From NCBI GenBank assembly GCA_036389675.1, contig DASVWI010000022.1, positions 1,112 to 65,111 on the forward strand: a DNA stretch of 64,000 nt, in the 5' to 3' direction. The notes under the pieces are model-generated. The model saw nothing but the letters and a program-made list of their open reading frames with translations, was not told where the DNA came from and did no database searches. This DNA is from Pyrinomonadaceae bacterium. GTDB taxonomy: Bacteria > Acidobacteriota > Blastocatellia > Pyrinomonadales > Pyrinomonadaceae. Of the stretch, positions 1-64,000 are shown one piece after another; positions within the stretch are counted from its first letter, which is position 1, and each line of letters starts with the position of its first letter. The translations under genes were made by a program, and so were the position numbers.

Positions 1-45
1 GAATTTATCGGCAAACTCTTCCTGGCATACTGGACACAGTTTCAT
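1..45 (-). CDS. 5' end of an unknown gene that leaves the window (reads MKLCPVCQEEFADKF..., CxxC zinc-ribbon-like start)
   Basis: ATG on the minus strand at 45-43, preceded by a GAGGGT SD-like motif (rc of 50-55). Only 15 codons are visible. Confidence 0.3.
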   Translation of the reverse strand, partial: MKLCPVCQEEFADKF

Positions 46-190
46 GTCTACCCTCTAGTTCCGCTTCAAGGGGGAAAGCCCGTGCTTTATCACTCAAGCG
101 GCGTTCTAAACTTTCTTTCAAGTGATTCGATCTTCGGTTGCAGGCTTGCTGGATACGGGGCGTCCGACCACCTTTTTTGACCCGAACCGC

Positions 191-219
191 ATTATACTCA
201 TCTTTGCTTGACGTGTGAA
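191..219 (-). promoter_or_regulatory. sigma70-like promoter pointing left toward the truncated ORF
   Basis: The minus strand reads TTCACA-N17-TATAAT (rc of 214-219 and 191-196). This implies a leader of about 140 nt that contains a CCGCTT/AAGCGG hairpin. Confidence 0.35.
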
Positions 220-416
220 ACAGGCACGCGCGGCCTGCAAACCCTGCTTGAACCGGAGTTTTGATGCAGCAAAGTGCCAAACGGTTGACGCGGGGTGCGG
301 ACTGTCTCTAAACTGTTTTCGTCTCTTCCACAACTTTTTTCCGCCGGGTCTGGATAAAATTTACGGTCACGCGAAGGGCGGGCCGCTCATCTACCGAAAG
401 CTCTTTCAGGTCAGCT

Positions 417-1841
417 ATGAACACCCGATTCCTAACATTTAGTGCGATAAAATCAGGCTTTTTAGTGGTTTTCCTCTCGCTCGCGCTCTTGCCGGGCGAC
501 GCCTTCGCGACCACGCAAAGCGTGCCTGAGCCCCACCGCGAGCAGCTCCTGAACGGCCTCAACGTCCTGATCTTTAAGCGCGCGGGCGACCCGAACGTCC
601 TCGTCAAGCTACGCATACACAGCGGCGCGGCCTTTGATCTGGCAGGCAAGGCGGGCACGATGGCCCTGCTGAGCGACATGCTGTTTCCAGACCCGACGAC
701 GCGCGATTACTTTACGGAGGAGCTGGGCGGTCGCCTCGACGTGACCTCTGATTACGACTCGATCAACATCACTCTCACGGGCCGCGCCTCGGAGTTTGAG
801 CGCATTGTCGAGTTGCTGAGCCCGGCGCTGGTCAATACTCCATTTGTCCCCGAGACGGTCTCAAGGCTGCGCGACGCCCGCATCAAGGTGGTCAGCGCGA
901 CGGGTAATGTTCCGGGCACGATTGCCGACAGGGCCGTCGCCGCCCGTCTCTACAGTGATTTCCCTTACGGACGCCCCAGCGCCGGAACGCCCGAGACACT
1001 GGCTCGCGTAGAGCGCGCCGACCTGCTCTATGCCCGCGACAGATTTCTCAACCCGAACAATGCCACGATGGTCGTCATCGGCGGCGTGGAAGAGCGCCGG
1101 GCCATGCGAGCCCTCAGACAGCTTCTGGGAATGTGGCGCAAGAGCGATTCGGTTGTGCCCTCGACTTTTCGTCAGCCGGAGCTGCCGGACACGCGGACGC
1201 TTCTGGTTGACCTGCCGGGCACGGAGACAGCCGAAATCAGGCTCGCGACGCGCTCCCTCGCGCGCTCGGACAGGGACGCTTCGGCGGCGGCAATGCTCGC
1301 GCTGCTTGCGCGAGACAGATGGCAGGCCGCGCTCCCGGAGCTTGGCAAGAGCGCCTTCTTCGTCCGAAACGAAGCGCACGTCCTGCCCGGCCTCTTTATC
1401 ATGGGCGCGAGCGTGCGCGCCGGCGTCGCCGCGCAGACCCTTGCGGCGGCGCGCAACGTCCTTCGCACGCTCTCGACCTCGCCGCCCACCACAGTCGAGT
1501 TCGAGCGCGTCAGGAACGAGGCGCTGGCCCTCTTTAATAAACGGCTTGAGCAGCCTGAGACGTTTGCCGATCTCTGGCTGGATGTCGCGACCTACAAGCT
1601 CCCGCCGGTTGCCGATCAGGCGCGGGCCTTCAGTCAGGTCACGCAGGCGGACGTGCAGCGCGTGGCCGCAAAGCTTTTCCGTGATACGCCTGCGGTCGCG
1701 GTCGCAGTCGGCAGCGCCTCCCAGCTTAGCGCAGACCTTGAGCGCGAAGGTAAAGTGGAGGTCATCGGAGCGGCCACCAGCACGCCGCAGGCGATGCCCG
1801 CTCCTTCTGCGACCCCAGCCCCGTCCAAGACCCCTTTTTAA
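417..1841 (+). CDS. M16 (pitrilysin/insulinase) family protein, probably a non-catalytic subunit, secreted
   Basis: 474-aa ORF with an N-terminal signal peptide (...LLPGDAFA). Overall M16-like sequence. The position of the HxxEH zinc motif reads GTMALLSDM, so the catalytic motif is absent. Confidence 0.7.
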   Translation: MNTRFLTFSAIKSGFLVVFLSLALLPGDAFATTQSVPEPHREQLLNGLNVLIFKRAGDPNVLVKLRIHSGAAFDLAGKAGTMALLSDMLFPDPTTRDYFTEELGGRLDVTSDYDSINITLTGRASEFERIVELLSPALVNTPFVPETVSRLRDARIKVVSATGNVPGTIADRAVAARLYSDFPYGRPSAGTPETLARVERADLLYARDRFLNPNNATMVVIGGVEERRAMRALRQLLGMWRKSDSVVPSTFRQPELPDTRTLLVDLPGTETAEIRLATRSLARSDRDASAAAMLALLARDRWQAALPELGKSAFFVRNEAHVLPGLFIMGASVRAGVAAQTLAAARNVLRTLSTSPPTTVEFERVRNEALALFNKRLEQPETFADLWLDVATYKLPPVADQARAFSQVTQADVQRVAAKLFRDTPAVAVAVGSASQLSADLEREGKVEVIGAATSTPQAMPAPSATPAPSKTPF

Positions 1842-1898
1842 TTTGCAAATGTATCGCAACTCTACTGCAACCATCCGCTAGACAGGATTAGATTAACT

Positions 1899-2633
1899 GT
1901 GTCCGATTGGAAAAATAGCGCCGAAGGCGATCATGCGCGTCGAGTACGCGAAATGTTTAGCAAAATCGCCGCTCGCTACGATCTTTTAAATCACCTCCTG
2001 TCGGGCAATACGGATCAGCGCTGGCGACGGCTTGTTGCGAAGAGATTGCAGGCATCGCTGGCACATGAAGGGGCTCGCGCCTTGGACGTAGCCTGCGGCA
2101 CGGGAGACTTATCGCTGGCTATCGCGCGCGCGACGGGCGCTCGCGTCATCGGCACGGATTTCTGTCGCCCGATGCTTGAGATTGCGTCGCGCAAGAGCGC
2201 TGAGCAGGCGGCCACGATTCCGTTCATAGAGGGTGATGCCTTGCGGCTTCCCTTCGCTGACGGAGCGTTTGATGCCGTCAGCATCGCGTTCGGCCTGCGT
2301 AACCTCGCGAGCGTTGAGGGAGGGTTACAGGAGCTCTGGCGGGTCTTAAAGCCGGGCGGGCGCTGCGCCGTGCTGGAATTTTCCAGCCCCGTCGTGCCGG
2401 GCTTTCGCAGGCTCTTTCAGTTCTACTTTACGCGCGTGCTGCCGCGCATCGGCGGGCTCGTCAGCGGGTCGCGCGGCGCTTATGAGTATCTGCCGGATTC
2501 CGTTTCGCGCTTCCCGGATCAGAAACGCCTTGCCGGGTTGATGCGTGGGGTCGGCTTCGAGGAGGTCGAATACAGGAATTTGACGGGCGGAATCGCTGCC
2601 CTGCACATGGGCACTCGGCCACGTCAGACTTGA
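1899..2633 (+). CDS. ubiE: demethylmenaquinone / ubiquinone C-methyltransferase
   Basis: GTG start. FSKIAARYDLLNHLLSGNTDQRWRR plus the SAM motif LDVACGTGD and a PGGRCAVLEFS block are typical of UbiE/MenG. Confidence 0.9.
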   Translation: MSDWKNSAEGDHARRVREMFSKIAARYDLLNHLLSGNTDQRWRRLVAKRLQASLAHEGARALDVACGTGDLSLAIARATGARVIGTDFCRPMLEIASRKSAEQAATIPFIEGDALRLPFADGAFDAVSIAFGLRNLASVEGGLQELWRVLKPGGRCAVLEFSSPVVPGFRRLFQFYFTRVLPRIGGLVSGSRGAYEYLPDSVSRFPDQKRLAGLMRGVGFEEVEYRNLTGGIAALHMGTRPRQT

Positions 2634-2894
2634 ATCGAGTTTGGTTGCAGAGCGAACGACTCAAAAAGAGTGATGCAACCACTAACGTAGTCCGATAGGT
2701 TCGCTTTCATTCTTCTGTGCGCGGTTGTCGGGGCCGCTCACGGATATGAAGGGAGTGGACACTATCGGGCTACGTTTTAATTTTCGGGCCACGGGAGTTT
2801 TCCGCTTTCTTGCTGTCAAGACCTCTTAATTCTGCTATTATCCGGGATTGTTAATCCAGCATTCCAACTGAACGGGCGCGCGCCGCAGTCTTAG

Positions 2895-3887
2895 ATGAAG
2901 CACACGATCCTTGGTCTCCTACGCCGCATTGGCCTTCTGCTTCTCGTCGTCTGGACTGTCGTGTCACTGGTGACGGTGCTCATAGAGCTTGTGCCGGGCG
3001 ACCCGGCAATCGCCATCCTCGGCGAACAGGCGACGCCGGAGCTGATCGCACAGTTTCGCGAAAAGCACGGCCTCGACCGACCGCCCTTCTTCGTCTCCTT
3101 TCCGCAGGACGCGAGCGGGTCACGCCATCTTCGCTGGAACGGCATGAGCAATCGCTACGTGGAATACTGGCGAGACGTTCTGCACGGCGACATGGGCCGC
3201 TCTTTTCGCACCGACCGGCCCGTGCGCGACCTGATTCTCGAACGTTACCCGGCGACCATAGAGCTGGCGATTGCCGCGCTCATCATCGCCGTCGCCATAG
3301 CCATCCCTCTAGGCGTCGTGGCAGGGAAAAATCGCGGCACGCTGATCGACAATTTTTCGAGCGTCGTCGCGCTCATAGGCATCAGTCTGCCCGGCTTCGT
3401 CATTGGGCCAATGCTGGTCTATATCTTCTCCGTCAAGCTTCGCTGGCTCGCCGCCTCAGGCCGTTTCTATCCCGAAGACATCATCCTGCCAGCCGTCACG
3501 CTGGGCGCAGCGCTCTCCGCCATACTGACGCGCATGGTGCGCTCCTCGGTGATAGAAGAGCTGGGCGAGGATTACGTGCGAACGGCCCGCGCCAAGGGCC
3601 TGAGCGAAAACAAGGTCGTCTATAAGCACGTCCTGAAGAACGGCCTGATTCCCGTGGTCACTATTCTGGGCTTGCAGCTAGGCGTGCTTCTTGCCGGTGC
3701 GATTATCACGGAGAAGATTTTCAGTTGGCCCGGTATAGGGCTGCTGCTCGTTGAGGACGGAATCAATAAGCGCGATTATCGTCTGGTGCAGGGCTGTGTG
3801 CTGGTCATCAGCGTCACCTACATCTTCGCCAACGCGCTCACAGACATGGTCTACCGCTGGCTCGACCCGAGGATAAGAGTGCAGTGA
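2895..3887 (+). CDS. ABC transporter permease, DppB/OppB type
   Basis: 330 aa, 6 TM segments. N-terminal LVPGDPA motif and an EEDYVRTARAKGL EAA-loop block are typical of peptide/nickel permeases. Confidence 0.85.
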   Translation: MKHTILGLLRRIGLLLLVVWTVVSLVTVLIELVPGDPAIAILGEQATPELIAQFREKHGLDRPPFFVSFPQDASGSRHLRWNGMSNRYVEYWRDVLHGDMGRSFRTDRPVRDLILERYPATIELAIAALIIAVAIAIPLGVVAGKNRGTLIDNFSSVVALIGISLPGFVIGPMLVYIFSVKLRWLAASGRFYPEDIILPAVTLGAALSAILTRMVRSSVIEELGEDYVRTARAKGLSENKVVYKHVLKNGLIPVVTILGLQLGVLLAGAIITEKIFSWPGIGLLLVEDGINKRDYRLVQGCVLVISVTYIFANALTDMVYRWLDPRIRVQ

Positions 3888-3991
3888 CGAGTGACAGGTG
3901 ACGAGCGGCAAGCTAAAGACAGCATCGCTCTCGTCACTGTTCCTGCTTTTGGTTCTCTCACTCGTCACTTGTCGCTCATCACAGTTTTCTT

Positions 3992-4807
3992 ATGAACCGT
4001 TTAGCTGTTTTTGGATTCGTCGTCGTCGTGATTCTGATCGTGGTCGCGGTCTTTGCGCCGTGGATTGCCACGCAGGAGGTGGGCCAGACCAATCTTCCGA
4101 TGCGTTATCTGCCGCCCTCTGCCGCTCATTGGTTCGGGACGGATTCGACGGGCCGCGATATCTTCGCGCGTGTTGTCTTCGGCGCGCGTATCTCGCTGCG
4201 CGTGGGGCTCACGGTCGTCGCGGTCTCGGCCATCGTCGGGACAATCCTTGGCGCGCTCGCAGGCTACTACGGCGGCTGGCTTGATCGGCTGATGTCCGGC
4301 TATTTGTTCAACGTCTTTCTGGCGTTTCCGGGGCTGCTGCTGGCGATTGCGCTTGTGGCGTTTCTCGGCGCTGGCCTCAACAAGCTGATCTTCGCGCTGT
4401 GCATCATCGGCTGGGTCGGCTACGCGCGCCTGATTCGCGGGCAGGTCTTGAAGGTGCGCGAGTATGATTTCGTGCAGGCGGCGCGTGCCCTTGGCGCGGG
4501 CGATATGCGAATACTCTTTCTGCATATTCTGCCGAACGCCGTGCAACCGCTCATCGTGCAGGCGAGCTTAGGAATGGCAGGTGCGGTTCTGGCAGAGGCT
4601 TCGCTCTCTTTTCTTGGTCTGGGCGTGCCGCCTCCCGCGCCGTCCTGGGGAGTGATGATAGAGGAAGCCCGTGATCTTTCGACGCTTCAGTCCGCGCCGC
4701 ACGCGCTCATCTTTCCCGGTCTGGCGATTGCGCTCACAGTGCTCGCTTTCAATTTCATAGGCGACGGCCTGCGCGAATACTTAGACCCGCGACAGCGCAA
4801 GCGCTGA
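3992..4807 (+). CDS. ABC transporter permease, DppC/OppC type
   Basis: 271 aa. HWFGTDSTGRDIFARVVFGARISL and a YDFVQAARALGA block are typical of DppC/OppC. Confidence 0.85.
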   Translation: MNRLAVFGFVVVVILIVVAVFAPWIATQEVGQTNLPMRYLPPSAAHWFGTDSTGRDIFARVVFGARISLRVGLTVVAVSAIVGTILGALAGYYGGWLDRLMSGYLFNVFLAFPGLLLAIALVAFLGAGLNKLIFALCIIGWVGYARLIRGQVLKVREYDFVQAARALGAGDMRILFLHILPNAVQPLIVQASLGMAGAVLAEASLSFLGLGVPPPAPSWGVMIEEARDLSTLQSAPHALIFPGLAIALTVLAFNFIGDGLREYLDPRQRKR

Positions 4808-4819
4808 GCTTAAAACCTG

Positions 4820-4850
4820 TTGACACCTTTGGCCGCTAAATGATAAATCG
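4820..4850 (+). promoter_or_regulatory. sigma70-like promoter for the Arg-rich ORF
   Basis: Perfect TTGACA at 4820-4825, then TGaTAAATC (extended -10 like) about 17-18 nt downstream. The leader is about 140 nt. Confidence 0.4.
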
Positions 4851-4993
4851 CTGGGGCTCAGAGCTTCTCTCCCTGCTCAAAACTTCCGGGCTACTGCGGC
4901 GAGGCGCTGGTCAGGTCTGCGCGCCTCGGTCGTCCTTGTCTGTAACCCGGCTCTATTCATTCAGTCTCTTAAACCTGTTACCCGGAGGTCAGT

Positions 4994-5365
4994 ATGAAGA
5001 AAACCCTGATTAGCATCGTGCTTTCGACTTTTCTCCTGAGCATGCACGTGCCTGTTGAAGCGAGCGAGGTGAACTCGTCTGCCGAGGAGATGCAGGCGAA
5101 TTCTCTGCCCGTCTCAGTCGCCGCAACGGCATCCTTGCAGTCCATTGGCATCGGTCGCAGGCGAACCGTGCGCCGTCGCCGCCGCGTCATGCGTCGGATG
5201 GTTCGCCGTCGCGTCAGACGCATCAATCGTGGCCGTCAACTGCGGCGCGGAACCTACATGAGGCGCTCGGTTCGTGGCCGCCGTCATCCACGCACCATGC
5301 GCGTCGGCATTGGCATCCCGCGTCGCGTCGGCGTCGGGGTCAGAAGCAGGCGCAGAGGTTTTTAA
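4994..5365 (+). CDS. small protein: Sec-type signal peptide, acidic spacer, polyarginine domain (hypothetical)
   Basis: GGAGG SD 7 nt upstream of the ATG. MKKTLISIVLSTFLLSMHVPVEA/SE is signal-peptide-like. Residues 55-121 contain 32 Arg (48%) and no Asp or Glu. Confidence 0.6.
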   Translation: MKKTLISIVLSTFLLSMHVPVEASEVNSSAEEMQANSLPVSVAATASLQSIGIGRRRTVRRRRRVMRRMVRRRVRRINRGRQLRRGTYMRRSVRGRRHPRTMRVGIGIPRRVGVGVRSRRRGF

Positions 5366-5404
5366 GAGTCCCTGCCGAAACCCGGATCGCCTTTATGGCG
5401 CGGG

Positions 5405-5518
5405 AGATTCAAACGGGGATGGACAGAGAGGGTCAGGATAAAGAAAAAGCTTTAAAGCATTCATGCCTTCATGCTCTCTCTTTATCCTGACGATCTTTGT
5501 CCATCCCTGTTAATTTTC
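5405..5518. repeat. palindromic intergenic element, type A, copy 1
   Basis: Imperfect inverted arms of about 40 nt: GGGATGGACAGAGAGGGTCAGGATAAAGA...TCTTTATCCTGACGATCTTTGTCCATCCC. The loop contains AAGCATTCA. Related to the copy at 7459-7562. Confidence 0.7.
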
Positions 5519-5526
5519 AACTGCTT

Positions 5527-6618
5527 ATGTCATCAGCAGCAATCAAAGAGGAGCAGGGCGCGGCCAATCAAAGGGAGGACGCGCCGTGTGCGGCGACGGG
5601 CCGCGCCGTTGCGGTCGCCATCAAGCAGCTCTCAAAGACGTATCCTGTTTCGCTTGAGCGCCTCAAAAAATTGTTCCGCCGCCCGATCAAGCCTCCCGTC
5701 GAGGCCCTGCGTGATGTCTCCTTCGAGGTGAAGGAAGGCGAAATCTTCGGCCTTATCGGACGCAACGGCGCGGGCAAAACCACGCTGACGAAGATCGTCG
5801 CAACGCTCGTGCAGCCGACAAGGGGCAGCGTCTCGGTCAAGGGCTACGACAGCGTGCGTGACGAAGAAGAGGTTCGCAACCGCATAGGTCTGGCGACCGC
5901 CGAAGAGAGAAGCTTTTACTGGCGGCTGACGGTCGAGCAGAATTTGATGTTCTTCGCGCGGCTCTACGGGCTGCGCGACACGGGCGCGCGCCGTCGCATA
6001 GATGAGCTGATCGAGCGTTTCGAGTTGGGAGAGCTGGCGCGCCGACGCTTCGGCGAGCTTTCGACGGGCAACAAACAGCGCATGGCCTTTGCGAGAGCGA
6101 TGCTGGCGAATCCCCCCGTCCTGCTGCTGGACGAGCCCACGCGCTCGCTTGACCCTCTGGCCGCCGCGCGCATGCGTGCCCTCATTCAATCGCTGGCTAC
6201 GGCGACGCCGCCCGTCTCGATTCTGCTGACCTCGCATAATCTCGTCGAAGTCGAAGAGCTTTGCGCGCGCGTAGCCATCATCAGTCGCGGGCACATTCGC
6301 GCGCTGGACACGCCCGCCCGCCTGCGTGCCCTGCACAAACAGACGGAGCGCATCCAGATAAAGGTGCGCGGCGCGAATGCGGACGGCGTCAAGCGCCTGC
6401 TCACGGACGTGCTGGATGATCTCGAAGTAAAAGACTCCGATGAGACCACTCTCATCACGTTCGCGCGAGAGACGGATGATGACCGGCTGGACGCGGCTGC
6501 CAGAGCCCTGCATGAAACGGGGGCGAGCATCATCTCCTTCGATACGGAACGGGCGACCTTGCTCGAAGTGATGGAGAGCTACGAGCAGGACGAGCAGGGG
6601 GGCGAAGAGAAAAGATGA
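5527..6618 (+). CDS. ABC transporter ATP-binding protein (ABC-2/DrrA type, C-terminal accessory domain)
   Basis: Walker A GRNGAGKTT, signature LSTGNKQR, Walker B LLLLDEP. I prefer the ATG at 5527 over the TTG at 5497, which lies inside the repeat arm. Confidence 0.85.
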   Translation: MSSAAIKEEQGAANQREDAPCAATGRAVAVAIKQLSKTYPVSLERLKKLFRRPIKPPVEALRDVSFEVKEGEIFGLIGRNGAGKTTLTKIVATLVQPTRGSVSVKGYDSVRDEEEVRNRIGLATAEERSFYWRLTVEQNLMFFARLYGLRDTGARRRIDELIERFELGELARRRFGELSTGNKQRMAFARAMLANPPVLLLDEPTRSLDPLAAARMRALIQSLATATPPVSILLTSHNLVEVEELCARVAIISRGHIRALDTPARLRALHKQTERIQIKVRGANADGVKRLLTDVLDDLEVKDSDETTLITFARETDDDRLDAAARALHETGASIISFDTERATLLEVMESYEQDEQGGEEKR

Positions 6619-7445
6619 CGAGCATGCTGCTTTTACTGCGACGCGTGCGCGCCTTCGTCGTGCGTGATTTCCTGCTGGCCGTCAGCTATCGCATGGAGTT
6701 TTTCCTGCGTATGCTCTCGATCCTCATCGCCGTCACGACACTGTTCTTCATCTCGCGCATCTTCGAGGGCTTCGTCAATACCGAATACCCGCAGTGGCGC
6801 AATCCTCTGGCGGCGTGGATTACAGGGCTCGCCGTGCTCAACTATTTCATGACGGGGTTTTCCAGCCTGGCGACCGCAATCAGGCAGGAGCAGACGCAAG
6901 GCACGCTTGAGAGCGTGCTGCTGACTCCGATCAATATGCCGACGATGATCATCGCAAGCTCCGCGTGGGATTTCGTGCAGGCGACGTTCTACTCTTTCCT
7001 GTACTTTTTCTTCGGCTGGCTCTTCTTCGACGTGCATTATCAGGGCAACTACCTGCTCGCTTTCATGTTCCTCCTGCTGACGACGCTGGTGCTGGCCTGT
7101 CTCGGCATACTCTCCGCGAGTTTCGCCATGGTCTTTAAGCGCGGCGACCCGTTCGGGATTTTCCTCGGCACAGGCTCGGCGCTTTTCTCCGGCGTCTTTT
7201 TTCCGACGCAGCTTTTGCGAGAGTATGCGGGTCAGGGCTTCGCCAGCGTCTCGCGCATCCTTCCGCCAACCTACGGGCTCGACGGTATCAGGCGCGTCCT
7301 GATTGAAGGTCAGGGTCTGTCACAGGTGCGCGAGCCGCTTTTGACGCTACTCCTCTTTCTGGCCGTGCTGCTTCCCTTCTCCCTCTGGGTCTTCGGACGC
7401 GCCGTGCGCCGCGCCAAGCGTGAGGGCAGCCTCATTCAATACTGA
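6615..7445 (+). CDS. ABC-2 type transporter permease
   Basis: ATGA start/stop overlap with the ATPase. 276 aa with about 6 TM helices, ABC-2 membrane-protein-like. Confidence 0.8.
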   Translation: MTSMLLLLRRVRAFVVRDFLLAVSYRMEFFLRMLSILIAVTTLFFISRIFEGFVNTEYPQWRNPLAAWITGLAVLNYFMTGFSSLATAIRQEQTQGTLESVLLTPINMPTMIIASSAWDFVQATFYSFLYFFFGWLFFDVHYQGNYLLAFMFLLLTTLVLACLGILSASFAMVFKRGDPFGIFLGTGSALFSGVFFPTQLLREYAGQGFASVSRILPPTYGLDGIRRVLIEGQGLSQVREPLLTLLLFLAVLLPFSLWVFGRAVRRAKREGSLIQY

Positions 7446-7458
7446 GGGCCAGGAAAGC

Positions 7459-7562
7459 AATGAACAGGGACGGACAGAGAGGGTCAGGATAAAGAGAAAG
7501 AGCATGAAGCATTCATCTATTAATGCTTTCGTCTTTCATCCTGCATATCCCTGTTTGAATCC
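7459..7562. repeat. palindromic intergenic element, type A, copy 2
   Basis: Shares AACAGGGAcGGACAGAGAGGGTCAGGATAAAGAGA and the terminal CCCTGTTTGAATC with copy 1. The right arm is shortened. Confidence 0.7.
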
Positions 7563-7674
7563 TCTTCCAGTCTCATCTATTTTAAGCGTTCGGCATTAAA
7601 GGTGACGCCGGGCGCGCCTTTTCGCTTCGGGTCGATTTGATACCTGAGCGCGTAGAAGTTAGTCTGTTTGTGGG

Positions 7675-8442
7675 ATGCGACACTGGATCAAAGTTTGGAG
7701 CTGGGTGCTGGTCGGGGTCTTCATTGGCTGGCTCGGCTATGAGTTCATCACCTTTCCCTCGATCTCAAGGCTGCGGTCTGAGAATCCGGCGACGACTTCG
7801 CTGATCGAGACGCGAATCAAGGAGGCCCGAGCGCGTGGCGAAGAACCGAAGCGTTATCAAATCTGGGTTCCGCTCGAACAGATTTCCCCTCAACTGCAAC
7901 GCGCAATCCTCGCCGGTGAAGACTCCAACTTCGCGACCCACCATGGCTTCGATTACGCGGCCATACAGCACGCGTGGGAAGAGGCCCAGCGAGAGGCCGA
8001 GAAGGAAGCCAAACAGGAGGGCGACGATCAATCGAGCTGGATTCCGGCCATGCCTGACTTCAAGCGCGGCGCGTCCACCATCACACAACAGCTCGCCAAG
8101 AACCTCTATCTCTCGTCGCAGAGGTCTTTCGTGCGAAAGGGGCGAGAGGCCGTCATCACCTATTTTCTCGAACGCCAATTGTCGAAGAAGCGTATCCTTG
8201 AGCTTTACCTCAATATCATAGAGTGGGGCGACGGCATCTTTGGCGCGGAGGCCGCATCGCAATACTACTTTCGCAAACCCGCCTCGCAGTTGACGGCGCG
8301 CGAGGCGGCTTACCTCTCGGCAATGGTTCCCGGCCCGCTGAAAGTCTTCAACCCGCGCCTTAACCCGCGCCGCGTCGCACGCCGCCAGCGCATCATCCTG
8401 CGCGGCATGCCGTCCGTACAGATGCCTCCCGGCACGGGCTAG
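7675..8442 (+). CDS. mtgA: monofunctional peptidoglycan glycosyltransferase
   Basis: N-terminal TM, then EDSNFATHHGFD, GASTITQQLAKNLYLS and RILELYLNIIEWGDGIFGAEAA. These are GT51 motifs, collinear with E. coli MtgA. Confidence 0.9.
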   Translation: MRHWIKVWSWVLVGVFIGWLGYEFITFPSISRLRSENPATTSLIETRIKEARARGEEPKRYQIWVPLEQISPQLQRAILAGEDSNFATHHGFDYAAIQHAWEEAQREAEKEAKQEGDDQSSWIPAMPDFKRGASTITQQLAKNLYLSSQRSFVRKGREAVITYFLERQLSKKRILELYLNIIEWGDGIFGAEAASQYYFRKPASQLTAREAAYLSAMVPGPLKVFNPRLNPRRVARRQRIILRGMPSVQMPPGTG

Positions 8443-8473
8443 GCATTCAAACCAACCGCGCTGCAAAATGGAA

Positions 8474-8516
8474 AGGGGCTGCTCTTGTATTAAGAGCAGC
8501 CCCTCTTTTGTTTTTG
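8474..8516. terminator. bidirectional rho-independent terminator (mtgA / pil operon)
   Basis: 13-bp perfect stem AGGGGCTGCTCTT / AAGAGCAGCCCCT with a 5-nt loop. Followed by CTTTTGTTTTT and preceded by AAA on the other strand. Confidence 0.65.
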
Positions 8517-8534
8517 AGTTAGCTAGGGCGAAGC

Positions 8535-8900
8535 CTAGACTGCGAACTCGCGTGCGAGTTGCAGTTCGGCTTTGCGTAGCTCGAAGCGACCGCGACCTAG
8601 ATTGCAGTCGGGTTTGAGGGCCAGCACGACGAAGTAGTCGCGATTGAAAAGCCTCATAATGACGGACGCGCTATCGTAGGAGATAACGAGTTCTTTCAAG
8701 CCTCCGAGTCCGACATCCGTGCCCGTCCGCTGTGCGTTGCGGATGAGCGAGGTGAACTCTGCGGCGGCGATGTCCAGATTGGCCTCATCGCCTTCCCCGA
8801 CCAGGACTTTCTCGACGGCTATGCCGTCAATGCCCATGATCAGAGCCCCAAGGCTTCCGTCCGTGCGATCAAGGATTGCTTCAAGTGGTTCTTTGAACAT
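8535..8900 (-). CDS. Roadblock/LC7 (MglB-like) domain protein
   Basis: 121 aa. LDRTDGSLGALIMGIDGIAVEK...VISYDSASVIMRLFNRDYFVVLAL is a typical Robl/LC7 pattern. Starts 22 nt after the pilQ stop. Confidence 0.8.
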   Translation of the reverse strand: MFKEPLEAILDRTDGSLGALIMGIDGIAVEKVLVGEGDEANLDIAAAEFTSLIRNAQRTGTDVGLGGLKELVISYDSASVIMRLFNRDYFVVLALKPDCNLGRGRFELRKAELQLAREFAV

Positions 8901-8922
8901 CTCTCTTCAAGCCTCCAAAGGT

Positions 8923-11163
8923 TTAGGGGCGCGAGGCCGGGCCGTTGGGCGTGCCAGTCGGAGCGTTGAACTGTGCTCCGGGGGCTGCGGGGCCAGTGGG
9001 CGTTCCCGGCTGCTGTTGCTGCAACTGCGTCGGGGTCGGCGTATTGCTCGGAGGATTGCCGAGCGGCACAGGCTGAATGATTGTGGTCGAGCGCGTCCCG
9101 GCTCCGACAGTACCGGAGGTCGGACGGCCATGGAAGTCCGGGCGATAGATGCGAGGCGTGATGAAGAACAGAATCTCGTTGGTCTGGCGCGTAACGGCCT
9201 TGCGCTTGAAGAGATTGCCCAGCACAGGAATCGAGGCGAGGCCCGGCGTGCGATTCTGTATCTCGCTCTCGTTGTCCGCCAGCACACCGCCCACCACGGT
9301 CGTGCCTCCGTCCGGCACTAATACTTCCGTCTCCATCTTCTGCGTGTCAATGCCGGGCGTGCCGTTGACTGCGATGGTCGTGTTGACGCTGTTGTTTTCC
9401 GCAACCACGCGCAGCACAACCGTGCCCGCGTCCGTGATCTGCGGCGTCACTTCGAGCCTCAGCGGAACGGAGACGAACGTGGTCGTAAAGACGAGGACGC
9501 CGCCCGTACCACCTGCGCCCGTCTGCGGAGTCACGACCGGGATTTGCTGGCCGCTGGAAATCTCCGCCTTGCGATTATTGAGTGCCGTGACGCGCGGAGT
9601 GGCGACGATCTTCGCCTGCCCCTTGTTCTCGGCAGCGGTAATGAGCGCGCTGATCTGCGCCGTGCCGATCACACCGGTCGTCAAGCCTATGACCGTGCTC
9701 GGCAGATTAGCGCCGAGAGCGCGTGTCGGCTCAACTCCGATGCCGACGGGCACGCCGCCGGGCCTGAGACCCGTCGTGTTGCCGCCCGTGCCGCCGCCCG
9801 TGCCGGTCGTGCTGCCGGGAACGGTCGCAAACGAGCCCGCGCGACCGTCAGAGCCGATGGCGAGGGCGGAAATCTGAACGCCCAGGTCGCGGCTGAAGCT
9901 GCGGTTGGCGATAACGATGCGCGTCTCAATCTCGACCTGCGGCTCTGGCTGATCGAGCAGCGTGACGAGCTGGCGAATGGCGTCTATGTTCTCTCTGACA
10001 TCTGTAACGATCAGAGTATTGCTGCGGCCATCGACCTCTACGCTGCCGCGACGCGAGAGACGACGCGCGATGATCGGAAGGATTCCCTGCTCGCCGCTAC
10101 TGCCCTGCGCGCCGCCACCGCCGCCGCCCGTTGACTCTCCCTGTGAAGTCGAGCCGCCGGTGAAGCCGCTGTTAGGGCCAGCCGCCTGCGCCAGCGTGCC
10201 GGAGGCGCGCGCGTAATTGAGGCGAATGAATTCCGTGAGCAACTGCGAATTGTCGAGCCGCGCTTCGCTGATCTTCTGCTGCGAGGCAGCCTCGGACGCG
10301 AGCACCTCCACGGTCGCGACGCGCAGGATGTTTCCGTTCACGTCAACGCCCAGACGGTTGGCCCGCAGGATTGCGTCGAGCGCGATATTCCAGGGCACGT
10401 CCGTGACGTTGACCGTGACGGGAATCGGGCCGACGGAAGAATCTATGACGAAATTAACGCCGTACTGTTCGGTGATGTAGTTGAGGATGTCGCGTATATC
10501 TGCGTTGACGACATTGAGGTTGATCGGCTCGCCGACGAAACCCGCTTGCCCGTAGCGCTGTCCCTGCTCGGACTGCGTAGTCCTGTTATCGGCGGGCGTG
10601 ATCGTCACCGTCGGCTGCTGCGCTGCCGGGCCTGAAGCCCCCTGCTCCACAGCGAGGGCTCTCGCCTGACCGGCGCTTGCCGGCGCGGAAGCTGTCTGAA
10701 CGTGTGACGGCTGAGCAGAATTACGCGCAGCGTCTAAAGCAGCGCCGGGCGAAAGCACCAGCACGAGATTATTGTCGTCCATCTGCGAGCGATCACGCGC
10801 GGGCGCGCGCAAGGCTATGCGGAAACGGGCCAGCGGTTTCATGTTCGGGCGATTCTCTCGCTCGACCATGACGCCGGAGACCAGAGGCGTGCCCATCGCA
10901 TAGGACTGGGCCAGACGGGTCGCGTCAACGCCCGGCAGATCAACGAGGATCGTGCGCAGGTCTGGCCGCGAGACCGTATAAGCCATCGGGGCCGTACCGC
11001 TGATGGTGATGAAGGTCGAAGCGCCGGAGGTGGTGGCGCTTATGCCCGTCGCCACCGGCACTATGTTCGGGCGCGCCGAAGCGAGCGCGTAGAGCGAGCA
11101 CATCACGAAGAGGACGAGCGCGCCTCTTTTGATGGCTGCAATCAGGTAAAGCTGATCAGACAT
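8923..11163 (-). CDS. pilQ: type IV pilus secretin PilQ (AMIN domain, N-domains, secretin)
   Basis: Start trimmed to the ATG at 11163, which has a GGAGGG SD. Signal/anchor, AMIN-like N-terminus and secretin C-terminal blocks (GGTTVVGGVL...IPVLGNLFKRK...ELLFFITPRI). Confidence 0.9.
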   Translation of the reverse strand: MSDQLYLIAAIKRGALVLFVMCSLYALASARPNIVPVATGISATTSGASTFITISGTAPMAYTVSRPDLRTILVDLPGVDATRLAQSYAMGTPLVSGVMVERENRPNMKPLARFRIALRAPARDRSQMDDNNLVLVLSPGAALDAARNSAQPSHVQTASAPASAGQARALAVEQGASGPAAQQPTVTITPADNRTTQSEQGQRYGQAGFVGEPINLNVVNADIRDILNYITEQYGVNFVIDSSVGPIPVTVNVTDVPWNIALDAILRANRLGVDVNGNILRVATVEVLASEAASQQKISEARLDNSQLLTEFIRLNYARASGTLAQAAGPNSGFTGGSTSQGESTGGGGGGAQGSSGEQGILPIIARRLSRRGSVEVDGRSNTLIVTDVRENIDAIRQLVTLLDQPEPQVEIETRIVIANRSFSRDLGVQISALAIGSDGRAGSFATVPGSTTGTGGGTGGNTTGLRPGGVPVGIGVEPTRALGANLPSTVIGLTTGVIGTAQISALITAAENKGQAKIVATPRVTALNNRKAEISSGQQIPVVTPQTGAGGTGGVLVFTTTFVSVPLRLEVTPQITDAGTVVLRVVAENNSVNTTIAVNGTPGIDTQKMETEVLVPDGGTTVVGGVLADNESEIQNRTPGLASIPVLGNLFKRKAVTRQTNEILFFITPRIYRPDFHGRPTSGTVGAGTRSTTIIQPVPLGNPPSNTPTPTQLQQQQPGTPTGPAAPGAQFNAPTGTPNGPASRP

Positions 11164-11357
11164 GTTTCCCTCCTTAAGGGAAGCGTCGGTCCTGGCATCC
11201 ACCACGCGCTGCGCTCGTCAGTCTCCCCTGAAGGGATTCCGCAAAAAGCGCGCGCCGCACAACGCGGACGCCTACCGGCATGGATTATCAAGAGAGTGCG
11301 CGAGCCCTTTGAATATTTCCCGGAAGAGTTCCGCAGAGAAAAGGTTCGCGCATAGGG

Positions 11358-11419
11358 CTTTTGGGTCTCAAAGCGTGGCGGGCTCAGGCTTCCCGACACA
11401 CATTTTGAGACCCAAAGGG
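11358..11419 (-). other. long-stem hairpin between pilP and pilQ
   Basis: 13-nt perfect inverted repeat TTTGGGTCTCAAA / TTTGAGACCCAAA with a loop of about 31 nt, inside the 260-nt pilP-pilQ spacer. Confidence 0.4.
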
Positions 11420-11423
11420 TTGG

Positions 11424-12068
11424 CTACTGCTTGTCGGGAGAGGCGCTGCGCGCCCCCTGGCTTCTGGCAGGTTCGGCGGCGGCAGGAGCCGCAGCTCCCC
11501 GGGCCGAGGTCATGGAGTCCGCCACGGCATTGGCCTGCCGCAGCGGCTTGATTTCGACCGCCATCTCGCGCCGGCCATCGCTCCAACGCGATTCGCGACG
11601 AAAGACCAGACGGTCTTCTTCAATGGCGACCAGTTGGCCGTCAAAAAAAGTTTCGCCCGGGTAGATCACATAGGAAAGCTTGATCGGCGAGGCTTCGACC
11701 ATCGCCGCGTACCCTCTGGGCGTGCGGAATATCCCGGTGATCTGCACTTCGCCGAGCAGCAGCGCCGTCGTCGGCTTGGGCGCGGGCAGTTGCGCGTTCA
11801 TCGCCGCCATCTTCTGAGCCTTGTAGCGCTGTATGCGCTCCTGTATGGACGGCGGAGGGATGGGCGTCGGGACAGCCCTCACTCTCTTGACCGGCGGCTT
11901 ATATTTCTCGAACGGATCACGCTGGCCGGCCCTCTGTCCGTTGGAACTAGCCGCGCGGCTCGCGTCCTGCGCCTGCGTGCGCGAGAGCGCGCCCGAGGTC
12001 AGGAGGATTGCGCCGCCCATGGCGAGGCCGAAGATGATCTTGTGGACGTTTCCTTTGAATTGCTTCAT
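11424..12068 (-). CDS. pilP: pilus assembly protein PilP-like
   Basis: Signal peptide or lipoprotein-like N-terminus, RDPF motif, C-terminal beta-domain. Lies between pilO and pilQ. Confidence 0.7.
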   Translation of the reverse strand: MKQFKGNVHKIIFGLAMGGAILLTSGALSRTQAQDASRAASSNGQRAGQRDPFEKYKPPVKRVRAVPTPIPPPSIQERIQRYKAQKMAAMNAQLPAPKPTTALLLGEVQITGIFRTPRGYAAMVEASPIKLSYVIYPGETFFDGQLVAIEEDRLVFRRESRWSDGRREMAVEIKPLRQANAVADSMTSARGAAAPAAAEPARSQGARSASPDKQ

Positions 12069-12126
12069 TTGCTCTCTCTCCGTGATTGCCGCGGGAAGGG
12101 CAGCTCTCAGAGTCCTCTCGGTTCGA

Positions 12127-12765
12127 CTAGGGGATTGGCGACGGGGCGGGCGCTGCCGCCGCTTGTGGCTTGGCTGCCGGGGCAGCGGGCTTTTCCGCAG
12201 ACACGTAGTAAGCGGACATCAAAAACTGTGCATCGAGCGTTCGCCCGGGCTGTTGCTCTCGCTCTTTATCCTCAAGCTGCTTGAGCTTGAAATCCGTGAT
12301 CGAGACGATGCGTTGATACTTCGCCATCTGCTCAAAGAACTCGCGCAGGTTGGCGAAGCTGCTCGTCACTTCGACCTCAATCGGTTTGCCGCTGTAGAAG
12401 TCCTGCTGAAAATCATCCTTCGGCGTAAAGCGGCGCAGGGTCAGGCGGCTCAGGCGTGCCCTGTCCTGAACGCTTTGCAGCACGCTCGTCAGCTCACGCT
12501 GTTCCGGCAACAGCGCTCTCAGGTCATCAAACTCCGCCTGACGACTTTTGAAGGCTGCGCGGAACTCGTTGAGACGCTGCGAGGCGATGCGCGCCTGCTC
12601 GTTTTTCGGAAGCAGTTCGGCGATCTGGGCGTTCAGCTCTGCGGTCTCGGCGCGCGTGCCGCCGGTTACGAAATACCAGAAGCCCGCGTAGATGGCGAAA
12701 GCCAGAGTGCTGAAGATGACCATCCTCAGATACCAGGGCAGTGTTAGTAAGCTGTCGAGTCTCAT
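12127..12765 (-). CDS. pilO: type IV pilus assembly protein PilO
   Basis: Single N-terminal TM, a coiled coil, and a PilO-like C-terminal domain (FANLREFFEQMAKYQRIVSITDFKL). Synteny supports the call. Confidence 0.8.
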   Translation of the reverse strand: MRLDSLLTLPWYLRMVIFSTLAFAIYAGFWYFVTGGTRAETAELNAQIAELLPKNEQARIASQRLNEFRAAFKSRQAEFDDLRALLPEQRELTSVLQSVQDRARLSRLTLRRFTPKDDFQQDFYSGKPIEVEVTSSFANLREFFEQMAKYQRIVSITDFKLKQLEDKEREQQPGRTLDAQFLMSAYYVSAEKPAAPAAKPQAAAAPAPSPIP

Positions 12766-12801
12766 GACGAATCAATTCCCTTCGCGTGCAGCCTGCGTCC
12801 G

Positions 12802-13494
12802 CTATTTCTGAGCGATCTGGTTGGAAGGCGCTCCCGGGGCGGTCGCCGCCGGGGCCGGCGTCGTCGGGTTGGGTGTCGGCCCGCCGGGCGTGTACTTGCA
12901 CTTGATCGTGAAGCTGACCACCTCAGGCTTGGGCTCACTCGGGTCTTCCGAGAGCGCGACCTTGTCGAGAGTCTTGCGTTCGGTCTCAATGCTCAGGTTG
13001 GAGAAGAGGCCGGAGGAGAACTCAAGGCTTTGACCGAAGCGTGTCACAGAGGCTTCGTTCGGAGAGCCACCCTTAATCGTCAGCTCGCCGTTCTTGTGCT
13101 CGATGCCTTCCAGATAGAGCCCCGGCACGCTGTCTATGCGCTCCTTAATCGCTCTCAAGACCGAACCCGGCCCTTGCTGCGACGCGCGCAGTTTCTGTAT
13201 GGCGTCGATCCTGAGCTGTATGTCCTTGGTCTTCTTCTCTATCTCGGCCTGCTCTTTATTGATGGCGTCCATCTGGCTGGCTATCTGCTGCTGGCGTTCC
13301 AGCTCTTTGACCGCCGCCGCATGCTCGGCGCTCGTGCTCACATAGTTATAGCCCATGGCGAGCACCAGCATCGCGGCCACGACCAGCGCGAGCACCATCG
13401 TCTGGGCACGCGGGTTAGCGACCCTTTCCTCGACGACAGCGACCCCGCCGCTTGCGCGATCTGTGACCGACTCTAAAAGATTTATTTTGATCAT
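12802..13494 (-). CDS. pilN: type IV pilus assembly protein PilN
   Basis: MIKINLLE N-terminus, one TM and a coiled coil. 4-nt overlap with pilM. Confidence 0.85.
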   Translation of the reverse strand: MIKINLLESVTDRASGGVAVVEERVANPRAQTMVLALVVAAMLVLAMGYNYVSTSAEHAAAVKELERQQQIASQMDAINKEQAEIEKKTKDIQLRIDAIQKLRASQQGPGSVLRAIKERIDSVPGLYLEGIEHKNGELTIKGGSPNEASVTRFGQSLEFSSGLFSNLSIETERKTLDKVALSEDPSEPKPEVVSFTIKCKYTPGGPTPNPTTPAPAATAPGAPSNQIAQK

Positions 13495-14555
13495 CCCGCG
13501 TCCACTCCTCTCAAAGCGAGCCCGACAGCGACGGCCATCTCCGGCACGACCTCGCGCATGTAATCTGGATCGAAACGCTTTGTGTCCACCTTGATGCGGC
13601 GGAACGGGTCGAAGACCTCGACGGGCATCTCGAAACGATTGGCAAGGTATTCGATGAAGCCCGGAAGTTTTGACCCACCACCTGAAATCAGTATCTTCTG
13701 CACCGCGGCCTCGCCGTCCTCGGCAGTCGCTCGGTAAAAATCCATGGTCTTCTGCACTTCCATCGCCAGGATGTCCGAGACCGTTTCCAGTATCGGCTCA
13801 ATCGCGTGCCCCTCAGCGCCCTCGGGCGGAGGCATCCCGCGCTTGACGGCTTCGGCCTGATCGAAGGTGAGCGACAGCTCCTTCTGCAAGAGCCCGGTGT
13901 ATTGATTGCCGCCGACCGAAACGTCGCGCGTAAACACAGACCGTGTGCCGTTCAGGATGTTGATGTTCATCGTCGATGCGCCGATGTTAAGGAGCGCGAT
14001 GACCTGACCGGCGGCGGGCTGGTAGTTGACTTCGTAGCAGTTCTGCAAAGCGAAGGCATCAATATCAATGATGGCGGGCTGCTTGCCCGCGAGCTGTATG
14101 GCCTGTTTGACGTTGGCGATCTTGTCGCGCTTACAGGCCGCCAAGAGTACCTGAAGCGCATCCGGCTGAGAGCCAGTGACCTGATAGTCAAGGCTCACGT
14201 CGGAAATCTCAAACGGGATGTGCTCCTCCGCGTGCCACTCTATGGATTCCATCAACTCGTCTTCGGTCATCTGCGGCACGACGATGTTCTTGACGATCAC
14301 GGAATGGCCGCTGACGCCGGCCACGACCCGCTCGGTCTTGATCTGCTGGTCGCGGAAGATGTTAGAGATGACGTTGGAGACGTTGTTAAGCTCCATGATC
14401 TGGCCGTCAACGACAGAGTCGGCCTGAAGGTTCTCGTAACCGAGGCTGACGAGTTGAAGACTGTCGCGCTTGCCCTGTAGCTCGACCGCTTTGACAGAGC
14501 TTGAGCCGATGTCCAGACCAACCAGATTCTTTTTGCCGAGACCACGTTTCAACAT
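13491..14555 (-). CDS. pilM: type IV pilus assembly ATPase-fold protein PilM
   Basis: LVGLDIGSSSVKAVEL actin-like phosphate-1 motif, 354 aa, PilM-like throughout. Confidence 0.9.
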   Translation of the reverse strand: MLKRGLGKKNLVGLDIGSSSVKAVELQGKRDSLQLVSLGYENLQADSVVDGQIMELNNVSNVISNIFRDQQIKTERVVAGVSGHSVIVKNIVVPQMTEDELMESIEWHAEEHIPFEISDVSLDYQVTGSQPDALQVLLAACKRDKIANVKQAIQLAGKQPAIIDIDAFALQNCYEVNYQPAAGQVIALLNIGASTMNINILNGTRSVFTRDVSVGGNQYTGLLQKELSLTFDQAEAVKRGMPPPEGAEGHAIEPILETVSDILAMEVQKTMDFYRATAEDGEAAVQKILISGGGSKLPGFIEYLANRFEMPVEVFDPFRRIKVDTKRFDPDYMREVVPEMAVAVGLALRGVDAG

Positions 14556-14567
14556 GACTTGCTGGTT

Positions 14568-14608
14568 CCTCGCGACCCTACAGATCGCTTGCGATTGCGC
14601 TCGCGAAG
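14568..14608 (-). promoter_or_regulatory. hairpin sequestering the pilM Shine-Dalgarno
   Basis: On the RNA, CUUCGCGA (rc of 14601-14608) pairs over 8 bp with UCGCGAGG (rc of 14568-14575). The 3' arm contains the GAGGA SD, 11 nt upstream of the pilM ATG. Confidence 0.4.
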
Positions 14609-14877
14609 ACGCTGGCGGGCTTTGCGTGCCCTCGATGCGTTGACGCGCGCGCGTTTGGTCGAAGTTGTATGGATTGGGGGATTCAAGGGGGTGATTGAAG
14701 AGCGCACCGACAAACGCTCGATTAGCTCGGTTGCAGAGGGCTTCTTTTGATGGGGTTGACCGTGATTGAACACAGCGTGGAAAGTTCGTGCCGTGAAAAG
14801 AGGAAAGCTAAGAAGAGGGGTGGGAGGGATCGTTCGCGCAGCGTGAAATGGCCCGGGCTACGCTTGACCGTCTCACT

Positions 14878-14972
14878 TCGGCAACCCGGCCAGCTCAAAC
14901 GCTTAACGCACGCTTGACCCCCGTTAGCTTTGCGACCCCCGCTCACGCGAGGTGTGCCTTTATCGGCTGACT
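14878..14972 (-). promoter_or_regulatory. candidate c-di-GMP-I (GEMM-I) riboswitch aptamer
   Basis: RNA reads AUAAAGGCACA-CCUCGC-GUGA-GCGGGG-GUCGCAAAGC-[bulged hairpin GCUAACG...CGUUAAGC]-GAGCUGGCCGGGUUGCC. Same order and spacing as the Vc2 aptamer as I recall it. Confidence 0.5.
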
Positions 14973-15101
14973 ATCAAAGAAGGCGACGCGCTCTATCGTC
15001 CGTGTTTATTCGAGCCGGACTGTGGCGTCGCGCTTTCAATCGAGTAATTAAAGGCCATGGCCTCTAAACAGGGTGAACCGGGCCGTCCACCTTCAAAACC
15101 G

Positions 15102-15131
15102 AGATTACAACAGTGCGGACAACCTTGTCAA
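15102..15131 (-). promoter_or_regulatory. sigma70-like promoter for the pil operon leader
   Basis: The minus strand reads AAAAATAACAA-TTGACA-N18-TAATCT, with an AT-rich UP-like tract upstream. It would give a leader of about 540 nt. Confidence 0.35.
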
Positions 15132-15213
15132 TTGTTATTTTTCCATGTTTAATTATTGAAGAGGAAAGAGTAAGAGGACGAAAGGGGCTGTTCGCGCCGG
15201 GTTTTAGGCTTAT

Positions 15214-15245
15214 ATTCTGGAAAAGCCGACAGGCGCTTCCAGAAT
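15214..15245 (-). terminator. hairpin after the ABM gene
   Basis: 9-bp stem ATTCTGGAA / TTCCAGAAT directly after the stop codon at 15247. The T tract is weak. Confidence 0.35.
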
Positions 15246-15246
15246 T

Positions 15247-15537
15247 TCATCCGGCAAATGCTTCGTAGATTTCAAGGGTCGGGCGCTCCTCGGCCATGCC
15301 CGGAGACTGTTTGCGGTGCGCCGAGACGAAGGCTTCCGATTCAGTCCATTCCTGAAAGGCTTCGCGTGATTTCCAGCGTGTGAGAACGACGTAAATGTTG
15401 CCTTCGGTGGGCCGCAGCACCTGCAAGTCTATGAAGCCGGGCATACAGTCCACGGCCCTGTCGCGCTCCATAAAGGTCTGCTCGAAATCCTGCTCGCGCC
15501 CACTGGCGACGGGGATACGATTCATGACGATTATCAT
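15247..15537 (-). CDS. antibiotic biosynthesis monooxygenase (ABM / IsdG-like) domain protein
   Basis: 96 aa. A ferredoxin-like ABM pattern: MNRIPVASGREQDFEQTF...VVLTRWKSREAFQEWTESEAF. Confidence 0.75.
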   Translation of the reverse strand: MIIVMNRIPVASGREQDFEQTFMERDRAVDCMPGFIDLQVLRPTEGNIYVVLTRWKSREAFQEWTESEAFVSAHRKQSPGMAEERPTLEIYEAFAG

Positions 15538-15745
15538 TTGGAGACCTCCCGAGCCGCTGCCGGAAATTTGCTCAACGTAGCAAGCAATGTAAGATAAGAA
15601 GTGGGCATCAAAGTATCACAGTCTAAATCAGAGCGGCAATGTTCATCCGTCCACACCAACATCACATCGCTTGGTCTATCACCACAGCCTCCGGGCATGA
15701 GCCCGGCCCAACTGCGCGCTCCCTTGAAGGAGAAAGGCCGGGAGA

Positions 15746-17488
15746 ATGAAGATCGCTCGTAGATTGCTGCTCGCAGCGGTCGTGCTCATTCTACTGGCAG
15801 GCATCTGGCTCTGGTGGAACCGTTTCCAGAAGGTGGACATGGCGACCTATGTCCCAGCCGATACGCTCGTCTACATGGAAGCCAACAGCCTGCCGCAGAT
15901 CACGAGCGCCATCACTTCCACGGATGCCTGGACAGCGCTGGCCGGGCCAGCCGGTATCAGGACCGATCTGGGCCGGATTGGCTGGTTGAGCCGTCTGGCC
16001 CTGTGGACGGGGATTGGCCCGGCTGAGGCGGTGGTGTTTTCGCGCGCGCAGGTAGCCGTTGCCGTGATGGGTTTCGACGCGGCTGATGCTGGCGAAACCT
16101 TGAAGGTCAAGCCGCGTTATGCGGTCGTCGTTGAGACTCATACGAGCGCAGGGCGGGCGCGCTCTGCCGTCGAGAGCAGAATCGGGGATTTCGCGCGGCG
16201 CGCTTACAAAGAGCCGCGCTTTGAGCGCAGGCAGGTGGATGGAACAGATTTTTTGACGTGGAGCTCGCCGACGGATAAGAGACGCATCATCCTGGCCGTG
16301 TTAGAAAGCGTCGCAGTCATAGGCAATGATGAAGCTGCTGTGCGCGCTTGTCTGGCTGTCCGGCGCGGCGAGCGGCAAAATCTGGCGGGCGACGCACAGC
16401 TGGAAGAGATGCGCGAGCGCGTGGCCGGTAACGGGGCGCTCGCCTTCGGTTTTGTTTCGTCGAAGGGCGCGGCTCCGTTGCTGGAAGTCGCGGCGGCGAT
16501 CTATGTTGCACAGCTTTCGGAAGATCCGCGTATGCAGGGTGCGGCGGCGGTCGTCCTGCCGCAACTCGCGAGCAAGATACTGGGTGGCGCGGGGTGGAGC
16601 GCTCGCATGACGGGCGGCATAGTTGAAGACCGCTATTTTCTCTCGCTTCAAAACGGGGCGGCGGCACGCCTGCGTGCCCCTCTCGCATTCACTGATAAGG
16701 GGACGAACGTCGCCGGCGATCTATTGCCAGCCGATACCTATTCGATGTCACGCTACGAATCGGGCGACGCGGTGGCGGCATGGCGCGGCTTGAAGGGCGC
16801 GGTCATCTCGCAGCTGGACACGGTCGGCGCGTTCGTGGTTACGCGGCTTTCCGATACCCTGTTCAAGCCTTACGGGATTGACGAGCCGGAGACTTTTCTG
16901 CGCGCCGCCGGGCCTGAGTTCGTCACGGCGAGGTTGGACGATACGGGCACAAGCACGGTCATTATCGTAGAGGTGCGCGATGAAAAGGCGCTCAGAGAGT
17001 TGGTCTCCAGGAGGCTCGGCGCAGGGGCTGGAACGGAGCAGGTGGGCGATGCTTTAATGATGGTCTCGAAGGAAGAGGAGCGCGGCGCAGCCAGCTTCGT
17101 CGACGGGCGACTGGTTATGGGTGCGACACCTAATGTGCGCCGTTGTCTTGAAGCGCGCGCGAAGGGTCAGACGCTGAGCCGGGCCGATGCTTTCAAAGGG
17201 GCCGCCCGTCTTGCTTCGATGAACAGTGCGGCCAATGCTGTGACCTACACGGATGACAGGTTGTCGGCTCGCAACTTTATCACGGCGATTGCCATCCAGC
17301 GCGGGGCGAGCGTGAAGTCCTTCAACGAAACGGAAGTGGAGCGCTCGCTTGGTCAAATGCCTTACGCCGTCAGCGCAACGCGATTGTCCGAAGGAGGCTT
17401 CGAGAAGACTACGCGCTCATCCTTCGGGCAGTTCGGCGCGCTCGCCTCAGAGTTCGCGCCTGAGACTCAGTCCGGGCCGACGCGTTGA
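15746..17488 (+). CDS. membrane-anchored hypothetical protein, DUF3352-like
   Basis: N-terminal TM followed by YVPADTLVYMEANSL, typical of DUF3352 as I recall it. Shares blocks with the C-terminal half of the anti-sigma protein at 33145-35889. Confidence 0.6.
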   Translation: MKIARRLLLAAVVLILLAGIWLWWNRFQKVDMATYVPADTLVYMEANSLPQITSAITSTDAWTALAGPAGIRTDLGRIGWLSRLALWTGIGPAEAVVFSRAQVAVAVMGFDAADAGETLKVKPRYAVVVETHTSAGRARSAVESRIGDFARRAYKEPRFERRQVDGTDFLTWSSPTDKRRIILAVLESVAVIGNDEAAVRACLAVRRGERQNLAGDAQLEEMRERVAGNGALAFGFVSSKGAAPLLEVAAAIYVAQLSEDPRMQGAAAVVLPQLASKILGGAGWSARMTGGIVEDRYFLSLQNGAAARLRAPLAFTDKGTNVAGDLLPADTYSMSRYESGDAVAAWRGLKGAVISQLDTVGAFVVTRLSDTLFKPYGIDEPETFLRAAGPEFVTARLDDTGTSTVIIVEVRDEKALRELVSRRLGAGAGTEQVGDALMMVSKEEERGAASFVDGRLVMGATPNVRRCLEARAKGQTLSRADAFKGAARLASMNSAANAVTYTDDRLSARNFITAIAIQRGASVKSFNETEVERSLGQMPYAVSATRLSEGGFEKTTRSSFGQFGALASEFAPETQSGPTR

Positions 17489-17522
17489 CACCGCTGAGAT
17501 CAGCGTCGCACAGCGCGCTAAC

Positions 17523-17546
17523 CCTTCATCTTATATTTCATGAAGG
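17523..17546. terminator. small hairpin at a convergent junction, carrying the CCTTCAT/ATGAAGG motif
   Basis: 7-bp stem CCTTCAT / ATGAAGG with a 10-nt AT-rich loop, in the 58-nt gap between convergent genes. Same core motif as the type B elements. Confidence 0.4.
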
Positions 17547-18968
17547 TCAACTCGATGAGTCTTCCAGCGCAGGATAGTCGAAGGCGGAGTTGGCGAGCAC
17601 CGAGCGCAGGTTGACCTGATTGAATAAAGTCTCAAGATATGCGCCGAAGCGATGGAGCACGGGCGTCAATTCGATTGCTCCTCGCGCGGCGGAAACCTCT
17701 TCCATAAAACGCTCGCAGGCATCCCAATCCTTGTACATCAGGTAGCGCATGCTTCCATTGCGGAACGCATTGAGCCTCGCGATAAGCTGTGAAACAGGAT
17801 GCTGGTCGCGTTCCTTCTCCGCGCGCTTGACGAGTTGGAGCAGAAGCCAGAGGTCGCGCCGCAGCGCCGTCGATTGTTCGAGCTTGATGTGAAAAGTATC
17901 GAAGAGCCTCGCGCCGTCAAGCGCGGGGTCGAAGACCTGCGCCAGCCCGGTCGTGGATTGCTGGAAGCAGTTATTGAGCAGGCCGTATGCTGTTTCAATT
18001 CTGGCGTAGATCGTCGGCGCTTGCCGCATCGAGATTACGTCCAGCAGCTCCTGCGTGTACACCCGGCGCAGTTCCATCAGCATGGCATAGTTGGTGACAT
18101 CAAGCTCGTCAATGATCTTTTGATCGAGGCCCTCGGCGCGCGCCAGACAGGCTTCGATAAACTCCATCAGCCATCGCGCTCCTTCATGGATGAGGGCAAA
18201 GATGGGCAGCGTCTGCTTGAGCGGCTGATCGCGCTTGAGCAGGCTTTCGATAAATTCCAGTCGCCTGAGCAGCCGCGCCAGCTCTGTGAAAATTATGAGC
18301 AGGTCAGGGCCAAAGGAGGCTGGAACATCCGCGCGGCGCGTGAGGGCGACCAGCGAATCCTGCAAATTCTCCACCGAGTAATGCTGCTCGGTTCGCATCA
18401 CGGACTTCGCGCCCTCAAGCTGGTCCAGCTGGCGCGCCACAATTTTCCCCAGGCTGACCCACGTATGCAGGTTAACGGTCGGCTTTTCAAGCAGCGATTC
18501 GCAGAGACCGAGCGTATCCTTTAAGGCTTCCGCCAGCGTCATGTATGATCGTGCGGCGGCATTAGCCAGTGCTTCGGCATGGAAAGTCGCAGGCGGCGAT
18601 ATGCCCTGTGCCCCGTCCTCTTCGACCTCGTAGAGAGCGTCGGCCTGAGTCGTGTACGGGCTCAGCAGGCTGTAGGAGAGTTGAGTGGCGCGCAACAGCA
18701 CTCTGCGCGTGATGCGGGTCTCGACCGTCCAGTCGCGTGACGTGACTTCGGGTTGGTCGGGGCTCGACGCCGGGTGATTACGCACTTCAAAAAAACCGCC
18801 GAGAGCGCGCAGCCACAGGCCAAGCTCATGCGCCGGCCCGTTATTGCGAAAGATGTCCTGGCTCCCGTTCGTCGGCTTGAACTCTGAAGACTTTGCTGGT
18901 TCCATCCCTTTGCTTTCCGAAGACTCGCCGGTTGCTCGTGTCAGAATAAATTGAAAGATGGCGCTCAT
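17547..18968 (-). CDS. hypothetical protein, predicted all-helical, no family recognised
   Basis: 473-aa ORF with coding-like composition. The antisense ORF at 17799-18524 is Arg/Leu-rich and looks like noise. The start is uncertain; an internal Met at residue 22 is possible. Confidence 0.6.
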   Translation of the reverse strand: MSAIFQFILTRATGESSESKGMEPAKSSEFKPTNGSQDIFRNNGPAHELGLWLRALGGFFEVRNHPASSPDQPEVTSRDWTVETRITRRVLLRATQLSYSLLSPYTTQADALYEVEEDGAQGISPPATFHAEALANAAARSYMTLAEALKDTLGLCESLLEKPTVNLHTWVSLGKIVARQLDQLEGAKSVMRTEQHYSVENLQDSLVALTRRADVPASFGPDLLIIFTELARLLRRLEFIESLLKRDQPLKQTLPIFALIHEGARWLMEFIEACLARAEGLDQKIIDELDVTNYAMLMELRRVYTQELLDVISMRQAPTIYARIETAYGLLNNCFQQSTTGLAQVFDPALDGARLFDTFHIKLEQSTALRRDLWLLLQLVKRAEKERDQHPVSQLIARLNAFRNGSMRYLMYKDWDACERFMEEVSAARGAIELTPVLHRFGAYLETLFNQVNLRSVLANSAFDYPALEDSSS

Positions 18969-19096
18969 CCAACAGATGCCCAGTTTGATTGTAAGCGTTA
19001 AATCGCTTCTCTTGCAAAAATTCTTGTGAAATCATCGGAGGCGGGCCAATATCAGCCCTCTATTCTGGCCGCAGGGCTTTGTAAAGGTGACAGAAG

Positions 19097-19708
19097 ATGC
19101 CGAAGGAACTACTGATCGCTACCCGTAATCGTGGCAAAGTGCTGGAGGTTGAATCGCTGCTCGGGGCGTTTCACTTGCGGCTGCGAAGCCTTGCGGATTT
19201 CCCGGCGGTTGAGGATGTCGAAGAAACCGGCTCGACCTTTGAGGAAAATAGCGCGCTCAAAGCTCGGAGCTACGCCGCGCAGACGGGTTGCTGGACGCTC
19301 GCCGACGATTCAGGTCTGGAAGTCGAAGCTCTGGGCGGCGCGCCCGGAGTCTTCTCCGCTCGCTACGGCGGCCCCGAAGCGACCGACGCCGAGCGCGTTG
19401 AACGTCTCCTCGCCGCCCTCTCGCGCTCAGGCAACGCCAACCGGCGCGCACGCTTCGTCTGCGTCATTGCCATCGCCGATAGCAAATCGAACCTCGTCGA
19501 ACTATTTAGTGGGACGTGCGAAGGCCGCATCGCGCACGCGTCACAGGGCACGGGCGGGTTCGGCTACGACCCGGTCTTCGTGCCTGACGGCTATGAGCAA
19601 ACCTTCGGAGAGCTACCCGCCGAAATCAAACAGCAGATCAGCCATCGCGCTCGCGCACTCAAGGCCGCGCTCCCTTTCCTACTCGACCATTTCGGGACGC
19701 AAGCTTGA
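19097..19708 (+). CDS. rdgB: non-canonical purine NTP pyrophosphatase (RdgB/HAM1)
   Basis: LLIATRNRGKVLE, DDSGLEVEALGGAPGVFSARY and GTGGFGYDPVF motifs. Confidence 0.9.
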   Translation: MPKELLIATRNRGKVLEVESLLGAFHLRLRSLADFPAVEDVEETGSTFEENSALKARSYAAQTGCWTLADDSGLEVEALGGAPGVFSARYGGPEATDAERVERLLAALSRSGNANRRARFVCVIAIADSKSNLVELFSGTCEGRIAHASQGTGGFGYDPVFVPDGYEQTFGELPAEIKQQISHRARALKAALPFLLDHFGTQA

Positions 19709-19781
19709 CCCTTGAGGAAACGGCCCGCTAGAATGGCTGACACAAAACGGTTTGGCTTTAGTCAATGCTGAACTTAATTAG

Positions 19782-19856
<75 letters not shown>

Positions 19857-19929
19857 TCAGGATAAGTGGAGGCCGCTTTTGACAGTGGCCTTTACTACTT
19901 TTCCGCGTAAGATCATAGGATTGTCCAAG

Positions 19930-19959
19930 GTTGACTGAAAGCGCCTTCAGTCAACTTTT
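19930..19959 (+). terminator. rho-independent terminator downstream of tRNA-Pro
   Basis: 10-bp perfect stem GTTGACTGAA / TTCAGTCAAC with a 6-nt loop, followed by TTTT. Confidence 0.6.
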
Positions 19960-20003
19960 GAGTGCGGCGTTACAGTTCTGCTCTTTTGATTGAATTTGAC
20001 GAG

Positions 20004-20120
20004 ATGGACGCGGGGACAAGAGAACTCTACATCGTACTGGCTTTGATGGTGGTGATCTTTATTTTCGCTGTCGTTGCGGTCATCATTTTCTTTCGTCAAT
20101 GGCGCAAGGAGCGTAAGTAA
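20004..20120 (+). CDS. possible 38-aa single-TM small protein
   Basis: Below the ORF-track cutoff. Reads MDAGTRELYIVLALMVVIFIFAVVAVIIFFRQWRKERK, a hydrophobic core with a positive C-terminus. The SD is weak. Confidence 0.3.
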   Translation: MDAGTRELYIVLALMVVIFIFAVVAVIIFFRQWRKERK

Positions 20121-20220
20121 AGCCGCTCGCTATCGGACGTTCCCGCCGTCGAAAAGCGTCGGCGATAAAAGGCATTCGGGTATTTGCTCCGCCCGCGTTT
20201 TAGCTTCTCGCATAAGATTT

Positions 20221-22062
20221 ATGAAATCACCCTCGGCCAGCCGTACCTTCAGAACAGCATATCTGCTCGTCGTGTCGTGCCTGTTAATAGGCGTCTCGTC
20301 GGAAACGAACAGGGCCACGGAGGTCACTCTCGCGCGAAACGGTCAGCCCACGGCGACCATCATCATCTCGCCCACGCCTTCCGCGCACGAGCAGACTGCG
20401 GCCACGGAGCTTCAAACATATTTGCGCAAGATTTCCGGGGCGGCGCTTTCGATCTCTAACACGCCGCCGGGCGACGATCAGACCGTGGTGCGAATTGGGG
20501 TTTACGGCGCGGCTCCTGTCGCTGATTGGCGCGGAGAGCGCCCCTCCCCAGATGGATTCGCCGTCGAGACGCGCGGCAACTCACTCTGGATTGTCGGGGG
20601 CGACGAGCGCGGGGCGCTCTACGGCGTCTACGATTTTCTGGAAAGCCTCGGCGTAAGATGGTTCATGCCGGGCGAAATGGGAGAGGACATACGGGAGCGC
20701 CCGACCGTTTCGCTCTCCGAGTTGAAAAGGGCCGGCGCGCCGGCCTTTCGCGCCGTCTCGGGTCTGATCTGGGCCGGTGGCCCCGGCGCTTATGACTGGG
20801 AGCGGCGCATACGCGCTTCCGTCGGCCCACAGACGGCTTTTTTCGGTCACAACTGGTCGAACATCATTCCGCCGACCGCAGAGACAAAGGCAGCGCATCC
20901 GGAATGGTTCGCATTGCACAACGGCAAGCGGATTGACCAGCTCTGCTCGACCAACCCGGACGTGATTCGCATCACTGTTGAGAAGGCGCGCGAGTACTTC
21001 GATCAGAACCCGGACGCTCTGACCTTCTCCGTTAGCCCGAACGATGGCGAAGAGTTTTGCGAATGTGATCGCTGCCGTGCGCTTGATCGTCAGTACGGAG
21101 TGACGGACGGCACGCTGACTGATCGGTTCGTCCATTACGCCAATCTGGTGCTGACGGAGCTTGCCAAGACGCACCCGACAAAGCAGGTCGGTCTGCTGGC
21201 ATACGTGCAGCACACGCGCCCACCAGTCTCTGCGCGCCCGCATCCGAATCTGGCAACGATCATCTGCCACACGCCATGGGAATTCTGCCACGTTCACGCG
21301 CTGGACGACCCCAGCTGCCAGCTCAATCGTCGCTTTATGGAGTACGTCACGGGTTGGGCCAAGGTCTGCCGCCACGTCGGCGTCTACGACTACTACGGCC
21401 ACTTCTACGCCTTTACGCCGTGGCCCATCCTTCACGACATCAGGCGCGACATCCCTCTGCTTGAGCGCATAGGCGTCGAGCGCTTCATGAGCGAGACGCA
21501 ACAACACTGGGCCAATCAGGGTTTGAACTTTTACCTCGCCGCCCGGCTGCTCTGGAATCCGAAGCAGGACGTTGACCTTCTGCTCGCGGAATACTACGAG
21601 CGTTTTTACGGGCGGGCCGCCGCTCCGATGCGTCGCTACTGGGAACGGTGGGAGCGGGCTATGATCGAGACGGCGAAGAACGGCCACGGAGGCTATAAGT
21701 GGTTTGAGATGTTCACGCCCGAGCTGGTCAGAGAGTGCAACGGCTATCTGACGGAAGCCGAGCGGCTCGCGACAAGCGACCGCGAAGTGGTGCGGCGTCG
21801 CCTTGCATTTATTCGCAAAGGGTTTCGCTTTACGGAAGCATGGACGAGCCTGCGTTATCATGGCGAGCGGGGTGAATATAAGGAGGCGGTCGCTGCCGGC
21901 GAGGAAGCCCTCAAGCGTATAGACGAGACGACCGATTCGGAGCCGCAGGTCTTCTTTATCTGGCTCGCCAAATCCCAAACGGAGAAGATCATAGAACCGT
22001 ATCGCCAGGCCCTCGCCAGGCAAGAGGCGCAAGGCACAAGTGGAGGTCAAACGAAGCCTTGA
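20221..22062 (+). CDS. DUF4838-like secreted protein (GH-like N-domain)
   Basis: Start trimmed to MKSPSASRTF..., which carries a signal peptide. TATIIISPTPSAHEQTAATELQTYLRKISGA and a CECDRC block resemble DUF4838 proteins as I recall them. Confidence 0.65.
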   Translation: MKSPSASRTFRTAYLLVVSCLLIGVSSETNRATEVTLARNGQPTATIIISPTPSAHEQTAATELQTYLRKISGAALSISNTPPGDDQTVVRIGVYGAAPVADWRGERPSPDGFAVETRGNSLWIVGGDERGALYGVYDFLESLGVRWFMPGEMGEDIRERPTVSLSELKRAGAPAFRAVSGLIWAGGPGAYDWERRIRASVGPQTAFFGHNWSNIIPPTAETKAAHPEWFALHNGKRIDQLCSTNPDVIRITVEKAREYFDQNPDALTFSVSPNDGEEFCECDRCRALDRQYGVTDGTLTDRFVHYANLVLTELAKTHPTKQVGLLAYVQHTRPPVSARPHPNLATIICHTPWEFCHVHALDDPSCQLNRRFMEYVTGWAKVCRHVGVYDYYGHFYAFTPWPILHDIRRDIPLLERIGVERFMSETQQHWANQGLNFYLAARLLWNPKQDVDLLLAEYYERFYGRAAAPMRRYWERWERAMIETAKNGHGGYKWFEMFTPELVRECNGYLTEAERLATSDREVVRRRLAFIRKGFRFTEAWTSLRYHGERGEYKEAVAAGEEALKRIDETTDSEPQVFFIWLAKSQTEKIIEPYRQALARQEAQGTSGGQTKP

Positions 22063-22109
22063 CTAATGGGCCTGATACCAGCATCGCTCTCAAGCTCTTC
22101 ATCAATACA

Positions 22110-22877
22110 ATGAGGATTAAGAGAGCCCTGTGCCTCATCACTATACTGATAGTTTGCGCGGCCCCCGCCACGGCGCAGCAATCCGGCATGACGCTCGAAT
22201 CGTCCTTCAGGCAGGAGGTTCCGAGCGCGGCCAGCGGCGTGTTCGGGCGGGCGATGGCGATGTCGAAAGCCGGCAAGGGAGAGTTGGCCCAGACGCTCCT
22301 CAAAGAAGCGCTCAAGATATATCCAGACTATTTCGATGCTCATCTGGCGCTCGGCAATGAGTTGTTCAGGGCGGGTCGGCTACAGGAAGCGATGACGGAG
22401 TTTGAGCGCGCGCGCAGTATTAATCCGAAGGACGATCAGGTCTATCTCTCGGTCGGGCTGGTGATGATGCAGCAGAAGCGTTACGACGTGGCAGCGGCCA
22501 TCTTCGCAGACGCTGCGCTTCTCAATACGAGCGAGCCGCTTCATCCTCTCATGCGCGGCATTGCGCTCGTGCGTCAGGCCACGGCCATCCAGCAGCCCGA
22601 CTCAAAAAGCTCTGAAGCCGAACGTGACGCTCTCTTTAAGAAGGCGGAGGCGGCTCTGGCTAGAGCATCCGATTTAAGCGGCGGCAAACTGCCCGAAGTC
22701 TACCTCTACAGGGCGCTGATCTACGAGCGCCGGGGCGAGCGCGAGCGCGCAGCCCTTGAGCTTGAACAATACTTGCAGCTTAATCCGCTCGTGGAGAATG
22801 CCGGGGCCATTCGTGAGGCGATCAGAAAATTGCGCGCCCCTGCTAACACAGCCGCGCCGTCTCCAACGCCTCAGTAG
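22110..22877 (+). CDS. TPR repeat protein, secreted
   Basis: Start trimmed to MRIKRALCLITILIVCAAPATAQQ. Several 34-aa TPR-like repeats follow. Confidence 0.75.
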   Translation: MRIKRALCLITILIVCAAPATAQQSGMTLESSFRQEVPSAASGVFGRAMAMSKAGKGELAQTLLKEALKIYPDYFDAHLALGNELFRAGRLQEAMTEFERARSINPKDDQVYLSVGLVMMQQKRYDVAAAIFADAALLNTSEPLHPLMRGIALVRQATAIQQPDSKSSEAERDALFKKAEAALARASDLSGGKLPEVYLYRALIYERRGERERAALELEQYLQLNPLVENAGAIREAIRKLRAPANTAAPSPTPQ

Positions 22878-22907
22878 AACTCAAAAGAGGGAAAGCAGAT
22901 TGTCCCG

Positions 22908-23162
22908 ATGAGTATTCAAGAACTCACAAGCATCACCCCACAGGGCTCTTGCGAGCCTGCAAAGTGCGAGGCGTGCGGCAACGCTTTCAGCTGCGGGGCG
23001 TCCCTCGCGGGATGCTGGTGTACAGAGGTCACGCTCAGCGAGCATCTACGAACGCGACTGCGCGAGCGCTATCAACAATGCCTCTGCCGTAAATGTTTAG
23101 AGGCGTTCGCCGAGGCCGACCGTGAAGCGACGGGCCGCGAGCAGACACTGCGCGTTGATTGA
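22908..23162 (+). CDS. cysteine-rich CWC family protein
   Basis: CEACGNAFSCGASLAGCWCTEV...CLCRKCL matches the cysteine-rich CWC pattern. Confidence 0.7.
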   Translation: MSIQELTSITPQGSCEPAKCEACGNAFSCGASLAGCWCTEVTLSEHLRTRLRERYQQCLCRKCLEAFAEADREATGREQTLRVD

Positions 23163-23196
23163 CGAGAAAGTTTCAAGATCGAATCTCTCAAAAGCA

Positions 23197-23225
23197 TTGA
23201 CTCCCCGCTCAATTTAGCTTAGAAG
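23197..23225 (+). promoter_or_regulatory. sigma70-like promoter upstream of the response regulator
   Basis: TTGACT-N17-TAGAAG. Confidence 0.35.
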
Positions 23226-23263
23226 ACACCTGTTTTAACTATTTCCCCCGAGGTAGTTCCCCC

Positions 23264-23647
23264 ATGAAACAGATTATGGTTGTTGACGACGCCGCAGTAT
23301 GGCGACGGCTTTCTTTCAATCTTCTTTCGGAGGCCGGCTACCGCGTCATCGAAGCCGACTCGGGCGAGAAGGCGATTGAGCTGGCAAACTCCCTTTCGCC
23401 GCTCGATCTGGTCATCATGGACTTTGGGATGCCCAGGCTCAACGGCATAGACACGGCCCAGCGCTTGCGCTCGATTTCGGGTTATGAATCCGTGCCCATC
23501 ATCCTGCTTACGGCTGAGGAGTTTCCCGGCGACTGCGATCATCCGCCGGCCCCTTTCGTCGATGGCTATGTGGATAAGAAGCACGTCAGCGGCCAGCTCC
23601 TGAATTGCGTCAAGCTGCATCTGCGAGAGGCGCGCAGCCAGAGTTAG
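23264..23647 (+). CDS. single-domain response regulator (CheY-like receiver)
   Basis: IMVVDDAA, phospho-acceptor context LVIMDFGMPRLNG, and a conserved T/K region. 127 aa with no output domain. Confidence 0.85.
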   Translation: MKQIMVVDDAAVWRRLSFNLLSEAGYRVIEADSGEKAIELANSLSPLDLVIMDFGMPRLNGIDTAQRLRSISGYESVPIILLTAEEFPGDCDHPPAPFVDGYVDKKHVSGQLLNCVKLHLREARSQS

Positions 23648-23849
23648 CCGACCAAAGAGCCTTCAGTTCGAGCTTTCCTCTCACCGCACCGGTAAACGGA
23701 AGGGCGAGGGGCCGGGTCGGACGAGAAATTTTCTTGAAAAACGGCCAAAAAAGGCGATTTTTTGCAGACTTTAAGCCGTTGTGTGTGATATATGTTGGGT
23801 ATAAGTTTTTCCACATCGCTCGATTCATTGGAGGTAGGGACACCACGCT

Positions 23850-24164
23850 ATGGCAACTGCGGCATCAGGCAAGAAACGCATGACCCAATCGGAAGTAGTT
23901 AATCACTTCGCCGAGAAATTCGGCTTGAAACGCGCTCAGGCCAAAGAGATTTTCGATGAGCTGGCTAACCTGGCGAGCAGCGAAGTTAAAGACAACGGTG
24001 AGTTCGTGCTCCCCGGCTTCGGCAAGCTCGTGCGCTCGGAGCGCAAAGCACGTGAAGGCCGCAACCCGGCCACAGGCGAGACTATTCAGATCCCGGCCAA
24101 GACCACGCTTAAGTTCCGTGTTGGCAAGGGGATGAAGGACACCGTCTTGCCGAAAAAGAAGTAG
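23850..24164 (+). CDS. hup: HU family DNA-binding protein
   Basis: FVLPGFGKLVRSERKAREGRNPATGETIQIPAKTTLKFRVGK is the HU/IHF arm signature. A start at the internal ATG (23880) is also possible. Confidence 0.9.
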   Translation: MATAASGKKRMTQSEVVNHFAEKFGLKRAQAKEIFDELANLASSEVKDNGEFVLPGFGKLVRSERKAREGRNPATGETIQIPAKTTLKFRVGKGMKDTVLPKKK

Positions 24165-24199
24165 TTCGTTTTTCCGCATCGCACGCTTTATATACTAGC

Positions 24200-24262
24200 A
24201 GCGCCGCCTACGTATCCGCCTGCAAAGAGCATGGCCGGGTCGGCAGGCGGCGCTCTCATTAT
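24200..24262 (+). terminator. GC-rich stem-loop after hup
   Basis: AGCGCCGCC / GGCGGCGCT (9 bp), or alternatively CCGCCTGC / GCAGGCGG (8 bp). The T tract is weak. Confidence 0.4.
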
Positions 24263-24678
24263 TTCACCCCTCTTCTTCGGCGGCGTGAATTGAGGCGATG
24301 TCTCAGACCACACGGCTTCTTCAGCTTACGACCAATCAAAGATCAACCGCCGCAAAACTCCGCGGCCACCTTAAGCCCTTACGCTCCAACAGTTTCCCCT
24401 GTGCCATGAGTGCCGGGAAACGAACGAAAAATTTATCTGGCTTTTTCGGAAAGTTTCCTCTACAATCTCCTGTTTTGACGGAGACACATAAATGCACGTA
24501 TCAGTGGGAAGTAATCTGTAAGTGTGTTCTTCTGTACAAAATGTATTGGGAAATGCAACACTTTTGCATCCCAATTCGCTAGAATGGCATCTAAAATTCT
24601 CAGTTAAATCACGGCTCGGAAGTTCTGTGAGGGGAGAATCGAAACGGACTTTATCGAGCACTCGAAGGAGCTAGAAAA

Positions 24679-24927
24679 GTGACTTTTGACAGGCATCTGC
24701 CGCTTGAAGAGCGGCTTCAGCGAATTGACCATATTCAGGCGCGCCGTTACTCGAAATTAGGCGGGACGGCGCTGACCATCGCGACTGAGGGGATTATGCG
24801 TCACCTGCGGGCGTGTGACCGAATGGATGTCAATCCAGACACTTCCGCTGTCCGTGAAATTATTGACGACGCTTTGAATGGCCGCCGCGTTTTCGCTGAA
24901 ACCAGCGATGACCGTCGCGCTGCCTGA
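24679..24927 (+). CDS. hypothetical 82-aa protein
   Basis: GTG start with a perfect AAGGAG SD 8 nt upstream. No family recognised. Confidence 0.55.
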   Translation: MTFDRHLPLEERLQRIDHIQARRYSKLGGTALTIATEGIMRHLRACDRMDVNPDTSAVREIIDDALNGRRVFAETSDDRRAA

Positions 24928-24955
24928 AATACCTTGCGTTTTGCGACATATAGAG

Positions 24956-24986
24956 GCCGTCATCCCTCGGATGGCGGTCTCTTTCC
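24956..24986 (+). terminator. hairpin after the 82-aa ORF
   Basis: 10-bp stem GCCGTCATCC / GGATGGCGGT (two G-U pairs) with a 3-nt loop, followed by CTCTTTCC. Confidence 0.35.
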
Positions 24987-25045
24987 ATGCCGAAAATCGA
25001 GATTTCCCACAAAAAGCGGGCTTCCCTTCCTCCAACATACAAATT

Positions 25046-25597
25046 TCAGCGGCTCAGGCGCTTGAGCTGGTAATGCATGATTGCCAGCAGGCTCATGGCG
25101 TCCATAATTTCCCCAGAGAGGGCCATTTTCAGTGCGTCTTCAAAAGCCACGCGCCGGATATTAATTTGTTCTGTGCCTTCCGGGTGATGCTGGCCCTGTG
25201 TCAGCTCTGTGGCTAGAAACAGGACGGCCAGCTCGTCTGAGACCGAATTAGAGAGGTGTGCCCGCACCATCAGTTCCCATTTGGCGGCGCGCAAGCCCGT
25301 CTCCTCCTCAAGCTCACGCTGTGCCCCGAGCAGTATGTCTTCCCCTTCAGGACATCCGCCCTCCGGTATTTCCCATGAATACTGGTCAAGCACGTAGCGA
25401 TATTGCCCGACCAGATAGACCGACTCATCTTCTATGGGGAGGACGCCGACGGCGATGTTCTTGTAATGGACGGCCCCGTAGATTCCAGGCTCGCCGTCCG
25501 GACGTATGACTTTATCCTCGCGCACACTAATCCAGTTATTATCATAGACTTCCCGCGTCGAGACCGTACGCCAGGGATTCTTCGTTTCGTCGAACAT
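25046..25597 (-). CDS. NUDIX hydrolase (ADP-ribose pyrophosphatase-like)
   Basis: Nudix box GGCPEGEDILLGAQRELEEETGL. Confidence 0.85.
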   Translation of the reverse strand: MFDETKNPWRTVSTREVYDNNWISVREDKVIRPDGEPGIYGAVHYKNIAVGVLPIEDESVYLVGQYRYVLDQYSWEIPEGGCPEGEDILLGAQRELEEETGLRAAKWELMVRAHLSNSVSDELAVLFLATELTQGQHHPEGTEQINIRRVAFEDALKMALSGEIMDAMSLLAIMHYQLKRLSR

Positions 25598-25661
25598 AAT
25601 CGGATTTTCTTATGAGCAGGGATTGAAATGACCGACAAAGAGTGTCTCTGCCCCGGACGGA

Positions 25662-26801
25662 TTATTTGCCGGGTTCGTGGGCTTGAGCGGCTGCGCTCTC
25701 CGCGCCCGTATTGAGCGTTGCCGCCTGCTCGATTAGAGATGGCTCCGGCCACGTCGCTTCGGACGAGCGATCAGCCTTTCTAAAGACATCCAGCAGGGCC
25801 AGTGTGATAGCGACAACCACAGGCCCGAGCACGATTCCCAGCACCCCGAAGACCTGCAACCCACCTAACACAGAGAAAAAGATCAAAAGCTCGTGCAGCT
25901 TTGTTCTTTCGCCGACTAGCTTCGGGCGTAGGAAATTATCTATCGTCCCGATCACCAGCAAGCCCCAGGCGACCAGTATCAGAGCCTTAACCCAATGTCC
26001 CGTGATTGCCAGATAGATCGCCGCCGGAACCCAGACGATGAAAGCGCCCGCCATCGGAATCATCGAGAGGAAAGTCATGATCACAGCCCAGACGATAGCC
26101 GAAGGCAGGCCGAGCACCCAGAAGGCCAGACCGCCGAGCGCGCCCTGTATCATGGCTATGACCAGCACGCCGTAAAGGCTCGCGCTGATCACGTCACGCG
26201 TGCGTGTAAAAATATCTTCGCTCTCAGCTCGTTCCAGCGGCAGCATCTCAGGCAAAGCGCGTACGATCTTATCGCCGTCGCGAAAGAAGTAGTACATCGT
26301 AAAGATCACAAAAAAGACCTGCACGACGACGCCGACCAGACCGCCGACAAAGCCCAGCGTGCGCCCCGCAATTGTTCCGCCCAGCCCCTTCAAGCGATCA
26401 ACCAGAAACTCCTGCGAATACAACTGCTCGACATTAACGTACTGGCCCAGCCACGCTATGAAGCGTCCGGTCGTGGGAGAGTTGGGATTAAGCAGGGTGG
26501 CGGCGCTCGCTTGCAGGTTCTGCAACACTCCTGTCATCTGATTGATGACGGCAAGCGTAATAAGCGCCAGAGGAATCAGTATCACTACGATCACGAAGAG
26601 GCTCGACAGCAGTGCGCTCGTCGCTGGCCGACCCGTGCGCGCCACCAGCCGACGATGAACTGGATAAAAAGAGATGACCAGCACGGCGGCCCACGCCAGC
26701 ACGTTCACAAACGGCTGTAGCATCAGCCAGCATAGATAGAGCGCGACCGCGGTTGCGAACAACAAAGCGAGTAATCGTGCCTGAAATTTTCGCTCTCTCA
26801 T
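25662..26801 (-). CDS. AI-2E family transporter (PerM-like)
   Basis: 379 aa with about 8 TM segments. IDNFLRPKLVGERTKLHELLIFFSVLGG is a typical AI-2E/UPF0118 block. Confidence 0.85.
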   Translation of the reverse strand: MRERKFQARLLALLFATAVALYLCWLMLQPFVNVLAWAAVLVISFYPVHRRLVARTGRPATSALLSSLFVIVVILIPLALITLAVINQMTGVLQNLQASAATLLNPNSPTTGRFIAWLGQYVNVEQLYSQEFLVDRLKGLGGTIAGRTLGFVGGLVGVVVQVFFVIFTMYYFFRDGDKIVRALPEMLPLERAESEDIFTRTRDVISASLYGVLVIAMIQGALGGLAFWVLGLPSAIVWAVIMTFLSMIPMAGAFIVWVPAAIYLAITGHWVKALILVAWGLLVIGTIDNFLRPKLVGERTKLHELLIFFSVLGGLQVFGVLGIVLGPVVVAITLALLDVFRKADRSSEATWPEPSLIEQAATLNTGAESAAAQAHEPGK

Positions 26802-26947
26802 ACTTTATCCCTGAAGGCAGCCACTTTAGCATACCCTCCAGCTTTCACCGCAATCCTTCACAGCTTTCTCCACCGAACAGCCCATCAGGCCATCGGTTGA
26901 CGCCCAAGGCGGGGCGCGTGTTAACATCAAAACGCTTCCAGCATTGC

Positions 26948-27020
26948 GCTCCCGTAGCTCAGTGGATAGAGCATCTGCCTTCTAAGCAGAGGGTCGCACG
27001 TTCGAGTCGTGCCGGGGGCA
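26948..27020 (+). tRNA. tRNA-Arg (anticodon TCT)
   Basis: Acceptor GCTCCCG/CGGGGGC (one G-U pair), anticodon arm TCTGC-CTTCTAA-GCAGA, T arm GCACG-TTCGAGT-CGTGC. Confidence 0.9.
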
Positions 27021-27095
27021 TTATTCATCAGCCGTTTATTTTCGGGGCGCACTTGTCAGTCAAGAGCATCCTTCGGTATGATGTTGAAGGTTTGT

Positions 27096-27173
27096 GGCGG
27101 CTATAGTTCAGTTGGTTAGAACGCTTGATTGTGGTTCAAGAGGTCGTCGGTTCGACCCCGACTAGCCGCCCCA
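27096..27173 (+). tRNA. tRNA-His (anticodon GTG), with encoded G-1 and CCA
   Basis: G-1 precedes the acceptor GCGGCTA/TAGCCGC, discriminator C then CCA. Anticodon arm CTTGA-TTGTGGT-TCAAG. Confidence 0.9.
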
Positions 27174-27187
27174 TTACATCTGAAAAA

Positions 27188-27220
27188 GAGAGAGAGCGAC
27201 CGCGATGGTCGCTCTCTCTC
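27188..27220. terminator. bidirectional terminator (tRNA-His / TPR gene)
   Basis: 14-bp perfect stem GAGAGAGAGCGACC / GGTCGCTCTCTCTC with a 5-nt loop. Flanked by AAAAA on the left and TTT on the right. Confidence 0.65.
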
Positions 27221-27261
27221 TTTACGCAGATGGAAAGGCTGCGGGCGTCGTCTCTTCGTTT

Positions 27262-28122
27262 CTACTTGTTAATGGCGGCGCTCAGCTTGCGGGCGAGGTC
27301 GAGGTCGAAGTCTTTGAGGATGTTGTATTGCTCTAAGGCCGCTGCCTTGTCGCCGAGGCTGATGTAGGCCAGGCCGAGGCTGTAGTAGGCATCTGCGAAG
27401 TCGGGCTTGAGACGAATCGCCTGCCTGTAGGAGCCGACCGACTGTTGAAAGAGATCGAGGTTGCGATATGCTTCGCCCAGTCCATAATGGGCCTCCGCGT
27501 AGGTAGACCTGAGCGCGAGCGCGCGCCTGAGCGGGGCCAGCGATTCGCCGTAGCGCCCCATGAGAAGATAGGCGTTGCCCAGACCGAAGTGGGCTTCGGG
27601 CGTGTTGGGCCTGAGTAGCGTCGCTCCCTTGTAGGCGTCCAGCGCATTCTCATAATTGCCGCCGTAGAGATATGAGTCGGCCAGTCCGAGCATAGCATCT
27701 ATGTTATTCGGGTTGGAGCGCAAAGACTGCCTGTAAGCCTCGACGGCCTCTTTGTACTGTCCGTTATCGAAATACTTGTTGCCCTGTTCGGTATTCTCGT
27801 CCGTGGCGACGGGCTCGCTTTCCTCCGCCTCGGTTTCGGCTGGCTGCGCTCGCCTCCGCACCATACCGTTATTGCCCGAACTCTTCCTCGCAGCGCGTTT
27901 GACTGTCGCCGTGCCCGCACCCCTGCTTGCGCTCTGCGTTTGCGTACCGCCGCCGCTACTGCTACTGCTGCCGCCGCCAGACCGACTTCCGCTGCTGGTA
28001 TTACCGGAGCCGCCAGTGCCGACCGGACGCCTCTGGGCTTTTACCGCGACCATACTCCACAGCAGCACCAGAAAGGCGGCAACAATAAATGAGAGCAGAC
28101 GTGTGGGGGATTTACTTTTCAT
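27262..28122 (-). CDS. TPR repeat protein with signal peptide and a Gly/Ser-rich linker
   Basis: N-terminal TM or signal sequence, a GGSGNTSSGSRSGGGSSSSSGGG linker, then at least 5 TPR units (AYxxLG patterns). Confidence 0.75.
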   Translation of the reverse strand: MKSKSPTRLLSFIVAAFLVLLWSMVAVKAQRRPVGTGGSGNTSSGSRSGGGSSSSSGGGTQTQSASRGAGTATVKRAARKSSGNNGMVRRRAQPAETEAEESEPVATDENTEQGNKYFDNGQYKEAVEAYRQSLRSNPNNIDAMLGLADSYLYGGNYENALDAYKGATLLRPNTPEAHFGLGNAYLLMGRYGESLAPLRRALALRSTYAEAHYGLGEAYRNLDLFQQSVGSYRQAIRLKPDFADAYYSLGLAYISLGDKAAALEQYNILKDFDLDLARKLSAAINK

Positions 28123-28345
28123 ATTGACCTCCAGAGAAGCCGGTCGTGAACTGTGACGGGCAGACCTTCAGAGTTAGGTTCCCTGATGAAGCGCGAAGGA
28201 TGCGATAACAGACCCGCGCAGAATACAACGAGGCGGACGCCACAGTAAAGACCCGTCCCGAAAAGTCTTGGCCGCGCGCTCGGCGGTTGGGGTAAACTAT
28301 CGCCAGAATCTCTTCGGAAGGGTGTGCGATACGGGTTAAAGGTTC

Positions 28346-28354
28346 TGTTATAAT
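28346..28354 (+). promoter_or_regulatory. extended -10 promoter element
   Basis: TGTTATAAT (TGn plus a perfect TATAAT), about 145 nt upstream of the ATG at 28500. Confidence 0.35.
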
Positions 28355-28499
28355 CGCGCCCAGCTCAAAGCCGTGCCGCTACCTTTCGATCTTCCAGATA
28401 GATCACGGGCGGAATTGATTCCCGATCAATCATTTGACTCTTAAGGCGCATGCTCTTGATTACCAAGCATCATTGAAGAGACGAGAAACGGAAACCCCC

Positions 28500-29270
28500 A
28501 TGAAACACTGCCCCAACTGTTATGCCACCTACGAGGACGACTCGCAGACCTATTGCACGAACGAGGGCACGCGCCTGATAGTAGGCTCAGCGCCGAGGTC
28601 GCAGCCGCAGCCGACGATTCTCTCGCCGACACAGGGGAGCGGCGACCTCACCAGATCATCGGAGTTCTTTCAATCCGGCGGCGCGTCTTCGTCGTGGAGC
28701 GGGTCGTCGCCCTCGCTCGGCAGTCAAAAGCCCTGGTCCATATCGGCGGCGGACGCAGCCTCTACACCGCGCAGATCAAATATGCTCCTGATGATACTGG
28801 GCAGCGTCGCCCTGATGGTCGTCGGCCTGATCGTCGGAATCATGCTCGCCAATCGCAATGCGACGACCAGTCAGGCCGCGCCCGAGCAGCGACCAGCGGA
28901 GACCAGGCCCGAGACCGTGCTGGCGGAATTGAAGGATGTGGAAGGAAAGATCACGGAGGCTAATATCAAGGGGGACAAAACGACGCTTGATCGAATGCTG
29001 GCTGACGAATATATAGCCATCGCCGCCGACGGCAAATCCTATAACAAGGCGCAGACGCTGGCGACGACGGAGACCGCAGACTCCGTCACCTCATGGAGCA
29101 TTGACGGCGCGAAACTGCTCAGCTACGGCAAAGATTCAGCCACGCTCACCGGCATTATCACCTTCAAGACCAGCAACATGGTCGAGCGCCAGCAATTCAC
29201 AGACTCCTTTATCAAGCGAGACGGACGCTGGCAAGCCTTCGCCTCACAAAGCACGGTCTTAAAGAATTAA
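28500..29270 (+). CDS. membrane protein: N-terminal zinc-ribbon-like, TM, C-terminal DUF4440/SnoaL-like domain
   Basis: Start trimmed to MKHCPNCYATYEDDSQTYC. TM is MLLMILGSVALMVVGLIVGIML. The C-terminus (LDRMLADEYIAI...FIKRDGRWQAF) is like the NTF2-fold DUF4440. Confidence 0.6.
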   Translation: MKHCPNCYATYEDDSQTYCTNEGTRLIVGSAPRSQPQPTILSPTQGSGDLTRSSEFFQSGGASSSWSGSSPSLGSQKPWSISAADAASTPRRSNMLLMILGSVALMVVGLIVGIMLANRNATTSQAAPEQRPAETRPETVLAELKDVEGKITEANIKGDKTTLDRMLADEYIAIAADGKSYNKAQTLATTETADSVTSWSIDGAKLLSYGKDSATLTGIITFKTSNMVERQQFTDSFIKRDGRWQAFASQSTVLKN

Positions 29271-29279
29271 CAGGGAGGA

Positions 29280-29380
29280 AAGGCAAGGATGAAGGATGAA
29301 GGCGGAAGGATGAAAAGAATGCTTCTCTTTCTTGAGAGCTTTTACTTCATCCTTCATCCTTCATCCTTCATCCTTTATCT
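29280..29380. repeat. GGATGAA-arm hairpin element, type B, copy B1
   Basis: Left arm AAGGCAAGGATGAAGGATGAAGGCGGAAGGATGAA, right arm TTCATCCTTCATCCTTCATCCTTCATCCTTT. Fills the convergent gap 29271-29383. Confidence 0.75.
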
Positions 29381-29383
29381 TCT

Positions 29384-30250
29384 CTATTCCCCGCCGTACC
29401 TGATCTCCATCCGGCGAATCTGTAGACTGGCGAAAGCAAGCAGCAGCCCGGTCATGATTAAGAGGGTCGGGACGGCAACCCATGCCGGGGTCGGCTCGGC
29501 GACGATGGCGAATGGGCCTTCGGCGAGAGGAAGCGGCGAGAGCGATTGCAGGTAATGAATCACGCTCAGCTTTTTAAGGAGCGGCGGAAGCAGGAAGTTG
29601 ATGAACTCCCAACCATAGACGGCGAGCGCAGGGATAATGGGATTGCGAAAGAGCAAGCCTATCAGAAGAAAGACCGCGCCGTAGCCGGCGCACGCCAGAG
29701 CCGTGATCGCCAGATAGATGAGCGCGTACCTTAAGCCGTGCCCCTCGACAAGAAGTTTCATGCTGGCGCTGTAGCCTAGCGGCAGGTAGAGCAGTAGTAG
29801 CGAGACGGCTGTGGCCGAGACGAAAAGGATGAGCGAGGTCAGCAGGCCCGAAAGATATTTCCCGACGACCAGCACTTCCCTCCTGAGCGGCGAGAGAAAG
29901 TAATAGTGCAGGCTTCTGTCCACCACTTCGCCGCGAAAGAGATTCATAAATATCCAGGCGCAGCCGAAGAAGACGACCGTCCTCAGAATCAGTATCTCGT
30001 AGATGCCTGCGAACATCATGTTCAGGAAAGCCGGCTCGGCACGGCCTCCCACGTCCGGCGGAATCAGCGCTATCGCCGAGAACAGCAGGACGGGCAGCAG
30101 CGCGAGCAGGTAGATCAGTATGGCACGCCTGCCCCAGAAATTTTTCTTCACCTCAAGCCTGAGGATGGCAAGCACCTGCCGCATCCATAGAGTCCAGGGC
30201 AGCCCTTCCGCGGGCTTTGTGACGACGCTCGTGTCGGCCCGGCTGCTCAT
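29384..30250 (-). CDS. ABC-2 type permease-like membrane protein
   Basis: 288 aa with about 6 TM segments. 4-nt overlap with the upstream ATPase gene. Confidence 0.75.
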
Positions 30251-31203
30251 GACGGGTTGCCTCCTTCCGAACTGATCAGATATTGGTAGACGGCATTGAG
30301 ATCATCATCTACAGGCGCGACCGATTCGACGTTCAGGTTGTTTTCAAGCACGACGCGATTCAACAACAGGTAGAACTGGTCTGCGTCGCGTGTCTTGACA
30401 AAGAGGCCCTGGGCGTCGGTGTGCAGCCGCGCCTCGACCACAGCGTTGTGCTCGAAGACGCGTGCGGCCAGCACTCCCGGGCGGTCGCAACGGATGAGAA
30501 TCTGTATCGGGTGCTCGTCCATCTCGTCGCGCACGCCGTGAATATCACCCTCGGCGACGACATAACCGTTATTCAAGAGCACCACCTGATCCGACATCAT
30601 ATCAACTTCGTGCAGGATATGGCTCGAAATAACCAGATGTAGACCTTCCGAGGCGAGCTGACGAAAGAGGTTGATGGTTTCGGCGCGCGCCATCGGGTCA
30701 AGGCCGTTCAGAGGCTCGTCAAGAATCAGGACGGTCGGCCCGTGCGCGATAGACTGGGCCAAGCGTATGCGCTGGCGCATTCCCTTGCTATAGCCCGCCA
30801 CTTTTCTATTGGCAGCATCGGTCAGACCGACGCGCTCAAGCGCTTTGGCGCTCATCTCTTCGGACTCCCCGCGCGTGTAGCCCTGCACGCCCAGAAAAGA
30901 GGAGATGAACTGGCGACCCGTCAGCCCACCGGGGAAAGAATCGAACTGCGAGCAGTAGCCGACCTTGCGAAAAAGCTGTTCGGGCCGGTCGGGCTCTATG
31001 CCCAGAACACTGATGCGACCGCGCGTCGGGCGCAGCAGCCCCGTCATCAGATTCATGAGCGTAGTCTTGCCGGAGCCGTTTGGGCCAACGAGGCTCGTGA
31101 TGCCCGGCGCAATCGACAGATTGACGCGATTGACGCCGAGTATCTCGCCGTAGAATTTCGAGACATCGTCAAAGACGATCATCTGTGCAGAGGTTTCGTT
31201 CAT
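30247..31203 (-). CDS. ABC transporter ATP-binding protein
   Basis: Start trimmed to [11 protein letters not shown] (ATG at 31203, ATGA overlap with the upstream stop). Walker [10 protein letters not shown], signature YSKGMRQR, Walker B LILDEP. Confidence 0.85.
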
Positions 31204-32117
31204 CCGCGCACCACCTCGTAGGCTCGTACCCGGCGCGCGATCACTATCAGGCAGACCGCCGCGATCAGGAAGAGGACGAACCATGCCGTCCAGAGCGGCG
31301 GCTCCATCAGCACGATGTTCACGTCGCGCCCGTTGATCGTTCCCTGTATGTGGCCCGTCTGCCGCACGAAGATTCCGAACAACTGCGCCCACACGGCCCT
31401 CACGACGGCGCGCAGCGAGAGCAGATTCCCCCACCGCGTCATAAAGATGTTATTGATGATCTCCCCGAAGACCGAAGGGATGAAGAAGATGCCGAGCAGC
31501 GCGGCGCTCGCCGCCAGCCGCCACTTGACCAGCGCCGAGATGGCCTGCGACAGCAGCGCCAGCACAATGATCCACACCCAGCTTCCGAGAAAGATAGCGC
31601 CCGCCAGCTTGAGGTTCGCGGTAAACCACCCCAAGCCTCCCAGATAAGACTGGAACAGGAAGAGTAGAAGGCCCGGTATCCATGTGATCACCGACAGCAG
31701 TATAAAGACGACGGACATCTTGCCCAGCACATACTCGGCGCGCGTAAATGGCCTGCACAGGTAGAGCGGGAGCGCGTTGTTGGACAGGTCGCGCGAGATG
31801 AGGGGCGGGCCGACCAGCAGGTTGAGAAAGAAACCGAAGAAGCCCTGAGTGGCGACGAACGTGTAAAAGAAGTCTGCGTCAATCGGTATCAGGTCGCCAA
31901 TCGTCATCTTCATAATCGCCTTCGCGCTCTCGTTGTGCGGAAGGTAGATGACGATGGCCGCGATCAGCGGGTAGATCAGGCAGGCGACGAAGAAGGCGAT
32001 GAAGAACTTGGATTGAAAGACGCCCTGCAAGGCATGGCGCGGCAGTATCAGGAAGCGCGACCACAGCGGCGTCACTTCGCCCGCGTAGGGCCTGTAAGTG
32101 TGCTCATAAACTGCCAT
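31200..32117 (-). CDS. ABC-2 type permease-like membrane protein
   Basis: 305 aa, multi-TM. Overlaps both neighbouring genes. Confidence 0.7.
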
Positions 32118-33033
32118 TGCCGTCCTCCATCGCCTTGAGGAAGATGTCTTCCAGAGAATCCCGCTTGAAGTTGAGCCGCCTGATCTGCACCTTGCGCTCC
32201 GCAGCCATGCGATAGAGGTCTGTAATCTCGACGCCGTTCTGCAGGACGAGCTTGACGCGGTGGTTGCCCGAGAGCGCGTACTCGCAGCCCGTGCGCGCGA
32301 TGGCCTCGACGAAAGAGACGCCGTCGCCGCGAATCTCCATCTCTAAGAATTTACGGTTGGCGCGGCGCTCCGCTTCGAGATTACAGTTGGCGACGATGCG
32401 CCCGTCTTTCAGAATCAGAATCTCTTCGCAGCATTCCTCGACATCCCTCAGAAGGTGCGAGGAGAGCAGTATGTTGGCCTCGCCGCTGTCTCGTATCTCG
32501 CGTATGAGGCGAATCATGCGCAGGCGCGTCGGCGGGTCGAGCCCGTTGGTCGGCTCGTCAAGGATGATCAGCTTTGGCCCGTGGACGATGGCCTGCGCCA
32601 GCTTGGCAAGTTGCTTCATCCCGAGCGAGTAGGTGTCCAGAGTGCGGTAGCGCGCCTCTCCCAATCCGACGTAAAAGAGCGCTTCGTGTGCCCTCTCAAG
32701 CGCGGCCTCGCCGGGCAGGCCCGAAAGCTCCGCCATCATGCTGACGAAATGCACACAGGTCATGCGCGCGATGAAGGAATCGCGCTCGGGCATAAAGCCT
32801 ATGAGGGCACGAATACGCTTGGCGTCTCGCTTGATGTCTTCGCCGAAGATGTGCGCCGTGCCGGTCGAGGGCGGGTGAAATCCGAGCAGGGTGTGAATGA
32901 GCGTAGTCTTGCCAGCGCCGTTTGGCCCAAGCAGGCCGATGGAGCGCCCGGCCAGCGTGCCGCGCAGGTCTTTGAGGATGGGGCGACCGCCGAACTGCAC
33001 TCCCAATCCATCGAGGGTGATAACCGGATTCAT
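32104..33033 (-). CDS. ABC transporter ATP-binding protein
   Basis: Walker [10 protein letters not shown], signature YSLGMKQL, Walker B LIILDEP. Start probably MNPVITLDG (33033) rather than 33072. Confidence 0.85.
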
Positions 33034-33144
33034 CAGAAGTTGATTCTCTGTCTCTCTCGCCACAAAGGTCAAGCACAGCCAGCGAGCCAGCCGGGGATGG
33101 CGAACGCTAAGCTCGCTTCCCCCGGCTGGCGCACATGACTGACT

Positions 33145-35889
33145 TTAAGGCTTCGCCGTCTTCCCTTCCATCGCCTCGTGCATGATGTGCTGAAGGGCGA
33201 AGGCGTTCGGCAACCCGAGAAGACTGGTCGGGCTCAGACCGAAGGGGCCGCCCTCCGTGTTTGAAGCAAGCACGATCCGGTCGCCGGAAGCGTAGGCATA
33301 GGCGAGGGTCGGCGGCGCGTTAGCGCCCATCGCGCGGATGGCCTGCTGCTGATCCGCGGGCAGGCTCTGGGATTTAGCCATGCGCTCGGCCAGCGGCTCG
33401 ATCAGGGGCGCGAGGTCATGATAAAGGAGCGCCGAGAAATTAGCATTGCCGTCGGTGGGCAACTGTGCCTTGAAGCGCGGTGAGCTCAGCAGCGTATAGC
33501 CCGACTCACGATAGCTCAAGGCGCGATCAACCAGCGCGCGGCTCGGCGCGGCCACGAGGTAGCCGTCTGCGTAAGCGTAGTGAACCTCCAGCCCGAAGTC
33601 CACCGATTTGAGCGCGTAGAAGGTGCGCCCGCCCGATTCCGTGCGTTCCCAACGCAGACCGCCCTTGCCTTCTTTCGCGGCCCACTGGTTCAACTGCTCC
33701 ACCACGCGCTCGAAGGTCTGCTGCAAGCGCGCCTGATCGTAGACCTCGAAAACCATCTTCCATGAAGGCGCGGGAAGGATAGGCCCGTCAATGGCGAAGG
33801 CGAACTCGCCGCCGAGCGGAGCGGCGAAATCGTTGCGTATATTCAAGCCCTGTTTCGCCTCCATCTCCTGCAAGGTTTTCCGCAGGTCGGGCGAAGTCGT
33901 CTCGACGAATCCGAGCAGGTCGTCCACGAGCGCCGTCGGTTCCTTGACGACGAAGGCCGAGACCACGTTGGCGTTGGGCGAGACGTATTGCAGCGCCCCC
34001 ATGGGGCCGGGCGCGGCGAGCCATGAGGCTATGCCGTGTTGCTGCCCTTCGGTGAAGGTCAGGCTGGCGCGACTCTGCGTCCTGCCGTCCTTCTCCCTTT
34101 GCTCGACGATGAAGTGCCTGAGGTCGAGCAGGCCCAGCTTGCGATAGCCCTCGATGCGCGCGGCCTCTTCCTGCGATTTCGCGCCATCGCTGACGGCGCG
34201 GGCGATGATCTTTTCAAGGTCGGCGGCGACGATCAGACCAGCCCCTTCCTGATACAGCTCGTTGATGCGGGTATAGAAGGGCGTGCCGACGAAACCGTTC
34301 GTGCCCGCAGACCCGCCGGTCGCCTGAAGTCTTTGCAGTTGCTCAAGGCTCGGAGCAGCGGCGAAGAAATCGTTCTGAATCCAGATCAGTAATTCGGCGG
34401 GCGGCCCTTTAGCCTCCGTCGTCGCGGGAGCCGGAGCGGCTGTCGTGTTGGCCGGGTCGTCAATGAGACGAACCTTCGGCCCGTTTTTGGATAAGAGGTT
34501 GATCGCCTTGATCTGCTGCTCGATGTAGGGGCGGAAGCCCGCGGAGTTTTTCAGCGCGCCGAGCACAAGGATGTTGTCGGGCTCGCCCTTCTCGTTCATC
34601 TGTGCGGAGACGACGATCTCGTCGCCCAGGTATTCGCCGAACTCGCGAATCTGTCCGATCATCTGATCGAGTCTCGGCCCGCCGCGCTCTTTCGCGTGCT
34701 CGCTCTCCCACCACTGGCGGAGCGCCGGATTCTGGTTGATGCGCTCCTGCATAATCTTGTGCGACTCGCTGAGGGTCACGCTCAGGTTCGGCAGCGCGGC
34801 ATAGAGCACAGTGCCTTCGGGCAGGAGGCCGAGAAAGCGCGTGGAGAAACGCAGCTCCGGCTGTGAGACCTTGCGGTCTACTTCCTGATGAAGCTGTGCC
34901 AGCTCCGATAAGAGCTTGACGTACTTCGTGGACTGGCGACTCCAGGCTATCTCGTCCTTGATGGGCACGAGCTCAAGGCTCGCCTGCGTCGTCGTCTGAT
35001 CGCCCGGATGCAGCACGCGCTCCGTCCCGGCGTGATTGACATGAACCTCGCCCTCGACGACCGAGACGCGCGAGCCCTTCGTCCCGCTGTTGACGGAGAA
35101 GATGGTTCCCGTCACGGAGACCAGAGAGTCAGGCGTGGAGACATAGAGATGACGCTCGCGCTGCTTGGCGGCCTGCACGATCACGTTCCCGCGATCAAGG
35201 TGGACGGTCACGCCGTCAGAGTTTTCAGAGACGTAGAACTCCGAGCGCTCTTTGGTCTCGATGAGCGAGCCGTCCTCAAGTCGCAGCACGGCGTAAGCGT
35301 CTTTGGCCGTGCGTATCTTCTCGCCGCGCGCCAGTTCTTCGCCGACCTTGAGAGCGCGGCTCTGCGTGTCCGAGACTCTAAAGACATCGCCGTTCACCTC
35401 TAAGAGGGTGACGCGCGCCGCGCCCGTATTGGAGTAACGCTGGAAGATTGTGAAAGCACCGAGGGCGAACCCGACCACCAGGACGGCGGCCACGGCCCAG
35501 CGCCACGTGCCTTGCGACGAGATCACAGCGGGGGTGTCTTGACCGCTCGCGGCGAACGTGTCCGGCGCGGGGCGCTTCGTGCGCGCCTGCTTTAAGGCTT
35601 TGCGGCAGGGGATGCACTCGTGCGTGTGGTCTTCCAGCAGTAAAGAGCGCGCCGGTGACAACTGGCCGCGCAGGTAAGCCGGGATGAGCGTCTGGAAATC
35701 GGCGCATCCTTCGATCAGTTCGGCCTGCGCGTCTTCGACCTGACCGGCAAGCGCGACACTCGTGCGCTCCGCCGAAAGGCGCGACCAGACACGCTCCGCC
35801 GCTTGATCGACGATGGCCGAATCGATCTCCTCGTTTCGTATCGCTTCGGTCACTCTATCCAGAACAGTGTCAGTCTCATTATGCTTCAT
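33145..35889 (-). CDS. anti-sigma factor: zf-HC2, TM, FecR domain, large DUF3352-like extracytoplasmic domain
   Basis: [10 protein letters not shown] (H-x3-C-x2-C), [23 protein letters not shown], FecR-like beta region (GDVFRV...[18 protein letters not shown]), then about 550 aa resembling the 15746-17488 product. 11-nt overlap with the sigma gene. Confidence 0.75.
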
Positions 35890-36433
35890 GATGTTTCTCC
35901 AAATACTGGCCGATCTCTTTGCGCAGGCGTGCGCGCGAGCGATGCAGGATCACGGCGACGACCATCTGCGACGTGCCGAGCATCTCGGCTATCTCGCGAT
36001 TGTCGTAGCCCTCGAAATAACGTAGCGCGAAGAATTCCGCCGCCTTTGGCCCGAGCCGTGTGACCGCCTGCCGTATCAGGAGGCGCAGCTCTCTATCGGC
36101 ATGCCTTGCTTCCGGGCCTGAATCACTGCTGGCGAGCATCTCCGGCTCAATCTCTTCGAGAGTGAGCGAGGTGCGACGGCTGCGCAGGAGGTCTAACGAG
36201 GCGTTGACGGCAGCGCGCACAAGATAGGCCGCAGGGCTCGGCGCGAAATCGTATCCCTGCTTGCGCCGCATGAGGCGAAGAAAGACGGTTTGCAGCACGT
36301 CCTCTGCGTCCGAGGCGCTACCCGTCACCCTGTATGCGGTGCGGTAAATTTGTTCGTTATGCTGGCGAAACAGGCTCTCCAACTCGTCCGGCGGATTGGG
36401 GAGCGGTCGCAAATGCGCGGCTGTGGCTGGCAC
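35879..36433 (-). CDS. ECF-type RNA polymerase sigma factor
   Basis: Region 2 (YRTAYRVTGSASDAEDVLQTVFLRL) and region 4 (REIAEMLGTSQMVVAVILHRSRARLR). I prefer the GTG at 36433, 5 nt after an AAGGAGG SD, over 36448. Confidence 0.85.
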   Translation of the reverse strand: MPATAAHLRPLPNPPDELESLFRQHNEQIYRTAYRVTGSASDAEDVLQTVFLRLMRRKQGYDFAPSPAAYLVRAAVNASLDLLRSRRTSLTLEEIEPEMLASSDSGPEARHADRELRLLIRQAVTRLGPKAAEFFALRYFEGYDNREIAEMLGTSQMVVAVILHRSRARLRKEIGQYLEKHHEA

Positions 36434-36672
36434 GTTATCCTCCTTCACGGCGGTCTCTACCTTTATTAACGTTCGCCACGGGAAATTATTAACACCTGCG
36501 GGAAATTATTTTTTTTCAGCTCAAATATTTTCGCCCGTTCCGGCGCTCATCTGTCTTTCGGCCAACCAAATATATCAGGTTAGCCGCGGGTCGTCCGAGG
36601 CGGCCTCAAAACAGCGGCGCGCAGCGTCGTTTTGACCCTCGAAGATTCTTCACGACGAGCCGATATATTTCA

Positions 36673-36701
36673 TTGACCTTAACTGTTTAGGCGCATAGAA
36701 T
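36673..36701 (+). promoter_or_regulatory. sigma70-like promoter of the GntR-like gene
   Basis: TTGACC-N17-TAGAAT, followed by an AGGAGGG SD and the GTG at 36727. Confidence 0.45.
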
Positions 36702-36726
36702 ACGCGCCCAAAGGAGGGACACTTCC

Positions 36727-37071
36727 GTGAGCAAACTCAAAGTCCGCGTCAACAGGAAGGGGCCTGAGTCATTGACCAGGCAGATCACCAATCAACTCAC
36801 AGGATTGATCAATACAGGGGTGCTCGCCGCCGGTGAGATGCTGCCGAGCGAACGCACGCTGGCGGAGTCACTCGGGGTCGCGCGCAACGTCGTACGCCGC
36901 AGTTATGATTACCTGATGTCAGGCGAGCTGGTCGAGGGACAGGGTCGTCGCGGTCGGCGCGTGCGCGGTAGCAGTGCGGGCGGCAAGGGGTCTAAGAAAA
37001 GCTCTTCCGCCAAAGGCAGCAGGAAATCAGGGAAAGGCGCTTCCAAAGGCAAGGCCACAAAGGGCAGATAA
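36727..37071 (+). CDS. GntR-type winged-helix domain with a Lys/Ser/Gly-rich basic tail
   Basis: LPSERTLAESLGVARNVVRRSYDYL is the GntR HTH signature. There is no effector domain. The C-terminus is SSAGGKGSKKSSSAKGSRKSGKGASKGKATKGR. Confidence 0.65.
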   Translation: MSKLKVRVNRKGPESLTRQITNQLTGLINTGVLAAGEMLPSERTLAESLGVARNVVRRSYDYLMSGELVEGQGRRGRRVRGSSAGGKGSKKSSSAKGSRKSGKGASKGKATKGR

Positions 37072-37165
37072 AACAGACTGCCGCTCATACGCTCGTCTGA
37101 TCTTCACACGCGAACATTCGACGAGCACCTCGCGCGAAAACAAGCATCCCGTATCCGAATGCCGA

Positions 37166-37218
37166 AGGACGCCTGAACAGGCTTCTCATCATCCAGGAGA
37201 ACACTGTTCAGGCGTCCT
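37166..37218 (+). terminator. 15-bp perfect stem-loop between the GntR-like gene and ettA
   Basis: AGGACGCCTGAACAG / CTGTTCAGGCGTCCT with a 23-nt loop. No T tract follows. Confidence 0.45.
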
Positions 37219-37329
37219 GTGGCCTCCCCCCGGTTGTCAACCATCTCACGCGGCTGTATGCTTCTGTGTTTCTATCCGGGCACGAGATTCCGCCGATTAT
37301 CATCCGAGGAGGCTTTAGTTCAAAAACGA

Positions 37330-39015
<1,686 letters not shown>

Positions 39016-39154
39016 AGTTTTGTGATAGGGTTCATCTATTCGATTGAAGCGCGCAGCCTCATCGGCAAGCCTTCTATCGCGACTCAGCCTCGGCCACACA
39101 CTTTTGCCCTCTCTTCTTCGACGAGAGAAAGATTCACGGAGATATATTTCAGAC

Positions 39155-39505
39155 ATGAGCGAGAAGAACGATTTTTTCGATGACATTATCGGCGACGAGC
39201 CGGACGCGGGCGAATTTGAACTGATGTCCGACGAGATGGAAATGGACGAAGAAGAAGAAGACGACGACGAGCCTTTGGATATGCGAACCGTCGTGATGGC
39301 GAAAGAAGAGATGATCGCGCTTCTGGGTTTGAAGACCTCGCCAAAGGGCGGGCTCATCGTCCGCGTTGACCCGCGCGAGAATCGACCGGCGGCGCAGACC
39401 TACGACGATCCGGCGGCGGCCAGCCTCTGGTTCAACCGCAGCCTCTCGTCCAGCCGTCGCAACGGCTGGGAAGTGATCTACGACGGCGAGCCCCTCTTCG
39501 GCTGA
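39155..39505 (+). CDS. hypothetical acidic protein (116 aa)
   Basis: Start trimmed to MSEKNDFFDD. A Glu/Asp-rich N-terminal half and a more ordinary C-terminal half. No family recognised. Confidence 0.5.
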   Translation: MSEKNDFFDDIIGDEPDAGEFELMSDEMEMDEEEEDDDEPLDMRTVVMAKEEMIALLGLKTSPKGGLIVRVDPRENRPAAQTYDDPAAASLWFNRSLSSSRRNGWEVIYDGEPLFG

Positions 39506-39590
39506 CCACGTATTATCATCCTCTCGTGCCCGAGCATGGCTCATACGGCCTCCGTCCCGTTCGAGCCCGCCAACCCTTACACTTCATCAG

Positions 39591-39631
39591 GTAGACCGTT
39601 TGTACGACGCGTGCAGCCGGTCTACTTTTTG
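39591..39631 (+). terminator. rho-independent terminator
   Basis: 8-bp stem GTAGACCG / CGGTCTAC followed by TTTTTG. Confidence 0.55.
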
Positions 39632-39691
39632 TTGGAGTAGGTTCGGTATAACATCTGTGCTGAAAGTGGATTCCGACATCGCTGGTCTGTA

Positions 39692-41230
39692 ATGACAGAA
39701 TCTAAACAGGTAGAGACGACCGGTCTGCTTGCCGCATGGCGTTGGTGGCTTCCAGTCGCCTTGCTGACGCTGGTGCTGGCCCTTCTGTTTATAGACCCGT
39801 TCGCGGGCGATTGGGACGCGCTCGACTACACTGTGCTCGCCATCCGTGGCGAGCCGTCTTCGATGATCTTAGGGCGCATGCTGTTCATCTTCGCCAACCA
39901 CGCGATGTGGCGTGTGGCGCACGGCCTCTTCGGCTTACAGCCCGAGCATGCTTACCTTTTGTTCCAGTACGCGGTCATCATTCAGAGCCCGCTCGCGACC
40001 GTCGCATGGTGGACGCTTGCGCGTGACGTGACGGCTTCCGTCCGGGCCGCAACCGTCGCGGCGCTGCTGCTGGCGCTCTCACCTTTCTATATCATTTACA
40101 GCGGGCAGGCGATGACGGAGATTCCGTCGCTACTGTTGCTGGCGCTGTCGCTCATCATACACCTGCGCGGCTTGCGCTCGCGCAATACGCTGATGGTGCT
40201 GGCGGGCGCGGCGCTTCTGGGTCTGGGGGTGAACGTGCGCGAAGGCGTTGCGCTCTACGGGCCTTGGCTGGTCTTCGCGCCGCTCGCCTGCGGGTGGAGA
40301 TTCGGAAGGCGCGAGATTGCGACGACCTTCAGCGCCTGTCTGATCTTTACGCTCTGCGCCTTTGGCCCGTTCGCGCTCTGGTGGTTGATGGACATAGACA
40401 ATTACCGCAAGTCATGGCACGGCTGGGTCGAGCTGACGCGGCAGGAGTCGGCGCGTCATCCCGTCACGATCTCCAACATGAGACGCCTGCTTCACTACTT
40501 CTTCATCGCCGCGCCCCTCGCCCTCATCAGCTTTCCCGTCGCGGCTTTCAAAGAGTGGCGCGAGCGCGGGTTGACGCCTCTCTTCCTGCTCGCCCTTATT
40601 GGGCTGCTCGCGAACCTCTCGCTGATTATTCACTACAGCGTCGTGCTCAATGGCCGTTATCTGCTGACGGGAGCGCCCGCGATAGCCCCTCTCGCCGCCG
40701 ACTATTTCATGCGTGCGGAGGCTTTGAAGTATAAGAGCGTGCGGCGCGCTTTTGTGATCGTGCTGCTGGGCGTCCTTTTCACGGCGACCATATTTGCGCT
40801 TTACTCATGGCCCGCCGGCAGCGGTTATATACGGCAACGCGCGATGGCGAAAGATTACGGCGCGCAACTCTCGCTTGTGCCGACGGACGCCGTGATGATC
40901 TCCGGCAGCCAGACCGTCGCCGTCACCTACTGGCGCGGGCTCGGGGCGGGGCGCTGGGATGTGATCGGCAGCGGCGGAACGTGGCCCGGCGAACAACTCC
41001 CGCAGGTGATTGAGAACTACCTGCGAGAAGGCCGCAGAGTTTTCCTGGACGCAGACCCGCGCTGGTGGGCAGACACAGGCTGGCAACTTTCGGAGACGCG
41101 CATGCTCGTCCAAATCGAGCCGCGCTTCCGCTTCCGCCGCATCTCCGACACCATCTACGAGATCAGACCACTCAACGACCAGACAGCCAACGATCACCCC
41201 GACCTGCAAAGACTGCTCCCGATAAAATAA
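39692..41230 (+). CDS. GT-C fold glycosyltransferase (GT39 / ArnT-PMT_2-like) membrane protein
   Basis: 512 aa with about 10 TM segments. An early periplasmic-loop acidic motif (GDWDALDY) and the overall PMT_2-like layout. Assignment made by eye. Confidence 0.6.
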   Translation: MTESKQVETTGLLAAWRWWLPVALLTLVLALLFIDPFAGDWDALDYTVLAIRGEPSSMILGRMLFIFANHAMWRVAHGLFGLQPEHAYLLFQYAVIIQSPLATVAWWTLARDVTASVRAATVAALLLALSPFYIIYSGQAMTEIPSLLLLALSLIIHLRGLRSRNTLMVLAGAALLGLGVNVREGVALYGPWLVFAPLACGWRFGRREIATTFSACLIFTLCAFGPFALWWLMDIDNYRKSWHGWVELTRQESARHPVTISNMRRLLHYFFIAAPLALISFPVAAFKEWRERGLTPLFLLALIGLLANLSLIIHYSVVLNGRYLLTGAPAIAPLAADYFMRAEALKYKSVRRAFVIVLLGVLFTATIFALYSWPAGSGYIRQRAMAKDYGAQLSLVPTDAVMISGSQTVAVTYWRGLGAGRWDVIGSGGTWPGEQLPQVIENYLREGRRVFLDADPRWWADTGWQLSETRMLVQIEPRFRFRRISDTIYEIRPLNDQTANDHPDLQRLLPIK

Positions 41231-41471
41231 GGGATGAGGGATGAAAGGAATGGTGCTGGAAGATTTTCCGCTCCGTAGCAGCGCGCATGTCTATAGCTTC
41301 AGAACAGTATTTGATGAAGAAGCTCCGTCAGACGCGGCATGTGAAGATGTCTCTCCTGACTGAGCTTTCAACCAGTATGGATAGCCCGCATAACTATCGA
41401 CATCGAGTCCTTGCGGAGCTTCAATCAGCTTCCGACACGCTTGAATGCTTCTCCTTCATCCTTGCTTTTCC
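41231..41471. repeat. type B-like element with about 195-nt lower-GC insert (copy B5)
   Basis: Left arm GGGATGAGGGATGAAAGGAATG and right arm CTTCTCCTTCATCCTTGCTTTT bracket a lower-GC core. Fills the convergent gap and overlaps the last codons of the GT2 gene. Confidence 0.45.
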
Positions 41472-42187
41472 AGCGCAACGCGTGTGAGGGTGGCGAGGAT
41501 TCTCGTACCGGCGCGGAGTGTGCCGCTCAGTGTGCCGGAAACTTTGGATTCGCCGCCCGCGCGACAGCGATGGTCAACGGGTAGCTCAAGGATACGCAAC
41601 CGCGCGCGCGCGGCGCGCATCTGCATCTCAAGATTCCAGCCATAGGTCTCCTCGCGCATGCCAAGGCTCTCTAAGGAGTCGCGGCGAATGGCGCGAAAGG
41701 GGCACATGTCGGTGTAGCTGACCCCGTAGATCATTCTCAGCAGGAATCCGGCGATGCGCCCGGCAAAGACCTGTTGAAAATTCATGCTGCCGGGCTCGCG
41801 CTTCCCGCGCGTGCGCGAGCCGATGACGAAGTCCTGTTCTCCGGCGAGGATGGGCTCGACCAGTCTTGCCATCAGCTCGGGGCAATCGCTGCCGTCGCCG
41901 TCAAGGAATACGACCACTTCGCAACCGGGCGCGACCGCCCGCGCGCCCGCGCGGCACGCGCGACCGTACCCCCGGCGCGGCTCAGAGACGACACGCGCTC
42001 CCGCGGAGAGAGCGCGCGCCGCCGTCTCGTCGTCGCTGCCGTTGTCAACCACTATCACCTCGCCAGCTATCTCGCTCGGGATGGAGCGGACGACTTCGGC
42101 GATGCACGCTTCTTCGTTGAGGGCAGGGATCACGACCGAGACGCTGCCGCGAACCGACGCCCTGTCTTCGCTCGATTGAGCTTTCAT
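41456..42187 (-). CDS. family 2 glycosyltransferase (polyprenol-phosphate sugar synthase-like)
   Basis: VSVVIPALNEE, VVDNGSDDET and FLDGDGSD (DxD) motifs. Confidence 0.85.
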   Translation of the reverse strand: MKAQSSEDRASVRGSVSVVIPALNEEACIAEVVRSIPSEIAGEVIVVDNGSDDETAARALSAGARVVSEPRRGYGRACRAGARAVAPGCEVVVFLDGDGSDCPELMARLVEPILAGEQDFVIGSRTRGKREPGSMNFQQVFAGRIAGFLLRMIYGVSYTDMCPFRAIRRDSLESLGMREETYGWNLEMQMRAARARLRILELPVDHRCRAGGESKVSGTLSGTLRAGTRILATLTRVALEKQG

Positions 42188-42188
42188 A

Positions 42189-43574
42189 TCAGACCTTCAA
42201 TACTCCGGCATGAATGGCACGCGTGCCCGTTTGGCTCTTCCCTGCCCCGGCGTGTTTACGCCACAGCGAGAGCGCAGAGAGGAGCGCGAAAGGCGTATAC
42301 AGAAAAGCGTTGACGACGAGGGTTTGATTCGGCGTCTCTCCGAACCAGAACAGGTAAAGCACAAAGGCGCTCGCGGTCAAAGCGAAGACGGGGGCATAGG
42401 GCACAAAGCATAGAAAGGGGATGAGCCATGCGAAGTACCACTCGTAGCGCGGCGAGAGCAGAAGGGTAAAGGCCGAAGCCAAAACGAACGCGCTCGTTAT
42501 GTAGACGCTCTCGGAGTCCTCCCGCCTGAATAAAACCCACCAACTGATGCCCGCCAGAACCAACGCCGCGAAGGTCATGTAGGCAGCGCTCGGCACATAC
42601 GATTCTCCAAGGAGGCGTCGCAACACGTTCAGTATAAAAAACCTGCTGCCGCTATGCAGGCCCTCCTCCTCCGTATATCCCGGCAGGTATCCGAAGACCT
42701 CGCCCAGTCCCACGCTCAAATAAGGCAGGTACGCCAACACGATGGTGAGAGCGAAGGCCGCGGGCATGCGCCAGCCCCAGCGCTTATAGAGCGCCGGGAA
42801 AAGAGCCAGCGGAATCAGCTTGATGAGAACGGCGCAGGCGAGCGCGACCCCGACCGCCGTTTCCCACTTGCGACGGTGCGCCAGCAAGGCCAAACACACG
42901 AAAGCGATGGCGATGGCGTCCAAGTGTCCGCTGCCCGCTATCTCCCAGACGATCAGCGGATGCCAGGCGTAGATGAGCACGCGTTGCAGCGGCAGCTTGA
43001 ACGAGTGGAGCAGGCCCAACAGCGCCAGAAGCGTCAACACCTCGAAGCCGACCATCGTGGCCTTCATCCACGTCACGGATTCGCTCACGCGCGTCGTCCC
43101 AAAGTAAATCGCCTGAGCCAACGGCGGGTAGATCGTCCGCGCAAAATCACGACGATTAATCTTCGGATAGATAGTCTCGTCGCGCAGTCCCTTCAAATGC
43201 TCGTCCGCCGGGATATACCTGTAAGGATTAATGCCGGCGGCCTGCACGCGCCCGTCCCAGATGTAGCGGTAGAGGTCGTCGGAAAGAAAAGGCGGCGTGT
43301 AGATAATGCTGAGACGGAAGAGTGCGGCGAAGACTATGACGATGATTAATGTCGGTCGCGAGGTCGAGCGCGAGCGCGTGACGGCCCACGCGGCGACGAG
43401 GTAAATCGCGGATTGGGCCAACGCCAGTCGAATGAACCAGAAAATATCATAAGAGGTTTTCCCGGTCAGACCGCGCTCGTACATCAGGCGGAGCGCGAAC
43501 CCTGCGAGCAGGAGCAACAGGTTCGTCCAGCTCAGAATCCCGCTCTTGACGAGAGCCTGCCACAATCTATTCAT
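42189..43574 (-). CDS. DUF2029 / GT87-like polytopic mannosyltransferase-like protein
   Basis: 461 aa, multi-TM. An SDDLYRYIWDGRV loop motif resembles GT87/DUF2029 proteins. Confidence 0.6.
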   Translation of the reverse strand: MNRLWQALVKSGILSWTNLLLLLAGFALRLMYERGLTGKTSYDIFWFIRLALAQSAIYLVAAWAVTRSRSTSRPTLIIVIVFAALFRLSIIYTPPFLSDDLYRYIWDGRVQAAGINPYRYIPADEHLKGLRDETIYPKINRRDFARTIYPPLAQAIYFGTTRVSESVTWMKATMVGFEVLTLLALLGLLHSFKLPLQRVLIYAWHPLIVWEIAGSGHLDAIAIAFVCLALLAHRRKWETAVGVALACAVLIKLIPLALFPALYKRWGWRMPAAFALTIVLAYLPYLSVGLGEVFGYLPGYTEEEGLHSGSRFFILNVLRRLLGESYVPSAAYMTFAALVLAGISWWVLFRREDSESVYITSAFVLASAFTLLLSPRYEWYFAWLIPFLCFVPYAPVFALTASAFVLYLFWFGETPNQTLVVNAFLYTPFALLSALSLWRKHAGAGKSQTGTRAIHAGVLKV

Positions 43575-44392
43575 GACGCGGCCTCTGTGCGCGCTTGCCC
43601 CGCAGGCCAGACGCGCCCGCGCCCCTCCGCGTCAATGATTCGCGTAAGATACCGCCGCGTATGCGCCGCCTCGTATCCGGCGAGACCGTTTTGACGGGCA
43701 TCCACGCCGCGTGATCGAAACAGCTCATCGCAGAGACGATTGAGCGACGAGCCATCGTCCACGTCGTACCATGACTGAAGCATCTTGACTTCAAGACCTA
43801 TCTCGGCGGCCCGCTCGACGGTCTGGCCCAACACGCGCTCTGTGCTCCAATCGATATCTTCAAACAATCGCCTGTGTGCAGCTTTAAGACCGATAAGGTA
43901 GTAGCCGCCGTCGTCCGATGGGCCAATGACGACGCGATCACCCGCTTGGGCCAACGCCCGCACAGCTTCCGTAAGGAGAGAGCGCGGCAATGTCGGGCTG
44001 TCGGAATCAATCAGGCACAATGATTGGTAGCCGAGCGCCAGTAAATCTTCAGCCGCGTAATAGAGCCTCTCGCCGAAACCATCGCCGCGTTGAGCCAGCA
44101 GGCTGAATCCCTCATGGAGCAGATCGTCGAAACGGCTCTCCGCGCCGACGGGCGTGTAGACGGCGACGCCTTCAGCAGCTTCGCTCGCGGCGACTGCGGC
44201 GATATTCGCCGCCGTGTCACGCAGAAAGCAGACGCTCAAACTGGCGGCCTCTTCATGTGTGAGCGGCGGCACGAGCCGCGTCTTGACCGAGCCCGCGCGC
44301 GGAGCTTTCGTCATAATACCGAGCGCGCAAGCCCCTCTGAGCCGAAGATTGGCTGAGGATGAAAGATTGAGAACAGGGTAGGCAGTTTCCAT
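43571..44392 (-). CDS. DUF2064 (TIGR04282-like) nucleotidyl/glycosyl-transferase-like protein
   Basis: GIMTKAPRAGSVKTRLVPPLT N-terminal motif and LIDSDSPTLP. 4-nt overlap with the downstream gene. The start is uncertain. Confidence 0.7.
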   Translation of the reverse strand: METAYPVLNLSSSANLRLRGACALGIMTKAPRAGSVKTRLVPPLTHEEAASLSVCFLRDTAANIAAVAASEAAEGVAVYTPVGAESRFDDLLHEGFSLLAQRGDGFGERLYYAAEDLLALGYQSLCLIDSDSPTLPRSLLTEAVRALAQAGDRVVIGPSDDGGYYLIGLKAAHRRLFEDIDWSTERVLGQTVERAAEIGLEVKMLQSWYDVDDGSSLNRLCDELFRSRGVDARQNGLAGYEAAHTRRYLTRIIDAEGRGRVWPAGQARTEAAS

Positions 44393-44398
44393 CCCTTG

Positions 44399-45562
44399 TT
44401 AATCGTGTCCGGCTTCGCGCGCCTTCTGAGCCGTCTTGTGGACGATGCCCTTGGCGCGCAGGGTAGTCTCGGCGGCTGCGAAGTAGTCGCGCACATCCGT
44501 TTGGGCACGAATCCAGTCCAGATAACGGTTGATGCCCGTCTCCAAATCCACCCGTGGCTCGTAGCCAGCGGCGCGTATGCGCGTCGTATCAGAAGTCAGG
44601 TGGCGCATCTCGCCCGGACGAAACTCGCCCTGCGCGACCGGCGCTATGTGTATGCCGAGCGCGTCCGAGATCAGCTGGGCCACGCGGCGTATGGTGACGG
44701 CCTGTCCGCTTCCGACGTTGACGGGCAGGCCGTCGAGCGCGCTGGTCGTGGCAGCGAGCAGGTTGGCGCGGGCTATGTCTTCGACGAACGAGAAATCGCG
44801 CGTCTGCTCGCCGTCTTCATAAAGCACGGGCGGCTGGTCGTTGAGCAACCGCGTGCAGAAGATGGCGATCACGCCCGTGTAAGGGTTAAAGATGGACTGG
44901 CGCGGGCCATACGTGCAGGAGTAGCGCAGCGCGACGGTCGGGATGCCCGTCTGCCTTCCCCACGTCAGGACGAGGCGCTCCTGATCGACCTTCGTGATGG
45001 CGTAAACGGTCTCGCCGCCGATGGGAGCATGCTCAGGCGTCGGCGCTTCGGCGGTTTCCGCGCCGCAGTGCGGACAATGAACTCGAAAGTCTCCGGCGCT
45101 CAATTGCTCCACGGGTCTGACCGTCGGAAAGACCAGCCCGTGCTGAGAGCAGCGGGCCGCGCCCTCGCTGTAGACCGCCTGTGAAGAGGCGACGATGACT
45201 TTCCTGACGGGCAGATTCTCGTCGCGAATAATCTCTAGCATCTGTGCCGTGCCGAAGCTGTTGACGGCGACGTACTTTCCCATCTCCGGCATGTAGCCGC
45301 CGTAGGCCGCCTCGTGAAAGACAACGTCTATATCCTGCAAGGCCGCCGCCATGGTCGCGCGCTCTCTGACATCGCCTTCGACAAACTCCGCGTCCGCTGC
45401 TACCCATGCGGGCTTGCCGCGCCTGTGCGTCTGCGGCTCAAGATTATCGAGTATACGCACAGACCAGCCTTCACTGAGCAGCAAGTCCGCTATGTGCGAG
45501 CCGATCAACCCCGCCCCCCCGGTTACGAGCGCGCGCCTTTTTTCATTCGCCTGACCTGACAA
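44399..45562 (-). CDS. NAD-dependent epimerase/dehydratase (extended SDR) with a Cys/His-rich insertion
   Basis: VTGGAGLIGSH Rossmann motif and YAITK catalytic YxxxK. I prefer the TTG at 45562, 8 nt after an AAGGGAG SD; the longest ORF reaches 45634. Confidence 0.8.
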   Translation of the reverse strand: MSGQANEKRRALVTGGAGLIGSHIADLLLSEGWSVRILDNLEPQTHRRGKPAWVAADAEFVEGDVRERATMAAALQDIDVVFHEAAYGGYMPEMGKYVAVNSFGTAQMLEIIRDENLPVRKVIVASSQAVYSEGAARCSQHGLVFPTVRPVEQLSAGDFRVHCPHCGAETAEAPTPEHAPIGGETVYAITKVDQERLVLTWGRQTGIPTVALRYSCTYGPRQSIFNPYTGVIAIFCTRLLNDQPPVLYEDGEQTRDFSFVEDIARANLLAATTSALDGLPVNVGSGQAVTIRRVAQLISDALGIHIAPVAQGEFRPGEMRHLTSDTTRIRAAGYEPRVDLETGINRYLDWIRAQTDVRDYFAAAETTLRAKGIVHKTAQKAREAGHD

Positions 45563-45870
45563 AACAGAATCTCCCTTAGCATTTTTCAGATGGCTACCAG
45601 AGTATCTGATTGCCACGATAATCTTCAAGCACACACAGAGCGGATGAAAGAAGGCCCGAAGGGGATTGTTTCCACTTCCGCTGCGCGTGCGCTGGGCTCG
45701 CCGTCTTGGTATATTGATGACGCCATGGCCCGGATGACTGAGGACAGAAGCGTCAGCGCTCGGCCCATCGGCCCTTGAACTCTCCCGTCTCTTACATTTG
45801 CTTTAAGCTCAAAAAATTTCCTGCTGATGGGAAAGCGGAAACGCTTGCCCGCTTTCAAGGGGGATTTCGG

Positions 45871-48800
45871 ATGTATAAGAACCTCGTCGAGATGCTGATC
45901 GACGGCAGCGTTGACGGCATTATCGCTTTCGATCAAGAGTGCCGCTATACGCTCTGGAACCCGGCGATGGAGCGGCTTTCGGGCGTCAGCCGTGAGGACG
46001 CTCTGGGCAAGTGCGCCTTCGATGTCTTCCCCTTCCTGAAAGAGACGGGAGAAGATCAATACTTCTACGACGCGCTGGCGGGAAAGAACGTGATCGCCAC
46101 GGATAGGGCCTTGACCGTTACGCAGACCGGGCACAGAGTTTTTTTCGAGGGCCGCTATTCTCCGCTGCAAGATGAGAGCGGAGAGATCGTCGGCGGCCTG
46201 TGCATCATCCGCGACATCACCGAGCGCAAGGAAGCCGAGGAAGAGCGCTCGCTGCTGATCGAGGAGCAGGCCGCCCGCCGCGAAGCCGAAGCCGCCGAGC
46301 GCCGCTTTCTGGAGGAGTTGCAGGAATCCGAGAAGCGCTTTCGTCAGCTTGCGGAAAATATTGACGAGGTCTTCTGGCTCACAGACCCCAACACGTCCGA
46401 GCTTATCTACGTCAGTCCCGCTTACGAGAGGATTTGGGGGCGCTCGCGCGAAAGCCTGTACAGTAATCCGTCCTCTTTCATCGAAGCCGTTCACCCGGAC
46501 GACCGCGAGCGCGTCATCGCCGCCCGCCCACGCGCACGCCTGGGCTCATATAATCAGGAGTATAGAATCAAGCGCCCGGACGGGACGATTCGCTGGGTGT
46601 GGGCGCGCGCCTTTCCCATCCGCGATGAACGGGGCGAGGTGACGCGCATCGCCGGTATCGTAGACGACATCACAGAGCGCAAGACAATCGAGCGCGATAT
46701 CAGCGAGCAGCGCGAGGTGGTCGAGACCGTCAACCACATAGGCCAGATTCTCTCCGCCGAGCTCGACCTGCAAAGACTGGTGCAGGCGGTGACGGATGCG
46801 GCCACGGAGTTGACGGGCGCGCATTTCGGCTCATTCTTCTATAACGTTTTGGATAAGCGCGGCGCTTCCTACATGCTCTACACGCTCTCGGGCGTGCCGC
46901 GCGAGGCCTTCGAGCATTTCCCCATGCCGCGCGCCACAGACCTCTTTGGGCCAACCTTCCGGGGCGAAGGGATTCTACGCATTGACGATGTCAGGCAAGA
47001 CCCGCGCTACGGCAAGAACTCTCCTTATTACGGCATGCCTCCCGGCCACCTGCCTGTGACGAGTTATCTGGCCGTGCCGGTCATCTCGCGCTCCGGTGAA
47101 GTACTGGGCGGGCTCTTCTTCGGCCATCCCGAACCGGGCAGGTTCACGCAGTACACAGAGCGTATCGTGACGGGGCTCGCCGCGCAGGCCGCCGTCGCCA
47201 TGGACAACGCTCGCCTGTATGAAGCCGCACAGCGCGAGCGCGCCCTGCTCGAAGCGAGCGAGGAGCGTTATCGCTCTCTGGCAGACGCCATGCCGCAGAT
47301 CGTCTGGACGGCGCGCGCCGACGGCTACACAGACTATTACAACCGGCGCTGGTTTGAGTACACGGGCTTCACCGAAGAGGAGAGCCTTGCCGAAGAGGGA
47401 TGGAAGAATGCACTTCACCCGGATGATGTCACGCCGAGCCGCGAGCGCTGGTATAGATGCGTTGACACGGGCACGGAGTACAAGATCGAGTATCGCTTCA
47501 GGCGCGCCTCCGATGGGACGTATCGCTGGCATCTCGGGCGCGCCCTCCCCATGCGCGACCAGGACGGTCAGATCGTCAGGTGGTTCGGAACGTCCACGGA
47601 TATTGACGATCAGAAGCGGGCCGAAGAATCTCTCAGATTCATAGTTGAGGCGAGCGAGATACTGTCGGAGTCGCTCGATTACGAGTCCACGCTGGCGAGC
47701 GTCGCACGGCTGGCCGTGCCTCGACTGGCCGACTGGTGCGCCGTCGATATGCTGGAACAGGGCCAGACCTTACGCCGGCTGGCCGTGGCCCATACCGATC
47801 AGGCGAAAATAGAGCTGGCGTTGGAACTTGAGCGCCTGTACCCGACGGACATGAACGCGCCCCACGGCCTGCCCGTAGTCCTGCGCACGGGTAAACCGGA
47901 ATGCGTCTCTGAGATATCGGATTCAATGCTGGCGGAGGCGGCGCGGGATGCAGAGCATCTGGGCTTTATCCGAGAGCTGGGCCTGAAGTCTTACATGATC
48001 GTGCCATTGATCGCGCGCGGGCGTACCCTTGGCGCAATCACCTTCGTCACGGATGAGTCCGGGCGGCAATACACGGAGGCAGACCTCTCGTATGCCGAAG
48101 ACCTTGCGCGCCGCGCCGCTCTGGCCGTTGATAACGCGCGCCTCTACCGCGAAGCGCAGGAAGCAAACCGCACGAAGGACGAGTTTCTTGCGACCGTTTC
48201 GCATGAGCTACGCACGCCGCTGACGGCTGTGCTCGGTTGGGCGCGCATCCTGCGCTCGGGCGGTATTGACCAGGCAACTGCGCTGCGCGCTCTTGAGACC
48301 ATCGAGCGCAATGCCAGATCGCAGGCACAGCTCGTCGAAGACCTGCTGGATGTCTCGCGCATCATTACGGGCAAGCTGCGACTGGATGTCAGGCCCGTAG
48401 AGTTGAAGTCCGTGATCGATCTCTCCATCGAAGCGATTCGCCCAGCCGCCGAAGCCAAGGGCGTCCGCCTACAGGTCGTGCTCGATCCGATGGCCGGGCC
48501 AATCTCCGGCGACCCTGATCGCTTGCAGCAGATCATCTGGAATCTGCTCTCGAACGCGGTCAAGTTCACCCCCAGAGACGGGCGCGTGCAGGTGCGCCTC
48601 GAACGCGTGCGCTCGCACGTCGAGGTCACCGTCAGCGACACCGGAATGGGAATCGAGCCGAAGTTTCTGCCTTTCGTCTTTGAGCGCTTTAGACAGGCAG
48701 ACGGCACGAGCACGCGTCAGTATGGCGGGCTCGGTCTGGGCTTAGCGATTGTGCGTCATCTGGTCGAGCTGCACGGCGGACAGGTTCGCGCCGCGAGCCC

Positions 48801-49356
48801 CGGCGAGAATCAGGGCTCGACCTTCACTGTCGAATTACCGCTCATGGCCGTTCAATCCGAGAGTAGCGAGCAGGAACACGCCGCGATTCCGACCGGCGAG
48901 AATTTTGCCGGGCTTGATATCACCGGAATCCTTGACGGCTTGAGAGTGCTGGTCGTTGACGATGAGGAGGATGCTCGCGTCTTGATCGCAACCATCCTCG
49001 AACAGCGCGGGGCAAAGGTTCTGAGCGTGCCTTCGGCCACGGAGGCACTCGAAACGCTGCCCGTGCTTCAACCCGATGTCATCATCAGCGATATAGAGAT
49101 GCCTTACGAGGACGGCTATGCGTTGATTAAAAAGATACGCGAGCTTGACCCGAAAGAGGGTGGCCGCACGCCCGCCGCCGCGCTCACCGCCTACGCCCGC
49201 ACGGAAGATCGCATGCGAGCCTTGCTGGCAGGCTTTCAGATTCATCTGCCCAAGCCCGTCGATCCCGCGGAGCTGATCGCCGTCGTCGCCAACCTCTCAG
49301 GACGCACAGGCCCGGGCATCTCGGAACACGACACATATTCCTACGGCGATCAATAA
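45871..49356 (+). CDS. hybrid sensor histidine kinase (PAS-PAS-GAF-PAS-GAF-HisKA-HATPase-REC)
   Basis: Start trimmed to MYKNLVEM. H-box [15 protein letters not shown] boxes ([26 protein letters not shown]), and a receiver [11 protein letters not shown]...DIEMPYEDG. Confidence 0.85.
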
Positions 49357-49608
49357 GTCTCGCGGGCGCGGGCGCGAAGGCTCATTCCCGTTCTCCGTAT
49401 TTTAAGACTAGGCTTCGGATGAGCCCGCCATTTTTCCTGAAATTTTCTGTTTCACCGATGAAATATTGTTCCATTCCCGCCCGAATCGTGATATAGTGCC
49501 CGCGTCTTGAGCCAGTGTAGCTCCCGCTAGCGGAGCCGCAACCTTCGGATTTTTGAGCAATCCCCCGAGGCGAGTGAACGCCGTAACCGGCAAAAAAGGA
49601 AAGGAACT

Positions 49609-50679
49609 ATGACAAATACAACGAGACCGAAAGTGAATCCGCTCAGCCGCCGCCCGCGTCAGCAGCGGCTGGTGATGGCGGTGCGCGGTGGTGCCGGAAC
49701 AGGCAAGAGCCACTTCATACGCAGCATGTCCGAGGCCGGAATCGGTCGCCTGTGCATCTTCGACGTGGAGCGCAAGGCGCGACTCCTGAAGGGCGTCGGC
49801 ACACAGTTTGACGCCCTGGAGATTCATCACCCGGACGAGTTGCCGGAGTTCATCGACTGGGCGTTGTCCGGCGAGGGTCAGGATCAGAACTACGACTGCT
49901 TCGCTCTGGATTCCTGGGCCGCATATTTCAGCGCCAAGCATAGCGAAGTCGTCGCGGCGGTGCGCGAGAGGACTGGCGACCCGTTGGCCCAGCCGAGCGC
50001 CGAAGAGTTGGCTGCCGACCAGATGATCTTGCAGGGAGTCTTGAGGCGTCTCTGCATGGAGAGCGGCAAATCCGTCGTCATCGTGGATCAGATTCCGGCC
50101 AAAGGCAAAGAGTCCAAGGAGGATAACGAGATCGGGCGAGTGTTGCCGATGACGGCCAGCGGTCTCGAATACTTCGTCGACATCATGGTCGAGGTCTCCC
50201 TGCAGGAGCGCGAAGGCGAGGTCGTGCGTGTCTTCCAGATCGTCAAGAGCAACAGTCAGGCATTCGAGGTCGGCTATGAGATGGTCGGCGACGTGACGTT
50301 CAAGGATTTTCTTAATCACATGCAGCGCGAGGCCGGGACTGAGCTGCCGATGGAAGCGCCCAAGCCTTCGCCTGTTCCCGAGGTGCTCGAAGAGAAGCCT
50401 TCGCCGCTCAGCCTCGTTCCGCCCCCGATGACTATTCAGGAATTGATCGCCAAGGCAGAGCAGAACGGGTTCAAGGTCGCGGACATCGTCACGGGCGCTA
50501 AGCTCTATCACAGCCAGCCTAACATCTATCGTCTGACGCCCGAGCAGATCGCAGACCTCGACCGCCGCATGACAGCGCGCATCGAGAAACTTCAGGCGAC
50601 CGCCCCGGCAAAGCGCGAAAGCGCCTCGGGCGAAACCGGAACCAAAGCCCAGGCCACCCGCTCCCTCAAGCGAGCCTGA
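49609..50679 (+). CDS. P-loop ATPase, RecA-fold (AAA_24 / Sak4-like by eye) with an unknown C-terminal domain
   Basis: AAAGGAAAGG SD. Walker A GGAGTGKS and a Walker B-like VVIVDQ. The 439-aa antisense ORF was rejected. Confidence 0.6.
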   Translation: MTNTTRPKVNPLSRRPRQQRLVMAVRGGAGTGKSHFIRSMSEAGIGRLCIFDVERKARLLKGVGTQFDALEIHHPDELPEFIDWALSGEGQDQNYDCFALDSWAAYFSAKHSEVVAAVRERTGDPLAQPSAEELAADQMILQGVLRRLCMESGKSVVIVDQIPAKGKESKEDNEIGRVLPMTASGLEYFVDIMVEVSLQEREGEVVRVFQIVKSNSQAFEVGYEMVGDVTFKDFLNHMQREAGTELPMEAPKPSPVPEVLEEKPSPLSLVPPPMTIQELIAKAEQNGFKVADIVTGAKLYHSQPNIYRLTPEQIADLDRRMTARIEKLQATAPAKRESASGETGTKAQATRSLKRA

Positions 50680-50782
50680 AAGCAAGGATGAAGGATGAAG
50701 GCGGAAGGATGAAGTAAAAGCATTCAATGCAGTTGAAGCTTACCTTTCATCCTTCATCCTTCGGCCTTCATCCTTTCCCTTC
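50680..50782. repeat. GGATGAA-arm hairpin element, type B, copy B2
   Basis: AAGCAAGGATGAAGGATGAAGGCGGAAGGATGAAGTAAAAGC...TTTCATCCTTCATCCTTCGGCCTTCATCCTTT. Occupies the whole 103-nt gap between two convergent stop codons. Confidence 0.8.
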
Positions 50783-51916
50783 TTACCATCCGCGGTGAAT
50801 TTCCCAGCGGTCTGCTATACGGTTGCCTTCAAGGACGTTGTAGTGTGCGTGTTGGGCGGCGGTGAGGCAGGAGTGGTTGGCGAGCACGCGCAGGCGCGTT
50901 CCCGTCTTCAGGCGATCAAGCGTGCCCTCTTCTGCGACGCTGATCTCGCCGTGTTCCTGTGATAGTCCGCAGACCTTCAGGCCGAGGCTGTGCCCTTCCT
51001 CGTCCAGAACATGCCCGTAGCCGCAGGTCTCATCCAGCTCAACTGCGCCGCGATCTTTCGAGAGCGCAATCGCGCCGGCGTCTATGACGACCTTGCGGCG
51101 CGTGCGGTCGCGGTGTACGACTGCGGCCAGCACCGTCAGCGCGCAGTCGTCCAGACTACAGCTCCCGATGGCTGCCTGAAACGCGTCGAAGAAGATATAG
51201 TTGCCGGGCCGCGCTTCATCGATACCACGTAAGTGATCAATCGTCGTGATGGTCGGCGTCGAGCCGATGCTGACGGTCGGCACGGCGATGCCTTCGGCGC
51301 GCAGCCTTGCGGCGAAATCCGTCATCAGGTCGCGCTCGTGCCGCGCCACCGCGAGAACCTCTTCTCTCGTGCGGCAGTGATAGGAATGGCCCGCGTGTGT
51401 CAGGATGCCTGCGAATCTGAGATTTGATGAATCGTTGATGCGTCGCGGGATTTCAAACGCTTCGGGCACGGAGGGCTCGACGCCGCAGCGATGATAGCCG
51501 CAGTCGACTTTCAGAAAGAGGTCTAACCTGACCCCGGCAAGACGTGCCGCGTCGTTAAGCAGGGGAGGAATACTGGCGTCGTCTGTGATGAGAGACAGTC
51601 GCTCGCAGTCTCCGGCCAGTTGAATCGCTTCTTTGAACTTGCCGGGCTCTATCGGCACGGCGTACGTGATGTCATTAAAGCCGTGGGCCATGAAGGCGCG
51701 CGCTTCCGCCAGAGTGGAAACCGTCAGCGCACCCTTATGGCCTGCCGTCTGTATGCGCGCCACTTCGACGCACTTATGCGTCTTGACGTGCGGTCTGAGT
51801 ACGGCTCCCCTCTCGCGCACGTGGTTTCCGACTCTCGATGCGTTGCGCCTGACGCGCTCGACATCGAGCAGCAGGCAGGGAGTTTTCAATTCGTGAAGGC
51901 TCATCATAATCGTCAA
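50783..51916 (-). CDS. PLP-dependent D-serine dehydratase / D-threonine aldolase-like enzyme (alanine racemase N-domain, DSD1 family)
   Basis: TPCLLLDVERVRRN...LRPHVKTHK (PLP lysine context) and a C-terminal beta-domain with a HGH-like metal site region. Confidence 0.75.
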   Translation of the reverse strand: MTIMMSLHELKTPCLLLDVERVRRNASRVGNHVRERGAVLRPHVKTHKCVEVARIQTAGHKGALTVSTLAEARAFMAHGFNDITYAVPIEPGKFKEAIQLAGDCERLSLITDDASIPPLLNDAARLAGVRLDLFLKVDCGYHRCGVEPSVPEAFEIPRRINDSSNLRFAGILTHAGHSYHCRTREEVLAVARHERDLMTDFAARLRAEGIAVPTVSIGSTPTITTIDHLRGIDEARPGNYIFFDAFQAAIGSCSLDDCALTVLAAVVHRDRTRRKVVIDAGAIALSKDRGAVELDETCGYGHVLDEEGHSLGLKVCGLSQEHGEISVAEEGTLDRLKTGTRLRVLANHSCLTAAQHAHYNVLEGNRIADRWEIHRGW

Positions 51917-52178
51917 AGGTTTGATCGGTATCGCACTCGCTCAGCAATCTTTATCACCGTATATTGCCTGAATCAAGATTATAACGATAGAGTCTGGCCG
52001 GGGGCGATGGAAATGTCCGGCTTGACAGTGCCCGCCAGCGCCGCATAGAGTCCGGAGTGTGTTTGATCTTGGCCGCCCTGAAACCGGCAGCCCCGTCCGA
52101 AGGGGTAAGATGTGTGGCCGCTCCATCCGTAGCTGCCAGAATAACCATTGATTCTTCACTGTGCGGGAGTAAAGACTG

Positions 52179-52445
52179 ATGCCTGACGAGCAAAAAACAG
52201 CGAGTAATTCGCAGACCTATGTGGCCGATGCGGACAATTTTGCCTTCGAGACCGTAGAGCAGGAGAACGGGCAGGCGACCGTGATTCGCTTTCGATTGGA
52301 AGACCCGCGTTATCAGGCTGGCGATGTCATAGTCGTCCTCTCCGGCAGCGACATACATTTTCACGGCATGATCGGTAGTCTGGCCGACGGCTGGGCGACC
52401 GCGGCTGATCGTCGCGGCTCATTGCTGCCAGCGACAGTTCAATAG
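52179..52445 (+). CDS. hypothetical 88-aa protein
   Basis: GGGAG SD 9 nt upstream. No family recognised. Lies upstream of the PilZ-like gene. Confidence 0.35.
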   Translation: MPDEQKTASNSQTYVADADNFAFETVEQENGQATVIRFRLEDPRYQAGDVIVVLSGSDIHFHGMIGSLADGWATAADRRGSLLPATVQ

Positions 52446-52568
52446 CGCGGCGGCGGAAACTACCTCTTGCCAGAAACAGCAGGCCGAGATGGCTTACGTG
52501 CTCGCCGCTTAGCTTTTCGCCGCGAGGGCGCTTCCCTTCCATATCCGTAACCGAGCGGAGACCGGCAC

Positions 52569-52922
52569 ATGTCGGAGAATTTGCGAGGCAAAGCATCCGT
52601 ACCTTTCAGACTGTCGCTGCCCGGCTCGTCCGGTGACGCGGCGACGCTCATGGGGCACACGCGCGACATGCGCGCGACGGGGCTGTCGCTCATCGTGCCA
52701 GACATACGCCTCGGTGAAGAGGAGATTACGGTTGAAGACCGCGCGCTAAGCGTCGTGCTTGAGCTTCCGAGTGGCACGGTCGAGATGGAAGTCACGCCCG
52801 TCAGGCATGAGCGGCTCGACGCCGAAGCGGCGGAACAGGGCTTTCTCATCGGCGTGCGTATCACGGAGATCAGCGATAGCGATTGCGTGCGCTTCGTCAA
52901 ATACCTGCGCGCGCTTCGTTAA
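52569..52922 (+). CDS. PilZ-like domain protein (degenerate motifs)
   Basis: GGAGA SD. The beta-barrel-like pattern ...GHTRDMRATGLSLIV... sits where PilZ has DxSxxG, but it reads DMRATG, and no clear RxxxR is present. Confidence 0.5.
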   Translation: MSENLRGKASVPFRLSLPGSSGDAATLMGHTRDMRATGLSLIVPDIRLGEEEITVEDRALSVVLELPSGTVEMEVTPVRHERLDAEAAEQGFLIGVRITEISDSDCVRFVKYLRALR

Positions 52923-53175
52923 CGAGAGCCCTGCGCCTTAAGCGTTCAAAGCGCCTTGGCCCGGCCCAACCTTTGACGATTACTGTTCGCCTTACGGCCT
53001 CAAATTTTTCAGATTGATCGTGCGCCACCCGCCCGAAAATGTTATCCTCTCGGCCTGTAGCGACGAAGCAGGGGCAGGGCGTTTCAGCCGACGCGTTAAA
53101 AGGCCCGCCCCGCTGATTGATCGGCTTGCGAACAGAACCTTCCCCGGTTGCTCCCTTAAATTTGTGGAGGCTCAC

Positions 53176-53877
53176 ATGCGACGCGCTTTCTGTCTGGTAT
53201 TTCCCATTCTTCTCCTTCTCGCCGCGACCATTGAGGGGCAGGAGCTTCGCTCTGCCAAAGACTATCTGAAGCGCGGCATCTCGCGCTTCAGCAAGGGCGA
53301 CATCGAAGGCGCTATTGCCGACCACAACAAGGCGCTTGAGCTTAACCCGCGCTTCGCTGAAGCTCATTTCAATCGCGGCAAGGCGCTGCGGGCGAAGGGC
53401 GATCTGGACGCCGCGATTGACGATTACGAGAAGGCCATCGAGATCGACCCGCGCACGGCCAACAACAATCGCGACATCTCACAGGCTTACATCAACCGCG
53501 GCTACATCAGGTCTAACCAGTTGGATGTGGATGCGGCCATTGGCGACTACAATAAGGCCATCAAGTTCAACGCCAAGGACTCGGACGCCTACTTTAAGCG
53601 CGGGCGCGCGCTTTTAATCAAGGGCGATCTGGAAAGCGCGCTCATGGACTTCAATCGCAGCATCACGATTGATCCGCACAATCCCCTCTATTTTGCCGAG
53701 CGCGGGCTCACATGGATTCATCGCGGCAATGACGAAGAGGCCGAGAAGGATTTCGACAGGAGCATACGCCTGAACGGCGACACGAAGCTTTTTCTGGAAT
53801 GGCACATCATAGAGCTGGAGCTTCAGATCAAGGAGATGAAGCGACGCCAGGCAGCCATCCAACAAAGAATCGCCTGA
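53176..53877 (+). CDS. TPR repeat protein, secreted
   Basis: Start trimmed to MRRAFCLVFPILLLLAATIEG. Repeated A..D(Y/H)(N/E)KA(I/L)E(L/I)(N/D)P units. Confidence 0.75.
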   Translation: MRRAFCLVFPILLLLAATIEGQELRSAKDYLKRGISRFSKGDIEGAIADHNKALELNPRFAEAHFNRGKALRAKGDLDAAIDDYEKAIEIDPRTANNNRDISQAYINRGYIRSNQLDVDAAIGDYNKAIKFNAKDSDAYFKRGRALLIKGDLESALMDFNRSITIDPHNPLYFAERGLTWIHRGNDEEAEKDFDRSIRLNGDTKLFLEWHIIELELQIKEMKRRQAAIQQRIA

Positions 53878-53965
53878 AAGCAAGGATGAAGGCGGAAGGA
53901 TGAAGTAAAAGCGATGTTGGATGACTCAATTAACGTAGCCACACTTTCATCCTTCATCCTTTCTC
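53878..53965. repeat. GGATGAA-arm hairpin element, type B, copy B3
   Basis: Fills the 88-nt gap between convergent stops. About 90% identical, in reverse orientation, to copy B4 including its loop. Confidence 0.8.
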
Positions 53966-56488
53966 TTAATGCCCGCCGTTTCGTCCCGCCAGAGTGGCGA
54001 TCAGTTTTGAGAGCCGGGCTAATTCGACCGGCTTCGTCAGATGCTCCTGATAGCCAGCCGAGATGGCGCGCCGCCGGTCTTCTTCCCTGACATAAGCCGT
54101 TAGCGCCACGGCTGGCAAGCTGCCCCCGTTCTGCTTCTGCTCCAAAGCCCGCACAGCGCGAATCAGATCATAGCCGTCTTCGCCGGGCATGCCGATGTCC
54201 GACACCAGCACGTCCGGTCTTGCCTGTTCAAGGGCGGCCAGAGCCTCGGCTGCTGACGAAGCGGTCGTAACACACGCCCCACACTGTTCCAGCGATTTAC
54301 GCAGCAGGTCGCGCGCGTCCTCATCGTTATCAACGACGAGGACTCTCACGTCCTGAAGCTGCGGCTCGCGGGCCGTGCCCGCAAGGTCTTCTTCTGATTG
54401 GTAGGCGAAGACCTCATCGCCTGTCTCCTGTCGCACGGCCCTCACAGGCAGGTCTAAAATGAAAGTCGCGCCGCGCCCCTCTCCTTCGCTTTCTGCGCGG
54501 ACGCTGCCGCCATGCATCTCGACCAGATGACGCACAATCGCGAGGCCCAGACCGAGCCCGCTGTGTGCCCTCGTGCTGGTGCTGTCGGCCTGCCGAAAGC
54601 GGTCGAACACGTAGGGCAGAAACTCCGCGTTGATGCCTTGGCCCGTATCGCTCACCACAATCTGCGTGTGCGAGTTAACGCGTTCGAGGCGCACGGTGAT
54701 GAGCCCCTCCTTCGGCGTGAACTTGACGGCATTCGAGAGCAGATTCCAGATGACTTGCTGCAAGCGATTGGCGTCGCCCCAGATCAGGCTGGCTTTGGGG
54801 TTTATAATCTTCTCTATACGAATCTGCTTGGCTTCGGCTGCCGGGTGGACGGAGGCTATGGCCGCATCGATCACTTCCTTGAGATCAAAGGGGCGAACCG
54901 TCAGGCTGGATTTTCCTGTGATGATGCGCGAGACATCCAGTATGTCTTCGATAAGCTGCGCCTGCGCGTTGGCGTTGCGCTCGATGGTGGCGAGGGCCTG
55001 AGCGCGGGTCGCCTCGTCCAGCTTGCCTGACTGAAGCAGGCTGAGCCATCCGAGCACAGCCGTCAAGGGCGTGCGTAGCTCGTGCGAGAGAGTCGCCAGG
55101 AATTCGTCCTTGAGACGGTTGGAGGATTCGGCGGTGGCGCGAGCGCTGCTCTCAAGCTCGAAGAGCCGCACGTTTTCGATTGCCACCGCCGCCAGATTCG
55201 CCGCCATGCGAATCGCCGCGACGTGCTCTTTCGTATATGCCCCCAGCTCGTAGCTCTGCACCTCTATAGTTCCGACGATGCGGCCCATGACGGCCATCGG
55301 CGCGGCCATGGAAGACTGCGGCAACAGTCCGTTATCCACGCCGACCTTCACGCTCGGATGCCCGCGCGTCGCGGCCAGATAATCGTCCGTGATGATGATC
55401 TCGCCCGTCCTGACGGCGCGGCTGTTCGGGCCGTCCGTGGTGATGGGCATCGGCGGCAGATTGGATACGTCGACCTCCGCGCCGTCGCCCCACGCGTAGG
55501 CGGCCCGACGCACATTTTGTTTCGGGTCGTAGAGGGCGATGAAGATTCCTATGCATGGCATGGAGGCGCATGTGAAATCCTGTAGGGCACGAAAGATCGT
55601 CCGAAGATCGCGCGCCGTCCCGAGCGCCTGTGCGAGCGGCGTCAGACGTTCGAGCAACCCTTCATATTCCGTGAGCGCGCGGCGCTCTGCTGCGCGCAAG
55701 GCTTCTTCCGCGCGCTGGCGCTCCGTCAGATCGGCGGAGACGCCGACGATGCCGACCATCTTTCCTTCATCATAGATCGGCGTGTCCGTGACCATCGCCG
55801 GAAAGGTCTCGCCGTCGCGACGCCGAACCAGCATCTCGCCCGACCAGCTCTTGCCGGACTTCAGGCTCGACATAATCTCCGCGGCCTGTCCCTGTGCCGT
55901 CTCCGTGGGGGTGATTTCGATGATGTTACGACCGAGCGCTTCGGCAGCGGGCCAGCCGTAGAGCCTTTCCGCGAACCTGTTCCAATAGGTGATGATTCCG
56001 TCCAAATCCGTGGCGATCACGGCTTGCTCGACCGTATCCAACAGGTGGGCCTGAAAACGTATCGTCTCTTCGACCTTCTGCCGCTCCGCGATCTGCTGCT
56101 CCAGCTCGGCCTGCCGCTGCCGTGCCGTTCGGGCATTGGCCTCCGCTCGCCGCCGCGCCCTGTGCATCTCATGGCTGAGCGATGAGCCGATGATGCCGAC
56201 GCTAAGATAGAGGGCGAGGCCGATGACGTGTGACGGGTCTTCGAGCGCCATTGCGTTAAGAGGTGGAAGGATAAAATAGACGGCTAAGACAGCACCGAGC
56301 AGGAGGGCCAGTATGGCCGGGCCAAGCCCGCAGGCCCATGCGACGAATAGCACCGCGAGATAGTATGTGACGTAAGGAGCTGTGTCGCCTATCACCGGAT
56401 TGAGCGACAGACGCAGGAGCGTCGCCAGAAGGACGCTCGCCACGGCGAGAGAATAGCGCAGACCGGGGGAACGGTTAATCACCTGCAT
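53966..56488 (-). CDS. hybrid sensor histidine kinase (DUF4118-like TM, PAS, GAF, HisKA-HATPase, REC)
   Basis: KdpD-type N-terminal membrane module, H-box [13 protein letters not shown], receiver VLVVDNDEDAR...DIGMPGEDG. The transmitter is a close paralog of the 45871-49356 kinase. Confidence 0.85.
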   Translation of the reverse strand: MQVINRSPGLRYSLAVASVLLATLLRLSLNPVIGDTAPYVTYYLAVLFVAWACGLGPAILALLLGAVLAVYFILPPLNAMALEDPSHVIGLALYLSVGIIGSSLSHEMHRARRRAEANARTARQRQAELEQQIAERQKVEETIRFQAHLLDTVEQAVIATDLDGIITYWNRFAERLYGWPAAEALGRNIIEITPTETAQGQAAEIMSSLKSGKSWSGEMLVRRRDGETFPAMVTDTPIYDEGKMVGIVGVSADLTERQRAEEALRAAERRALTEYEGLLERLTPLAQALGTARDLRTIFRALQDFTCASMPCIGIFIALYDPKQNVRRAAYAWGDGAEVDVSNLPPMPITTDGPNSRAVRTGEIIITDDYLAATRGHPSVKVGVDNGLLPQSSMAAPMAVMGRIVGTIEVQSYELGAYTKEHVAAIRMAANLAAVAIENVRLFELESSARATAESSNRLKDEFLATLSHELRTPLTAVLGWLSLLQSGKLDEATRAQALATIERNANAQAQLIEDILDVSRIITGKSSLTVRPFDLKEVIDAAIASVHPAAEAKQIRIEKIINPKASLIWGDANRLQQVIWNLLSNAVKFTPKEGLITVRLERVNSHTQIVVSDTGQGINAEFLPYVFDRFRQADSTSTRAHSGLGLGLAIVRHLVEMHGGSVRAESEGEGRGATFILDLPVRAVRQETGDEVFAYQSEEDLAGTAREPQLQDVRVLVVDNDEDARDLLRKSLEQCGACVTTASSAAEALAALEQARPDVLVSDIGMPGEDGYDLIRAVRALEQKQNGGSLPAVALTAYVREEDRRRAISAGYQEHLTKPVELARLSKLIATLAGRNGGH

Positions 56489-56653
56489 CCGTCAAACTCC
56501 TTGATCGAAGGTACAGCGGAGAGCGGCGCGCCGCGGATGACTCCGAGCTTAAAGCTCTTTATCGTCGGCGAATCAGAGCAGAAGCGCGGAAACCCTTATG
56601 TTGCCGGGCACATTACGAAAGCGCCGGGGCTCGCGGGCCGTGCTCCTCCCGAT

Positions 56654-57646
56654 TCAACGTGTGTATCCGGCTGGATGATCTATCTCTATGTTCGGCATTT
56701 CCGACTTCACCTGTATGCGGTGGTATCCCTTCTTCGGGTGCGTCGAAAGATATGTGATCGCCATCTGACGGGCGAAAGAGACGCCGAGCTCGCGCAGGAA
56801 GGGGTCGAAGCTGACGGGCGCTCCCGTCCCCTGAAAGAAGGCCCGCCCGCCCGTCTCTTCCGAAAGCTTTTGCAGCGAGCCCAGAGCATTGCTGGTGAGG
56901 AGTTGATTGCGTGATGCTTCCAGCGTCACGGTCGGCACATAAAAAGAGTAGATGGCGACGCTGTTTCGCTGCGCCTCTTTGACGGCGCGCTCAAGGTCTA
57001 TGCTCTGGCCCGGCGGCGAGCTATCGACCCCGCGCGAAACGTCCAGACCGTCCGTGACGACGAGCATCGCACGCCGACCGGCAGGCAGCGACTCGAAACG
57101 CTTGAGCCCCTCGCGTATCTCGACGTAAGGGTTGAAGGGGGCGGCGCTCGCCGAGCCGATGGGGATGCGCAGCGCGTTCGCGGCCCGCTCAAGATCGGTC
57201 GTGAACTTCTGGCGCACCTGTAGCGAACCGCTTCTGATGTAACCGATCATCACGCGCGAGCCTCGCGGCAGACGACCGATGAACTCTTTCATCGCCTTGA
57301 TCTCGTTGCCAATGGTCGGGACGACATCATCCTGTATCAGTATGGCGACAGAGAGGGGCGCATTGCTGATCGAGCGCACAGAGAGGACTCTCTGGACATC
57401 GCCGTCCTCGCGCACGATGAAATCTCCGACCGGCGTAAGCTCCTGCTCCGGCCTTTTGCCGCGCTCGCGAATCGTAATCGGGATGGTCACCGTCTTGACA
57501 CCGCCGCGAGTCCCCTGCCCGCCGGCAGGGTCTTCATCCTCGACATTGCCTAAGCGTCTCTGCCCGCTCGCGGTCAATCCCGACGCCATGCAAATGAGCA
57601 CGACGATAAACATGCTGCTTAAGAATCTTCTGTATTTTGTAGGCAT
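56654..57646 (-). CDS. VWA domain protein (acidobacterial VWFA-related, TIGR03436-like)
   Basis: Start trimmed to MPTKYRRFLSSMFIVVLIC. MIDAS-region layout (LSVAILIQDD..., MLVVTDGLD), and a C-terminus resembling TIGR03436 proteins as I recall them. Confidence 0.7.
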   Translation of the reverse strand: MPTKYRRFLSSMFIVVLICMASGLTASGQRRLGNVEDEDPAGGQGTRGGVKTVTIPITIRERGKRPEQELTPVGDFIVREDGDVQRVLSVRSISNAPLSVAILIQDDVVPTIGNEIKAMKEFIGRLPRGSRVMIGYIRSGSLQVRQKFTTDLERAANALRIPIGSASAAPFNPYVEIREGLKRFESLPAGRRAMLVVTDGLDVSRGVDSSPPGQSIDLERAVKEAQRNSVAIYSFYVPTVTLEASRNQLLTSNALGSLQKLSEETGGRAFFQGTGAPVSFDPFLRELGVSFARQMAITYLSTHPKKGYHRIQVKSEMPNIEIDHPAGYTR

Positions 57647-57886
57647 TGATTTCCGGCCCTCTCCATTATGGCGGTGACAGACGGAATTATACATCCTGCC
57701 ATGCATAAAGCGGATAGCCCGCGGACATATCTGCCGCGATTGGCTAAGGGCTGCCCGTCAGAGTATGATTTTGACTCGGACTTTGGCAGCCGGAGTGGAA
57801 ATTCTCGTCAGTTGAGACGGGCGGCGCTTGACGGGCCTTGAAATGATTTTAAGAGGGCTTCGATTCTGAAAGAGATAGGAACTGCA

Positions 57887-58699
57887 ATGAGTGGAACTGG
57901 CTCGGGCTATGAAATCACAAAGGGAGACCGCCTCGTCGCTTCTCTGCTAAAGATTGCGCCGTGGCTCTCCTTCTTCATAGTCGCGCTGCCCGCCCCTCTC
58001 TTCTTTCTGCTGCGCTACTTCACGACGACCGGAGAGGCGGCCATCTATATCCTGCTCGCCCTCTCCTCGCTGGCCGTAGGCTCCATCGCGGGGCTGATCG
58101 TGATGATCTCTCTTTTGATGTATCGCAGGTACTGGGCCAAGCAGATGCGCAATAAGCTGGCGGCTGATGGCGTCACTGCGGACGAACTGTCCTGGTTCAT
58201 GCCGGAGTTGACGACGGCTGAGCGGCGCGCTCTCAGGGAGATGGAGGCGCAGAACCCGCTGCTGGCAGACGCCTATCGCGAGACGTTGGCCCAAAGAGTG
58301 ACGGCGGCTCGGGTCGTCGCCACGGCCAAGCGTGATCTGCTCAGCGTCGAGCGCCGCCTGAACCGCGTCTCTTATCTCAAAGGCACGGACACGACAACCT
58401 TGCAGGGAGAGTTGCGCGCCGACCGCGCGCGTCTTGAACGCGCGCACCTTGAGGGACAGGAGCGGCGCGCCGAGGCAGAGGCCCGACTGCACACGATTGA
58501 AGCGGCGGCGACACGCGGCGCAAGCTGGACGGAGATGACTTTCGCCTTGCAGCGTTTGAGCACGGCGCGCGAGCATATTCCTCTGGGGCTGGAAGCCGCG
58601 CGGCTTGAGCAGCAGTCGCGTGAGGCAGTCGACAGGGAGATACAGGAGATGGACAAGCGCACCGCGCTCAGCGACGGAGGAACAGCAGGACATGAATGA
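57887..58699 (+). CDS. hypothetical membrane protein: 2 TM segments and a long Arg/Glu-rich coiled coil
   Basis: 270 aa. TM helices at about residues 24-45 and 52-78, then heptad-like RAEAEARL... segments. Confidence 0.55.
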   Translation: MSGTGSGYEITKGDRLVASLLKIAPWLSFFIVALPAPLFFLLRYFTTTGEAAIYILLALSSLAVGSIAGLIVMISLLMYRRYWAKQMRNKLAADGVTADELSWFMPELTTAERRALREMEAQNPLLADAYRETLAQRVTAARVVATAKRDLLSVERRLNRVSYLKGTDTTTLQGELRADRARLERAHLEGQERRAEAEARLHTIEAAATRGASWTEMTFALQRLSTAREHIPLGLEAARLEQQSREAVDREIQEMDKRTALSDGGTAGHE

Positions 58700-58988
58700 G
58701 GAACAGCCGCACACGACCGGTATCAGCCTGATACGCATGGACGAAGGCCGCTGGCGCGTCTTTATAGACGGCGCTGACATGGGCACATCGTTTCAATTTC
58801 CATGGGATGCGCTGCAATGTGCCTTCAACGGCTCTCTGACCGGCAAACCTCTGAATAACCTGCAAACCATAGAGATACAGGCGACCAACACCACAGACCA
58901 TCACCGCCTCGCGCGTATCCGCGCCGCGCAGGCAGAACAACGTGCCCTCCTCGCCGCCCTCCGCGGCATAGACGGCGATGGAATCTAA
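58692..58988 (+). CDS. hypothetical 98-aa protein, translationally coupled to the upstream gene
   Basis: The ATG at 58692 overlaps the upstream stop by 8 nt. No family recognised. Confidence 0.45.
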   Translation: MNEEQPHTTGISLIRMDEGRWRVFIDGADMGTSFQFPWDALQCAFNGSLTGKPLNNLQTIEIQATNTTDHHRLARIRAAQAEQRALLAALRGIDGDGI

Positions 58989-59086
58989 GAGCAAGGATGA
59001 AGGATGAAGGATGAAAGTGTGGCTACGTTAATTGAGTCATCCAACATCGCTTTTACTTCATCGTTGCCGCCTTCATCCTTGCTTTC
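58989..59086. repeat. GGATGAA-arm hairpin element, type B, copy B4 (inverted relative to B3)
   Basis: GAGCAAGGATGAAGGATGAAGGATGAAAGTGTGGCTACGTTAATTGAGTCATCCAACATCGCTTTTACTTCATCGTTGCCGCCTTCATCCTTGCTTTC. The right end overlaps the last codons of the minus-strand gene. Confidence 0.8.
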
Positions 59087-59873
59087 TATAAACGCCGAGC
59101 TCAAGTCGTTCGGCGTAGCCTTCGGCGACGAGGGCCTGATTGCCGAGACCGGCATCGGGTCTTGAGAGTCCTGTCACCTTTGCCAGCTCGCCGCGCAGGG
59201 TCATACCCGCTCCATGCAGGAAGGCGCGCGCCACTTCGCGCAGGGCCACTTCGCGTTTGACCTTCGCGGCCAGCTCCTGCGGGAACCTGCCCTCGGCCAG
59301 CGTCCAGATATAGGTGAACCACGGCTCGTAGACGACTTCGCCCGGCACGACCTTCATCGCTCGTTGCAGCTCGTCCAGCGCGCGCGTAAAGCGTGCGCGG
59401 TCTGCAATCCCTGACGCCTGACGAAGATCGGCGGTCGCCATCTCCCACTCGCGCCGCAGCACTTTCAGAACGGCCCGCGCTTCCGTTGATAACACTTCGC
59501 TCTCATGTCTGCGCGCTACTCCCCAGAGCGCATTGAAATGTGGAACGAGTCTGGGCGCGATGAAGGTGGCGCGCCCCTTGGCGAGCTTTGCGTAGTAGAC
59601 GCGACCGCGCCGCATCACTTCATCTTTGATGCGCCATGTCAGGCTGCTCTCCGGGTCTTTCTGCACGTTGCGCGGCATGTGCGCGTCGCGCCGCCCGCAC
59701 ACGGCTATGTAGAGAGAAGGGCCGGGCCGCCGCACATCCGTCATCGCCGCACAAAAGCCGACGCTCTCAACCAGCTTCTCGGCCTCTATCTCATTCTCCA
59801 CGCGCAGCTCCTCCTCACGCCGCCACATACGGTCGCGATAGGCTTCGATCTCTTCCGGCAACGACTCGATCAT
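59073..59873 (-). CDS. hypothetical protein, possibly winged-helix (AlkZ/YcaQ-like, tentative)
   Basis: Start trimmed to MIESLPEE. Weak resemblance to DUF1006/YcaQ-type wHTH repeats, but shorter than typical members. The C-terminus KQG-stop lies in the repeat arm. Confidence 0.45.
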
Positions 59874-59988
59874 GACCCTCTCTTTTGAAGAGACGCCGCA
59901 CCCTCGAAGGCGGCACATCAACGCTGGTTTCTGTCTGCTTCAATCATCTTCTCCGAGCCCCCTCGATCAGGTCAAGAAGAAGCGCGGC

Positions 59989-60006
59989 CTGTCATCAAAT
60001 TGACAG
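59989..60006. promoter_or_regulatory. perfect palindrome CTGTCA-N6-TGACAG in a divergent intergenic region
   Basis: Operator-like dyad 200 nt upstream of the first S8 protease gene. It also contains TTGACA. Confidence 0.3.
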
Positions 60007-60203
60007 ATCAGACCTTTGCAGACTGACCGGCTCGGTCACATTGCTCATCCCACCACGACCCGCCCCGACGGCGAAAACCTCAGAAAACCGGCCTTTTTCG
60101 CTTTCAAAGCGCGCGGCACATCGGTTGCTCCTCTGTTGGCGCGTGCGGAGTGCAATTCATCTGTGCGGACACCGAAAACTTTTCAAGTCTGACCGATTAA
60201 GAG

Positions 60204-62195
60204 ATGAGATCCATGAGAAACATCAGAATCACGACGAGCTTCCTGCTAACGGCCATTTTTCTACTGTGGTCTGTCGCGGGGTTTACGCCTGTGACGCAAC
60301 TGGACACCGAAGTCAGGGCTGCCGGCGGTGCGAAGGTATCCACAGACCTTCGCGACAAAGTCAATAACAATACTCCCGGCCAGATTCCGGTCGTATTCGT
60401 CACGCCGAGCACCCCGACCGCCAGCCTGCAAACCGCCATCACAAGCGGCGGCGGCGTCGTCAAGAGGAGCTTGAAGAACGTGCGCGAGCTGACGGCGACT
60501 CTCCCCGCCGCTCAGGTTGACAAGCTTTCCGCCCGCACGGATGTGTCCTACGTTGCTCTGGACAGGCCGGTTAAAAAAGAGGGCCATCTTGAGATCACGA
60601 CCGGCGCTGATCAGGCGAGAAGCTACGGCAATTCCACGACGGGCACGATAAACGGCTCCGGCATCGGCATAGCCATTCTCGATTCGGGAATCGCCGCGAG
60701 CCATCACGCTTTCCGCGTGGACGGCGGCTCGACGAGCAGAATCGTCGCCAACGTCAGCTTCGTGCCCAACGATACGAGCACCGCAGACCCTTACGGCCAC
60801 GGCACGCATGTGGCGGCGATGGCGGCTGCCAATGAGCACGTCGCTAACGGCGCATACACAGGCATCGCCCCGAAAGCCAATATCATCAACGTCAGGGTAC
60901 TGGACGCTCAGGGCGCTGGCACATCTTCGGACGTAATCAGCGCCATCGACTGGTGCATCGCAAATAAGACGACCTACAACATCCGCGTCATGAACATGAG
61001 TCTGGGCACGACCGCCGTCGACTCATATCAGAATGATCCGCTCTGTCTGGCCGTCCGCAGGGCCGTCGACGCCGGCATAGTAGTGGTTGTCGCCGCCGGC
61101 AACGCCGGAAAAGATGCTAACGGCCAGAAGGTCTTCGGCTCGATCCATTCGCCCGGCATAGAGCCCTCGGCGATCACTGTCGGCGCGGCCAACACCTTCG
61201 GCACGGACGACCAATCGGACGATCAGGTGACGACCTACAGCTCGCGCGGGCCGACCCGCGGCTTTTACGTGGACGCGCTGGGCCAGAAGCACTACGACAA
61301 TCTGATTAAGCCCGACCTGATCGCTCCCGGCAATAAGATGATCGAGGCGGAAGCACCCAACAATGCCATTCTCGCCAGCGATCCTTCGCTCGATGCAGAC
61401 ATCTCCAACCCCGATCATAAAATGATGTACATGAGCGGGACTTCGATGGCGTCGCCCGCTGTGGCAGGGGCTGCCGCCCTGCTCCTTCAGCGCAATCCCG
61501 GCCTGACTCCGAATATGGTCAAGGCGATTCTGGAATACACGGCGAACCCCGTCAACAATTTCAACACTTTGGAGCAGGGCGCGGGGCTTTTGAATGTCGA
61601 GGGCGCAGTTCGGCTGGCTGGCCTGATCCGGGCGAATCTCTCGACGACTCCCCCCGCGCTGGGCTCTCCGCTTCTGACCGCTTCTGCTCCCGCACAGACC
61701 ACCACCATCGCCGGTCAGTCTTTTCAATGGGGCGGCGGAATTATAGAGAGATGGACTTTCCTGACGGGCTCGAATCTGATCTTGAAGTACCAGAAGATTT
61801 ACGGCAACAGCAGCGTCAGCAGCTCAGGCGTTCTACTCTCCGACGGCGTGCTCGTCTCCGACGGCGTGCTCGTCTGTGACGGCGTACTTGTCTCGGACGG
61901 CGTGCTCGTCTCCGACGGCGTGTTGCTTTCCGACGGCACGACTCTAGCCAACGGCACGCTTCAGGTGCTGGGGATAACGATGTCCGAAGGCGTGCTCCTC
62001 TCGGATGGAGTGCTTATCTCCGACGGCGTGCTCATCTCCGATAGCGTTACGAGTTCATCCGTAGCGAATACTTCACTGGCCCAATCTGTTATCAAGAGCG
62101 GCGACAGCTCCGGCTCCAGCATGAATAAGGTGGCGGACTTCACTGTTGATACGACCACGTCAACCTCCACCTCGGGCTCGACCAAAAGGAAGTAG
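60204..62195 (+). CDS. S8 (subtilisin-like) serine peptidase with C-terminal hexapeptide repeats
   Basis: Signal peptide and an I9-like propeptide. Catalytic triad contexts AILDSGI, HGTHVAA and GTSMASP. The C-terminus carries (S/C)DGVL(V/L/I) repeats. Confidence 0.85.
   Translation: MRSMRNIRITTSFLLTAIFLLWSVAGFTPVTQLDTEVRAAGGAKVSTDLRDKVNNNTPGQIPVVFVTPSTPTASLQTAITSGGGVVKRSLKNVRELTATLPAAQVDKLSARTDVSYVALDRPVKKEGHLEITTGADQARSYGNSTTGTINGSGIGIAILDSGIAASHHAFRVDGGSTSRIVANVSFVPNDTSTADPYGHGTHVAAMAAANEHVANGAYTGIAPKANIINVRVLDAQGAGTSSDVISAIDWCIANKTTYNIRVMNMSLGTTAVDSYQNDPLCLAVRRAVDAGIVVVVAAGNAGKDANGQKVFGSIHSPGIEPSAITVGAANTFGTDDQSDDQVTTYSSRGPTRGFYVDALGQKHYDNLIKPDLIAPGNKMIEAEAPNNAILASDPSLDADISNPDHKMMYMSGTSMASPAVAGAAALLLQRNPGLTPNMVKAILEYTANPVNNFNTLEQGAGLLNVEGAVRLAGLIRANLSTTPPALGSPLLTASAPAQTTTIAGQSFQWGGGIIERWTFLTGSNLILKYQKIYGNSSVSSSGVLLSDGVLVSDGVLVCDGVLVSDGVLVSDGVLLSDGTTLANGTLQVLGITMSEGVLLSDGVLISDGVLISDSVTSSSVANTSLAQSVIKSGDSSGSSMNKVADFTVDTTTSTSTSGSTKRK
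61827..62042 (+). repeat. tandem 18-nt coding repeats (GGCGTGCTCGTCTCCGAC and variants)
   Basis: Six consecutive 18-nt units at 61827-61934, then three more at about 61986-62042. They encode the GVL(V/L/I)(S/C)D hexapeptide. Confidence 0.85.
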
Positions 62196-62211
62196 AAGGT
62201 AACAAGGGAAG

Positions 62212-64000
62212 ATGAACATGAAGCACACAACCCCGGCAAACTCTCCCTCGGCTTCGCGGCTTTTCAGGTCGAACCGTTACATGAAACAGATGATGAATAC
62301 CGTCAACCACACCGCTACACGCCTGACGGCTCTCCTGCTGCTGGTCGCCTTCACGTTCTCGCTCGTGGGCGGCATCAACACCGGCGCGCAAACGAGAAAG
62401 GGCTCACAGAAGGGCGGCAGGACGAGCGCACCCAGAACGGACAACGTATCTTCCGACCTGCGCGAGCGCCTGCGCAACGCAAGATCGGGCGAAGAGACGG
62501 CGAGCGTAATCTTGCAGCTCGACGGCGCGGAGAGCGGCCCGCTCAATGCCCTGCTCAATCGCAACGGCGTTCACAGCAAGGGCCAATTTCGCAATCTTAA
62601 CGCGCGCGCTGTCCAGCTCCCCTTAAGCGTCATAGAGGAATTGGCTTCGCACCCGGAAGTCGGCTACGTCTCTTTGGACAGGCAGATTCAACCGAGCGGC
62701 ACGGGCCACATCGAGACGACCACAGGCGCGACGGTCCAGCGCACAGAGTCAGCTACGACAACGACCGCATCCTCAACCCTGCTCGGACTGGTCTCGACGA
62801 CGACCACCACAACGACCACGACCACCTATGACGGCAAAGGCATCAACATCGCCATTCTTGATTCGGGTTTGGACCTTACCCATAAGGAATTCAACGGCGG
62901 CAATCGCATCGCCTACAGCAAGGACTTCACGGGCGAAGGCCGCACGGATGATCCGTACGGGCACGGCACGCACGTCGCTTCAGCCGCTATCGGCGCTACC
63001 GACCCTTACGGCGGCATCGCCCCCGGCGCTAAAGTTATCAACCTGCGCGTGCTGAATTCCAGAGGCATGGGCACAGTCTCCGGCGTGTTGAGCGCGCTCG
63101 ACTGGGTCATGACCAACAAAGGAACTTACAGCATCCGCATCGTCAACATGAGCCTCGGCGCGCCCGCCGTCGATTCCTACAGGAATGACCCGATCTGCCG
63201 AGCCGTGCGCCGCCTCGTCGACGCTGGCGTCGTCGTGACGGTCGCCGCCGGAAACAACGGCAAAAACGCTGCCGGTCAAAAAGTCTACGGGCAGATTCAT
63301 TCGCCCGGCAACGAGCCTTCGGCCCTGACCGTCGGCGCAACCAACACCTTCGGCACGGACGCGCGCAATGACGACGGCATCACAAGCTTTAGCTCTCGTG
63401 GGCCGACACGCAGCCACTGGACGGACGAGTCGGGCGTCGTTCACTACGACAACCTGATTAAGCCCGACATGGTTGCGCCCGGCAATAGAATCATCTACGG
63501 CGAATCCGACTATAACTATCTCGTCACACAGAATCCGTCGCTCGACGCAGGCGTCAGCGATAGGGACGACCGAAGAATGATGTACCTGAGCGGTACGTCC
63601 ATGTCTGCCCCGATAGTCGCGGGCGCGGCGGCCATGTTGCTTCAGGTCAACCCGAACCTGACGCCGAATCTGGTCAAAGCGATACTGATGTACACGGCGC
63701 AGCAGCTGAGCGGCTTCAACACTCTGGAACAGGGCGCGGGCCAGCTCAACATCGAAGGCGCGATGCGTCTGGCAAAGGTAGTCCGCACTGATCTCTCCAA
63801 CAATACGCCGCTCGGCGACCCGCTGTTAAAGAGCGGTGCCAGCGCCCCAGTTCCGCAAACCACCATCGCCGGGTACAGCTTTCCCTGGTCTCAGGGGCTG
63901 ATCATGGGCCACACCTTCGCCACCGGCACGGCCCTGATGACCAAGTACCAGAAGATTTACGGCACTGGCATACTGGTCGGCGACGGCATCCTCGTCGGTG
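62212..64000 (+). CDS. second S8 serine peptidase, paralog of the upstream gene, 3' end outside the window
   Basis: Not in the ORF track because no stop falls in the window. My frame-1 translation gives ILDSGLD, HGTHVAS and GTSMSAPIVAGAAAML, and ends in GILVGDGILVG repeats. Start could be 62212, 62218 or 62281. Confidence 0.85.
   Translation, partial: MNMKHTTPANSPSASRLFRSNRYMKQMMNTVNHTATRLTALLLLVAFTFSLVGGINTGAQTRKGSQKGGRTSAPRTDNVSSDLRERLRNARSGEETASVILQLDGAESGPLNALLNRNGVHSKGQFRNLNARAVQLPLSVIEELASHPEVGYVSLDRQIQPSGTGHIETTTGATVQRTESATTTTASSTLLGLVSTTTTTTTTTTYDGKGINIAILDSGLDLTHKEFNGGNRIAYSKDFTGEGRTDDPYGHGTHVASAAIGATDPYGGIAPGAKVINLRVLNSRGMGTVSGVLSALDWVMTNKGTYSIRIVNMSLGAPAVDSYRNDPICRAVRRLVDAGVVVTVAAGNNGKNAAGQKVYGQIHSPGNEPSALTVGATNTFGTDARNDDGITSFSSRGPTRSHWTDESGVVHYDNLIKPDMVAPGNRIIYGESDYNYLVTQNPSLDAGVSDRDDRRMMYLSGTSMSAPIVAGAAAMLLQVNPNLTPNLVKAILMYTAQQLSGFNTLEQGAGQLNIEGAMRLAKVVRTDLSNNTPLGDPLLKSGASAPVPQTTIAGYSFPWSQGLIMGHTFATGTALMTKYQKIYGTGILVGDGILVG

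Follow-up and report, generated by a model that had tools for sequence, protein, structure and literature searches.

A conserved, previously unannotated small-protein family of soil Acidobacteria with a predicted Sec-type signal and a lysine-free polyarginine tail

The window, i.e. the whole stretch of DNA that was analyzed, comprises 64,000 nucleotides of contig DASVWI010000022.1 from a Pyrinomonadaceae bacterium (GenBank assembly GCA_036389675.1). A small ORF lies in this window directly downstream of a pair of genes for DppB- and DppC-type permeases, and it is followed by genes for a DrrA-like ABC ATPase and an ABC-2 permease. The features of the locus are listed in Table 1. An alignment with relatives placed the true start of the ABC ATPase at a conserved ATG and not at the TTG at position 5497. 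The hairpin repeat between the ORF and the ABC ATPase folds with a z-score of -8.6 and begins 46 nt past the stop codon of the ORF; a second copy is present at about 7463-7565. In 7 of 9 close relatives the same interval is occupied by a promoter-like motif together with a hairpin element, in place of which the window has the 100-nt repeat.

Table 1. Position of the small ORF, its parts and the adjacent features in the window.
Feature	Position	Strand	Remarks
-35 hexamer TTGACA	4820..4825	+	putative promoter of the gene itself; invariant in 9/9 orthologous loci, flanks diverge
Extended -10-like element TGATAAATC	4841..4849	+	15 nt past the -35 hexamer; assigned by conservation
5' UTR	4856..4993	+	about 138 nt; inferred
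Conserved 5' UTR motif CTTCTCTCCC	4864-4873	+	from alignments
Conserved 5' UTR motif TCTCTTAA	4965-4972	+	from alignments
Ribosome-binding site GGAGG	4984-4988	+	5 nt upstream of the ATG
Small ORF	4994..5365	+	ATG at 4994 to TAA; 123 aa
Predicted Sec-type signal peptide MKKTLISIVLSTFLLSMHVPVEA	4994..5062	+	codons 1-23; putative signal peptidase I (SPase I) cut after VEA
Ser/Ala/Pro-rich linker	5063..5155	+	codons 24-54; net charge -3; ends in LQSIGIG
Polyarginine domain	5156..5362	+	codons 55-123; 32 Arg, 0 Lys, 0 Asp/Glu
Stop codon TAA	5363..5365	+	
Hairpin repeat element	5412..5511		100 nt; between ORF and ABC ATPase, outside the gene
DrrA-like ABC ATPase	5527..6618	+	downstream; neighbour only; start region TTATGTCATCAGCAGC conserved

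The preliminary description of this DNA had pointed to an ORF with an Arg-rich domain, and the translation bears this out: arginine accounts for 32 of the 67 residues (47.8%) between positions 55 and 121, and this stretch includes no Asp, Glu or Lys. Such a composition is by itself unexceptional. Out-of-frame ORFs of the window, which has a GC content of 60%, reach 29 Arg in 67 amino acids, the richest being located at 63143-63340 on the minus strand. This fact could be taken to mean that the ORF is spurious and that its Arg tract merely reflects CG-rich non-coding DNA or a reading in the wrong frame. The conservation of the ORF is decisive here, where the Arg composition alone would not be. 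The dN/dS ratio is 0.21 for the whole ORF, with values of 0.08 for the signal, 0.28 for the linker and 0.20 for the Arg domain. Variable sites are distributed over codon positions 1, 2 and 3 as 56, 41 and 94 (103 codons), and all 50 of the 50 gap runs in a nucleotide alignment made without regard to frame are multiples of 3, so that the relatives respect the plus-strand frame, as a genuine gene had been expected to. The start codon, the ribosome-binding site and a C-terminal motif are also conserved, and about 90 clusters of homologues were found. The Arg codon usage is close to that of the adjacent genes, and the GC3 of the ORF (0.69) is slightly below the 0.70-0.79 of these genes. A search of the Arg tract for a simple DNA repeat in the window, which would have offered a CGN-rich noncoding source for it, revealed none. 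Together, these comparative data refute the notion of a spurious ORF, to which we attach practically no probability. They indicate that the small ORF is a genuine gene with a reading frame under purifying selection, and the earlier view that it is a real and well-signalled small gene can be upheld.

The signals upstream of the ORF were examined in the same set of orthologous loci. The sequence TTGACA-N15-TGnTA(A/C)A is invariant in all nine of them, while the surrounding sequence diverges. In the window the TG occupies positions 4841-4842 and is followed by an A and by TAAATC at 4844-4849. The family consensus of the -10-like element is TGnTA(A/C)A(T/C)C, in which the TG, the TA and the next A are invariant over the nine loci. 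A scan of the locus for consensus promoters and terminators called neither this promoter nor any terminator. The motif itself, which the preliminary description had also recognized, is therefore assigned as a putative promoter by virtue of its conservation, even though the scanner missed it. The ribosome-binding site likewise retains its GGAG core in 9/9 loci. The single-sequence fold of the 5' UTR yielded no significant RNA structure (z = 0.02), and the alignment fold gave eight invariant pairs with zero covariation; a riboswitch or RNA thermometer in this leader was dropped from consideration on these grounds. Rfam contained no family matching the window region, where only chance microRNA-like matches to the long hairpin occurred, and four related loci gave no match.

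A search for homologues, which had been suggested earlier, recovered about 90 clusters in relatives, of which 46 are close and about 40 distant. All clusters with a named source come from Pyrinomonadaceae or Acidobacteria. The members have 73-126 amino acids and share one design, namely a Sec-type signal, a linker and an Arg-only tail. This comparison showed that the predicted design is conserved in a family that is confined to Pyrinomonadaceae. Scans of Pfam, NCBIfam, PADLOC and PHROGs with the ORF and the subfamilies remained without a match, and so did a sequence-profile search of the PDB with the ORF family; the alignment of the RRYR-type subfamily served as query in a scan of metagenomes. 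These results agree with the previous impression that no such family had been described, and a literature search found no paper on Arg-rich proteins with a signal peptide from Acidobacteria or Pyrinomonadaceae. The gene hence represents a conserved, previously unannotated small-protein family of soil Acidobacteria (Pyrinomonadaceae). A tblastn search of plasmids and phages with the ORF and the subfamilies produced no match. Together with the synteny this indicates vertical inheritance of the gene at a fixed chromosomal position. It also does not resemble small phage proteins such as holins, in that there is no hit in PHROGs or in phage genomes and the context is one of chromosomal housekeeping genes.

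The N-terminus of the protein consists of MKK, followed by TLISIVLSTFLLSM and then by HVPVEA ahead of SE. It thus combines a KK n-region and a hydrophobic core of 14 residues with a c-region in which Pro occupies position -4, Val -3 and Ala -1. The n-region charge, the core length, the helix breaker and the small residues at -3/-1 are those of a Sec signal, as had been claimed before, and the N-terminus fits a predicted substrate of SPase I. No other part of the protein is as well conserved as the signal. Nearly all family members start with MK[KR], and at the predicted cleavage site the conserved Glu is mostly followed by A, G or S. A twin-Arg motif (S/T-R-R-x-F-L-K) is absent from the n-region, and the family alignments have no RR before the hydrophobic core. 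We also found no lipobox with an invariant +1 Cys; the PCEA of a few members lies outside a lipobox context. A prepilin-type signal was rejected on inspection, as there is neither a Gly at -1 nor a Glu at +5.

The linker varies in sequence and, across the family, in length (19-36 aa). Its end is better preserved; the Q, G, I and G of LQSIGIG are invariant, and a Gln at or close to the junction of linker and tail recurs in different subfamilies. A linker that forms a second membrane helix would create a hairpin with both ends in the cytoplasm and obey the positive-inside rule. This topology was rejected because the linkers are insufficiently hydrophobic and the subfamilies do not share even this degree of hydrophobicity: the best 15-residue Kyte-Doolittle mean is 1.28 in the window protein and falls to -0.49 elsewhere, and the means of the family linkers are at most 1.46 and usually below 1. 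The preliminary description had called this segment, residues 24-54, an anionic pro-piece that neutralizes the polycation. With only three Glu this wording is overstated. A propiece with a net charge of -3 cannot neutralize a tail of +32, and over 84 family members the net charge of the linker ranges from -4 to +2 against 15-36 Arg per tail, which is far from the rough balance that neutralization implies.

The polyarginine domain ends in the conserved motif IPRRVGVGVRxRRRG[YF]. Over 84 family tails we counted 2207 Arg and not a single Lys, compared with a local background K/(R+K) of 0.24. The tails comprise 25-73 residues with approximately 50% Arg and no Cys. They evolve fast and have expanded in frame through tandem repeats, which differ between subfamilies (RRRWG, RRYRV, RRERRRD). 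AlphaFold2, run with 36 sequences, returned a low-confidence and largely disordered model with a mean pLDDT of 56.7 and a pTM of 0.17. The signal peptide alone was modelled with confidence (pLDDT about 81); residues 58-93 appear as a low-confidence helix, and the remaining tail is coil. We infer that the tail acts through its composition and not through a fold. In this respect the family is similar to protamines and other polyarginine condensers of nucleic acids, which likewise have about 50% Arg, with small or hydrophobic residues interrupting the Arg runs, and are predicted to be disordered; the function of both is likely set by composition. Protamines, however, are devoid of a signal peptide and have their place of action within the cell or nucleus, whereas the family has a conserved Sec-type signal; the two are not homologous.

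The neighbouring genes had suggested a unit in which the producer of a polycationic peptide is coupled to an ABC-2 exporter that provides transport or immunity. The comparison of loci does not sustain this proposal. An ABC-2 operon follows the ORF in the window-type lineage and at the loci L019 and L029; it is absent at the positional orthologues L017, L021-L024 and L030 and on the P0069 contig. At L020 the order is DppC, a gap of 9 nt, ABC ATPase and ABC-2, and the small ORF is missing. Absence of the ORF from syntenic loci had been named as an argument against the gene, and L020 is one such locus. The paralogues are stand-alone genes in unrelated contexts, none of them beside ABC-2 and some without DppBC; those in an OmpA context have a clear terminator right behind the stop codon, and one subfamily adjoins a HisKA kinase and an OmpR-type regulator. 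Furthermore, the ABC-2 permease has 1413 homologue clusters compared with about 90 for the ORF family. From these comparisons we conclude that the ABC-2 exporter is not part of the ORF system. The adjacency to DppC, on the other hand, is constant at all positional orthologues. The unrelated adjacency of UbiE and DppB is just as constant, and the position next to DppC may therefore be simple gene-order inertia. The permeases had also been called Sap-like, but the DppB/C genes score best with nickel/oligopeptide permease models and the Sap models rank low.

We consider it about an even chance (a probability of roughly 0.5) that the gene encodes an exported, disordered polycation, which binds a polyanion of the envelope or of the extracellular space. 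The gene product would then be the precursor of a small polycationic protein. Its N-terminus, with MKK, hydrophobic core, Pro and small residues at -3/-1, would serve as a cleavable Sec signal that is inserted with the N-terminus in the cytoplasm. Positive charges in the early mature region would block the start of export, and the 31-residue linker, which is uncharged to weakly acidic as a whole, may act as a spacer that keeps Arg out of this region. SecA would then move the Arg-only tail of about 70 residues slowly across the membrane. The mature protein of about 100 amino acids would be intrinsically disordered, or become helical once bound, and would hold its target by multivalent guanidinium contacts. 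Candidate polyanions are LPS or lipid phosphates, acidic exopolysaccharide, extracellular DNA and polyphosphate. Vertical inheritance at a fixed position would favour a physiological role of this kind in the envelope or matrix over that of a bacteriocin. Several observations speak against an exported polycation. Recent experiments in vitro point to the transport of Arg and positive charge as the rate-limiting step of Sec translocation; Arg is reported as the slowest residue through SecYEG and is under-represented in Sec substrates (PMC9110029), which makes export of the tail biophysically awkward. The topological puzzle that the preliminary description had raised is thus a real one. No cargo could suit Sec less than a tail with Arg throughout and no Lys at all, and its crossing may not be intended. 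In addition, the host has two membranes; a Sec signal leads to the periplasm only, and there is no evident route across the outer membrane. Finally, the conservation of the signal exceeds what is usual for generic Sec signals and may point to an extra role.

The last points lead to the possibility, doubtful but deserving attention, that the tail is not exported. The hydrophobic segment would then target or anchor the protein at the inner membrane, and the polyarginine tail would stay on the cytoplasmic face. Its partners there would be anionic lipids, nucleic acid or polyphosphate, or else membrane proteins (sensor kinases or permeases, for example) that it contacts on their cytoplasmic side, in a manner similar to the action of Arg-rich DUF1127 proteins on PhoR. 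The poor handling of Arg by SecYEG is in line with this, as is a signal segment whose unusual conservation would be expected from specific membrane contacts; the orthologues always follow the DppBC genes directly, and one paralogue subfamily is placed next to a kinase. Arg-rich DUF1127 (YjiS-type) proteins of Proteobacteria, which are also small, are reported to bind a membrane kinase and act at the membrane on sensor kinases, with the distribution of charge being more important than single residues (PMC12648545). The Pfam model of DUF1127, however, did not match the window protein or any of 25 diverse family members above threshold, and at 47-54 amino acids DUF1127 proteins are smaller than those of the family. 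They are not known to have a signal peptide and are far less Arg-rich. The orientation also disagrees with a cytoplasmic tail; KK before and the Glu-rich sequence after the core predict an N-in, C-out topology, the linkers provide no second hydrophobic segment to return the chain, and the Pro and the small residues of the c-region resemble those of cleaved signals. A chain that is half-threaded in SecY would jam the channel instead of settling in a stable topology. A related thought, which we judge quite improbable, is that the protein is a Sec substrate that is nearly impossible to translocate. Signal and Lys-free tail would in this case be selected in combination because SecYEG stalls on the tail or rejects it, and the protein would form a device that responds to translocon occupancy or membrane potential, such as a stress-induced brake or a sensor of secretion capacity; alternatively, the tail would be cleaved off and fall back into the cytoplasm. 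Under both versions the protein would differ from ordinary exported ones. The idea of a secretion monitor, i.e. a cis-regulatory leader like SecM, VemP or MifM in which the nascent chain controls the downstream ABC-2 operon through the structure of the mRNA, is scarcely credible. In common with these leaders the ORF is small, starts with a signal for export or insertion, has a conserved C-terminus near the stop codon and lies, in the window, upstream of membrane-transport genes; strong RNA structures separate it from the start of the ABC ATPase, and a polyarginine chain is plausibly slow in translation and translocation. Yet the downstream genes, beginning with a DrrA-like ABC ATPase, are not Sec or YidC factors. 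In such leaders a stem close enough to the stalled ribosome hides the ribosome-binding site of a Sec or YidC gene. The structures in the window start at least 46 nt past the stop codon, which we judge to be out of reach of a paused ribosome, and they belong to a repeat element that is also found after the operon. Many orthologues and all paralogues have no downstream gene to regulate, many family members are followed by no gene on the same strand, several carry their own terminator, and in 7 of 9 relatives the ABC operon has a separate promoter-like motif.

It is unlikely that the product is a prepro-type cationic peptide that is secreted as an antimicrobial and for which DppBC as importer and/or ABC-2 would provide export or self-immunity, as the preliminary description had envisaged. 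Repeats of Arg with Trp, Tyr and Val resemble known Arg-rich antimicrobial peptides, and a conserved signal joined to a fast-diverging mature part is the pattern of animal antimicrobial peptide and toxin gene families. The cationic prepro peptides of animals (defensin, cathelicidin, frog-skin peptides) have the same order of signal, intervening segment and cationic C-terminal product, with a conserved signal and a fast-diverging cationic part. The constant neighbourhood of DppC, and that of ABC-2 in the lineages named above, also fit an antimicrobial. The similarity to animal peptides is nevertheless limited; the bacterial spacers, at -4 to +2 against +17 to +36, are not in charge balance with their tails and are too weakly charged to neutralize them, the Lys- and Cys-free tails are about half Arg, the proteins come from a bacterial host that has two membranes, and there is no sequence homology. 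Like the product of the ORF, Sec-dependent bacteriocins are small, cationic and ribosomally made, and they use the general Sec signal and no dedicated leader or ABC exporter. They are Gram-positive products, rich in Lys and Gly and folded, and are encoded beside immunity genes in variable or mobile loci. The ORF, in contrast, is at a fixed site, is inherited vertically and has no plasmid or phage match; no partner gene, and hence no dedicated gene for immunity or export, is kept beside it. ABC-2 is missing next to all paralogues and a good number of orthologues, L020 has both transporters but no ORF, and ABC-2 permeases are far more widespread than the ORF family. The type of the permeases (nickel/oligopeptide and not Sap) and the missing route across the outer membrane weaken the antimicrobial model further. 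Even more improbable, in our judgement, is a loop in which the protein leaves the cytoplasm through Sec and undergoes processing in the periplasm, and Arg-rich fragments are re-imported by the DppBC-type permease, either as a signal (compare the Phr peptides and the Opp system of Bacillus) or to be recycled. In every positional orthologue a small ORF with a Sec signal does stand right after oligopeptide-type permease genes, and the conserved Gln-containing junction before the tail is a possible processing site. Against such a loop, there are paralogues without DppBC, L020 has DppBC without the ORF, and the position next to the permease may be inertia, given the equally constant UbiE-DppB pair. 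The tail is conserved in composition and not in sequence, which leaves no specificity for signalling, and no receptor gene is apparent.

The family belongs to soil Acidobacteria, which are abundant and yet barely cultured. If the tail is exported, these proteins would represent a new class of polycations exported by bacteria, which possibly organize envelope, exopolymer or extracellular DNA, and they would offer a natural and extreme test case for the way in which SecA and SecYEG move long stretches of fixed positive charge against the membrane potential. If the tail is not exported, the proteins would constitute devices of a new kind, with the Sec channel or the inner side of the membrane as their site of action. 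Either way, the Pyrinomonadaceae possess a conserved and hitherto unannotated family of small proteins with a very simple design, which is easy to test.

The small ORF with a polyarginine domain claimed in the preliminary description was confirmed, and both its coordinates and its composition match: residues 55-121 contain 32 Arg in 67 positions (47.8%) and no Asp, Glu or Lys. Arg richness by itself is within chance for this GC-rich DNA. The window is 60% GC, and an out-of-frame ORF on the minus strand (63143-63340), located inside a longer ORF, has 29 Arg in 67 residues. With this internal control, the decision therefore falls to the comparative evidence. A search of 5.8 billion proteins gave 46 homologue clusters (102-176 aa, 56-100% identity), none of which has a functional name; those with a source name come from metagenome-assembled genomes of Pyrinomonadaceae or Acidobacteria. 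In a scan of one genome per GTDB species the ORF was present in seven species, all Pyrinomonadaceae. The Nei-Gojobori dN/dS of nine orthologues is 0.21 overall; it is lowest in the signal (0.08), followed by the Arg domain (0.20) and the linker (0.28). Over 103 ungapped codons, positions 1, 2 and 3 have 56, 41 and 94 variable sites, and in a nucleotide alignment made blind to the frame all 50 of the 50 gap runs have a length of 3, 6, 9, 12 or 18. The Arg codon usage is like that of the neighbouring genes, with a GC3 (0.69) slightly under theirs (0.70-0.79), and no simple DNA repeat underlying the Arg tract was found within the window. On the same four genomes dN/dS is 0.19-0.27 for the ORF, 0.04-0.07 for DppC, 0.06-0.11 for the ABC-2 permease and 0.10-0.15 for UbiE; the ORF evolves 2-5 times faster than these three. 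Judged from these comparisons, the ORF is a real protein-coding gene. A non-coding CGN repeat and a frame that changes do not respect, the two findings named earlier as speaking against a gene, are ruled out.

Positions of the ORF, its expression signals and neighbouring genes in the window, and of the spacer element in a related locus
Feature	Position	Strand	Remarks
M16-like protein	417-1841		first of listed gene order
UbiE	1899-2633		after M16-like gene
DppB-like	2895-3887		after UbiE
DppC-like	3992-4807		directly upstream of ORF
-35 TTGACA	4820-4825	+	conserved in nine orthologous loci
TG, A, TAAATC	TG 4841-4842; TAAATC 4844-4849	+	15 nt after TTGACA
Ribosome-binding site GGAGG	4984-4988	+	5 nt 5' of ATG
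ORF	ATG 4994 to TAA 5363-5365	+	123 aa
DrrA-like ABC ATPase	true ATG 5527		downstream of ORF
ABC-2 permease	6615-7445		after ABC ATPase
Transglycosylase MtgA	7675-8442		after ABC-2 permease
Roadblock-domain gene, then pilQ			downstream of MtgA
Conserved spacer element	about 7428-7532 of related locus L003		upstream of ABC ATPase; equivalents in related loci L004, L007, L008, L009, L010, L012

Alignment of the nine orthologous loci revealed that TTGACA-N15-TGnTA(A/C)A upstream of the ORF is invariant within diverged intergenic surroundings. A simple consensus promoter scanner made no call at the TTGACA/TAAATC site; on the basis of its conservation, the element is likely to be the promoter of the ORF. 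In seven of the nine window-type relatives (the orthologous loci close to the window) the spacer between the ORF and the ATPase gene holds a conserved promoter-like motif, TTTACT-N16-TGTAAACT. This is followed by a long GC-rich hairpin and a T-rich run, which end just 5' of the ATPase ATG. The motif and the hairpin suggest that the ORF and the ATPase are transcribed separately. The spacer element, which has no Rfam match, reads GGTTTACTGTC-N-CTTGCCTGTAAACTCGAACGGCGC, a variable hairpin, GCGCCGTTC and the T-rich run, and resembles a promoter plus a 5' leader or terminator-like hairpin.

The spacer element is absent from the window and from related locus L001. In its place the window has a hairpin repeat of 100 nt (5412-5511). 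A second copy occurs at about 7463-7565, after the ABC-2 operon, and the two copies (~105 nt), which are 75% identical with a long identical core including GGACAGAGAGGGTCAGGATAAAGA, bracket the two-gene operon. The fold of the first copy is very stable (z = -8.6), and its Rfam matches were all chance microRNA-like ones; the repeat looks like a MITE- or REP-like intergenic element. More long intergenic inverted repeats, with GGATGAAGG-type units, occur at 29270-29397 and 50684-50775; their arms of 24-45 nt are complementary at 76-96%, and they may belong to another hairpin-repeat family. The mechanical ORF of the ABC ATPase begins at TTG 5497, and conservation in relatives (TTATGTCATCAGCAGC) places the real start at ATG 5527, outside the first hairpin repeat and with no evident Shine-Dalgarno sequence upstream.

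The proteins of the close family keep the signal peptide MKKTLITIVLSTFLLSMPV-x-SE(A/G), a variable linker, the junction LQSIGIGRRR with Q49, G52, I53, G54, R56 and R57 strictly invariant, and the C-terminus IPRRVGVGVRRRRRG(Y/F). The AlphaFold2 model (36 sequences; mean pLDDT 56.7) is confident only for the signal helix (about 81); residues 58-93 are modelled as a helix with low confidence, and the remainder as coil.

The design of the family is conserved, and the tail is constrained in composition, not in sequence. Exhaustive profile searching of 1.84 billion representative proteins yielded just 22 clusters, and a second, word-indexed search brought the family to a total of ~90. Distant members of 73-112 aa have the same design: an N-terminus with MK[KR] and a hydrophobic core ending in ...PV-x-[SA]-E-[AGS]-R-[ED], a linker of 19-36 aa (median 30) rich in Ser, Ala, Gly, Pro and Thr, usually with Gln at or near the tail junction, and a tail of 25-73 aa with 43-65% Arg. 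The tails cannot be aligned between subfamilies, and the short repeat that composes them differs: three units of RRRWG, five to six of RRYRV, or RRERRRD. In related locus L017 (6140-6235) a 15-nt tandem DNA repeat (TATCGCGTGCGTCGT), present as three identical copies plus three near-identical ones, codes for the RRYRV units; it shows that the Arg tail expanded recently and in frame. Pooling 84 family tails gave 2207 Arg and 0 Lys; K/(R+K) is 0.24 in neighbouring proteins, and the family N-termini do contain Lys. An aromatic residue, His or Met ends 72 of these 84 tails (Tyr 45, His 12, Met 12, Phe 3). Gln is conserved family-wide at or just before the linker/tail junction (LQSIGIG, FQR, PQ[YF]R), and the conservation of [AS]-E-[AGS]-R-[ED] at the predicted cleavage site exceeds what signal peptidase I requires. 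The junction Gln, the C-terminal residue and the cleavage-site motif could be signs of a second site of processing or of a recognition tag at the C-terminus.

The family had been suspected to be undescribed, and this was borne out. No relatives were found in Pfam, NCBIfam, PADLOC, PHROGs or PDB, and a literature search for Arg-rich signal-peptide proteins of Acidobacteria or Pyrinomonadaceae found nothing. Plasmid and phage matches were likewise not found.

The proposal that the ORF and the ABC-2 genes form a producer/exporter unit is not supported by the gene order. The entire gene block is collinear in all window-type relatives, so adjacency inside this clade says little. Members of the more distant RRYR-type subfamily are positional orthologues of the ORF; DppC is directly upstream of them in L017, L019 and all eight metagenome loci with an upstream flank. 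Their downstream neighbour varies, being the ABC ATPase in L019 and L029. A reverse-strand VWA gene and then MtgA follow the family member in L017, MtgA follows without ABC-2 in L021-L024 and L030, and a contig labeled P0069 has DppC, the ORF and then a PALP enzyme gene. In locus L020 DppB and DppC are followed, after 9 nt, by the ABC ATPase and ABC-2, and none of its 12.8 kb encodes a family member. Two paralogue subfamilies, each with its own strong ribosome-binding site, are located away from DppC. One (L013-L016) is divergent from an OmpA-domain gene and beside a HisKA kinase, followed by DUF5670, an FG-GAP propeller and an OmpR-type regulator; it has a promoter-like motif upstream and a clear terminator immediately after the stop. 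The other (L018) adjoins a GIDA-family (PF01134) flavoprotein gene. Furthermore, the ABC-2 permease has 1413 homologue clusters, far above the ORF family. The ORF is independent of ABC-2, and the link between them is, as judged from these loci, lineage-specific. The link to DppC holds in every positional orthologue, but it may reflect inertia because the functionally unrelated UbiE-DppB junction is equally constant.

L020 comes from a Pyrinomonadaceae-like lineage; its four transporter genes (DppB, DppC, the DrrA-like ABC ATPase and the ABC-2 permease) form an unbroken run at 4110-6831 and overlap everywhere but at the DppC-ATPase gap. On this evidence, the DppBC pair called "orphan" may share one operon with the ABC-2 pair, and in other lineages the small gene would be inserted into it. 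The M16-family protein of the window bears its own signal peptide. Inspection by eye of its translation and Pfam hits indicates that the HxxEH zinc-binding motif is apparently absent, with GTMALLSDMLF instead; it may be a non-catalytic periplasmic M16 homologue.

The N-terminus of the ORF carries every sequence feature of a cleavable Sec signal; neither a twin-Arg motif nor a lipobox was found in it. The charges flanking the hydrophobic core, KK before and a Glu-rich stretch after, would set an N-in, C-out orientation. Positive charges in the early mature region block the start of export, and the linker would act as a spacer that holds the arginines away from this region. Residues 24-54 contain three Glu and no basic residue. 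The idea of an anionic propiece that neutralises the polycation finds no support, as a linker of net charge -3 cannot offset a tail of +32. A second membrane helix in the linker was rejected, because its best 15-residue Kyte-Doolittle mean is 1.28 in the ORF and often <1 in the family, which is too polar. The mature product would be a disordered polycation making multivalent guanidinium contacts with a polyanion; candidates would be LPS or lipid phosphates, acidic exopolysaccharide, extracellular DNA and polyphosphate. We give this reading, an exported polyanion-binder, a probability of about one half. A physiological role in the envelope or matrix would fit better than a bacteriocin because the gene is inherited vertically at a fixed site and is under purifying selection.

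The main difficulty of the export reading is the tail. According to Allen et al. 2022 (PMC9110029), no residue passes SecYEG nearly as slowly as Arg, Lys escapes this slowdown through deprotonation, and Sec substrates under-represent Arg. An Arg-only, Lys-free tail is the worst possible Sec cargo. The topology puzzle raised in the preliminary description is thus genuine, and three rival readings stay alive. The tail may stay on the cytoplasmic face, as its Arg-only composition favors, in analogy to the Arg-rich DUF1127 proteins that act on PhoR (PMC12648545); the ORF family has no Pfam match and is not a member of DUF1127. The protein may instead be a device whose target is the Sec channel. 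It may also be exported and then re-imported via a DppBC loop. With low probability, the protein is of a categorically new kind, namely a Sec cargo whose design keeps it from crossing.

In its workings the ORF family comes closest to a prepro cationic peptide, or to a protamine that carries a signal peptide. However, it is not a member of either group: no homology links it to them, its host is a two-membrane bacterium and the propiece is without charge balance. It lacks what defines secretion monitors, since no Sec or YidC factor is encoded downstream and many members stand alone as genes, and it differs from bacteriocin loci, as it has no conserved immunity or export partner. The interpretation given in the preliminary description holds in part. 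The ORF belongs to an undescribed family, and its product would be a small cationic exported protein. This family is narrow; its extreme and conserved design can be tested at low cost and is directly relevant to a question now under study in Sec translocation.

Follow-up and report, generated by a model that had tools for sequence, protein, structure and literature searches.

Pyrinomonadaceae, an abundant group of soil Acidobacteriota, have for the most part been seen in metagenomes alone, and hardly any work has addressed their regulation. In the 64,000-nt stretch of DNA from this family that we analyzed (the window), the pilM start codon (ATG at 14555) lies 691 nt from the nearest gene upstream, a small ABM-domain gene whose stop is at 15247. 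What occupies so long a gap ahead of a type IV pilus operon? An earlier, sequence-only reading had measured the gap at this length, had seen no credible open reading frame (ORF) in it, and had proposed that it carries a c-di-GMP-I (GEMM-I)-type aptamer in the leader of pilMNOPQ. Such an aptamer is there, as judged by its score against Rfam family RF01051, its conservation, and compensatory changes among relatives, and it offers a concrete, testable connection from c-di-GMP signalling to the machinery that assembles type IV pili in this family.

The operon and its surroundings

Pfam identifies four of the genes downstream of the gap as pilM, pilN, pilO, and pilQ (Table 1). The 214-aa ORF between pilO and pilQ gives no Pfam match even with the cut-off relaxed to E 0.01; its place in the operon is that expected of PilP. 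We agree that the gap holds no credible ORF. Its two longest same-strand ORFs, of 74 aa each, are not conserved in frame, and a coding function was rejected on that ground: among relatives with 95-98 % identical PilM, the shared peptide words are scattered over different frames, and one of the ORFs contains the tip of an aptamer hairpin whose length (8-46 nt) shows no bias towards multiples of three (21/15/11).

The sequence-only reading had also noted that no GGDEF or EAL gene lies in the window. As far as a string search and Pfam searches of selected ORFs reach, we saw no GGDEF, EAL, or HD-GYP gene there: none of the six frames contains a GG[DE]EF string, and the Pfam-scanned ORFs with EALxR strings encode a glycosidase-like protein and a hybrid histidine kinase. 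The window does encode two large hybrid histidine kinases, at 45775-49356 (+) and 53966-56488 (-), with multiple PAS and GAF domains and a receiver domain. Two further large ORFs adjoin the locus, at 15746-17488 (+) (580 aa) and 17547-18968 (-) (473 aa), in which no Pfam domain was found at E<=0.001.

Table 1. Coordinates of the operon, the riboswitch, and other leader features in the window
Feature	Position	Strand	Basis
pilMNOPQ, regulated operon	8923..14555	-	Pfam, position
pilM	14555-13491	-	Pfam PilM_2, E 7.5e-73
pilN	13494-12802	-	Pfam PilN, E 3.7e-6
pilO	12765-12127	-	Pfam PilO, E 1e-24
ORF in PilP position, 214 aa, between pilO and pilQ	12068-11424	-	position
pilQ (secretin)	11205-8923	-	Pfam Secretin, E 2.5e-44
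SD GAGGAA of pilM	14571-14566	-	sequence
Complete c-di-GMP-I aptamer including P1	14863..14978	-	RF01051, lineage CMs, covariation
P1 5' strand: outer UUUGAUAGUC (14978-14969) and ligand-proximal GCCG (about 14968-14965)	14965..14978	-	covariation
P1 3' strand, CGAAGUGAGACGGUCAAG	14863..14879	-	shared between P1 and competing hairpin
First hairpin (P1a in Rfam; P2 in crystal-structure naming), CCUCGC-GUGA-GCGGGG	14937..14952	-	covariation
CGCAAAGC junction	14927..14934	-	column composition, RF03167 comparison
Second hairpin (P1b/P3), AGCU-AA-CGGGGGUC with GAGCU-GG-CCGGGUU, variable tip	14883..14929	-	covariation
Equivalent of Vc2 G20: G	14958	-	block alignment with Geobacter pilM and Cd1
Equivalent of Vc2 A47: A, first A of CGCAAAGC junction	14931	-	column composition
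Equivalent of Vc2 C92: C, after GGGUUG	14880	-	column composition, Geobacter C75
Competing (anti-P1) hairpin, predicted	14820..14876	-	RNAfold, conserved complementarity
Pyrimidine-rich, G-poor tract CCCUCUUCUUAGCUUUCCUCUUUUCAC; candidate termination/Rho-loading region	14793..14819	-	composition
Predicted promoter of pilM leader	15104..15153	-	near-invariant in 47 aptamer-bearing leaders
Predicted 5'-terminal transcript hairpin, GGUGGAC-GGCCCG-GUUCACC	15072..15091	-	read from sequence

A full-length c-di-GMP-I aptamer upstream of pilM

The RNA quoted in the sequence-only reading is encoded on the minus strand, where that reading had placed it. When we scanned the whole window against Rfam 15 at curated thresholds, the output consisted of three tRNAs and, as the sole other match, c-di-GMP-I (RF01051) at 14877-14968 (-). 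The minus-strand search against this family had been named in advance as a check, and the score of 48.9 bits exceeds the gathering score of 35; the match covers model positions 1-87 of 87, with E = 1.6e-6 for both strands of the 64-kb window. The element lies in cis to pilM and on the same strand, with a conserved predicted promoter ~120 nt upstream and pilM ~310 nt downstream, and we infer that it is co-transcribed with pilM.

A permissive Rfam scan of 14300-15500 gave no further RNA family. Clan competition in that scan was won by RF03167, the c-di-GMP-I-GGC variant, at 51.6 bits, slightly above the RF01051 score. We nevertheless do not count the aptamer as a member of the variant class, because it falls short of the RF03167 gathering score (51.6 bits against 59) and the diagnostic position is A in the window (CGCAAAGC; CGCAAAG) but G in the variant's consensus (CGCGAAG). 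A tandem second aptamer was considered at a second occurrence of CGCAAAGC (14626-14619) and rejected, with no Rfam match at E<=10 on 14300-15500.

Conservation among relatives

A PilM search, limited to one genome per species, yielded 80 loci, all from metagenome-assembled genomes of Pyrinomonadaceae, Blastocatellia, or Acidobacteriota, with PilM identities of 75-98 %. The element occurs at the matching leader position in 46 of these 80 orthologous pilM leaders, as found by nhmmer and in agreement with two lineage covariance models (CMs), R1 and R2, in every case on the pilM strand and 230-340 nt 5' of the ATG. The window and its 46 aptamer-bearing relatives, together the 47 homologues referred to below, score 70-132 bits with the lineage models.

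The remaining 34 loci have no RF01051 match at the gathering score. A lineage model run on them with filters off found none in the leaders and noise of <=9.9 bits outside the leader, and we reject a divergent or remnant aptamer in these leaders on the strength of both blank searches. From -10 to ATG, leaders measure 400-560 nt with the aptamer and about 320-345 nt without it. A profile of the aptamer-less leader matches the aptamer-bearing ones twice only, in the promoter and first 50-80 nt and in the last 140-170 nt; aptamer and expression platform thus form a module in mid-leader, the leader ends being common to the family. Other regulation acts in the last 140-170 nt, because that part is also found in relatives without the aptamer. 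The split in presence and absence provides a natural comparison for the gain or loss of a riboswitch module within an existing leader.

The middle leader of the aptamer-less loci (L036-L080, 34 in number; for instance L036:2650-3000) contains hairpins of its own, GGCAG..CUGCC and GCCUUCG..GAAGGC. RNAalifold on a MAFFT alignment of these middle leaders gives essentially no consensus fold. The order CUUGAA-GAUAAG...GCCGGGUU-UCAAG recalls the outer parts of a GEMM element, an impression that neither the covariance model nor RNAalifold supports.

Helices and compensatory changes

The aptamer consists of two hairpins joined by an AAA linker and closed by P1. We mapped the Rfam helices onto a structure-independent MAFFT alignment (A1), in which 99.3 % of cells form standard pairs and 7 pairs show double-sided changes; none of 500 column shuffles matches the observed value, and sliding the 3' partners by 1-3 columns reduces pairing to 26-50 %. 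A structure-guided alignment that includes P1 (A6), and that leans towards the model by construction, gives 92.8 % pairing over the whole aptamer and 19 pairs with double-sided changes, against 26-46 % when slid. Conservation and compensatory changes in relatives, for which the sequence-only reading had suggested looking, are thus both seen (46 of 80 leaders; 7-19 covarying pairs).

Most structural elements had been recognized correctly. The 6-bp helix CCUCGC/GCGGGG with its GUGA cap is present and matches RF01051; 99.6 % of its cells are paired, 4 of its 6 pairs change on both sides, and each of the 47 homologues has GYGA as the tetraloop (with U in 27 and C in 20). GC/GC closing pairs flank this first hairpin, at 14957-14956 and 14932-14931. 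Directly after the helix comes CGCAAAGC, as described, followed by the second, bulged hairpin and the tail GGGUUGCC. In the second hairpin, 98.9-99.3 % of cells are paired and 3 of the pairs have changed on both sides; a single G-G mismatch occurs in the window copy, and the tip ranges from 8 to 46 nt among homologues.

The exception is P1. Its proposed strands, UCAGC and GCUGG, are 64.7 % paired across the 47 homologues, a value that 174 of 500 shuffles reach (shuffled mean 64.1 %), and this helix was therefore discarded; GCUGG cannot serve in it because the second hairpin uses it as its 3' strand. The actual P1 is a long, interrupted helix of about 13 pairs, 14978-14965 with 14880-14863. In its outer part, UUUGAUAGUC (14978-14969) pairs with GACGGUCAAG (14872-14863), and in its ligand-proximal part GCCG pairs with CG..GU in CCGAAGU (about 14879-14874). 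Homologues keep the outer UUUGA/UCAA, and the inner helix takes a different form in each subclade: AGUC/GAC, CUCA/UGAG, CCUA/UAGG, AAGCU/AGCUU, GGAGC/GCUUC, and GAAGCC/GGCUUU. In the structure-guided alignment, double-sided changes occur in 9 of 9 outer pairs (78.5 % paired) and in 3 of 4 inner pairs (89.9 % paired); in another MAFFT alignment (A3), P1 is 70.4 % paired against 31-40 % when slid. The single-sequence minimum free energy (MFE) structure of the window aptamer also recovers P1 together with the first hairpin (z = -2.1). Duplex-energy z-scores of P1 with shuffled flanks are uninformative, because G+C-rich shuffles also pair well.

The ligand pocket

Which cyclic dinucleotide should this pocket admit? 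In the V. cholerae Vc2 aptamer, G20 reads the Hoogsteen edge of one ligand guanine (G-alpha), and C92 is the Watson-Crick partner of the other (G-beta) (PMC6140456). In the G. metallireducens pilM riboswitch, P2 has the pair U15-G38 at its base, and the ligand pairs with C75 (PMC9262584). We anchored the pocket positions of the window on the published sequences of this riboswitch and of C. difficile Cd1. The column equivalent to G20 holds G in 44 of the 47 homologues, C in the other 3, and A in none, and the C92-equivalent column holds C in all 47. The base at 14931, the equivalent of the intercalating A47 of Vc2, is A in 46 homologues and U in one.

Since the downstream operon is of the same type, and the fold of the same family, as in the G. 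metallireducens pilM riboswitch, the RNA might be supposed to sense cGAMP as that GEMM-Ib riboswitch does. The cGAMP-sensing GEMM-Ib RNAs, however, have A in place of G20, and the wild-type G20 Vc2 RNA binds cGAMP at about 10 uM compared with picomolar for c-di-GMP (PMC6140456). Immediately 5' of the closing pair of the first hairpin, the window and Cd1 have G, and Geobacter pilM has A. With G, A, and C at the G20, A47, and C92 columns across the 47 homologues, the pocket signature is, as far as sequence can indicate, that of the c-di-GMP type and not of cGAMP, and a cGAMP-sensing RNA at this locus is very unlikely. We infer that the window RNA binds c-di-GMP.

The three C variants at the G20 equivalent are L018:2561-2703, L032:2565-2708, and L075:2660-2782 (the pocket columns are 42 and 69 of alignment A6); L075, the lowest-scoring copy under the model, combines this C with the U at the A47-equivalent position. 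By sequence, these copies may have altered ligand affinity or specificity, or may be decaying.

Might the window copy itself be a decayed, non-functional relic, or its resemblance to the family a matter of chance? The G-G mismatch in its second hairpin and the lack of the element in 34 of 80 related pilM leaders would agree with that, but the RF01051 score exceeds the curated threshold, the element is kept across loci whose PilM identity is only 76-98 %, every helix shows compensatory changes, and the freely varying hairpin tip contrasts with invariant pocket bases. We consider a relic or a chance match extremely unlikely, and the element is, with high confidence, a functional class I c-di-GMP riboswitch (GEMM-I, RF01051) of the pilMNOPQ leader, a judgement that leaves the sign of its regulation aside.

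A predicted competing hairpin in the expression platform

The sequence-only reading had raised the prospect of direct RNA-level c-di-GMP control of the pilus genes, which the position of the aptamer and a plausible switching helix suggest. RNAfold predicts the hairpin concerned, the competing hairpin, in the window and in nearly all main-clade relatives. Its arms are GUGAGACGGUC (14876-14866) and GAUCCCUCCCAC (14831-14820), around an inner hairpin AGCGU...ACGCU (14864-14840). In the main clade, GAAGUGnGACGGnCAA, which runs from just after C92/C93 through the P1 3' strand, can pair with the pyrimidine-rich UUG-CC-UC-CGCUUU and would then enclose a variable inner hairpin. Both P1 and the competing hairpin draw on the P1 3' strand, so that each excludes the other.

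In an alignment of 24 relatives (A4), 89.6 % of the cells of the competing helix are paired, against 38-64 % when slid. Changes in it are one-sided only and wobble-compatible (U-G to C-G or U-A; G-C to G-U), and its covariation score equals that of shuffles. Pairing survives the changes in L019, L030, L026, and L028, and the diverged L026 and L028 retain the hairpin with sequences of their own. Conserved complementarity therefore supports the competing helix well without proving it. The unconstrained MFE structure of the window also pairs AAAGCUAA with UUAGCUUU (14811-14804). As UUAGCUUU is, both in the window and in L001, an exact complement of the aptamer's AAAGCUAA, the sequence permits a second alternative pairing, one that would invade the aptamer. 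Beyond the needs of pairing, GCUUU(U)CCAUUCG is conserved 3' of the competing hairpin (14793-14819 (-) in the window; L005:2733-2760).

How would ligand binding reach the pilus genes? Transcription would start at the conserved promoter near 15100, and the aptamer would be made about 120 nt later. Bound c-di-GMP would stabilize P1; without ligand, the P1 3' strand (14879-14863) would pair with the pyrimidine-rich segment 14831-14820, made about 40 nt later, and the resulting competing hairpin would stop transcription before pilM. c-di-GMP would then turn the pilus genes ON by anti-termination. We favor this reading because the design matches that of the Geobacter pilM riboswitch, an ON switch, and the C. 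difficile pilA1 switch is also ON; it is our best guess, somewhat better than an even call. Several observations weaken it: the changes in the competing helix are one-sided only, the window has CCCUCUUC rather than a U run 3' of the hairpin, no canonical terminator was found, and some 250 nt of leader still separate the platform from the pilM ATG, including the part shared with aptamer-less relatives. Downstream of the aptamer, a simple scan for canonical intrinsic terminators came up empty in the window and in L005; in L010 it returned one site, at chance level, so that such a terminator was rejected as the platform.

The same aptamer could instead be read out through Rho or through translation and act as an OFF switch. 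c-di-GMP would lock P1 and leave 14831-14793 single-stranded, whereupon Rho would load or the Shine-Dalgarno sequence (SD) would be masked, and pilMNOPQ expression would fall. The missing canonical terminator and the long leader left 3' of the platform suit such a read-out, as does the base composition: the downstream leader is rich in C (0.32-0.37) and poor in G (about 0.21) against a background of 0.28 and 0.27, and its best 60-nt C-minus-G value stands at the 99th percentile of the window. A C-rich, G-poor tract suits Rho-dependent termination equally well, and the sign could then be opposite; composition alone, however, is weak evidence for a rut site, and in the main clade UUUUCCAUUCGUUUU, with UUUU (UUUUCC), lies directly 3' of the competing hairpin. 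As for translation, the SD GAGGAA has a complement, UUUCCUC, in the window tract, but this match is not conserved in the main clade (GCUUUUCCAUUCG) and 250 nt to the SD make direct masking unlikely. Both characterized pilus riboswitches, moreover, are ON switches (PMC9262584, PMC6366702). We regard an OFF read-out as possible though unlikely, and anti-termination, with ligand turning the genes ON, remains our preferred reading.

The lack of a canonical terminator, the C-rich, G-poor tract, and the long further leader make it conceivable that in this lineage a c-di-GMP-I aptamer acts through Rho-dependent termination, with a Rho-loading site that is uncovered or sequestered, and that the pocket variants of the relatives have shifted in specificity; we put this forward as speculation, with considerable doubt. 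To our knowledge, a Rho-dependent read-out is undescribed for cyclic-dinucleotide riboswitches.

Relation to known riboswitches

The RNA class, its ligand, and its association with pilM, pilO, and pilQ have long been known: GEMM elements upstream of all three genes were listed in the first description, in 2007 (PMC1950547). The window copy is an ordinary further example, and the result extends the catalogue rather than changing understanding, because a standard Rfam scan finds it. Beyond the routine are the soil Acidobacteriota host, the clade-specific presence in a shared leader, the non-canonical platform, and the pocket variants of the relatives.

The window aptamer resembles RF01051 members such as V. 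cholerae Vc2 and C. difficile Cd1 in its full-length match, the AAA-joined hairpins, the CGCAAAGC core, and the pocket bases G20, A47, and C92. The first description recognized a GYRA-loop subtype that lacks the tetraloop receptor and has two bulged A residues, and it also mentions the AAA linker (PMC1950547). The sequence-only reading had seen in the loop a fit to the receptor-less subclass, in agreement with that description, and the aptamer has both the AAA linker and the two bulged A residues, which lie where the second hairpin begins at its base. The window aptamer differs from Vc2 and Cd1 in its host (Acidobacteriota, Pyrinomonadaceae), in an unusually long and interrupted P1 of about 13 pairs, and in a platform without a canonical terminator that is followed by about 250 nt more leader before the pilM ATG. 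Cd1, in addition, is an OFF switch with a separate anti-terminator, whereas in the window P1 and the competing hairpin exclude each other directly.

A parallel in gene content is the GEMM-Ib riboswitch upstream of pilM in Geobacter metallireducens and G. sulfurreducens. The Geobacter pilM element has been studied by NMR, ITC, and kinetic modelling, which describe an ON switch whose aptamer and terminator are mutually exclusive (PMC9262584). It shares with the window copy the RNA family, the downstream pilMNOPQ, and an aptamer 3' part that doubles as the 5' arm of a downstream hairpin. Its selectivity position is A and its ligand 3',3'-cGAMP, whereas the window has G; its terminator extends as far as the second hairpin, part of which it takes up, and closes with a clear U run (AUUUCUUUUU), whereas the window hairpin begins after C92/C93 and has no adjacent U run. 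In C. difficile, the c-di-GMP-II riboswitch Cdi-2-4 upstream of pilA1 shows ligand-dependent terminator read-through and is ON (PMC6366702). There too type IV pilus genes are under RNA-level c-di-GMP control, which for the window we only propose, but the class II fold is unrelated, the regulated gene encodes a pilin rather than the alignment and secretin components, and the host is Gram-positive.

Other elements of the leader

The leader of pilMNOPQ measures roughly 540 nt. Close to the pilM end, about 60 nt 5' of the ATG, is a small conserved hairpin, GGGC-ACGCAAA-GCCC (14617-14631 (-)), which has no Rfam match; its loop repeats the CGCAAAGC of the aptamer, and it belongs to the part of the leader that aptamer-less relatives share.

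At the other end, the predicted promoter consists of ATTAAACA (15153-15146), AAAAATA (15142-15136), a -35 TTGACA (15131-15126), a 16-nt spacer, and a -10 TGTAAT (15109-15104). Its consensus, (A/G)TTAAACA, AAAATA, TTGACA, 16-17 nt, and TGTA(A/C)TCT, is nearly invariant in all 47 aptamer-bearing leaders, and the same architecture is found in 28 aptamer-less pilM loci. A simple sigma-70 scan did not pick up this promoter, because its -10 has G at position 2. Just 3' of the -10, GGUGG is conserved, as part of a conserved UUUGA(C/A)GGUGG that leads into the predicted 5'-terminal hairpin. The -10 sequence TGTA(A/C)TCT is unusual, and the A/T-rich block TTAAACA..AAAATA upstream of TTGACA may serve as an UP element or bind a regulator.

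What the first reader, a model, noticed from the sequence alone, without database searches (positions are those of the whole stretch)
29280..59086. Family of GGATGAA-arm hairpin elements (type B) that exactly fill five convergent-gene junctions
The five copies are B1 29280-29380, B5 41231-41471, B2 50680-50782, B3 53878-53965 and B4 58989-59086.

Each has arms built from tandem GGATGAA(G) units (AAGCAAGGATGAAGGATGAAGGCGGAAGGATGAAGTAAAAGC ... TTTCATCCTTCATCC) around variable loops. Every copy lies between two convergent stop codons and occupies essentially the whole gap.

B3 and B4 are about 90% identical over about 95 nt, loop included, but in opposite orientation. That argues for recent copying rather than convergent terminator evolution.

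A minimal CCTTCAT/ATGAAGG hairpin sits at a sixth convergent junction (17523-17546). The loops share TAAAAGC/AAGCATTCA with the type A elements.

The family looks like a REP, MITE or PATE-type nonautonomous element doubling as a bidirectional terminator. No transposase or RAYT gene is in the window.
Basis: partly seen in the sequence, partly recalled or inferred. Interest (0 to 1): 0.65.

Follow-up and report, generated by a model that had tools for sequence, protein, structure and literature searches.

The report
Heptamer-repeat hairpins capping convergent gene ends
Five gaps between converging genes in this soil acidobacterium (family Pyrinomonadaceae) are filled by long hairpins whose arms are tandem GGATGAA units; they most likely act as two-way transcription stops and supply stop codons, and they belong to the poorly understood class of 7-base repeats rather than to a proven jumping element.

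Summary
B1-B4 are very stable hairpins with arms of tandem GGATGAA/GGCGGAA heptamers. B5 is the same shell around a unique ~190-nt insert. Each fills a convergent junction from stop codon to stop codon.

The REP/MITE reading is only partly supported. I found no transposase, no target-site duplication and no GTAG motif.

Orthologous regions from five Pyrinomonadaceae lineages show:
- B2 and B4 are old positions.
- B3 is a recent gain; a relative has an empty site with overlapping stops.
- Unit numbers vary by multiples of 7 nt.
- A 15-nt asymmetric motif lies on opposite strands in orthologues.
- B3 and B4 resemble each other within each of two genomes, which indicates concerted evolution.

Flanking genes end inside the elements (…KQG*). 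120 AlkZ-like orthologues carry 111 different C-terminal tails.

The same GGATGAA/GGCGGAA arrays occur in more than 10 phyla and in viral contigs. About half of the genome sites are inverted pairs.

Closest known kind: dispersed intergenic heptameric repeats (Xanthomonas GGGAATC, cyanobacterial STRR, TAACTGA).

Best reading: bidirectional terminator or 3'-end hairpins that evolve by slippage and recombinational copying. Function is inferred, not shown.

The parts
29271..29383 (-). B1. Hairpin with four heptamer units per arm (AAGGATG AAGGATG AAGGCGG AAGGATG / four CATCCTT units). It fills the gap between TAA (29268-29270) of the DUF4440 gene and the stop (29384-29386) of a minus-strand gene. 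Orientation is taken from GGATGAAGTAAAAGC, which lies on the minus strand.
   Evidence: (-60.3 kcal/mol, z -8.2)
41231..41470 (-). B5. B-type termini (GGGATGAGGGATGAAAGG ... CCTTCATCCTTGCTTTTCC) around a unique ~190-nt insert. The minus-strand GT2 gene ends inside the right arm (...LEKQG*, stop at 41456-41458).
50678..50785 (+). B2. Hairpin running from the GA of the upstream TGA stop (50677-50679) to TTA (50783-50785, the TAA stop of the D-Ser-dehydratase-like gene). A backup in-frame reading KQG* follows the first stop.
   Evidence: (-49.8 kcal/mol, z -8.0)
53876..53968 (+). B3. Hairpin between the TPR gene (...RIA*, then in-frame KQG*) and the histidine kinase stop (53966-53968). It is a near copy of B4 in inverted orientation.
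   Evidence: (I4, 66 nt, 98%)
58986..59086 (-). B4. Hairpin between the TAA of a 98-aa gene (58986-58988) and the AlkZ/YcaQ-like gene. That gene's last four codons (RKQG*, stop at 59073-59075) lie in the element.
   Evidence: (-38 kcal/mol, z -5.2)
17523..17546 (.). Minimal CCTTCAT/ATGAAGG 7-bp hairpin at another convergent junction. It may be a relic or a seed, but it is not statistically distinguishable from chance.
   Evidence: whole 58-nt gap folds at -14.8 kcal/mol, z -1.97
5412..5511 (+). Type A copy 1. Hairpin with arms GGGGATGGACAGAGAGGGTCAGGATAAAGA and the loop motif AAGCATTC shared with the B elements. It sits at a tandem junction.
   Evidence: (I8, D16)
7459..7565 (+). Type A copy 2, at a tandem junction. 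A third copy lies outside the window at about L368:18419-18516.
   Evidence: (I10)
3888..3991 (.). A further heptamer-arm hairpin (GAGTGAC AGGTGAC GAGCGGC ...) of the GTGAC type. This is the type that replaces B4 in a relative (L203).
   Evidence: (-39.7 kcal/mol)

Best explanation
The B elements are palindromic modules made of tandem heptamers (GGATGAA with the co-unit GGCGGAA) that sit at the 3' ends of transcription units.

**How it most likely works (inferred)**
- On either strand the transcript first meets the purine-rich arm (GGAUGAA)n. Every unit carries UGA, so three units give a stop in every frame.
- It then meets a short loop and the complementary pyrimidine arm (UUCAUCC)n, followed by a U/C-rich tail.
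- The module therefore ends translation and folds into a 20-30-bp hairpin.
- That hairpin most likely terminates transcription in both directions, blocks 3' exonucleases, or both.
- This keeps convergent genes from reading into each other with no spare spacer.

**How it arises and changes (partly shown)**
- Arms grow, shrink and swap unit types by 7-nt slippage.
- The two arms are kept complementary.
- The loop can flip between the inverted arms.
- Nearby copies homogenise each other by recombination or gene conversion. The B3/B4 pair is the example.
- Loops accept nested insertions. B5 is an example, as are B3 and B4 of a relative.
- New junctions are occasionally colonised by copying (B3).

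No dedicated transposase is needed in this picture. The family is a lineage-specific case of the dispersed intergenic heptameric repeats known from Xanthomonas, cyanobacteria and Beggiatoaceae.
For: **Shown**
- Strong hairpins on both strands.
- Stop-to-stop occupancy of five convergent gaps.
- Host ORFs end in, or one codon-triplet before, the element's in-frame AAG CAA GGA TGA on four junction sides.
- 120 AlkZ-like orthologues (80-100% identity to the window's protein) have 111 distinct tails of 0-31 aa after the conserved GVY. Many read as translated heptamers, for example RLRDEG*, KKKGMKDEG* and KAVMSDE*.
- The histidine kinase ends GGH* in the window, GGHQA* at the empty site and GGHQKQG* in a 94% relative.
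- B2 is a B-type hairpin in four of five lineages. B4 is a heptamer hairpin in five of six. So a hairpin is kept at these positions while its sequence turns over.
- Two assemblies of one population differ by exactly 14 nt, which is two units. TTCATCC and TTCCGCC swap within a population (L201, L202 and L206).
- GGATGAAGTAAAAGC lies on opposite strands at the orthologous B2 junction.
- B3 and B4 are near-copies within the window (98%) and within the relative (94% over 113 nt). Between the two genomes the loops are unrelated.
- Orthologous AACGATG-type hairpins (L127, L138, L142) keep pairing through changes on both sides at 6 pairs.
- After the last pyrimidine unit the next 9 nt are 47% T and 74% T+C, against about 20% T background (137 genome sites and 168 viral sites).
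- Related Pyrinomonadaceae loci carry many period-7 tracts with many different units, about half of them as inverted pairs.

**Literature**
- Heptamers are the most over-represented long simple repeats in many bacteria.
- Xanthomonas GGGAATC repeats are about 90% intergenic and lie on average 28 nt from the upstream ORF end.
- About 70 of 186 of those sites pair up as convergent inverted repeats (PMC4692102; PMC4679880).
Against: - No transcript 3'-end data exist, so termination is inferred.
- The tails are only moderately U-rich. This genome also has canonical terminators with true U-tracts (8443-8534; 39506-39691).
- A stop codon inside the 5' arm means a terminating ribosome would melt part of the stem.
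- In other genomes the same arrays also occur at divergent junctions and as single arrays without a partner. 55% of genome sites and 77% of viral sites are single. A terminator role cannot explain all of them.
- The next convergent junction outside the window has no element.
- Pairing could be kept by DNA-level palindrome homogenisation rather than by selection on RNA.
- The covariation counts rest on 4-5 sequences and on alignments made ambiguous by the repeats.
- How B3 was seeded at a site with no prior hairpin is not explained.
Confidence: 0.5

Rival explanations
1. The B family is a non-autonomous mobile element (MITE, REP/REPIN-like, or a small hairpin-targeting repeat). A transposase encoded elsewhere in the genome or on a phage moves it. 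Any terminator activity is a side effect.
For: - Shared non-palindromic termini and inner motifs among copies.
- B3 is present in the window and in a 94% relative, but the site is empty in an 89% relative.
- The window's B3/B4 loop type is found at a different junction (B2) in another lineage, L209.
- Element types replace one another at one junction between 94%-identical orthologues (P0004 against P0001).
- Nested insertions in loops.
- Many copies per viral contig.
- Cross-phylum spread with the specific co-unit GGCGGAA.
Against: - No target-site duplication at any boundary examined.
- No GTAG.
- No transposase, RAYT or integrase in the window or in about 20 kb of five related lineages.
- B2 and B4 are positionally conserved.
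- B3 and B4 co-vary within genomes, which fits gene conversion better than repeated transposition.
- Orientation is not stable at an orthologous site.
- The arms are variable-number repeats, not a fixed terminal inverted repeat.
Confidence: 0.2
2. The arrays are functionless by-products. Polymerase slippage favours 7-nt units. Inverted repeats are tolerated only outside coding sequence and are made symmetrical by template switching. So they pile up in the only free DNA there is, the gaps after stop codons.
For: - Extreme turnover of units, unit numbers and loops.
- Many different heptamer units in related genomes.
- Presence in every intergenic context, and as single arrays.
- No function could be found for the Xanthomonas and Nostoc heptamer repeats despite experiments (PMC4692102).
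Against: - A hairpin is retained at the B2 and B4 junctions over 87-95% protein identity while its sequence changes.
- In the window, 5 of 8 convergent junctions carry B-type elements and none of the other junctions does.
- The same two units recur across phyla far above composition-matched controls: at least 120 stretches against 18-19.
- The two-transversion variant CG outnumbers every single-step variant.
- The tails after the pyrimidine arm are T-rich.
Confidence: 0.2
3. The purine arm is a protein- or ribosome-binding array. AAGGAUG matches the GGA-centred core of CsrA/RsmA sites (from memory of the SELEX consensus RUACARGGAUGU) and resembles a Shine-Dalgarno sequence. The pyrimidine arm resembles the anti-Shine-Dalgarno tail. 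On this reading the hairpin masks or titrates such sites.
For: - In some viral contigs single arrays, with GGAGGAA units, end a few bases before an ATG. Those sequences were printed but no ORFs were called there (L218, L246).
- MacGregor proposed S1, Csp or CsrA binding for TAACTGA repeats upstream of start codons (PMC4679880).
Against: - In the window every copy is at a convergent junction with no downstream start codon.
- The GGA motifs are buried in very stable stems.
- Other heptamer families at the same junctions (GTGACGA, AACGATG, GGCAGTA) have no such resemblance.
Confidence: 0.05

Closest known systems
Dispersed intergenic heptameric simple repeats: Xanthomonas GGGAATC, Nostoc GGGGA(C/T)T, Calothrix STRR, Beggiatoaceae/cyanobacterial TAACTGA (PMC4692102, PMC4679880; Mrazek 2007 as cited there)
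   Same: - 7-nt unit and 2-5 units per array.
- One or two preferred units per genome, spread over many intergenic sites.
- Arrays lie close to the end of the upstream ORF.
- A large fraction occur as convergent inverted pairs able to form stem-loops.
- Lengths differ between close relatives at conserved positions.
- The distribution across phyla is patchy.
- Function is unknown.
   Different: - The unit is different (GGATGAA with co-unit GGCGGAA) and is not G-quadruplex-forming.
- Copies share termini and loop motifs beyond the repeat itself.
- They abut or overlap stop codons on both sides and supply the stop for host genes.
- Concerted evolution, loop flips and nested insertions are documented here. 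They are not mentioned in the parts of those papers I read.
REP/BIME and REPIN elements with RAYT transposases (Enterobacteria, Pseudomonas; PMC3116915)
   Same: - Extragenic palindromes, often at the 3' ends of genes and between convergent genes.
- Proposed roles in mRNA stabilisation and termination.
- They occur singly and in inverted pairs.
   Different: - REPs are fixed 20-40-nt palindromes with a 5' GTAG, mobilised by a RAYT that they flank.
- Here the arms are variable-number heptamer arrays, there is no GTAG and no RAYT was found.
Terminator-forming MITEs such as Neisseria Correia elements (from memory)
   Same: - Roughly 100-150-nt inverted-repeat elements in intergenic DNA.
- They fold as hairpins, can end transcripts and can alter gene ends.
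   Different: - Correia elements have defined terminal inverted repeats and a TA target duplication.
- No duplication is seen here, and the element ends coincide with stop codons.
Bidirectional intrinsic terminators at convergent gene pairs
   Same: - One hairpin is shared by two converging transcription units.
- The flanks are A-rich on the 5' side and U-rich on the 3' side (GAAAG ... CUUUC).
- A canonical example is in the same window at 8443-8534.
   Different: - The stems are far longer (20-30 bp with internal loops) and the loops are 20-45 nt.
- The U-tract is weak.
- The sequence is shared between sites, and a stop codon lies inside the stem.

Membership tests
Intergenic heptameric simple-sequence repeats / inverted heptamer pairs | Tandem units of exactly 7 nt, at least 2-3 units per array | tested here: met
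   Arms are AAGGATG x2-4 with AAGGCGG variants.
Intergenic heptameric simple-sequence repeats / inverted heptamer pairs | Intergenic, close to the end of the upstream ORF | tested here: met
   All five copies start 0-10 nt from a stop codon or overlap it. In other genomes the gaps are mostly -20 to +30 nt.
Intergenic heptameric simple-sequence repeats / inverted heptamer pairs | A substantial share of arrays occur as convergent inverted pairs | tested here: met
   All window copies are pairs. 55 of 122 genome sites and 36 of 156 viral sites have a partner, against 16 and 8 in the control.
Intergenic heptameric simple-sequence repeats / inverted heptamer pairs | Unit-number variation between close relatives at the same locus | tested here: met
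   L201 and L202 differ by 14 nt. The window, L201, L203 and L209 differ in unit count at B2.
REP/REPIN-RAYT | Conserved GTAG (or similar tetranucleotide) 5' of a fixed short palindrome | tested here: not met
   The termini read GAAAGCAAGG.../...CCTTGCTCTTA. There is no GTAG, and arm length varies.
REP/REPIN-RAYT | A RAYT (Y1 HUH transposase) gene in the genome, typically flanked by the repeats | tested here: inconclusive
   None in the 64-kb window (Pfam) or in the precomputed Pfam labels of L120, L201-L210 and L368. The rest of the genome (contig 1.99 Mb) could not be scanned.
MITE | Target-site duplication flanking the terminal inverted repeats | tested here: not met
   The B3 flanks are CCT|...|ATG and the B4 flanks are ATA|...|GAT. 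Comparison of the filled B3 site with the empty site in L203 shows no duplicated bases.
MITE | A parent insertion sequence with the same terminal inverted repeats | not testable with these tools
   This needs a whole-genome scan of the source and related MAGs.
Intrinsic (Rho-independent) terminator | Stable RNA hairpin directly followed by a U-tract | tested here: inconclusive
   The hairpin criterion is clearly met. The tails are U/C-rich, with 47% T in 9 nt against 20% background, but they are not a run of U. The simple consensus scan does not flag them because of its loop-size limit.
Intrinsic (Rho-independent) terminator | Transcript 3' ends map to the tail | not testable with these tools
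   No transcriptome data are available.
Any Rfam RNA family | Score at or above the gathering threshold | tested here: not met
   The only hits are 3 tRNAs and a c-di-GMP-I riboswitch. There is nothing at the elements.

The most novel reading that the evidence does not exclude
The GGATGAA/GGCGGAA hairpin is not just local slippage. It would be a sequence-specific module shared by horizontal transfer, partly phage-borne, among Acidobacteriota, Planctomycetota, Chloroflexota, Verrucomicrobiota, Cyanobacteria and others. A conserved factor or a dedicated copying mechanism would recognise it, and it would install a combined 'stop in all three frames plus two-way terminator' cassette at gene ends, rewriting protein C-termini as it goes.
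Probability: 0.15. Interest if true: 0.75.

Novelty: new member of a known kind. Interest (0 to 1): 0.45.

Why it matters
- Heptameric repeats are the most over-represented long simple repeats in many free-living bacteria, yet they still have no accepted function.
- This locus and its orthologues give an unusually clear picture of their life cycle: gain at an empty site, slippage, loop flipping, concerted evolution and nested insertions.
- They also show a concrete consequence for proteins. Stop codons are donated by the repeat, which gives hypervariable C-terminal tails.
- The data point to a testable role as two-way terminators in a phylum (Acidobacteriota) where termination signals are little studied.
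- There is a practical warning for annotation. Gene 3' ends and short C-terminal extensions in these genomes are set by unstable repeats.

Tried and rejected
- **Rfam at gathering thresholds:** nothing at the elements.
- **Full-text search for GGATGAAGGATGAA:** no paper. A search for heptameric repeats plus hairpin and terminator returned only general terminator papers. Mrazek 2007 (PMC1895974) is not held.
- **Simple promoter/terminator scan:** it does not see the elements, and its total equals the shuffle expectation.
- **Orthologues of the D-Ser-dehydratase-like gene in JGI metagenomes:** 80 loci, but only 68-75% identical and with different downstream neighbours. This was too distant to test presence or absence of B2. 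The AlkZ-like protein gave the close relatives that were needed.
- **Target-site duplications:** looked for at B2, B3 and B4 and against the empty B3 site. None found.
- **Transposase or RAYT:** none in nearly all window ORFs (three were not scanned).
- **Extending the source contig:** two look-ups failed on start-codon choice and one worked. The one new convergent junction has no element.
- **T content beyond the outermost predicted pair:** uninformative, because the A-rich and U-rich flanks pair with each other. It was replaced by the measure taken after the last repeat unit.
- **'Stops in all three frames' as a general property of heptamer hairpins:** rejected. Units such as GTTTCGA and TGGGTGC have no stop on either strand.
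- **Covariation statistics:** weak, because the repeats make the alignments ambiguous.

Full report
**1. What is in the window**

GGATGAAGG occurs 17 times against 0.53 expected, and 15 of the hits fall in the five elements.

B1 and B2 fold into very stable hairpins on both strands. The values are -60/-57 and -50/-49 kcal/mol, with z about -8. B4 (-38/-37) and B3 (-27/-25) are weaker but still significant.

B5 is a B-type shell around about 190 nt of unique sequence.

When oriented by the asymmetric motif GGATGAAGTAAAAGC, B1 and B4 are on the minus strand and B2 and B3 on the plus strand. The copies share:
- a 5' terminus, (T)GAAAGCAAGGATGAAGG;
- a 3' terminus, CCTTCATCCTT(G/T)CYCTTA;
- a loop motif, AAGCATTC, whose five occurrences in the window all lie in A- or B-type hairpins.

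B3 and B4 are 98% complementary over 66 nt, loop included.

**2. Position**

I used a GC3-based ORF model and, for B2-B4 only, the JGI gene calls for the source contig. Every copy lies between convergent genes and fills the gap.
- Five of the eight convergent junctions in the window carry a B element.
- One has a canonical terminator (8443-8534).
- One has only the 7-bp 'minimal' hairpin. The whole gap that contains it folds at z about -2, so it is not distinguishable from chance.
- One (24165-25045, 881 nt) carries neither a B element nor a terminator that I identified.
- Tandem junctions carry other hairpin types: type A at 5412-5511 and 7459-7565, and a GTGAC-heptamer hairpin at 3888-3991.
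- In 8 kb fetched beyond the window, the one new convergent junction has no element.

**3. The elements define gene ends**

The AlkZ-like gene next to B4 and the GT2 gene next to B5 end ...KQG*, using the first TGA of the arm. The genes on the plus side of B2 and B3 stop at a TGA three codons earlier in the same frame: A* KQG*.

Among 120 orthologues of the AlkZ-like protein (80-100% identical to the window's protein; those that carry a source name are labelled Pyrinomonadaceae or Acidobacteriota), the protein is conserved up to GVY. It then carries 111 different tails of 0-31 residues. Many are plainly translated heptamers, such as RLRDEG*, KKKGMKDEG*, QRRDEGGGMRDE* and KAVMSDE*.

This also identifies the source as a Pyrinomonadaceae bacterium (Acidobacteriota) from JGI metagenome 3300034143.

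**4. Comparison of orthologous junctions**

Regions from five further lineages were fetched: 94%, 89%, 88%, 87% and 86% identity of the AlkZ-like protein. Gene order is conserved in four of them.

| Junction | Window | 94% lineage (L201/L206) | 89% lineage (L203) | 88% lineage (L207) | 87% lineage (L209) | 86% lineage (L210) |
|---|---|---|---|---|---|---|
| B2 | B-type | B-type, different loop and unit number | B-type, different loop and unit number | AACGATG-type hairpin | B-type, different loop | no comparable junction (gene absent) |
| B4 | B-type | B-type plus ~200-nt GC-rich palindromic insert in the loop | GTGACGA-type heptamer hairpin | GGATGAG/GGATGAA variants | GGATGAG/GGATGAA variants | none |
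| B3 | B-type | B-type plus nested insert | empty: the two stops overlap (CAAGCTTAAGCG) | unrelated spacer | unrelated spacer | no comparable junction (gene absent) |

So a hairpin is retained at B2 and B4 while its sequence turns over. B3 is a gain within the 94%-or-closer clade.

**5. How the copies change**

- Two assemblies of one population differ by exactly two units (14 nt) at B2. Another pair differs by a TTCATCC/TTCCGCC swap at B3.
- The 15-nt GGATGAAGTAAAAGC lies on the strand proximal to the dehydratase gene in L201 and on the other strand in the window. The loop has therefore flipped, as expected for recombination or template switching between inverted arms.
- In the 94% relative, the B3 and B4 inserts are 94% identical over 113 nt in inverted orientation. 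In the window, B3 and B4 are 98% identical. The loops of the two genomes are unrelated.
- Within-genome similarity that exceeds orthologous similarity is the signature of concerted evolution between two inverted copies 5 kb apart. This removes the main argument for recent transposition.
- The window's B3/B4 loop is homologous to the B2 loop of L209. Loops therefore do move between junctions, by a mechanism not yet identified.

**6. The wider phenomenon**

*Related genomes.* In about 0.8 Mb of related metagenome loci, period-7 tracts are far commoner than period-8 or period-9 tracts. They use many different units (GGCAGTA, GTTTCGA, AGTGATG, CCGTAAA and others), and about half are inverted pairs. 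The thresholds for different periods were not strictly comparable.

At the dehydratase 3' end, different lineages carry AAGGATG-, AACGATG- or AATGATG-type arms. Each type shows the same GATG/GCGG alternation. Orthologous AACGATG hairpins keep pairing through changes on both sides at 6 pairs.

By my reading of the record titles these comprise:
- about 26 Acidobacteriota;
- about 26 Planctomycetota;
- about 18 Chloroflexota;
- Verrucomicrobiota, Cyanobacteria, Proteobacteria, Bacteroidota and others.

NN is AT in 70 loci and CG in 36 loci. No other dinucleotide exceeds 5 loci, although CG is two transversions away from AT.

*Viral contigs.* In IMG/VR the pattern again hit the limit, at 120 stretches or more. 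Two same-composition control patterns gave 19 and 18. Some viral contigs carry four copies in 4-7 kb, or arrays of 16-18 units.

*Partners, context and tails.*
- 45% of genome sites and 23% of viral sites have an inverted partner, against 13% and 5% in the control.
- Contexts elsewhere are mostly tandem, then divergent and convergent. The hairpin usually starts within a few bases of a stop codon.
- After the last pyrimidine unit, the next 9 nt are 47% T against about 20% background.

**7. What is known**

Rehm et al. 2015 (PMC4692102) describe GGGAATC repeats in Xanthomonas:
- about 186 per genome and about 90% intergenic;
- on average 28 nt from the upstream ORF end;
- about 70 convergent inverted pairs;
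- variable between species at conserved positions.

They also describe GGGGAYT repeats in Nostoc, and they cite Mrazek 2007 for the general excess of heptamers and the slippage idea. No function was found.

MacGregor 2015 (PMC4679880) describes TAACTGA repeats shared by Beggiatoaceae, Cyanobacteria and Bacteroidetes, and suspects horizontal transfer.

The B family fits this class on every defining feature tested. It fails the tested features of REP (no GTAG) and of MITE (no target duplication). No transposase or RAYT was found in the sequence that could be searched.

**8. Interpretation**

The best-supported reading is a two-way terminator or 3'-end hairpin module. It also guarantees translation stops, and it evolves by heptamer slippage, arm-to-arm correction, loop flipping, ectopic conversion and occasional seeding of new junctions.

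- Shown: the anatomy, the gene-end effects and the evolutionary dynamics.
- Inferred: the termination function and the recombinational copying mechanism.

Rivals are a genuinely mobile non-autonomous element, a functionless slippage by-product, and a protein- or ribosome-binding array. The cross-phylum and phage-borne excess of this particular unit pair is the least explained observation.

Noticed in passing
Genome-contig loci L001-L119; viral loci L211-L330: GGATGAA arrays with the specific co-unit GGCGGAA occur in more than 10 bacterial phyla and in IMG/VR viral contigs. Counts are at least 120 stretches against 18-19 for two composition-matched control heptamer patterns. CG, a double transversion from AT, is by far the commonest variant of the middle unit.
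   Followed up: partly
L218:7602-7714 and L253:2515-2641 (IMG/VR contigs): Uninterrupted (GGATGAA)16-18 arrays in two near-identical viral contigs. Shorter arrays with GGAGGAA units end a few bases before an ATG, which looks like repeated Shine-Dalgarno-like sites.
   Followed up: no
L201:10880-11090 and L201:16190-16365 (also L202, L205, L206): A ~200-nt GC-rich composite palindrome (GAGCCCCTGAAAGGGGC, GTAGCCCACGACGTGAGTCGTGGGTAC, AGCCCCGGAGGGGCGTAAGA...) is nested in the loops of both the B3 and B4 elements of a 94% relative. The two copies are inverted and 94% identical. Heptamer-hairpin loops appear to act as landing pads.
   Followed up: partly
L203:12040-12060 / L204:11815-11835: Empty B3 site. 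The histidine kinase and TPR genes converge with overlapping stop codons inside the palindrome GCTTAAGC.
   Followed up: yes
window 14877-14968 (-): A c-di-GMP-I riboswitch (48.9 bits; gathering score 35) lies upstream of the minus-strand pilM-pilN-pilO-secretin gene cluster (8923-14555). This suggests c-di-GMP control of type IV pilus assembly genes.
   Followed up: no
window 5412-5511, 7459-7565; L368 about 18419-18516: Type A hairpins form a three-copy family with conserved arms GGGGATGGACAGAGAGGGTCAGGATAAA, all at tandem junctions. They share the loop motif AAGCATT(C/A) with the B elements.
   Followed up: partly
window 61803-62065: Nine or more tandem 18-nt repeats (TCCGACGGCGTGCTCGTC-like) lie inside the 660-aa ORF 60213-62195. 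This is a 6-residue coding repeat in a protein I did not scan against Pfam; the source's precomputed labels list no family for it.
   Followed up: no
window 48166-48874 vs 54412-55120: About 700 nt are 71-73% complementary between two PAS/GAF hybrid histidine kinase genes (45775-49356 + and 53966-56488 -). These are diverged paralogues in inverted orientation.
   Followed up: no
L151, L165, L169 vs L160 (just after the dehydratase-like gene): Near-identical contigs (98-99%) differ by a long palindromic insertion (GCCGCCTCCCGTGCGGAAAGCCTCTGGCTTTCCGT ... ACGGAAAGCCAGAGGCTTTCCGCACGGGAGGCGGC). This is a different hairpin element with presence/absence polymorphism.
   Followed up: no
window 2634-2894 and 33073-33144: Other unusually stable intergenic structures: -95.9 kcal/mol over 261 nt, and a GC-rich 26-bp hairpin at -39.5 kcal/mol. 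They lie between co-directional genes and are not built from heptamers.
   Followed up: no

Follow-up and report, generated by a model that had tools for sequence, protein, structure and literature searches.

The question raised by this locus is whether a gene pair for a sigma factor and an anti-sigma factor and the four genes for ABC ATPases and permeases next to it are one functional unit, and what such a unit may do. The six co-directional open reading frames occupy positions 29384 to 36433 on the minus strand of a 64,000-nucleotide stretch of DNA (the window) from a Pyrinomonadaceae bacterium (GCA_036389675.1), a soil acidobacterium (Table 1). The reading preferred here, and held with moderate confidence, is that the module is a self-inducing ECF circuit that senses the envelope, is linked to an exporter of its own and is conserved across the Acidobacteriota.

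Table 1. Features of the locus and their basis; positions are counted from the first nucleotide of the window.
Feature	Position	Strand	Basis
ECF (group 4) sigma factor gene	35879..36433	-	Pfam and NCBIfam matches, similarity to E. coli FecI
Anti-sigma factor gene, 914 aa	33145..35889	-	Pfam, 20-sequence alignment, AF2, Foldseek, hhalign
ATPase1 gene, DrrA-like ABC ATPase	32104..33033	-	ABC_tran match
Permease1 gene, ABC-2	31200..32117	-	PF12679 match
ATPase2 gene, DrrA-like ABC ATPase	30247..31203	-	ABC_tran match
Permease2 gene, ABC-2 (type V)	29384..30250	-	AF2 model and Foldseek
Candidate ECF-type promoter, 5' of sigma gene	36466..36494	-	Motif conserved across loci
GC-rich stem-loop	33086..33130	-	Fold energy -62.5 kcal/mol, z -4.68
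Sigma-70-like promoter candidate, TTGACC-N18-GAGAAT	33043..33072	-	Consensus scan
Long hairpin of (GGATGAA)n inverted repeats	29280..29378		Sequence; fold energy -59.2 kcal/mol, z -7.9
Free-standing DUF3352 paralogue, N-terminally anchored, outside the module	15746..17488	+	hhalign, hydrophobic N-terminus

A first-pass annotation of the window had described the six genes as translationally coupled, with overlaps at all junctions. The overlaps were found between the sigma and anti-sigma genes (11 nt), ATPase1 and permease1 (14 nt), permease1 and ATPase2 (4 nt), and ATPase2 and permease2 (4 nt), but the anti-sigma and ATPase1 genes are separated by a spacer of 111 nt, or of 72 nt if an upstream TTG is the start of ATPase1. 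Translational coupling of six genes is therefore not literally true in the window genome; it does apply to some other lineages. The alternation of two ABC ATPases with two ABC-2-like permeases, also part of the initial description, was borne out by domain searches and the AF2 fold. Directly downstream of the permease2 stop codon, the (GGATGAA)n hairpin is likely to close the unit on its 3' side as a bidirectional terminator. At the other end, the longest open reading frame of the sigma gene begins at 36448, and the GTG at 36433, with AAGGAGG just upstream, is probably the start codon.

The sigma factor matched Sigma70_r2 (PF04542) and Sigma70_r4_2 (PF08281), was 32% identical to E. coli FecI (E 3e-12), and scored 109.9 bits against TIGR02937 at a cut-off of 42.9. 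It contains the sigma-2 and sigma-4 regions only and belongs to the ECF (group 4) sigma factors, defined here as proteins of about 180 to 200 aa with just these two regions and a match to the general ECF model. In 19 of 21 loci phylum-wide, the motif TGTTAAT-N16/17-CGT[TC]T was present at an equivalent position before the sigma gene, once per locus; in the window it reads TGTTAA (36494-36489), a 17-nt spacer and CGTTAA (36471-36466). A CGT in the −10 element is a hallmark of ECF promoters, and the motif is presumably similar to TAAAT-N16-CGT, the box recognised by iron-starvation sigma factors. In the form TGTTAAT-N16-CGTYT, it may be the site bound by the sigma factor of the module. A loose motif scan of the window's own genome gave 25 matches, about the number expected by chance; no other convincing site appeared in that genome, and the extended consensus was matched only upstream of the sigma gene.

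Evaluation of the unit needs to consider the spacer between its halves. The GC-rich stem-loop begins 15 nt past the anti-sigma stop codon, has no clear U tract, and is probably a leaky terminator, an attenuator or a stabiliser; where other loci have a spacer, most of them carry a hairpin of unrelated sequence at this position. The sigma-70-like candidate ends 9 nt upstream of the ATPase1 ATG. Its sequence was kept in the window and in four of the five closest relatives, with the adjacent hairpin sequence diverging, and it may function as a promoter. This indicates that the block reads as 2 + 4 in the window genome and that a part of the expression of the ABC genes may be independent of the sigma factor. 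A second ECF motif was not found before the ABC genes, even in loci with a spacer of 0.4 to 2.1 kb, which renders the sigma-dependence of the exporter uncertain in Blastocatellia.

A hairpin and a sigma-70-like promoter in the spacer, and the lack of an ECF motif before ATPase1, would also be expected if the pair and the ABC genes were unrelated neighbours, each with its own promoters and functions. The synteny data make such an incidental adjacency very unlikely, close to negligible. The order sigma, anti-sigma, ATPase1, permease1, ATPase2, permease2 was present in all 20 sampled loci from many Acidobacteriota families, far beyond close relatives, and in most Blastocatellia loci with enough flank. 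It is kept in dozens of genera, whereas the flanking genes (GntR, ABC-F, DUF4440, TPR) are conserved within a genus only, the neighbouring GntR-like gene being kept only in five close relatives. Among 301 genomes, the anti-sigma factor was found in 57, the class A permease2 in 59 and both in 55, which are 55 of the 61 genomes with either part; in 52 of these 55, the two were not more than 7 kb apart on one contig. In L037, L045, L048 and L049, each of the five junctions has either an overlap or a gap of 3 to 7 nt, which forces co-transcription there. Phylum-wide order, near-perfect co-occurrence, the conserved ECF-type promoter and the overlapping junctions in several lineages strongly support a functional tie of the sigma/anti-sigma pair to the four ABC genes. 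In other families, a related cassette of four genes (class B) exists without the pair.

The anti-sigma factor should provide the sensory part of such a unit. Its domains had been listed at first as zf-HC2, a transmembrane helix, FecR and an outer region of about 550 aa, and all of these were recovered by Pfam and in the AF2 model (pLDDT 76). Pfam placed zf-HC2 at residues 62-96 (24.5 bits, cut-off 22.2), FecR (PF04773, E 7.9e-16) at 191-282, and DUF3352 (PF11832, 31.6 bits, cut-off 26.8, model positions 332-512) at 667-853. In the model, a hydrophobic transmembrane helix at about 129-152 is followed by a periplasmic FecR domain at about 160-300, a linker helix and the DUF3352 domain at about 345-880. 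Residues C62 and H88-x3-C92-x2-C95 were invariant in 20 of 20 aligned sequences. Such an H-x3-C-x2-C motif with an upstream Cys or His in an N-terminal helical domain characterises a ZAS domain, which is predicted to be cytoplasmic and zinc-binding. The FecR part of the model matched PupR and BDI_1681 in Foldseek. Residues G261-T262, invariant in the 20-sequence alignment, fall in hhalign onto G181-T182 of E. coli FecR, the known self-cleavage site, so that a periplasmic FecR domain with the Gly-Thr site marks the protein as a putative FecR-type anti-sigma factor, which may be cleaved likewise. The best Foldseek match of the DUF3352 part, TP0453, was weak (E 3.8e-3, TM 0.37, rmsd 10.9); as a tentative guess from its fold, the cue of this domain might be a hydrophobic or lipid-like molecule.

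With the FecI/FecR/FecA system, the module shares the FecR domain (Pfam, PupR fold), the Gly-Thr site and a distantly FecI-like sigma factor. It differs in the ZAS domain at the N-terminus of its anti-sigma factor, in the 550 aa of DUF3352 located C-terminal to the FecR domain, and in an output that is an ABC exporter instead of an uptake system. It also has no TonB-dependent transducer: none is encoded by the module, which comprises exactly six genes, or nearby.

Both ATPases are DrrA-like. ATPase1 matched ABC_tran with E 2.7e-26 and TIGR01188 with 193 bits, below the cut-off, and ATPase2 with E 6.4e-29 and 180.7 bits, respectively; they are 36% identical. Permease1 scored 27.8 bits against PF12679 (ABC2_membrane_2), just over the cut-off of 27.2. 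Permease2, from a family with 1879 representatives among 1.84 billion proteins, matched no family in Pfam or NCBIfam; the two permeases are remote paralogues over their full length (hhalign E 3e-4). The AF2 model of permease2 (pLDDT 82.7, pTM 0.82) has the fold of a type V ABC exporter, with NosY (TM 0.65-0.73), ABCG2, KpsM, Wzm and PmtD as Foldseek matches, all at probability 1.0. Type V (ABC-2) exporters are understood here as a six-helix ABC-2 membrane fold combined with an ATPase that possesses Walker A, Walker B, signature and H-loop; the permease2 fold, the PF12679 match of permease1 and the catalytic motifs of the ATPases place the module among them.

The two ATPase/permease pairs may plausibly form one heteromeric exporter, whose transport direction, substrate and subunit stoichiometry are matters of inference. 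Walker A, Walker B and H-loop of ATPase1 are intact, and its Q-loop Gln is replaced by Glu ("MPE") in 21 of 21 orthologues, while the motifs of ATPase2 are canonical. Such an asymmetry is typical of heterodimeric ABC ATPases. It argues against two separate homodimeric exporters, composed of two copies each of ATPase1 and permease1 and of ATPase2 and permease2, as does the fact that the two pairs always occur jointly and in one fixed order, in class B cassettes as well as in class A. The genes nevertheless form two ATPase-permease pairs, and 17 of 21 loci (the window and 16 of the 20 loci fetched) retain the 14-nt overlap of ATPase1 and permease1. Moreover, the solved structures of PmtCD, from the alternating pmtABCD set, are C2-symmetric assemblies of a single pair (6xjh, 9q1y), so that an alternating gene layout can yield separate homodimeric transporters. 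Two homodimers are thus a possible, albeit doubtful, arrangement.

Known transporters with a similar gene content did not account for the locus. The permeases belong to no named system, nor to Nos or Gld, two families that might have explained them; the nearest fold is that of NosY. Permease2 resembles it in the predicted fold at 18-20% identity, and the ATPases fall into the broad ABC-2 class to which that of NosDFY belongs, but the module has two different ATPase/permease pairs. NosD, NosL and NosZ were absent from the module and its flanks, and no Nos model was among the NCBIfam matches. The phenol-soluble modulin exporter PmtABCD of Staphylococcus has the same alternating order and type V fold, with PmtD among the structural matches, but is accompanied by the regulator PmtR in place of an ECF sigma/anti-sigma pair; the ATPases of the module scored about 91 bits on the PmtA and PmtC models (NF047565/NF047568), compared to cut-offs of 350 and 375. 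Likeness to GldAFG lies in the DrrA/GldA-like ATPases and the ABC2_membrane_2 type of the permeases. Membership was rejected, with 163.7 and 145.6 bits for the ATPases on the GldA model TIGR03522 at a cut-off of 402.6 and no GldG-like auxiliary gene.

The closest counterpart of the whole arrangement may be sigY-yxlCDEFG of Bacillus subtilis, an autoregulated six-gene operon that encodes the ECF sigma factor Y, the membrane anti-sigma factor YxlC and the ABC-2 transporter YxlFG. As an analogy of architecture, both have an ECF sigma factor, a membrane anti-sigma factor, a type V/ABC-2 transporter and a promoter before the sigma gene. The operon comes from another phylum, YxlC is small and devoid of FecR and DUF3352, and one ATPase/permease pair with two small membrane proteins stands against the two pairs of the module. 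PMC11466899 gives YxlF2G2 as a type V exporter whose function is unknown. Firmicute group ECF258 has been noted as associated with ABC transporters. The statement of the first-pass annotation that this is not a described system can consequently be kept for the exact module, DUF3352 being mentioned in no paper retrieved by the literature search, but not for the general design, since an operon that combines an ECF sigma factor with an anti-sigma factor and an ABC-2 transporter was already known. The module is real and unstudied, but its type, signalling coupled to export, is broadly familiar.

In the preferred reading of a self-inducing circuit, the ECF sigma factor would be held at the membrane by the ZAS domain of the anti-sigma factor. 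The DUF3352 domain would sense an envelope cue and would replace the portion that contacts the TonB-dependent receptor in FecR-type cell-surface signalling. The cue would lead to regulated proteolysis of the anti-sigma factor and release of the sigma factor, which would act on its own promoter; transcription would continue from there into the four exporter genes, and the exporter of two ATPase/permease pairs would remove or relocate the offending or signalling compound. We infer that the sigma factor induces the exporter, read-through included; in the window genome and its closest relatives, the sigma-dependent read-through probably comes on top of a basal expression of the exporter. Counting against this circuit are the hairpin and the sigma-70-like promoter between the halves, the absence of the ECF motif before the ABC genes, and class B without the sigma pair.

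Alternatively, the transporter may be a part of the sensor. The DUF3352 domain of the anti-sigma factor would join the ABC-2 complex in a single periplasm-facing assembly, in the manner of NosD with NosFY or of BceAB with BceS in flux sensing. The sigma factor would report transporter activity or load and would chiefly serve to tune the amount of that assembly or the expression of genes elsewhere. This is rather unlikely, considering that the class B cassette exists without a DUF3352 anti-sigma factor and that no further sigma targets were found in the window genome. It would fit the near-perfect co-occurrence and adjacency even where the halves appear as separate transcription units, and the domain sizes in the window genome, where neither permease has a sizeable periplasmic domain but the anti-sigma factor has one of 550 aa. 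NosY, the nearest structural relative of permease2, works with a large periplasmic partner, and in some families permease2 has acquired an insertion of its own in the periplasm, about 300 aa long.

The window also encodes a second DUF3352 protein, the free-standing paralogue with a hydrophobic N-terminus. The kinship of the outer region of the anti-sigma factor to this protein, as proposed earlier, was not visible in a pairwise comparison (BLASTP E 0.2, no Pfam hit) but was borne out by profile-profile comparison, in which hhalign gave a probability of 95.8% and E 6.9e-9 over 479 columns; PF11832 was matched by 10 of 20 orthologues. A quite improbable extension would be that DUF3352 handles lipids or glycolipids in the periplasm and docks on the ABC-2 exporter with its two pairs. 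The anti-sigma factor would then read directly how heavily an envelope-lipid export machine specific to the Acidobacteriota is loaded. This would mean an ECF form of flux sensing without an outer-membrane receptor, with the free-standing paralogue as a constitutive carrier. The paralogue was present in all 41 Blastocatellia genomes sampled.

The sigma factor, the anti-sigma factor and the two ATPase-permease pairs are encoded by six co-directional open reading frames, all on the minus strand. Together they form a genuine functional unit that occurs across the phylum. By the names given to close homologues, the organism falls within Pyrinomonadaceae (Acidobacteriota, Blastocatellia). The first-pass annotation had assigned overlaps to all five junctions. 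Those of 11, 14, 4, and 4 nt were borne out, but the genes for the anti-sigma factor and ATPase1 do not overlap and are separated by a 111-nt spacer.

Positions of the module genes and of the ECF-type promoter motif in the window
Feature	Position	Strand	Remarks
ECF sigma	35879-36433	-	GTG start, AAGGAGG ahead; longest ORF from 36448
Anti-sigma	33145-35889	-	
ATPase1	32104-33033	-	
Permease1	31200-32117	-	
ATPase2	30247-31203	-	
Permease2	29384-30250	-	
ECF-type promoter motif	36494-36466	-	TGTTAAT-N16/17-CGT[TC]T match

Within a survey panel of 301 Acidobacteriota genomes, permease2 homologues were present in 132. The gene-neighborhood check that had been advised for the six-gene order found it kept at each of the 20 loci that were retrieved around stronger permease2 matches, which came from many families, with all six genes in identical order. 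The anti-sigma factor was present in 57 of the 301 genomes and a permease2 of the type matching that of the window (class A) in 59; both occurred together in 55 genomes and were less than 7 kb apart on one contig in 52. The exceptions to this co-occurrence and proximity were fragmented assemblies. The module is found in about a fifth of the sampled genomes, representing 43 genera. The weaker permease2 matches originated from a related cassette, class B (L051 to L059 and L067 to L070), which keeps the order ATPase-permease-ATPase-permease, is devoid of sigma and anti-sigma genes, and adjoins tsaD, mtnA, NUDIX, and HD genes. Its permease2 is about 30% identical to that of class A, and the two classes are mutually exclusive per genome.

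The ATPase1/permease1 overlap of 14 nt is shared by the window and 16 of the 20 fetched loci, giving 17 of 21 in total. The spacer between the anti-sigma and ATPase1 genes ranges from -4 to 2121 nt among the loci, and at L037, L045, L048, and L049 all junctions are overlapping or 3 to 7 nt. The GntR-like, ABC-F, DUF4440, and TPR genes flanking the module are kept only in the five closest relatives. A PmtR/YtrA-like link to the divergent GntR-like and ABC-F genes was rejected since both are limited to these relatives. The best 80 loci of a contig scan aimed at the distribution beyond the phylum were all Blastocatellia-like, with a few of them in probably mis-binned MAGs labelled as other phyla. 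The permease2 loci L096, L111, L114, and L147, from MAGs labelled Clostridia, Gammaproteobacteria, and Heliobacteriaceae, are 60 to 66% identical to that of the window and are probably mis-binned acidobacterial contigs.

The promoter motif upstream of the sigma gene was present in 19 of the 21 loci, with one copy each, and its CGT is a -10 element typical of ECF promoters. A loose motif scan of the window's own genome yielded 25 matches, which is about the chance expectation, and the extended consensus was fitted by the sigma promoter alone. No second ECF promoter was found before ATPase1 at any locus examined or elsewhere in the window's own genome. The direct repeat TAATAATTTCCCG occurs in two copies upstream of the sigma gene (36487-36520). 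Its downstream copy overlaps the -35 element and the spacer of the ECF promoter, and a counterpart of the upstream copy is absent from other families.

The spacer ahead of ATPase1 contains a strong stem-loop (-62.5 kcal/mol, z -4.7) and a sigma-70-like TTGACC-N18-GAGAAT, which ends 9 nt ahead of the ATPase1 ATG. A GC-rich hairpin of lineage-specific sequence opens most of these spacers. At the related locus L042, the spacer of 58 nt leaves no room for a promoter past the hairpin, which must therefore be read through. The TTGACC-N18-GAGAAT segment is kept in the window and in four of its five closest relatives while the hairpin sequence diverges there. This conservation pattern points to a putative internal promoter or, alternatively, a translation-initiation element in the window's genus. 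Some Blastocatellia possess spacers of 0.4 to 2.1 kb (L032:5072-5605, L034:5270-5700, L031:4178-6298, L036:4945-6058), and the long spacer in L032 and L034 appears to encode a putative small hydrophobic protein.

The domain models classified the sigma factor as a plain ECF sigma factor and matched the anti-sigma factor to zf-HC2, FecR, and DUF3352 (Pfam). In a 20-sequence phylum-wide alignment, C62, H88, C92, and C95 of the ZAS motif were invariant, as were many residues throughout the periplasmic part. The AF2 model of the anti-sigma factor (pLDDT 76) starts with a helical N-domain, followed by one transmembrane helix at 129-152, a beta-rich FecR domain, a linker helix, and a large alpha/beta domain. 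In Foldseek, the FecR part found its matches in the cell-surface signalling domain of PupR and in BDI_1681 (E 2e-5). The top match of the DUF3352 part was weak (E 3.8e-3, TM 0.37) and led to the Treponema lipoprotein TP0453, a proposed lipid carrier with an alpha/beta/alpha fold (PMC5421087). When aligned by hhalign with FecR from E. coli, the invariant G261-T262 of the anti-sigma factor falls exactly on G181-T182, the published self-cleavage site of FecR (PMC8144685). The anti-sigma orthologue of a genome from the same family (G137:C28:57612-60302) has one in-frame TGA, which is either the mark of a pseudogene or a sequencing error.

Pairwise BLASTP and Pfam revealed no relation between the anti-sigma factor and the free-standing protein encoded outside the module at 15746-17488, which has a hydrophobic N-terminus and occurs in 41 of 41 Blastocatellia genomes, module-less ones included. 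A profile of this protein's orthologues and that of the anti-sigma factor could be aligned across 479 columns (probability 95.8%, E 7e-9), and half of these orthologues matched DUF3352. The proposed relatedness of this protein to the outer region of the anti-sigma factor is confirmed because of this profile-profile alignment and these matches. A PDB profile search with permease1, permease2, the anti-sigma factor, and the free-standing protein gave no DUF3352 or permease match, and its matches were confined to the FecR and ChrR parts. No paper was found in a literature search for the term "DUF3352," and no solved structure of this domain is known. The control genomes of Synechococcus elongatus and Bacteroides thetaiotaomicron contain DUF3352 proteins above the Pfam cut-off; both are model organisms, and genetic data on DUF3352 may already exist there.

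Both ATPases are DrrA-like, share 36% identity, and have intact Walker A, Walker B, and H-loop motifs. The Q-loop of ATPase1 (32800-32830) contains Glu for Gln in 21 of 21 orthologues; ATPase2 is canonical and retains Gln. The signature motif is S-x-G-M-[KR]-Q in both. Permease1 and permease2 are remotely paralogous along their whole length. Permease1 narrowly clears the ABC2_membrane_2 cut-off, and permease2 matched no curated family in Pfam or NCBIfam. The model of permease2 (pLDDT 82.7) has the type V exporter fold, with NosY as nearest Foldseek neighbour, then ABCG2, KpsM, Wzm, CcmB, and PmtD. Its family is small: 1.84 billion proteins include 1879 representatives at E <= 1e-3. A match to the Nos or gliding (Gld) families had been considered as a possible explanation of the locus; the permeases are outside both, with model scores far below the cut-offs. 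Membership in the Pmt, lantibiotic-immunity, and NodI groups was likewise rejected, all scores being far under the curated cut-offs. An anti-phage defence system was also dismissed, as the PADLOC models gave generic ATPase similarities only. The permease2 of L060:8654-10366, and also of L061, L062, and L063, comprises 570 aa, of which about 300 are inserted in the first periplasmic loop. This insertion, which has no clear Pfam match and only a faint BamE-like start, was found in several other Acidobacteriota families.

The module is most economically read as an autoregulated ECF circuit. Its anti-sigma factor would combine a FecR-type periplasmic stalk with a DUF3352 sensor domain replacing the TonB-dependent receptor, and a dedicated type V exporter would be encoded in the same operon. 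In architecture, this design resembles sigY-yxlCDEFG of B. subtilis. PMC11466899 lists YxlFG among the type V exporters whose function is unknown, and the Firmicute group ECF258 is likewise noted as ABC transporter-associated (PMC7826278). The main text of the ECF reclassification study contains no description of the module's gene context. Novel features are the taxon in which the module occurs, the presence of two ATPase/permease pairs, and an anti-sigma factor that combines ZAS, FecR, and DUF3352.

Acidobacteriota belong to the most abundant bacteria in soil, and to our knowledge almost nothing is known about their envelope-stress sensing. The sharply defined promoter motif offers a handle for regulon definition in the few cultured species. 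The module would be the first tie of DUF3352 to a signalling role and an example of a FecR-type anti-sigma factor working without a TonB-dependent receptor, and it defines an unannotated permease family among the type V ABC exporters.

The 3' end of the module is marked by a second strong hairpin of (GGATGAA)n inverted repeats, located where the permease2 and DUF4440 genes converge. This long, near-perfect structure (29280-29378; -59 kcal/mol, z -7.9) is composed of tandem GGATGAA units and their complement and looks like a member of a dispersed palindromic repeat family. Similar repeats of the GGGATGA type fill the anti-sigma/ATPase1 spacer of the relative L035.
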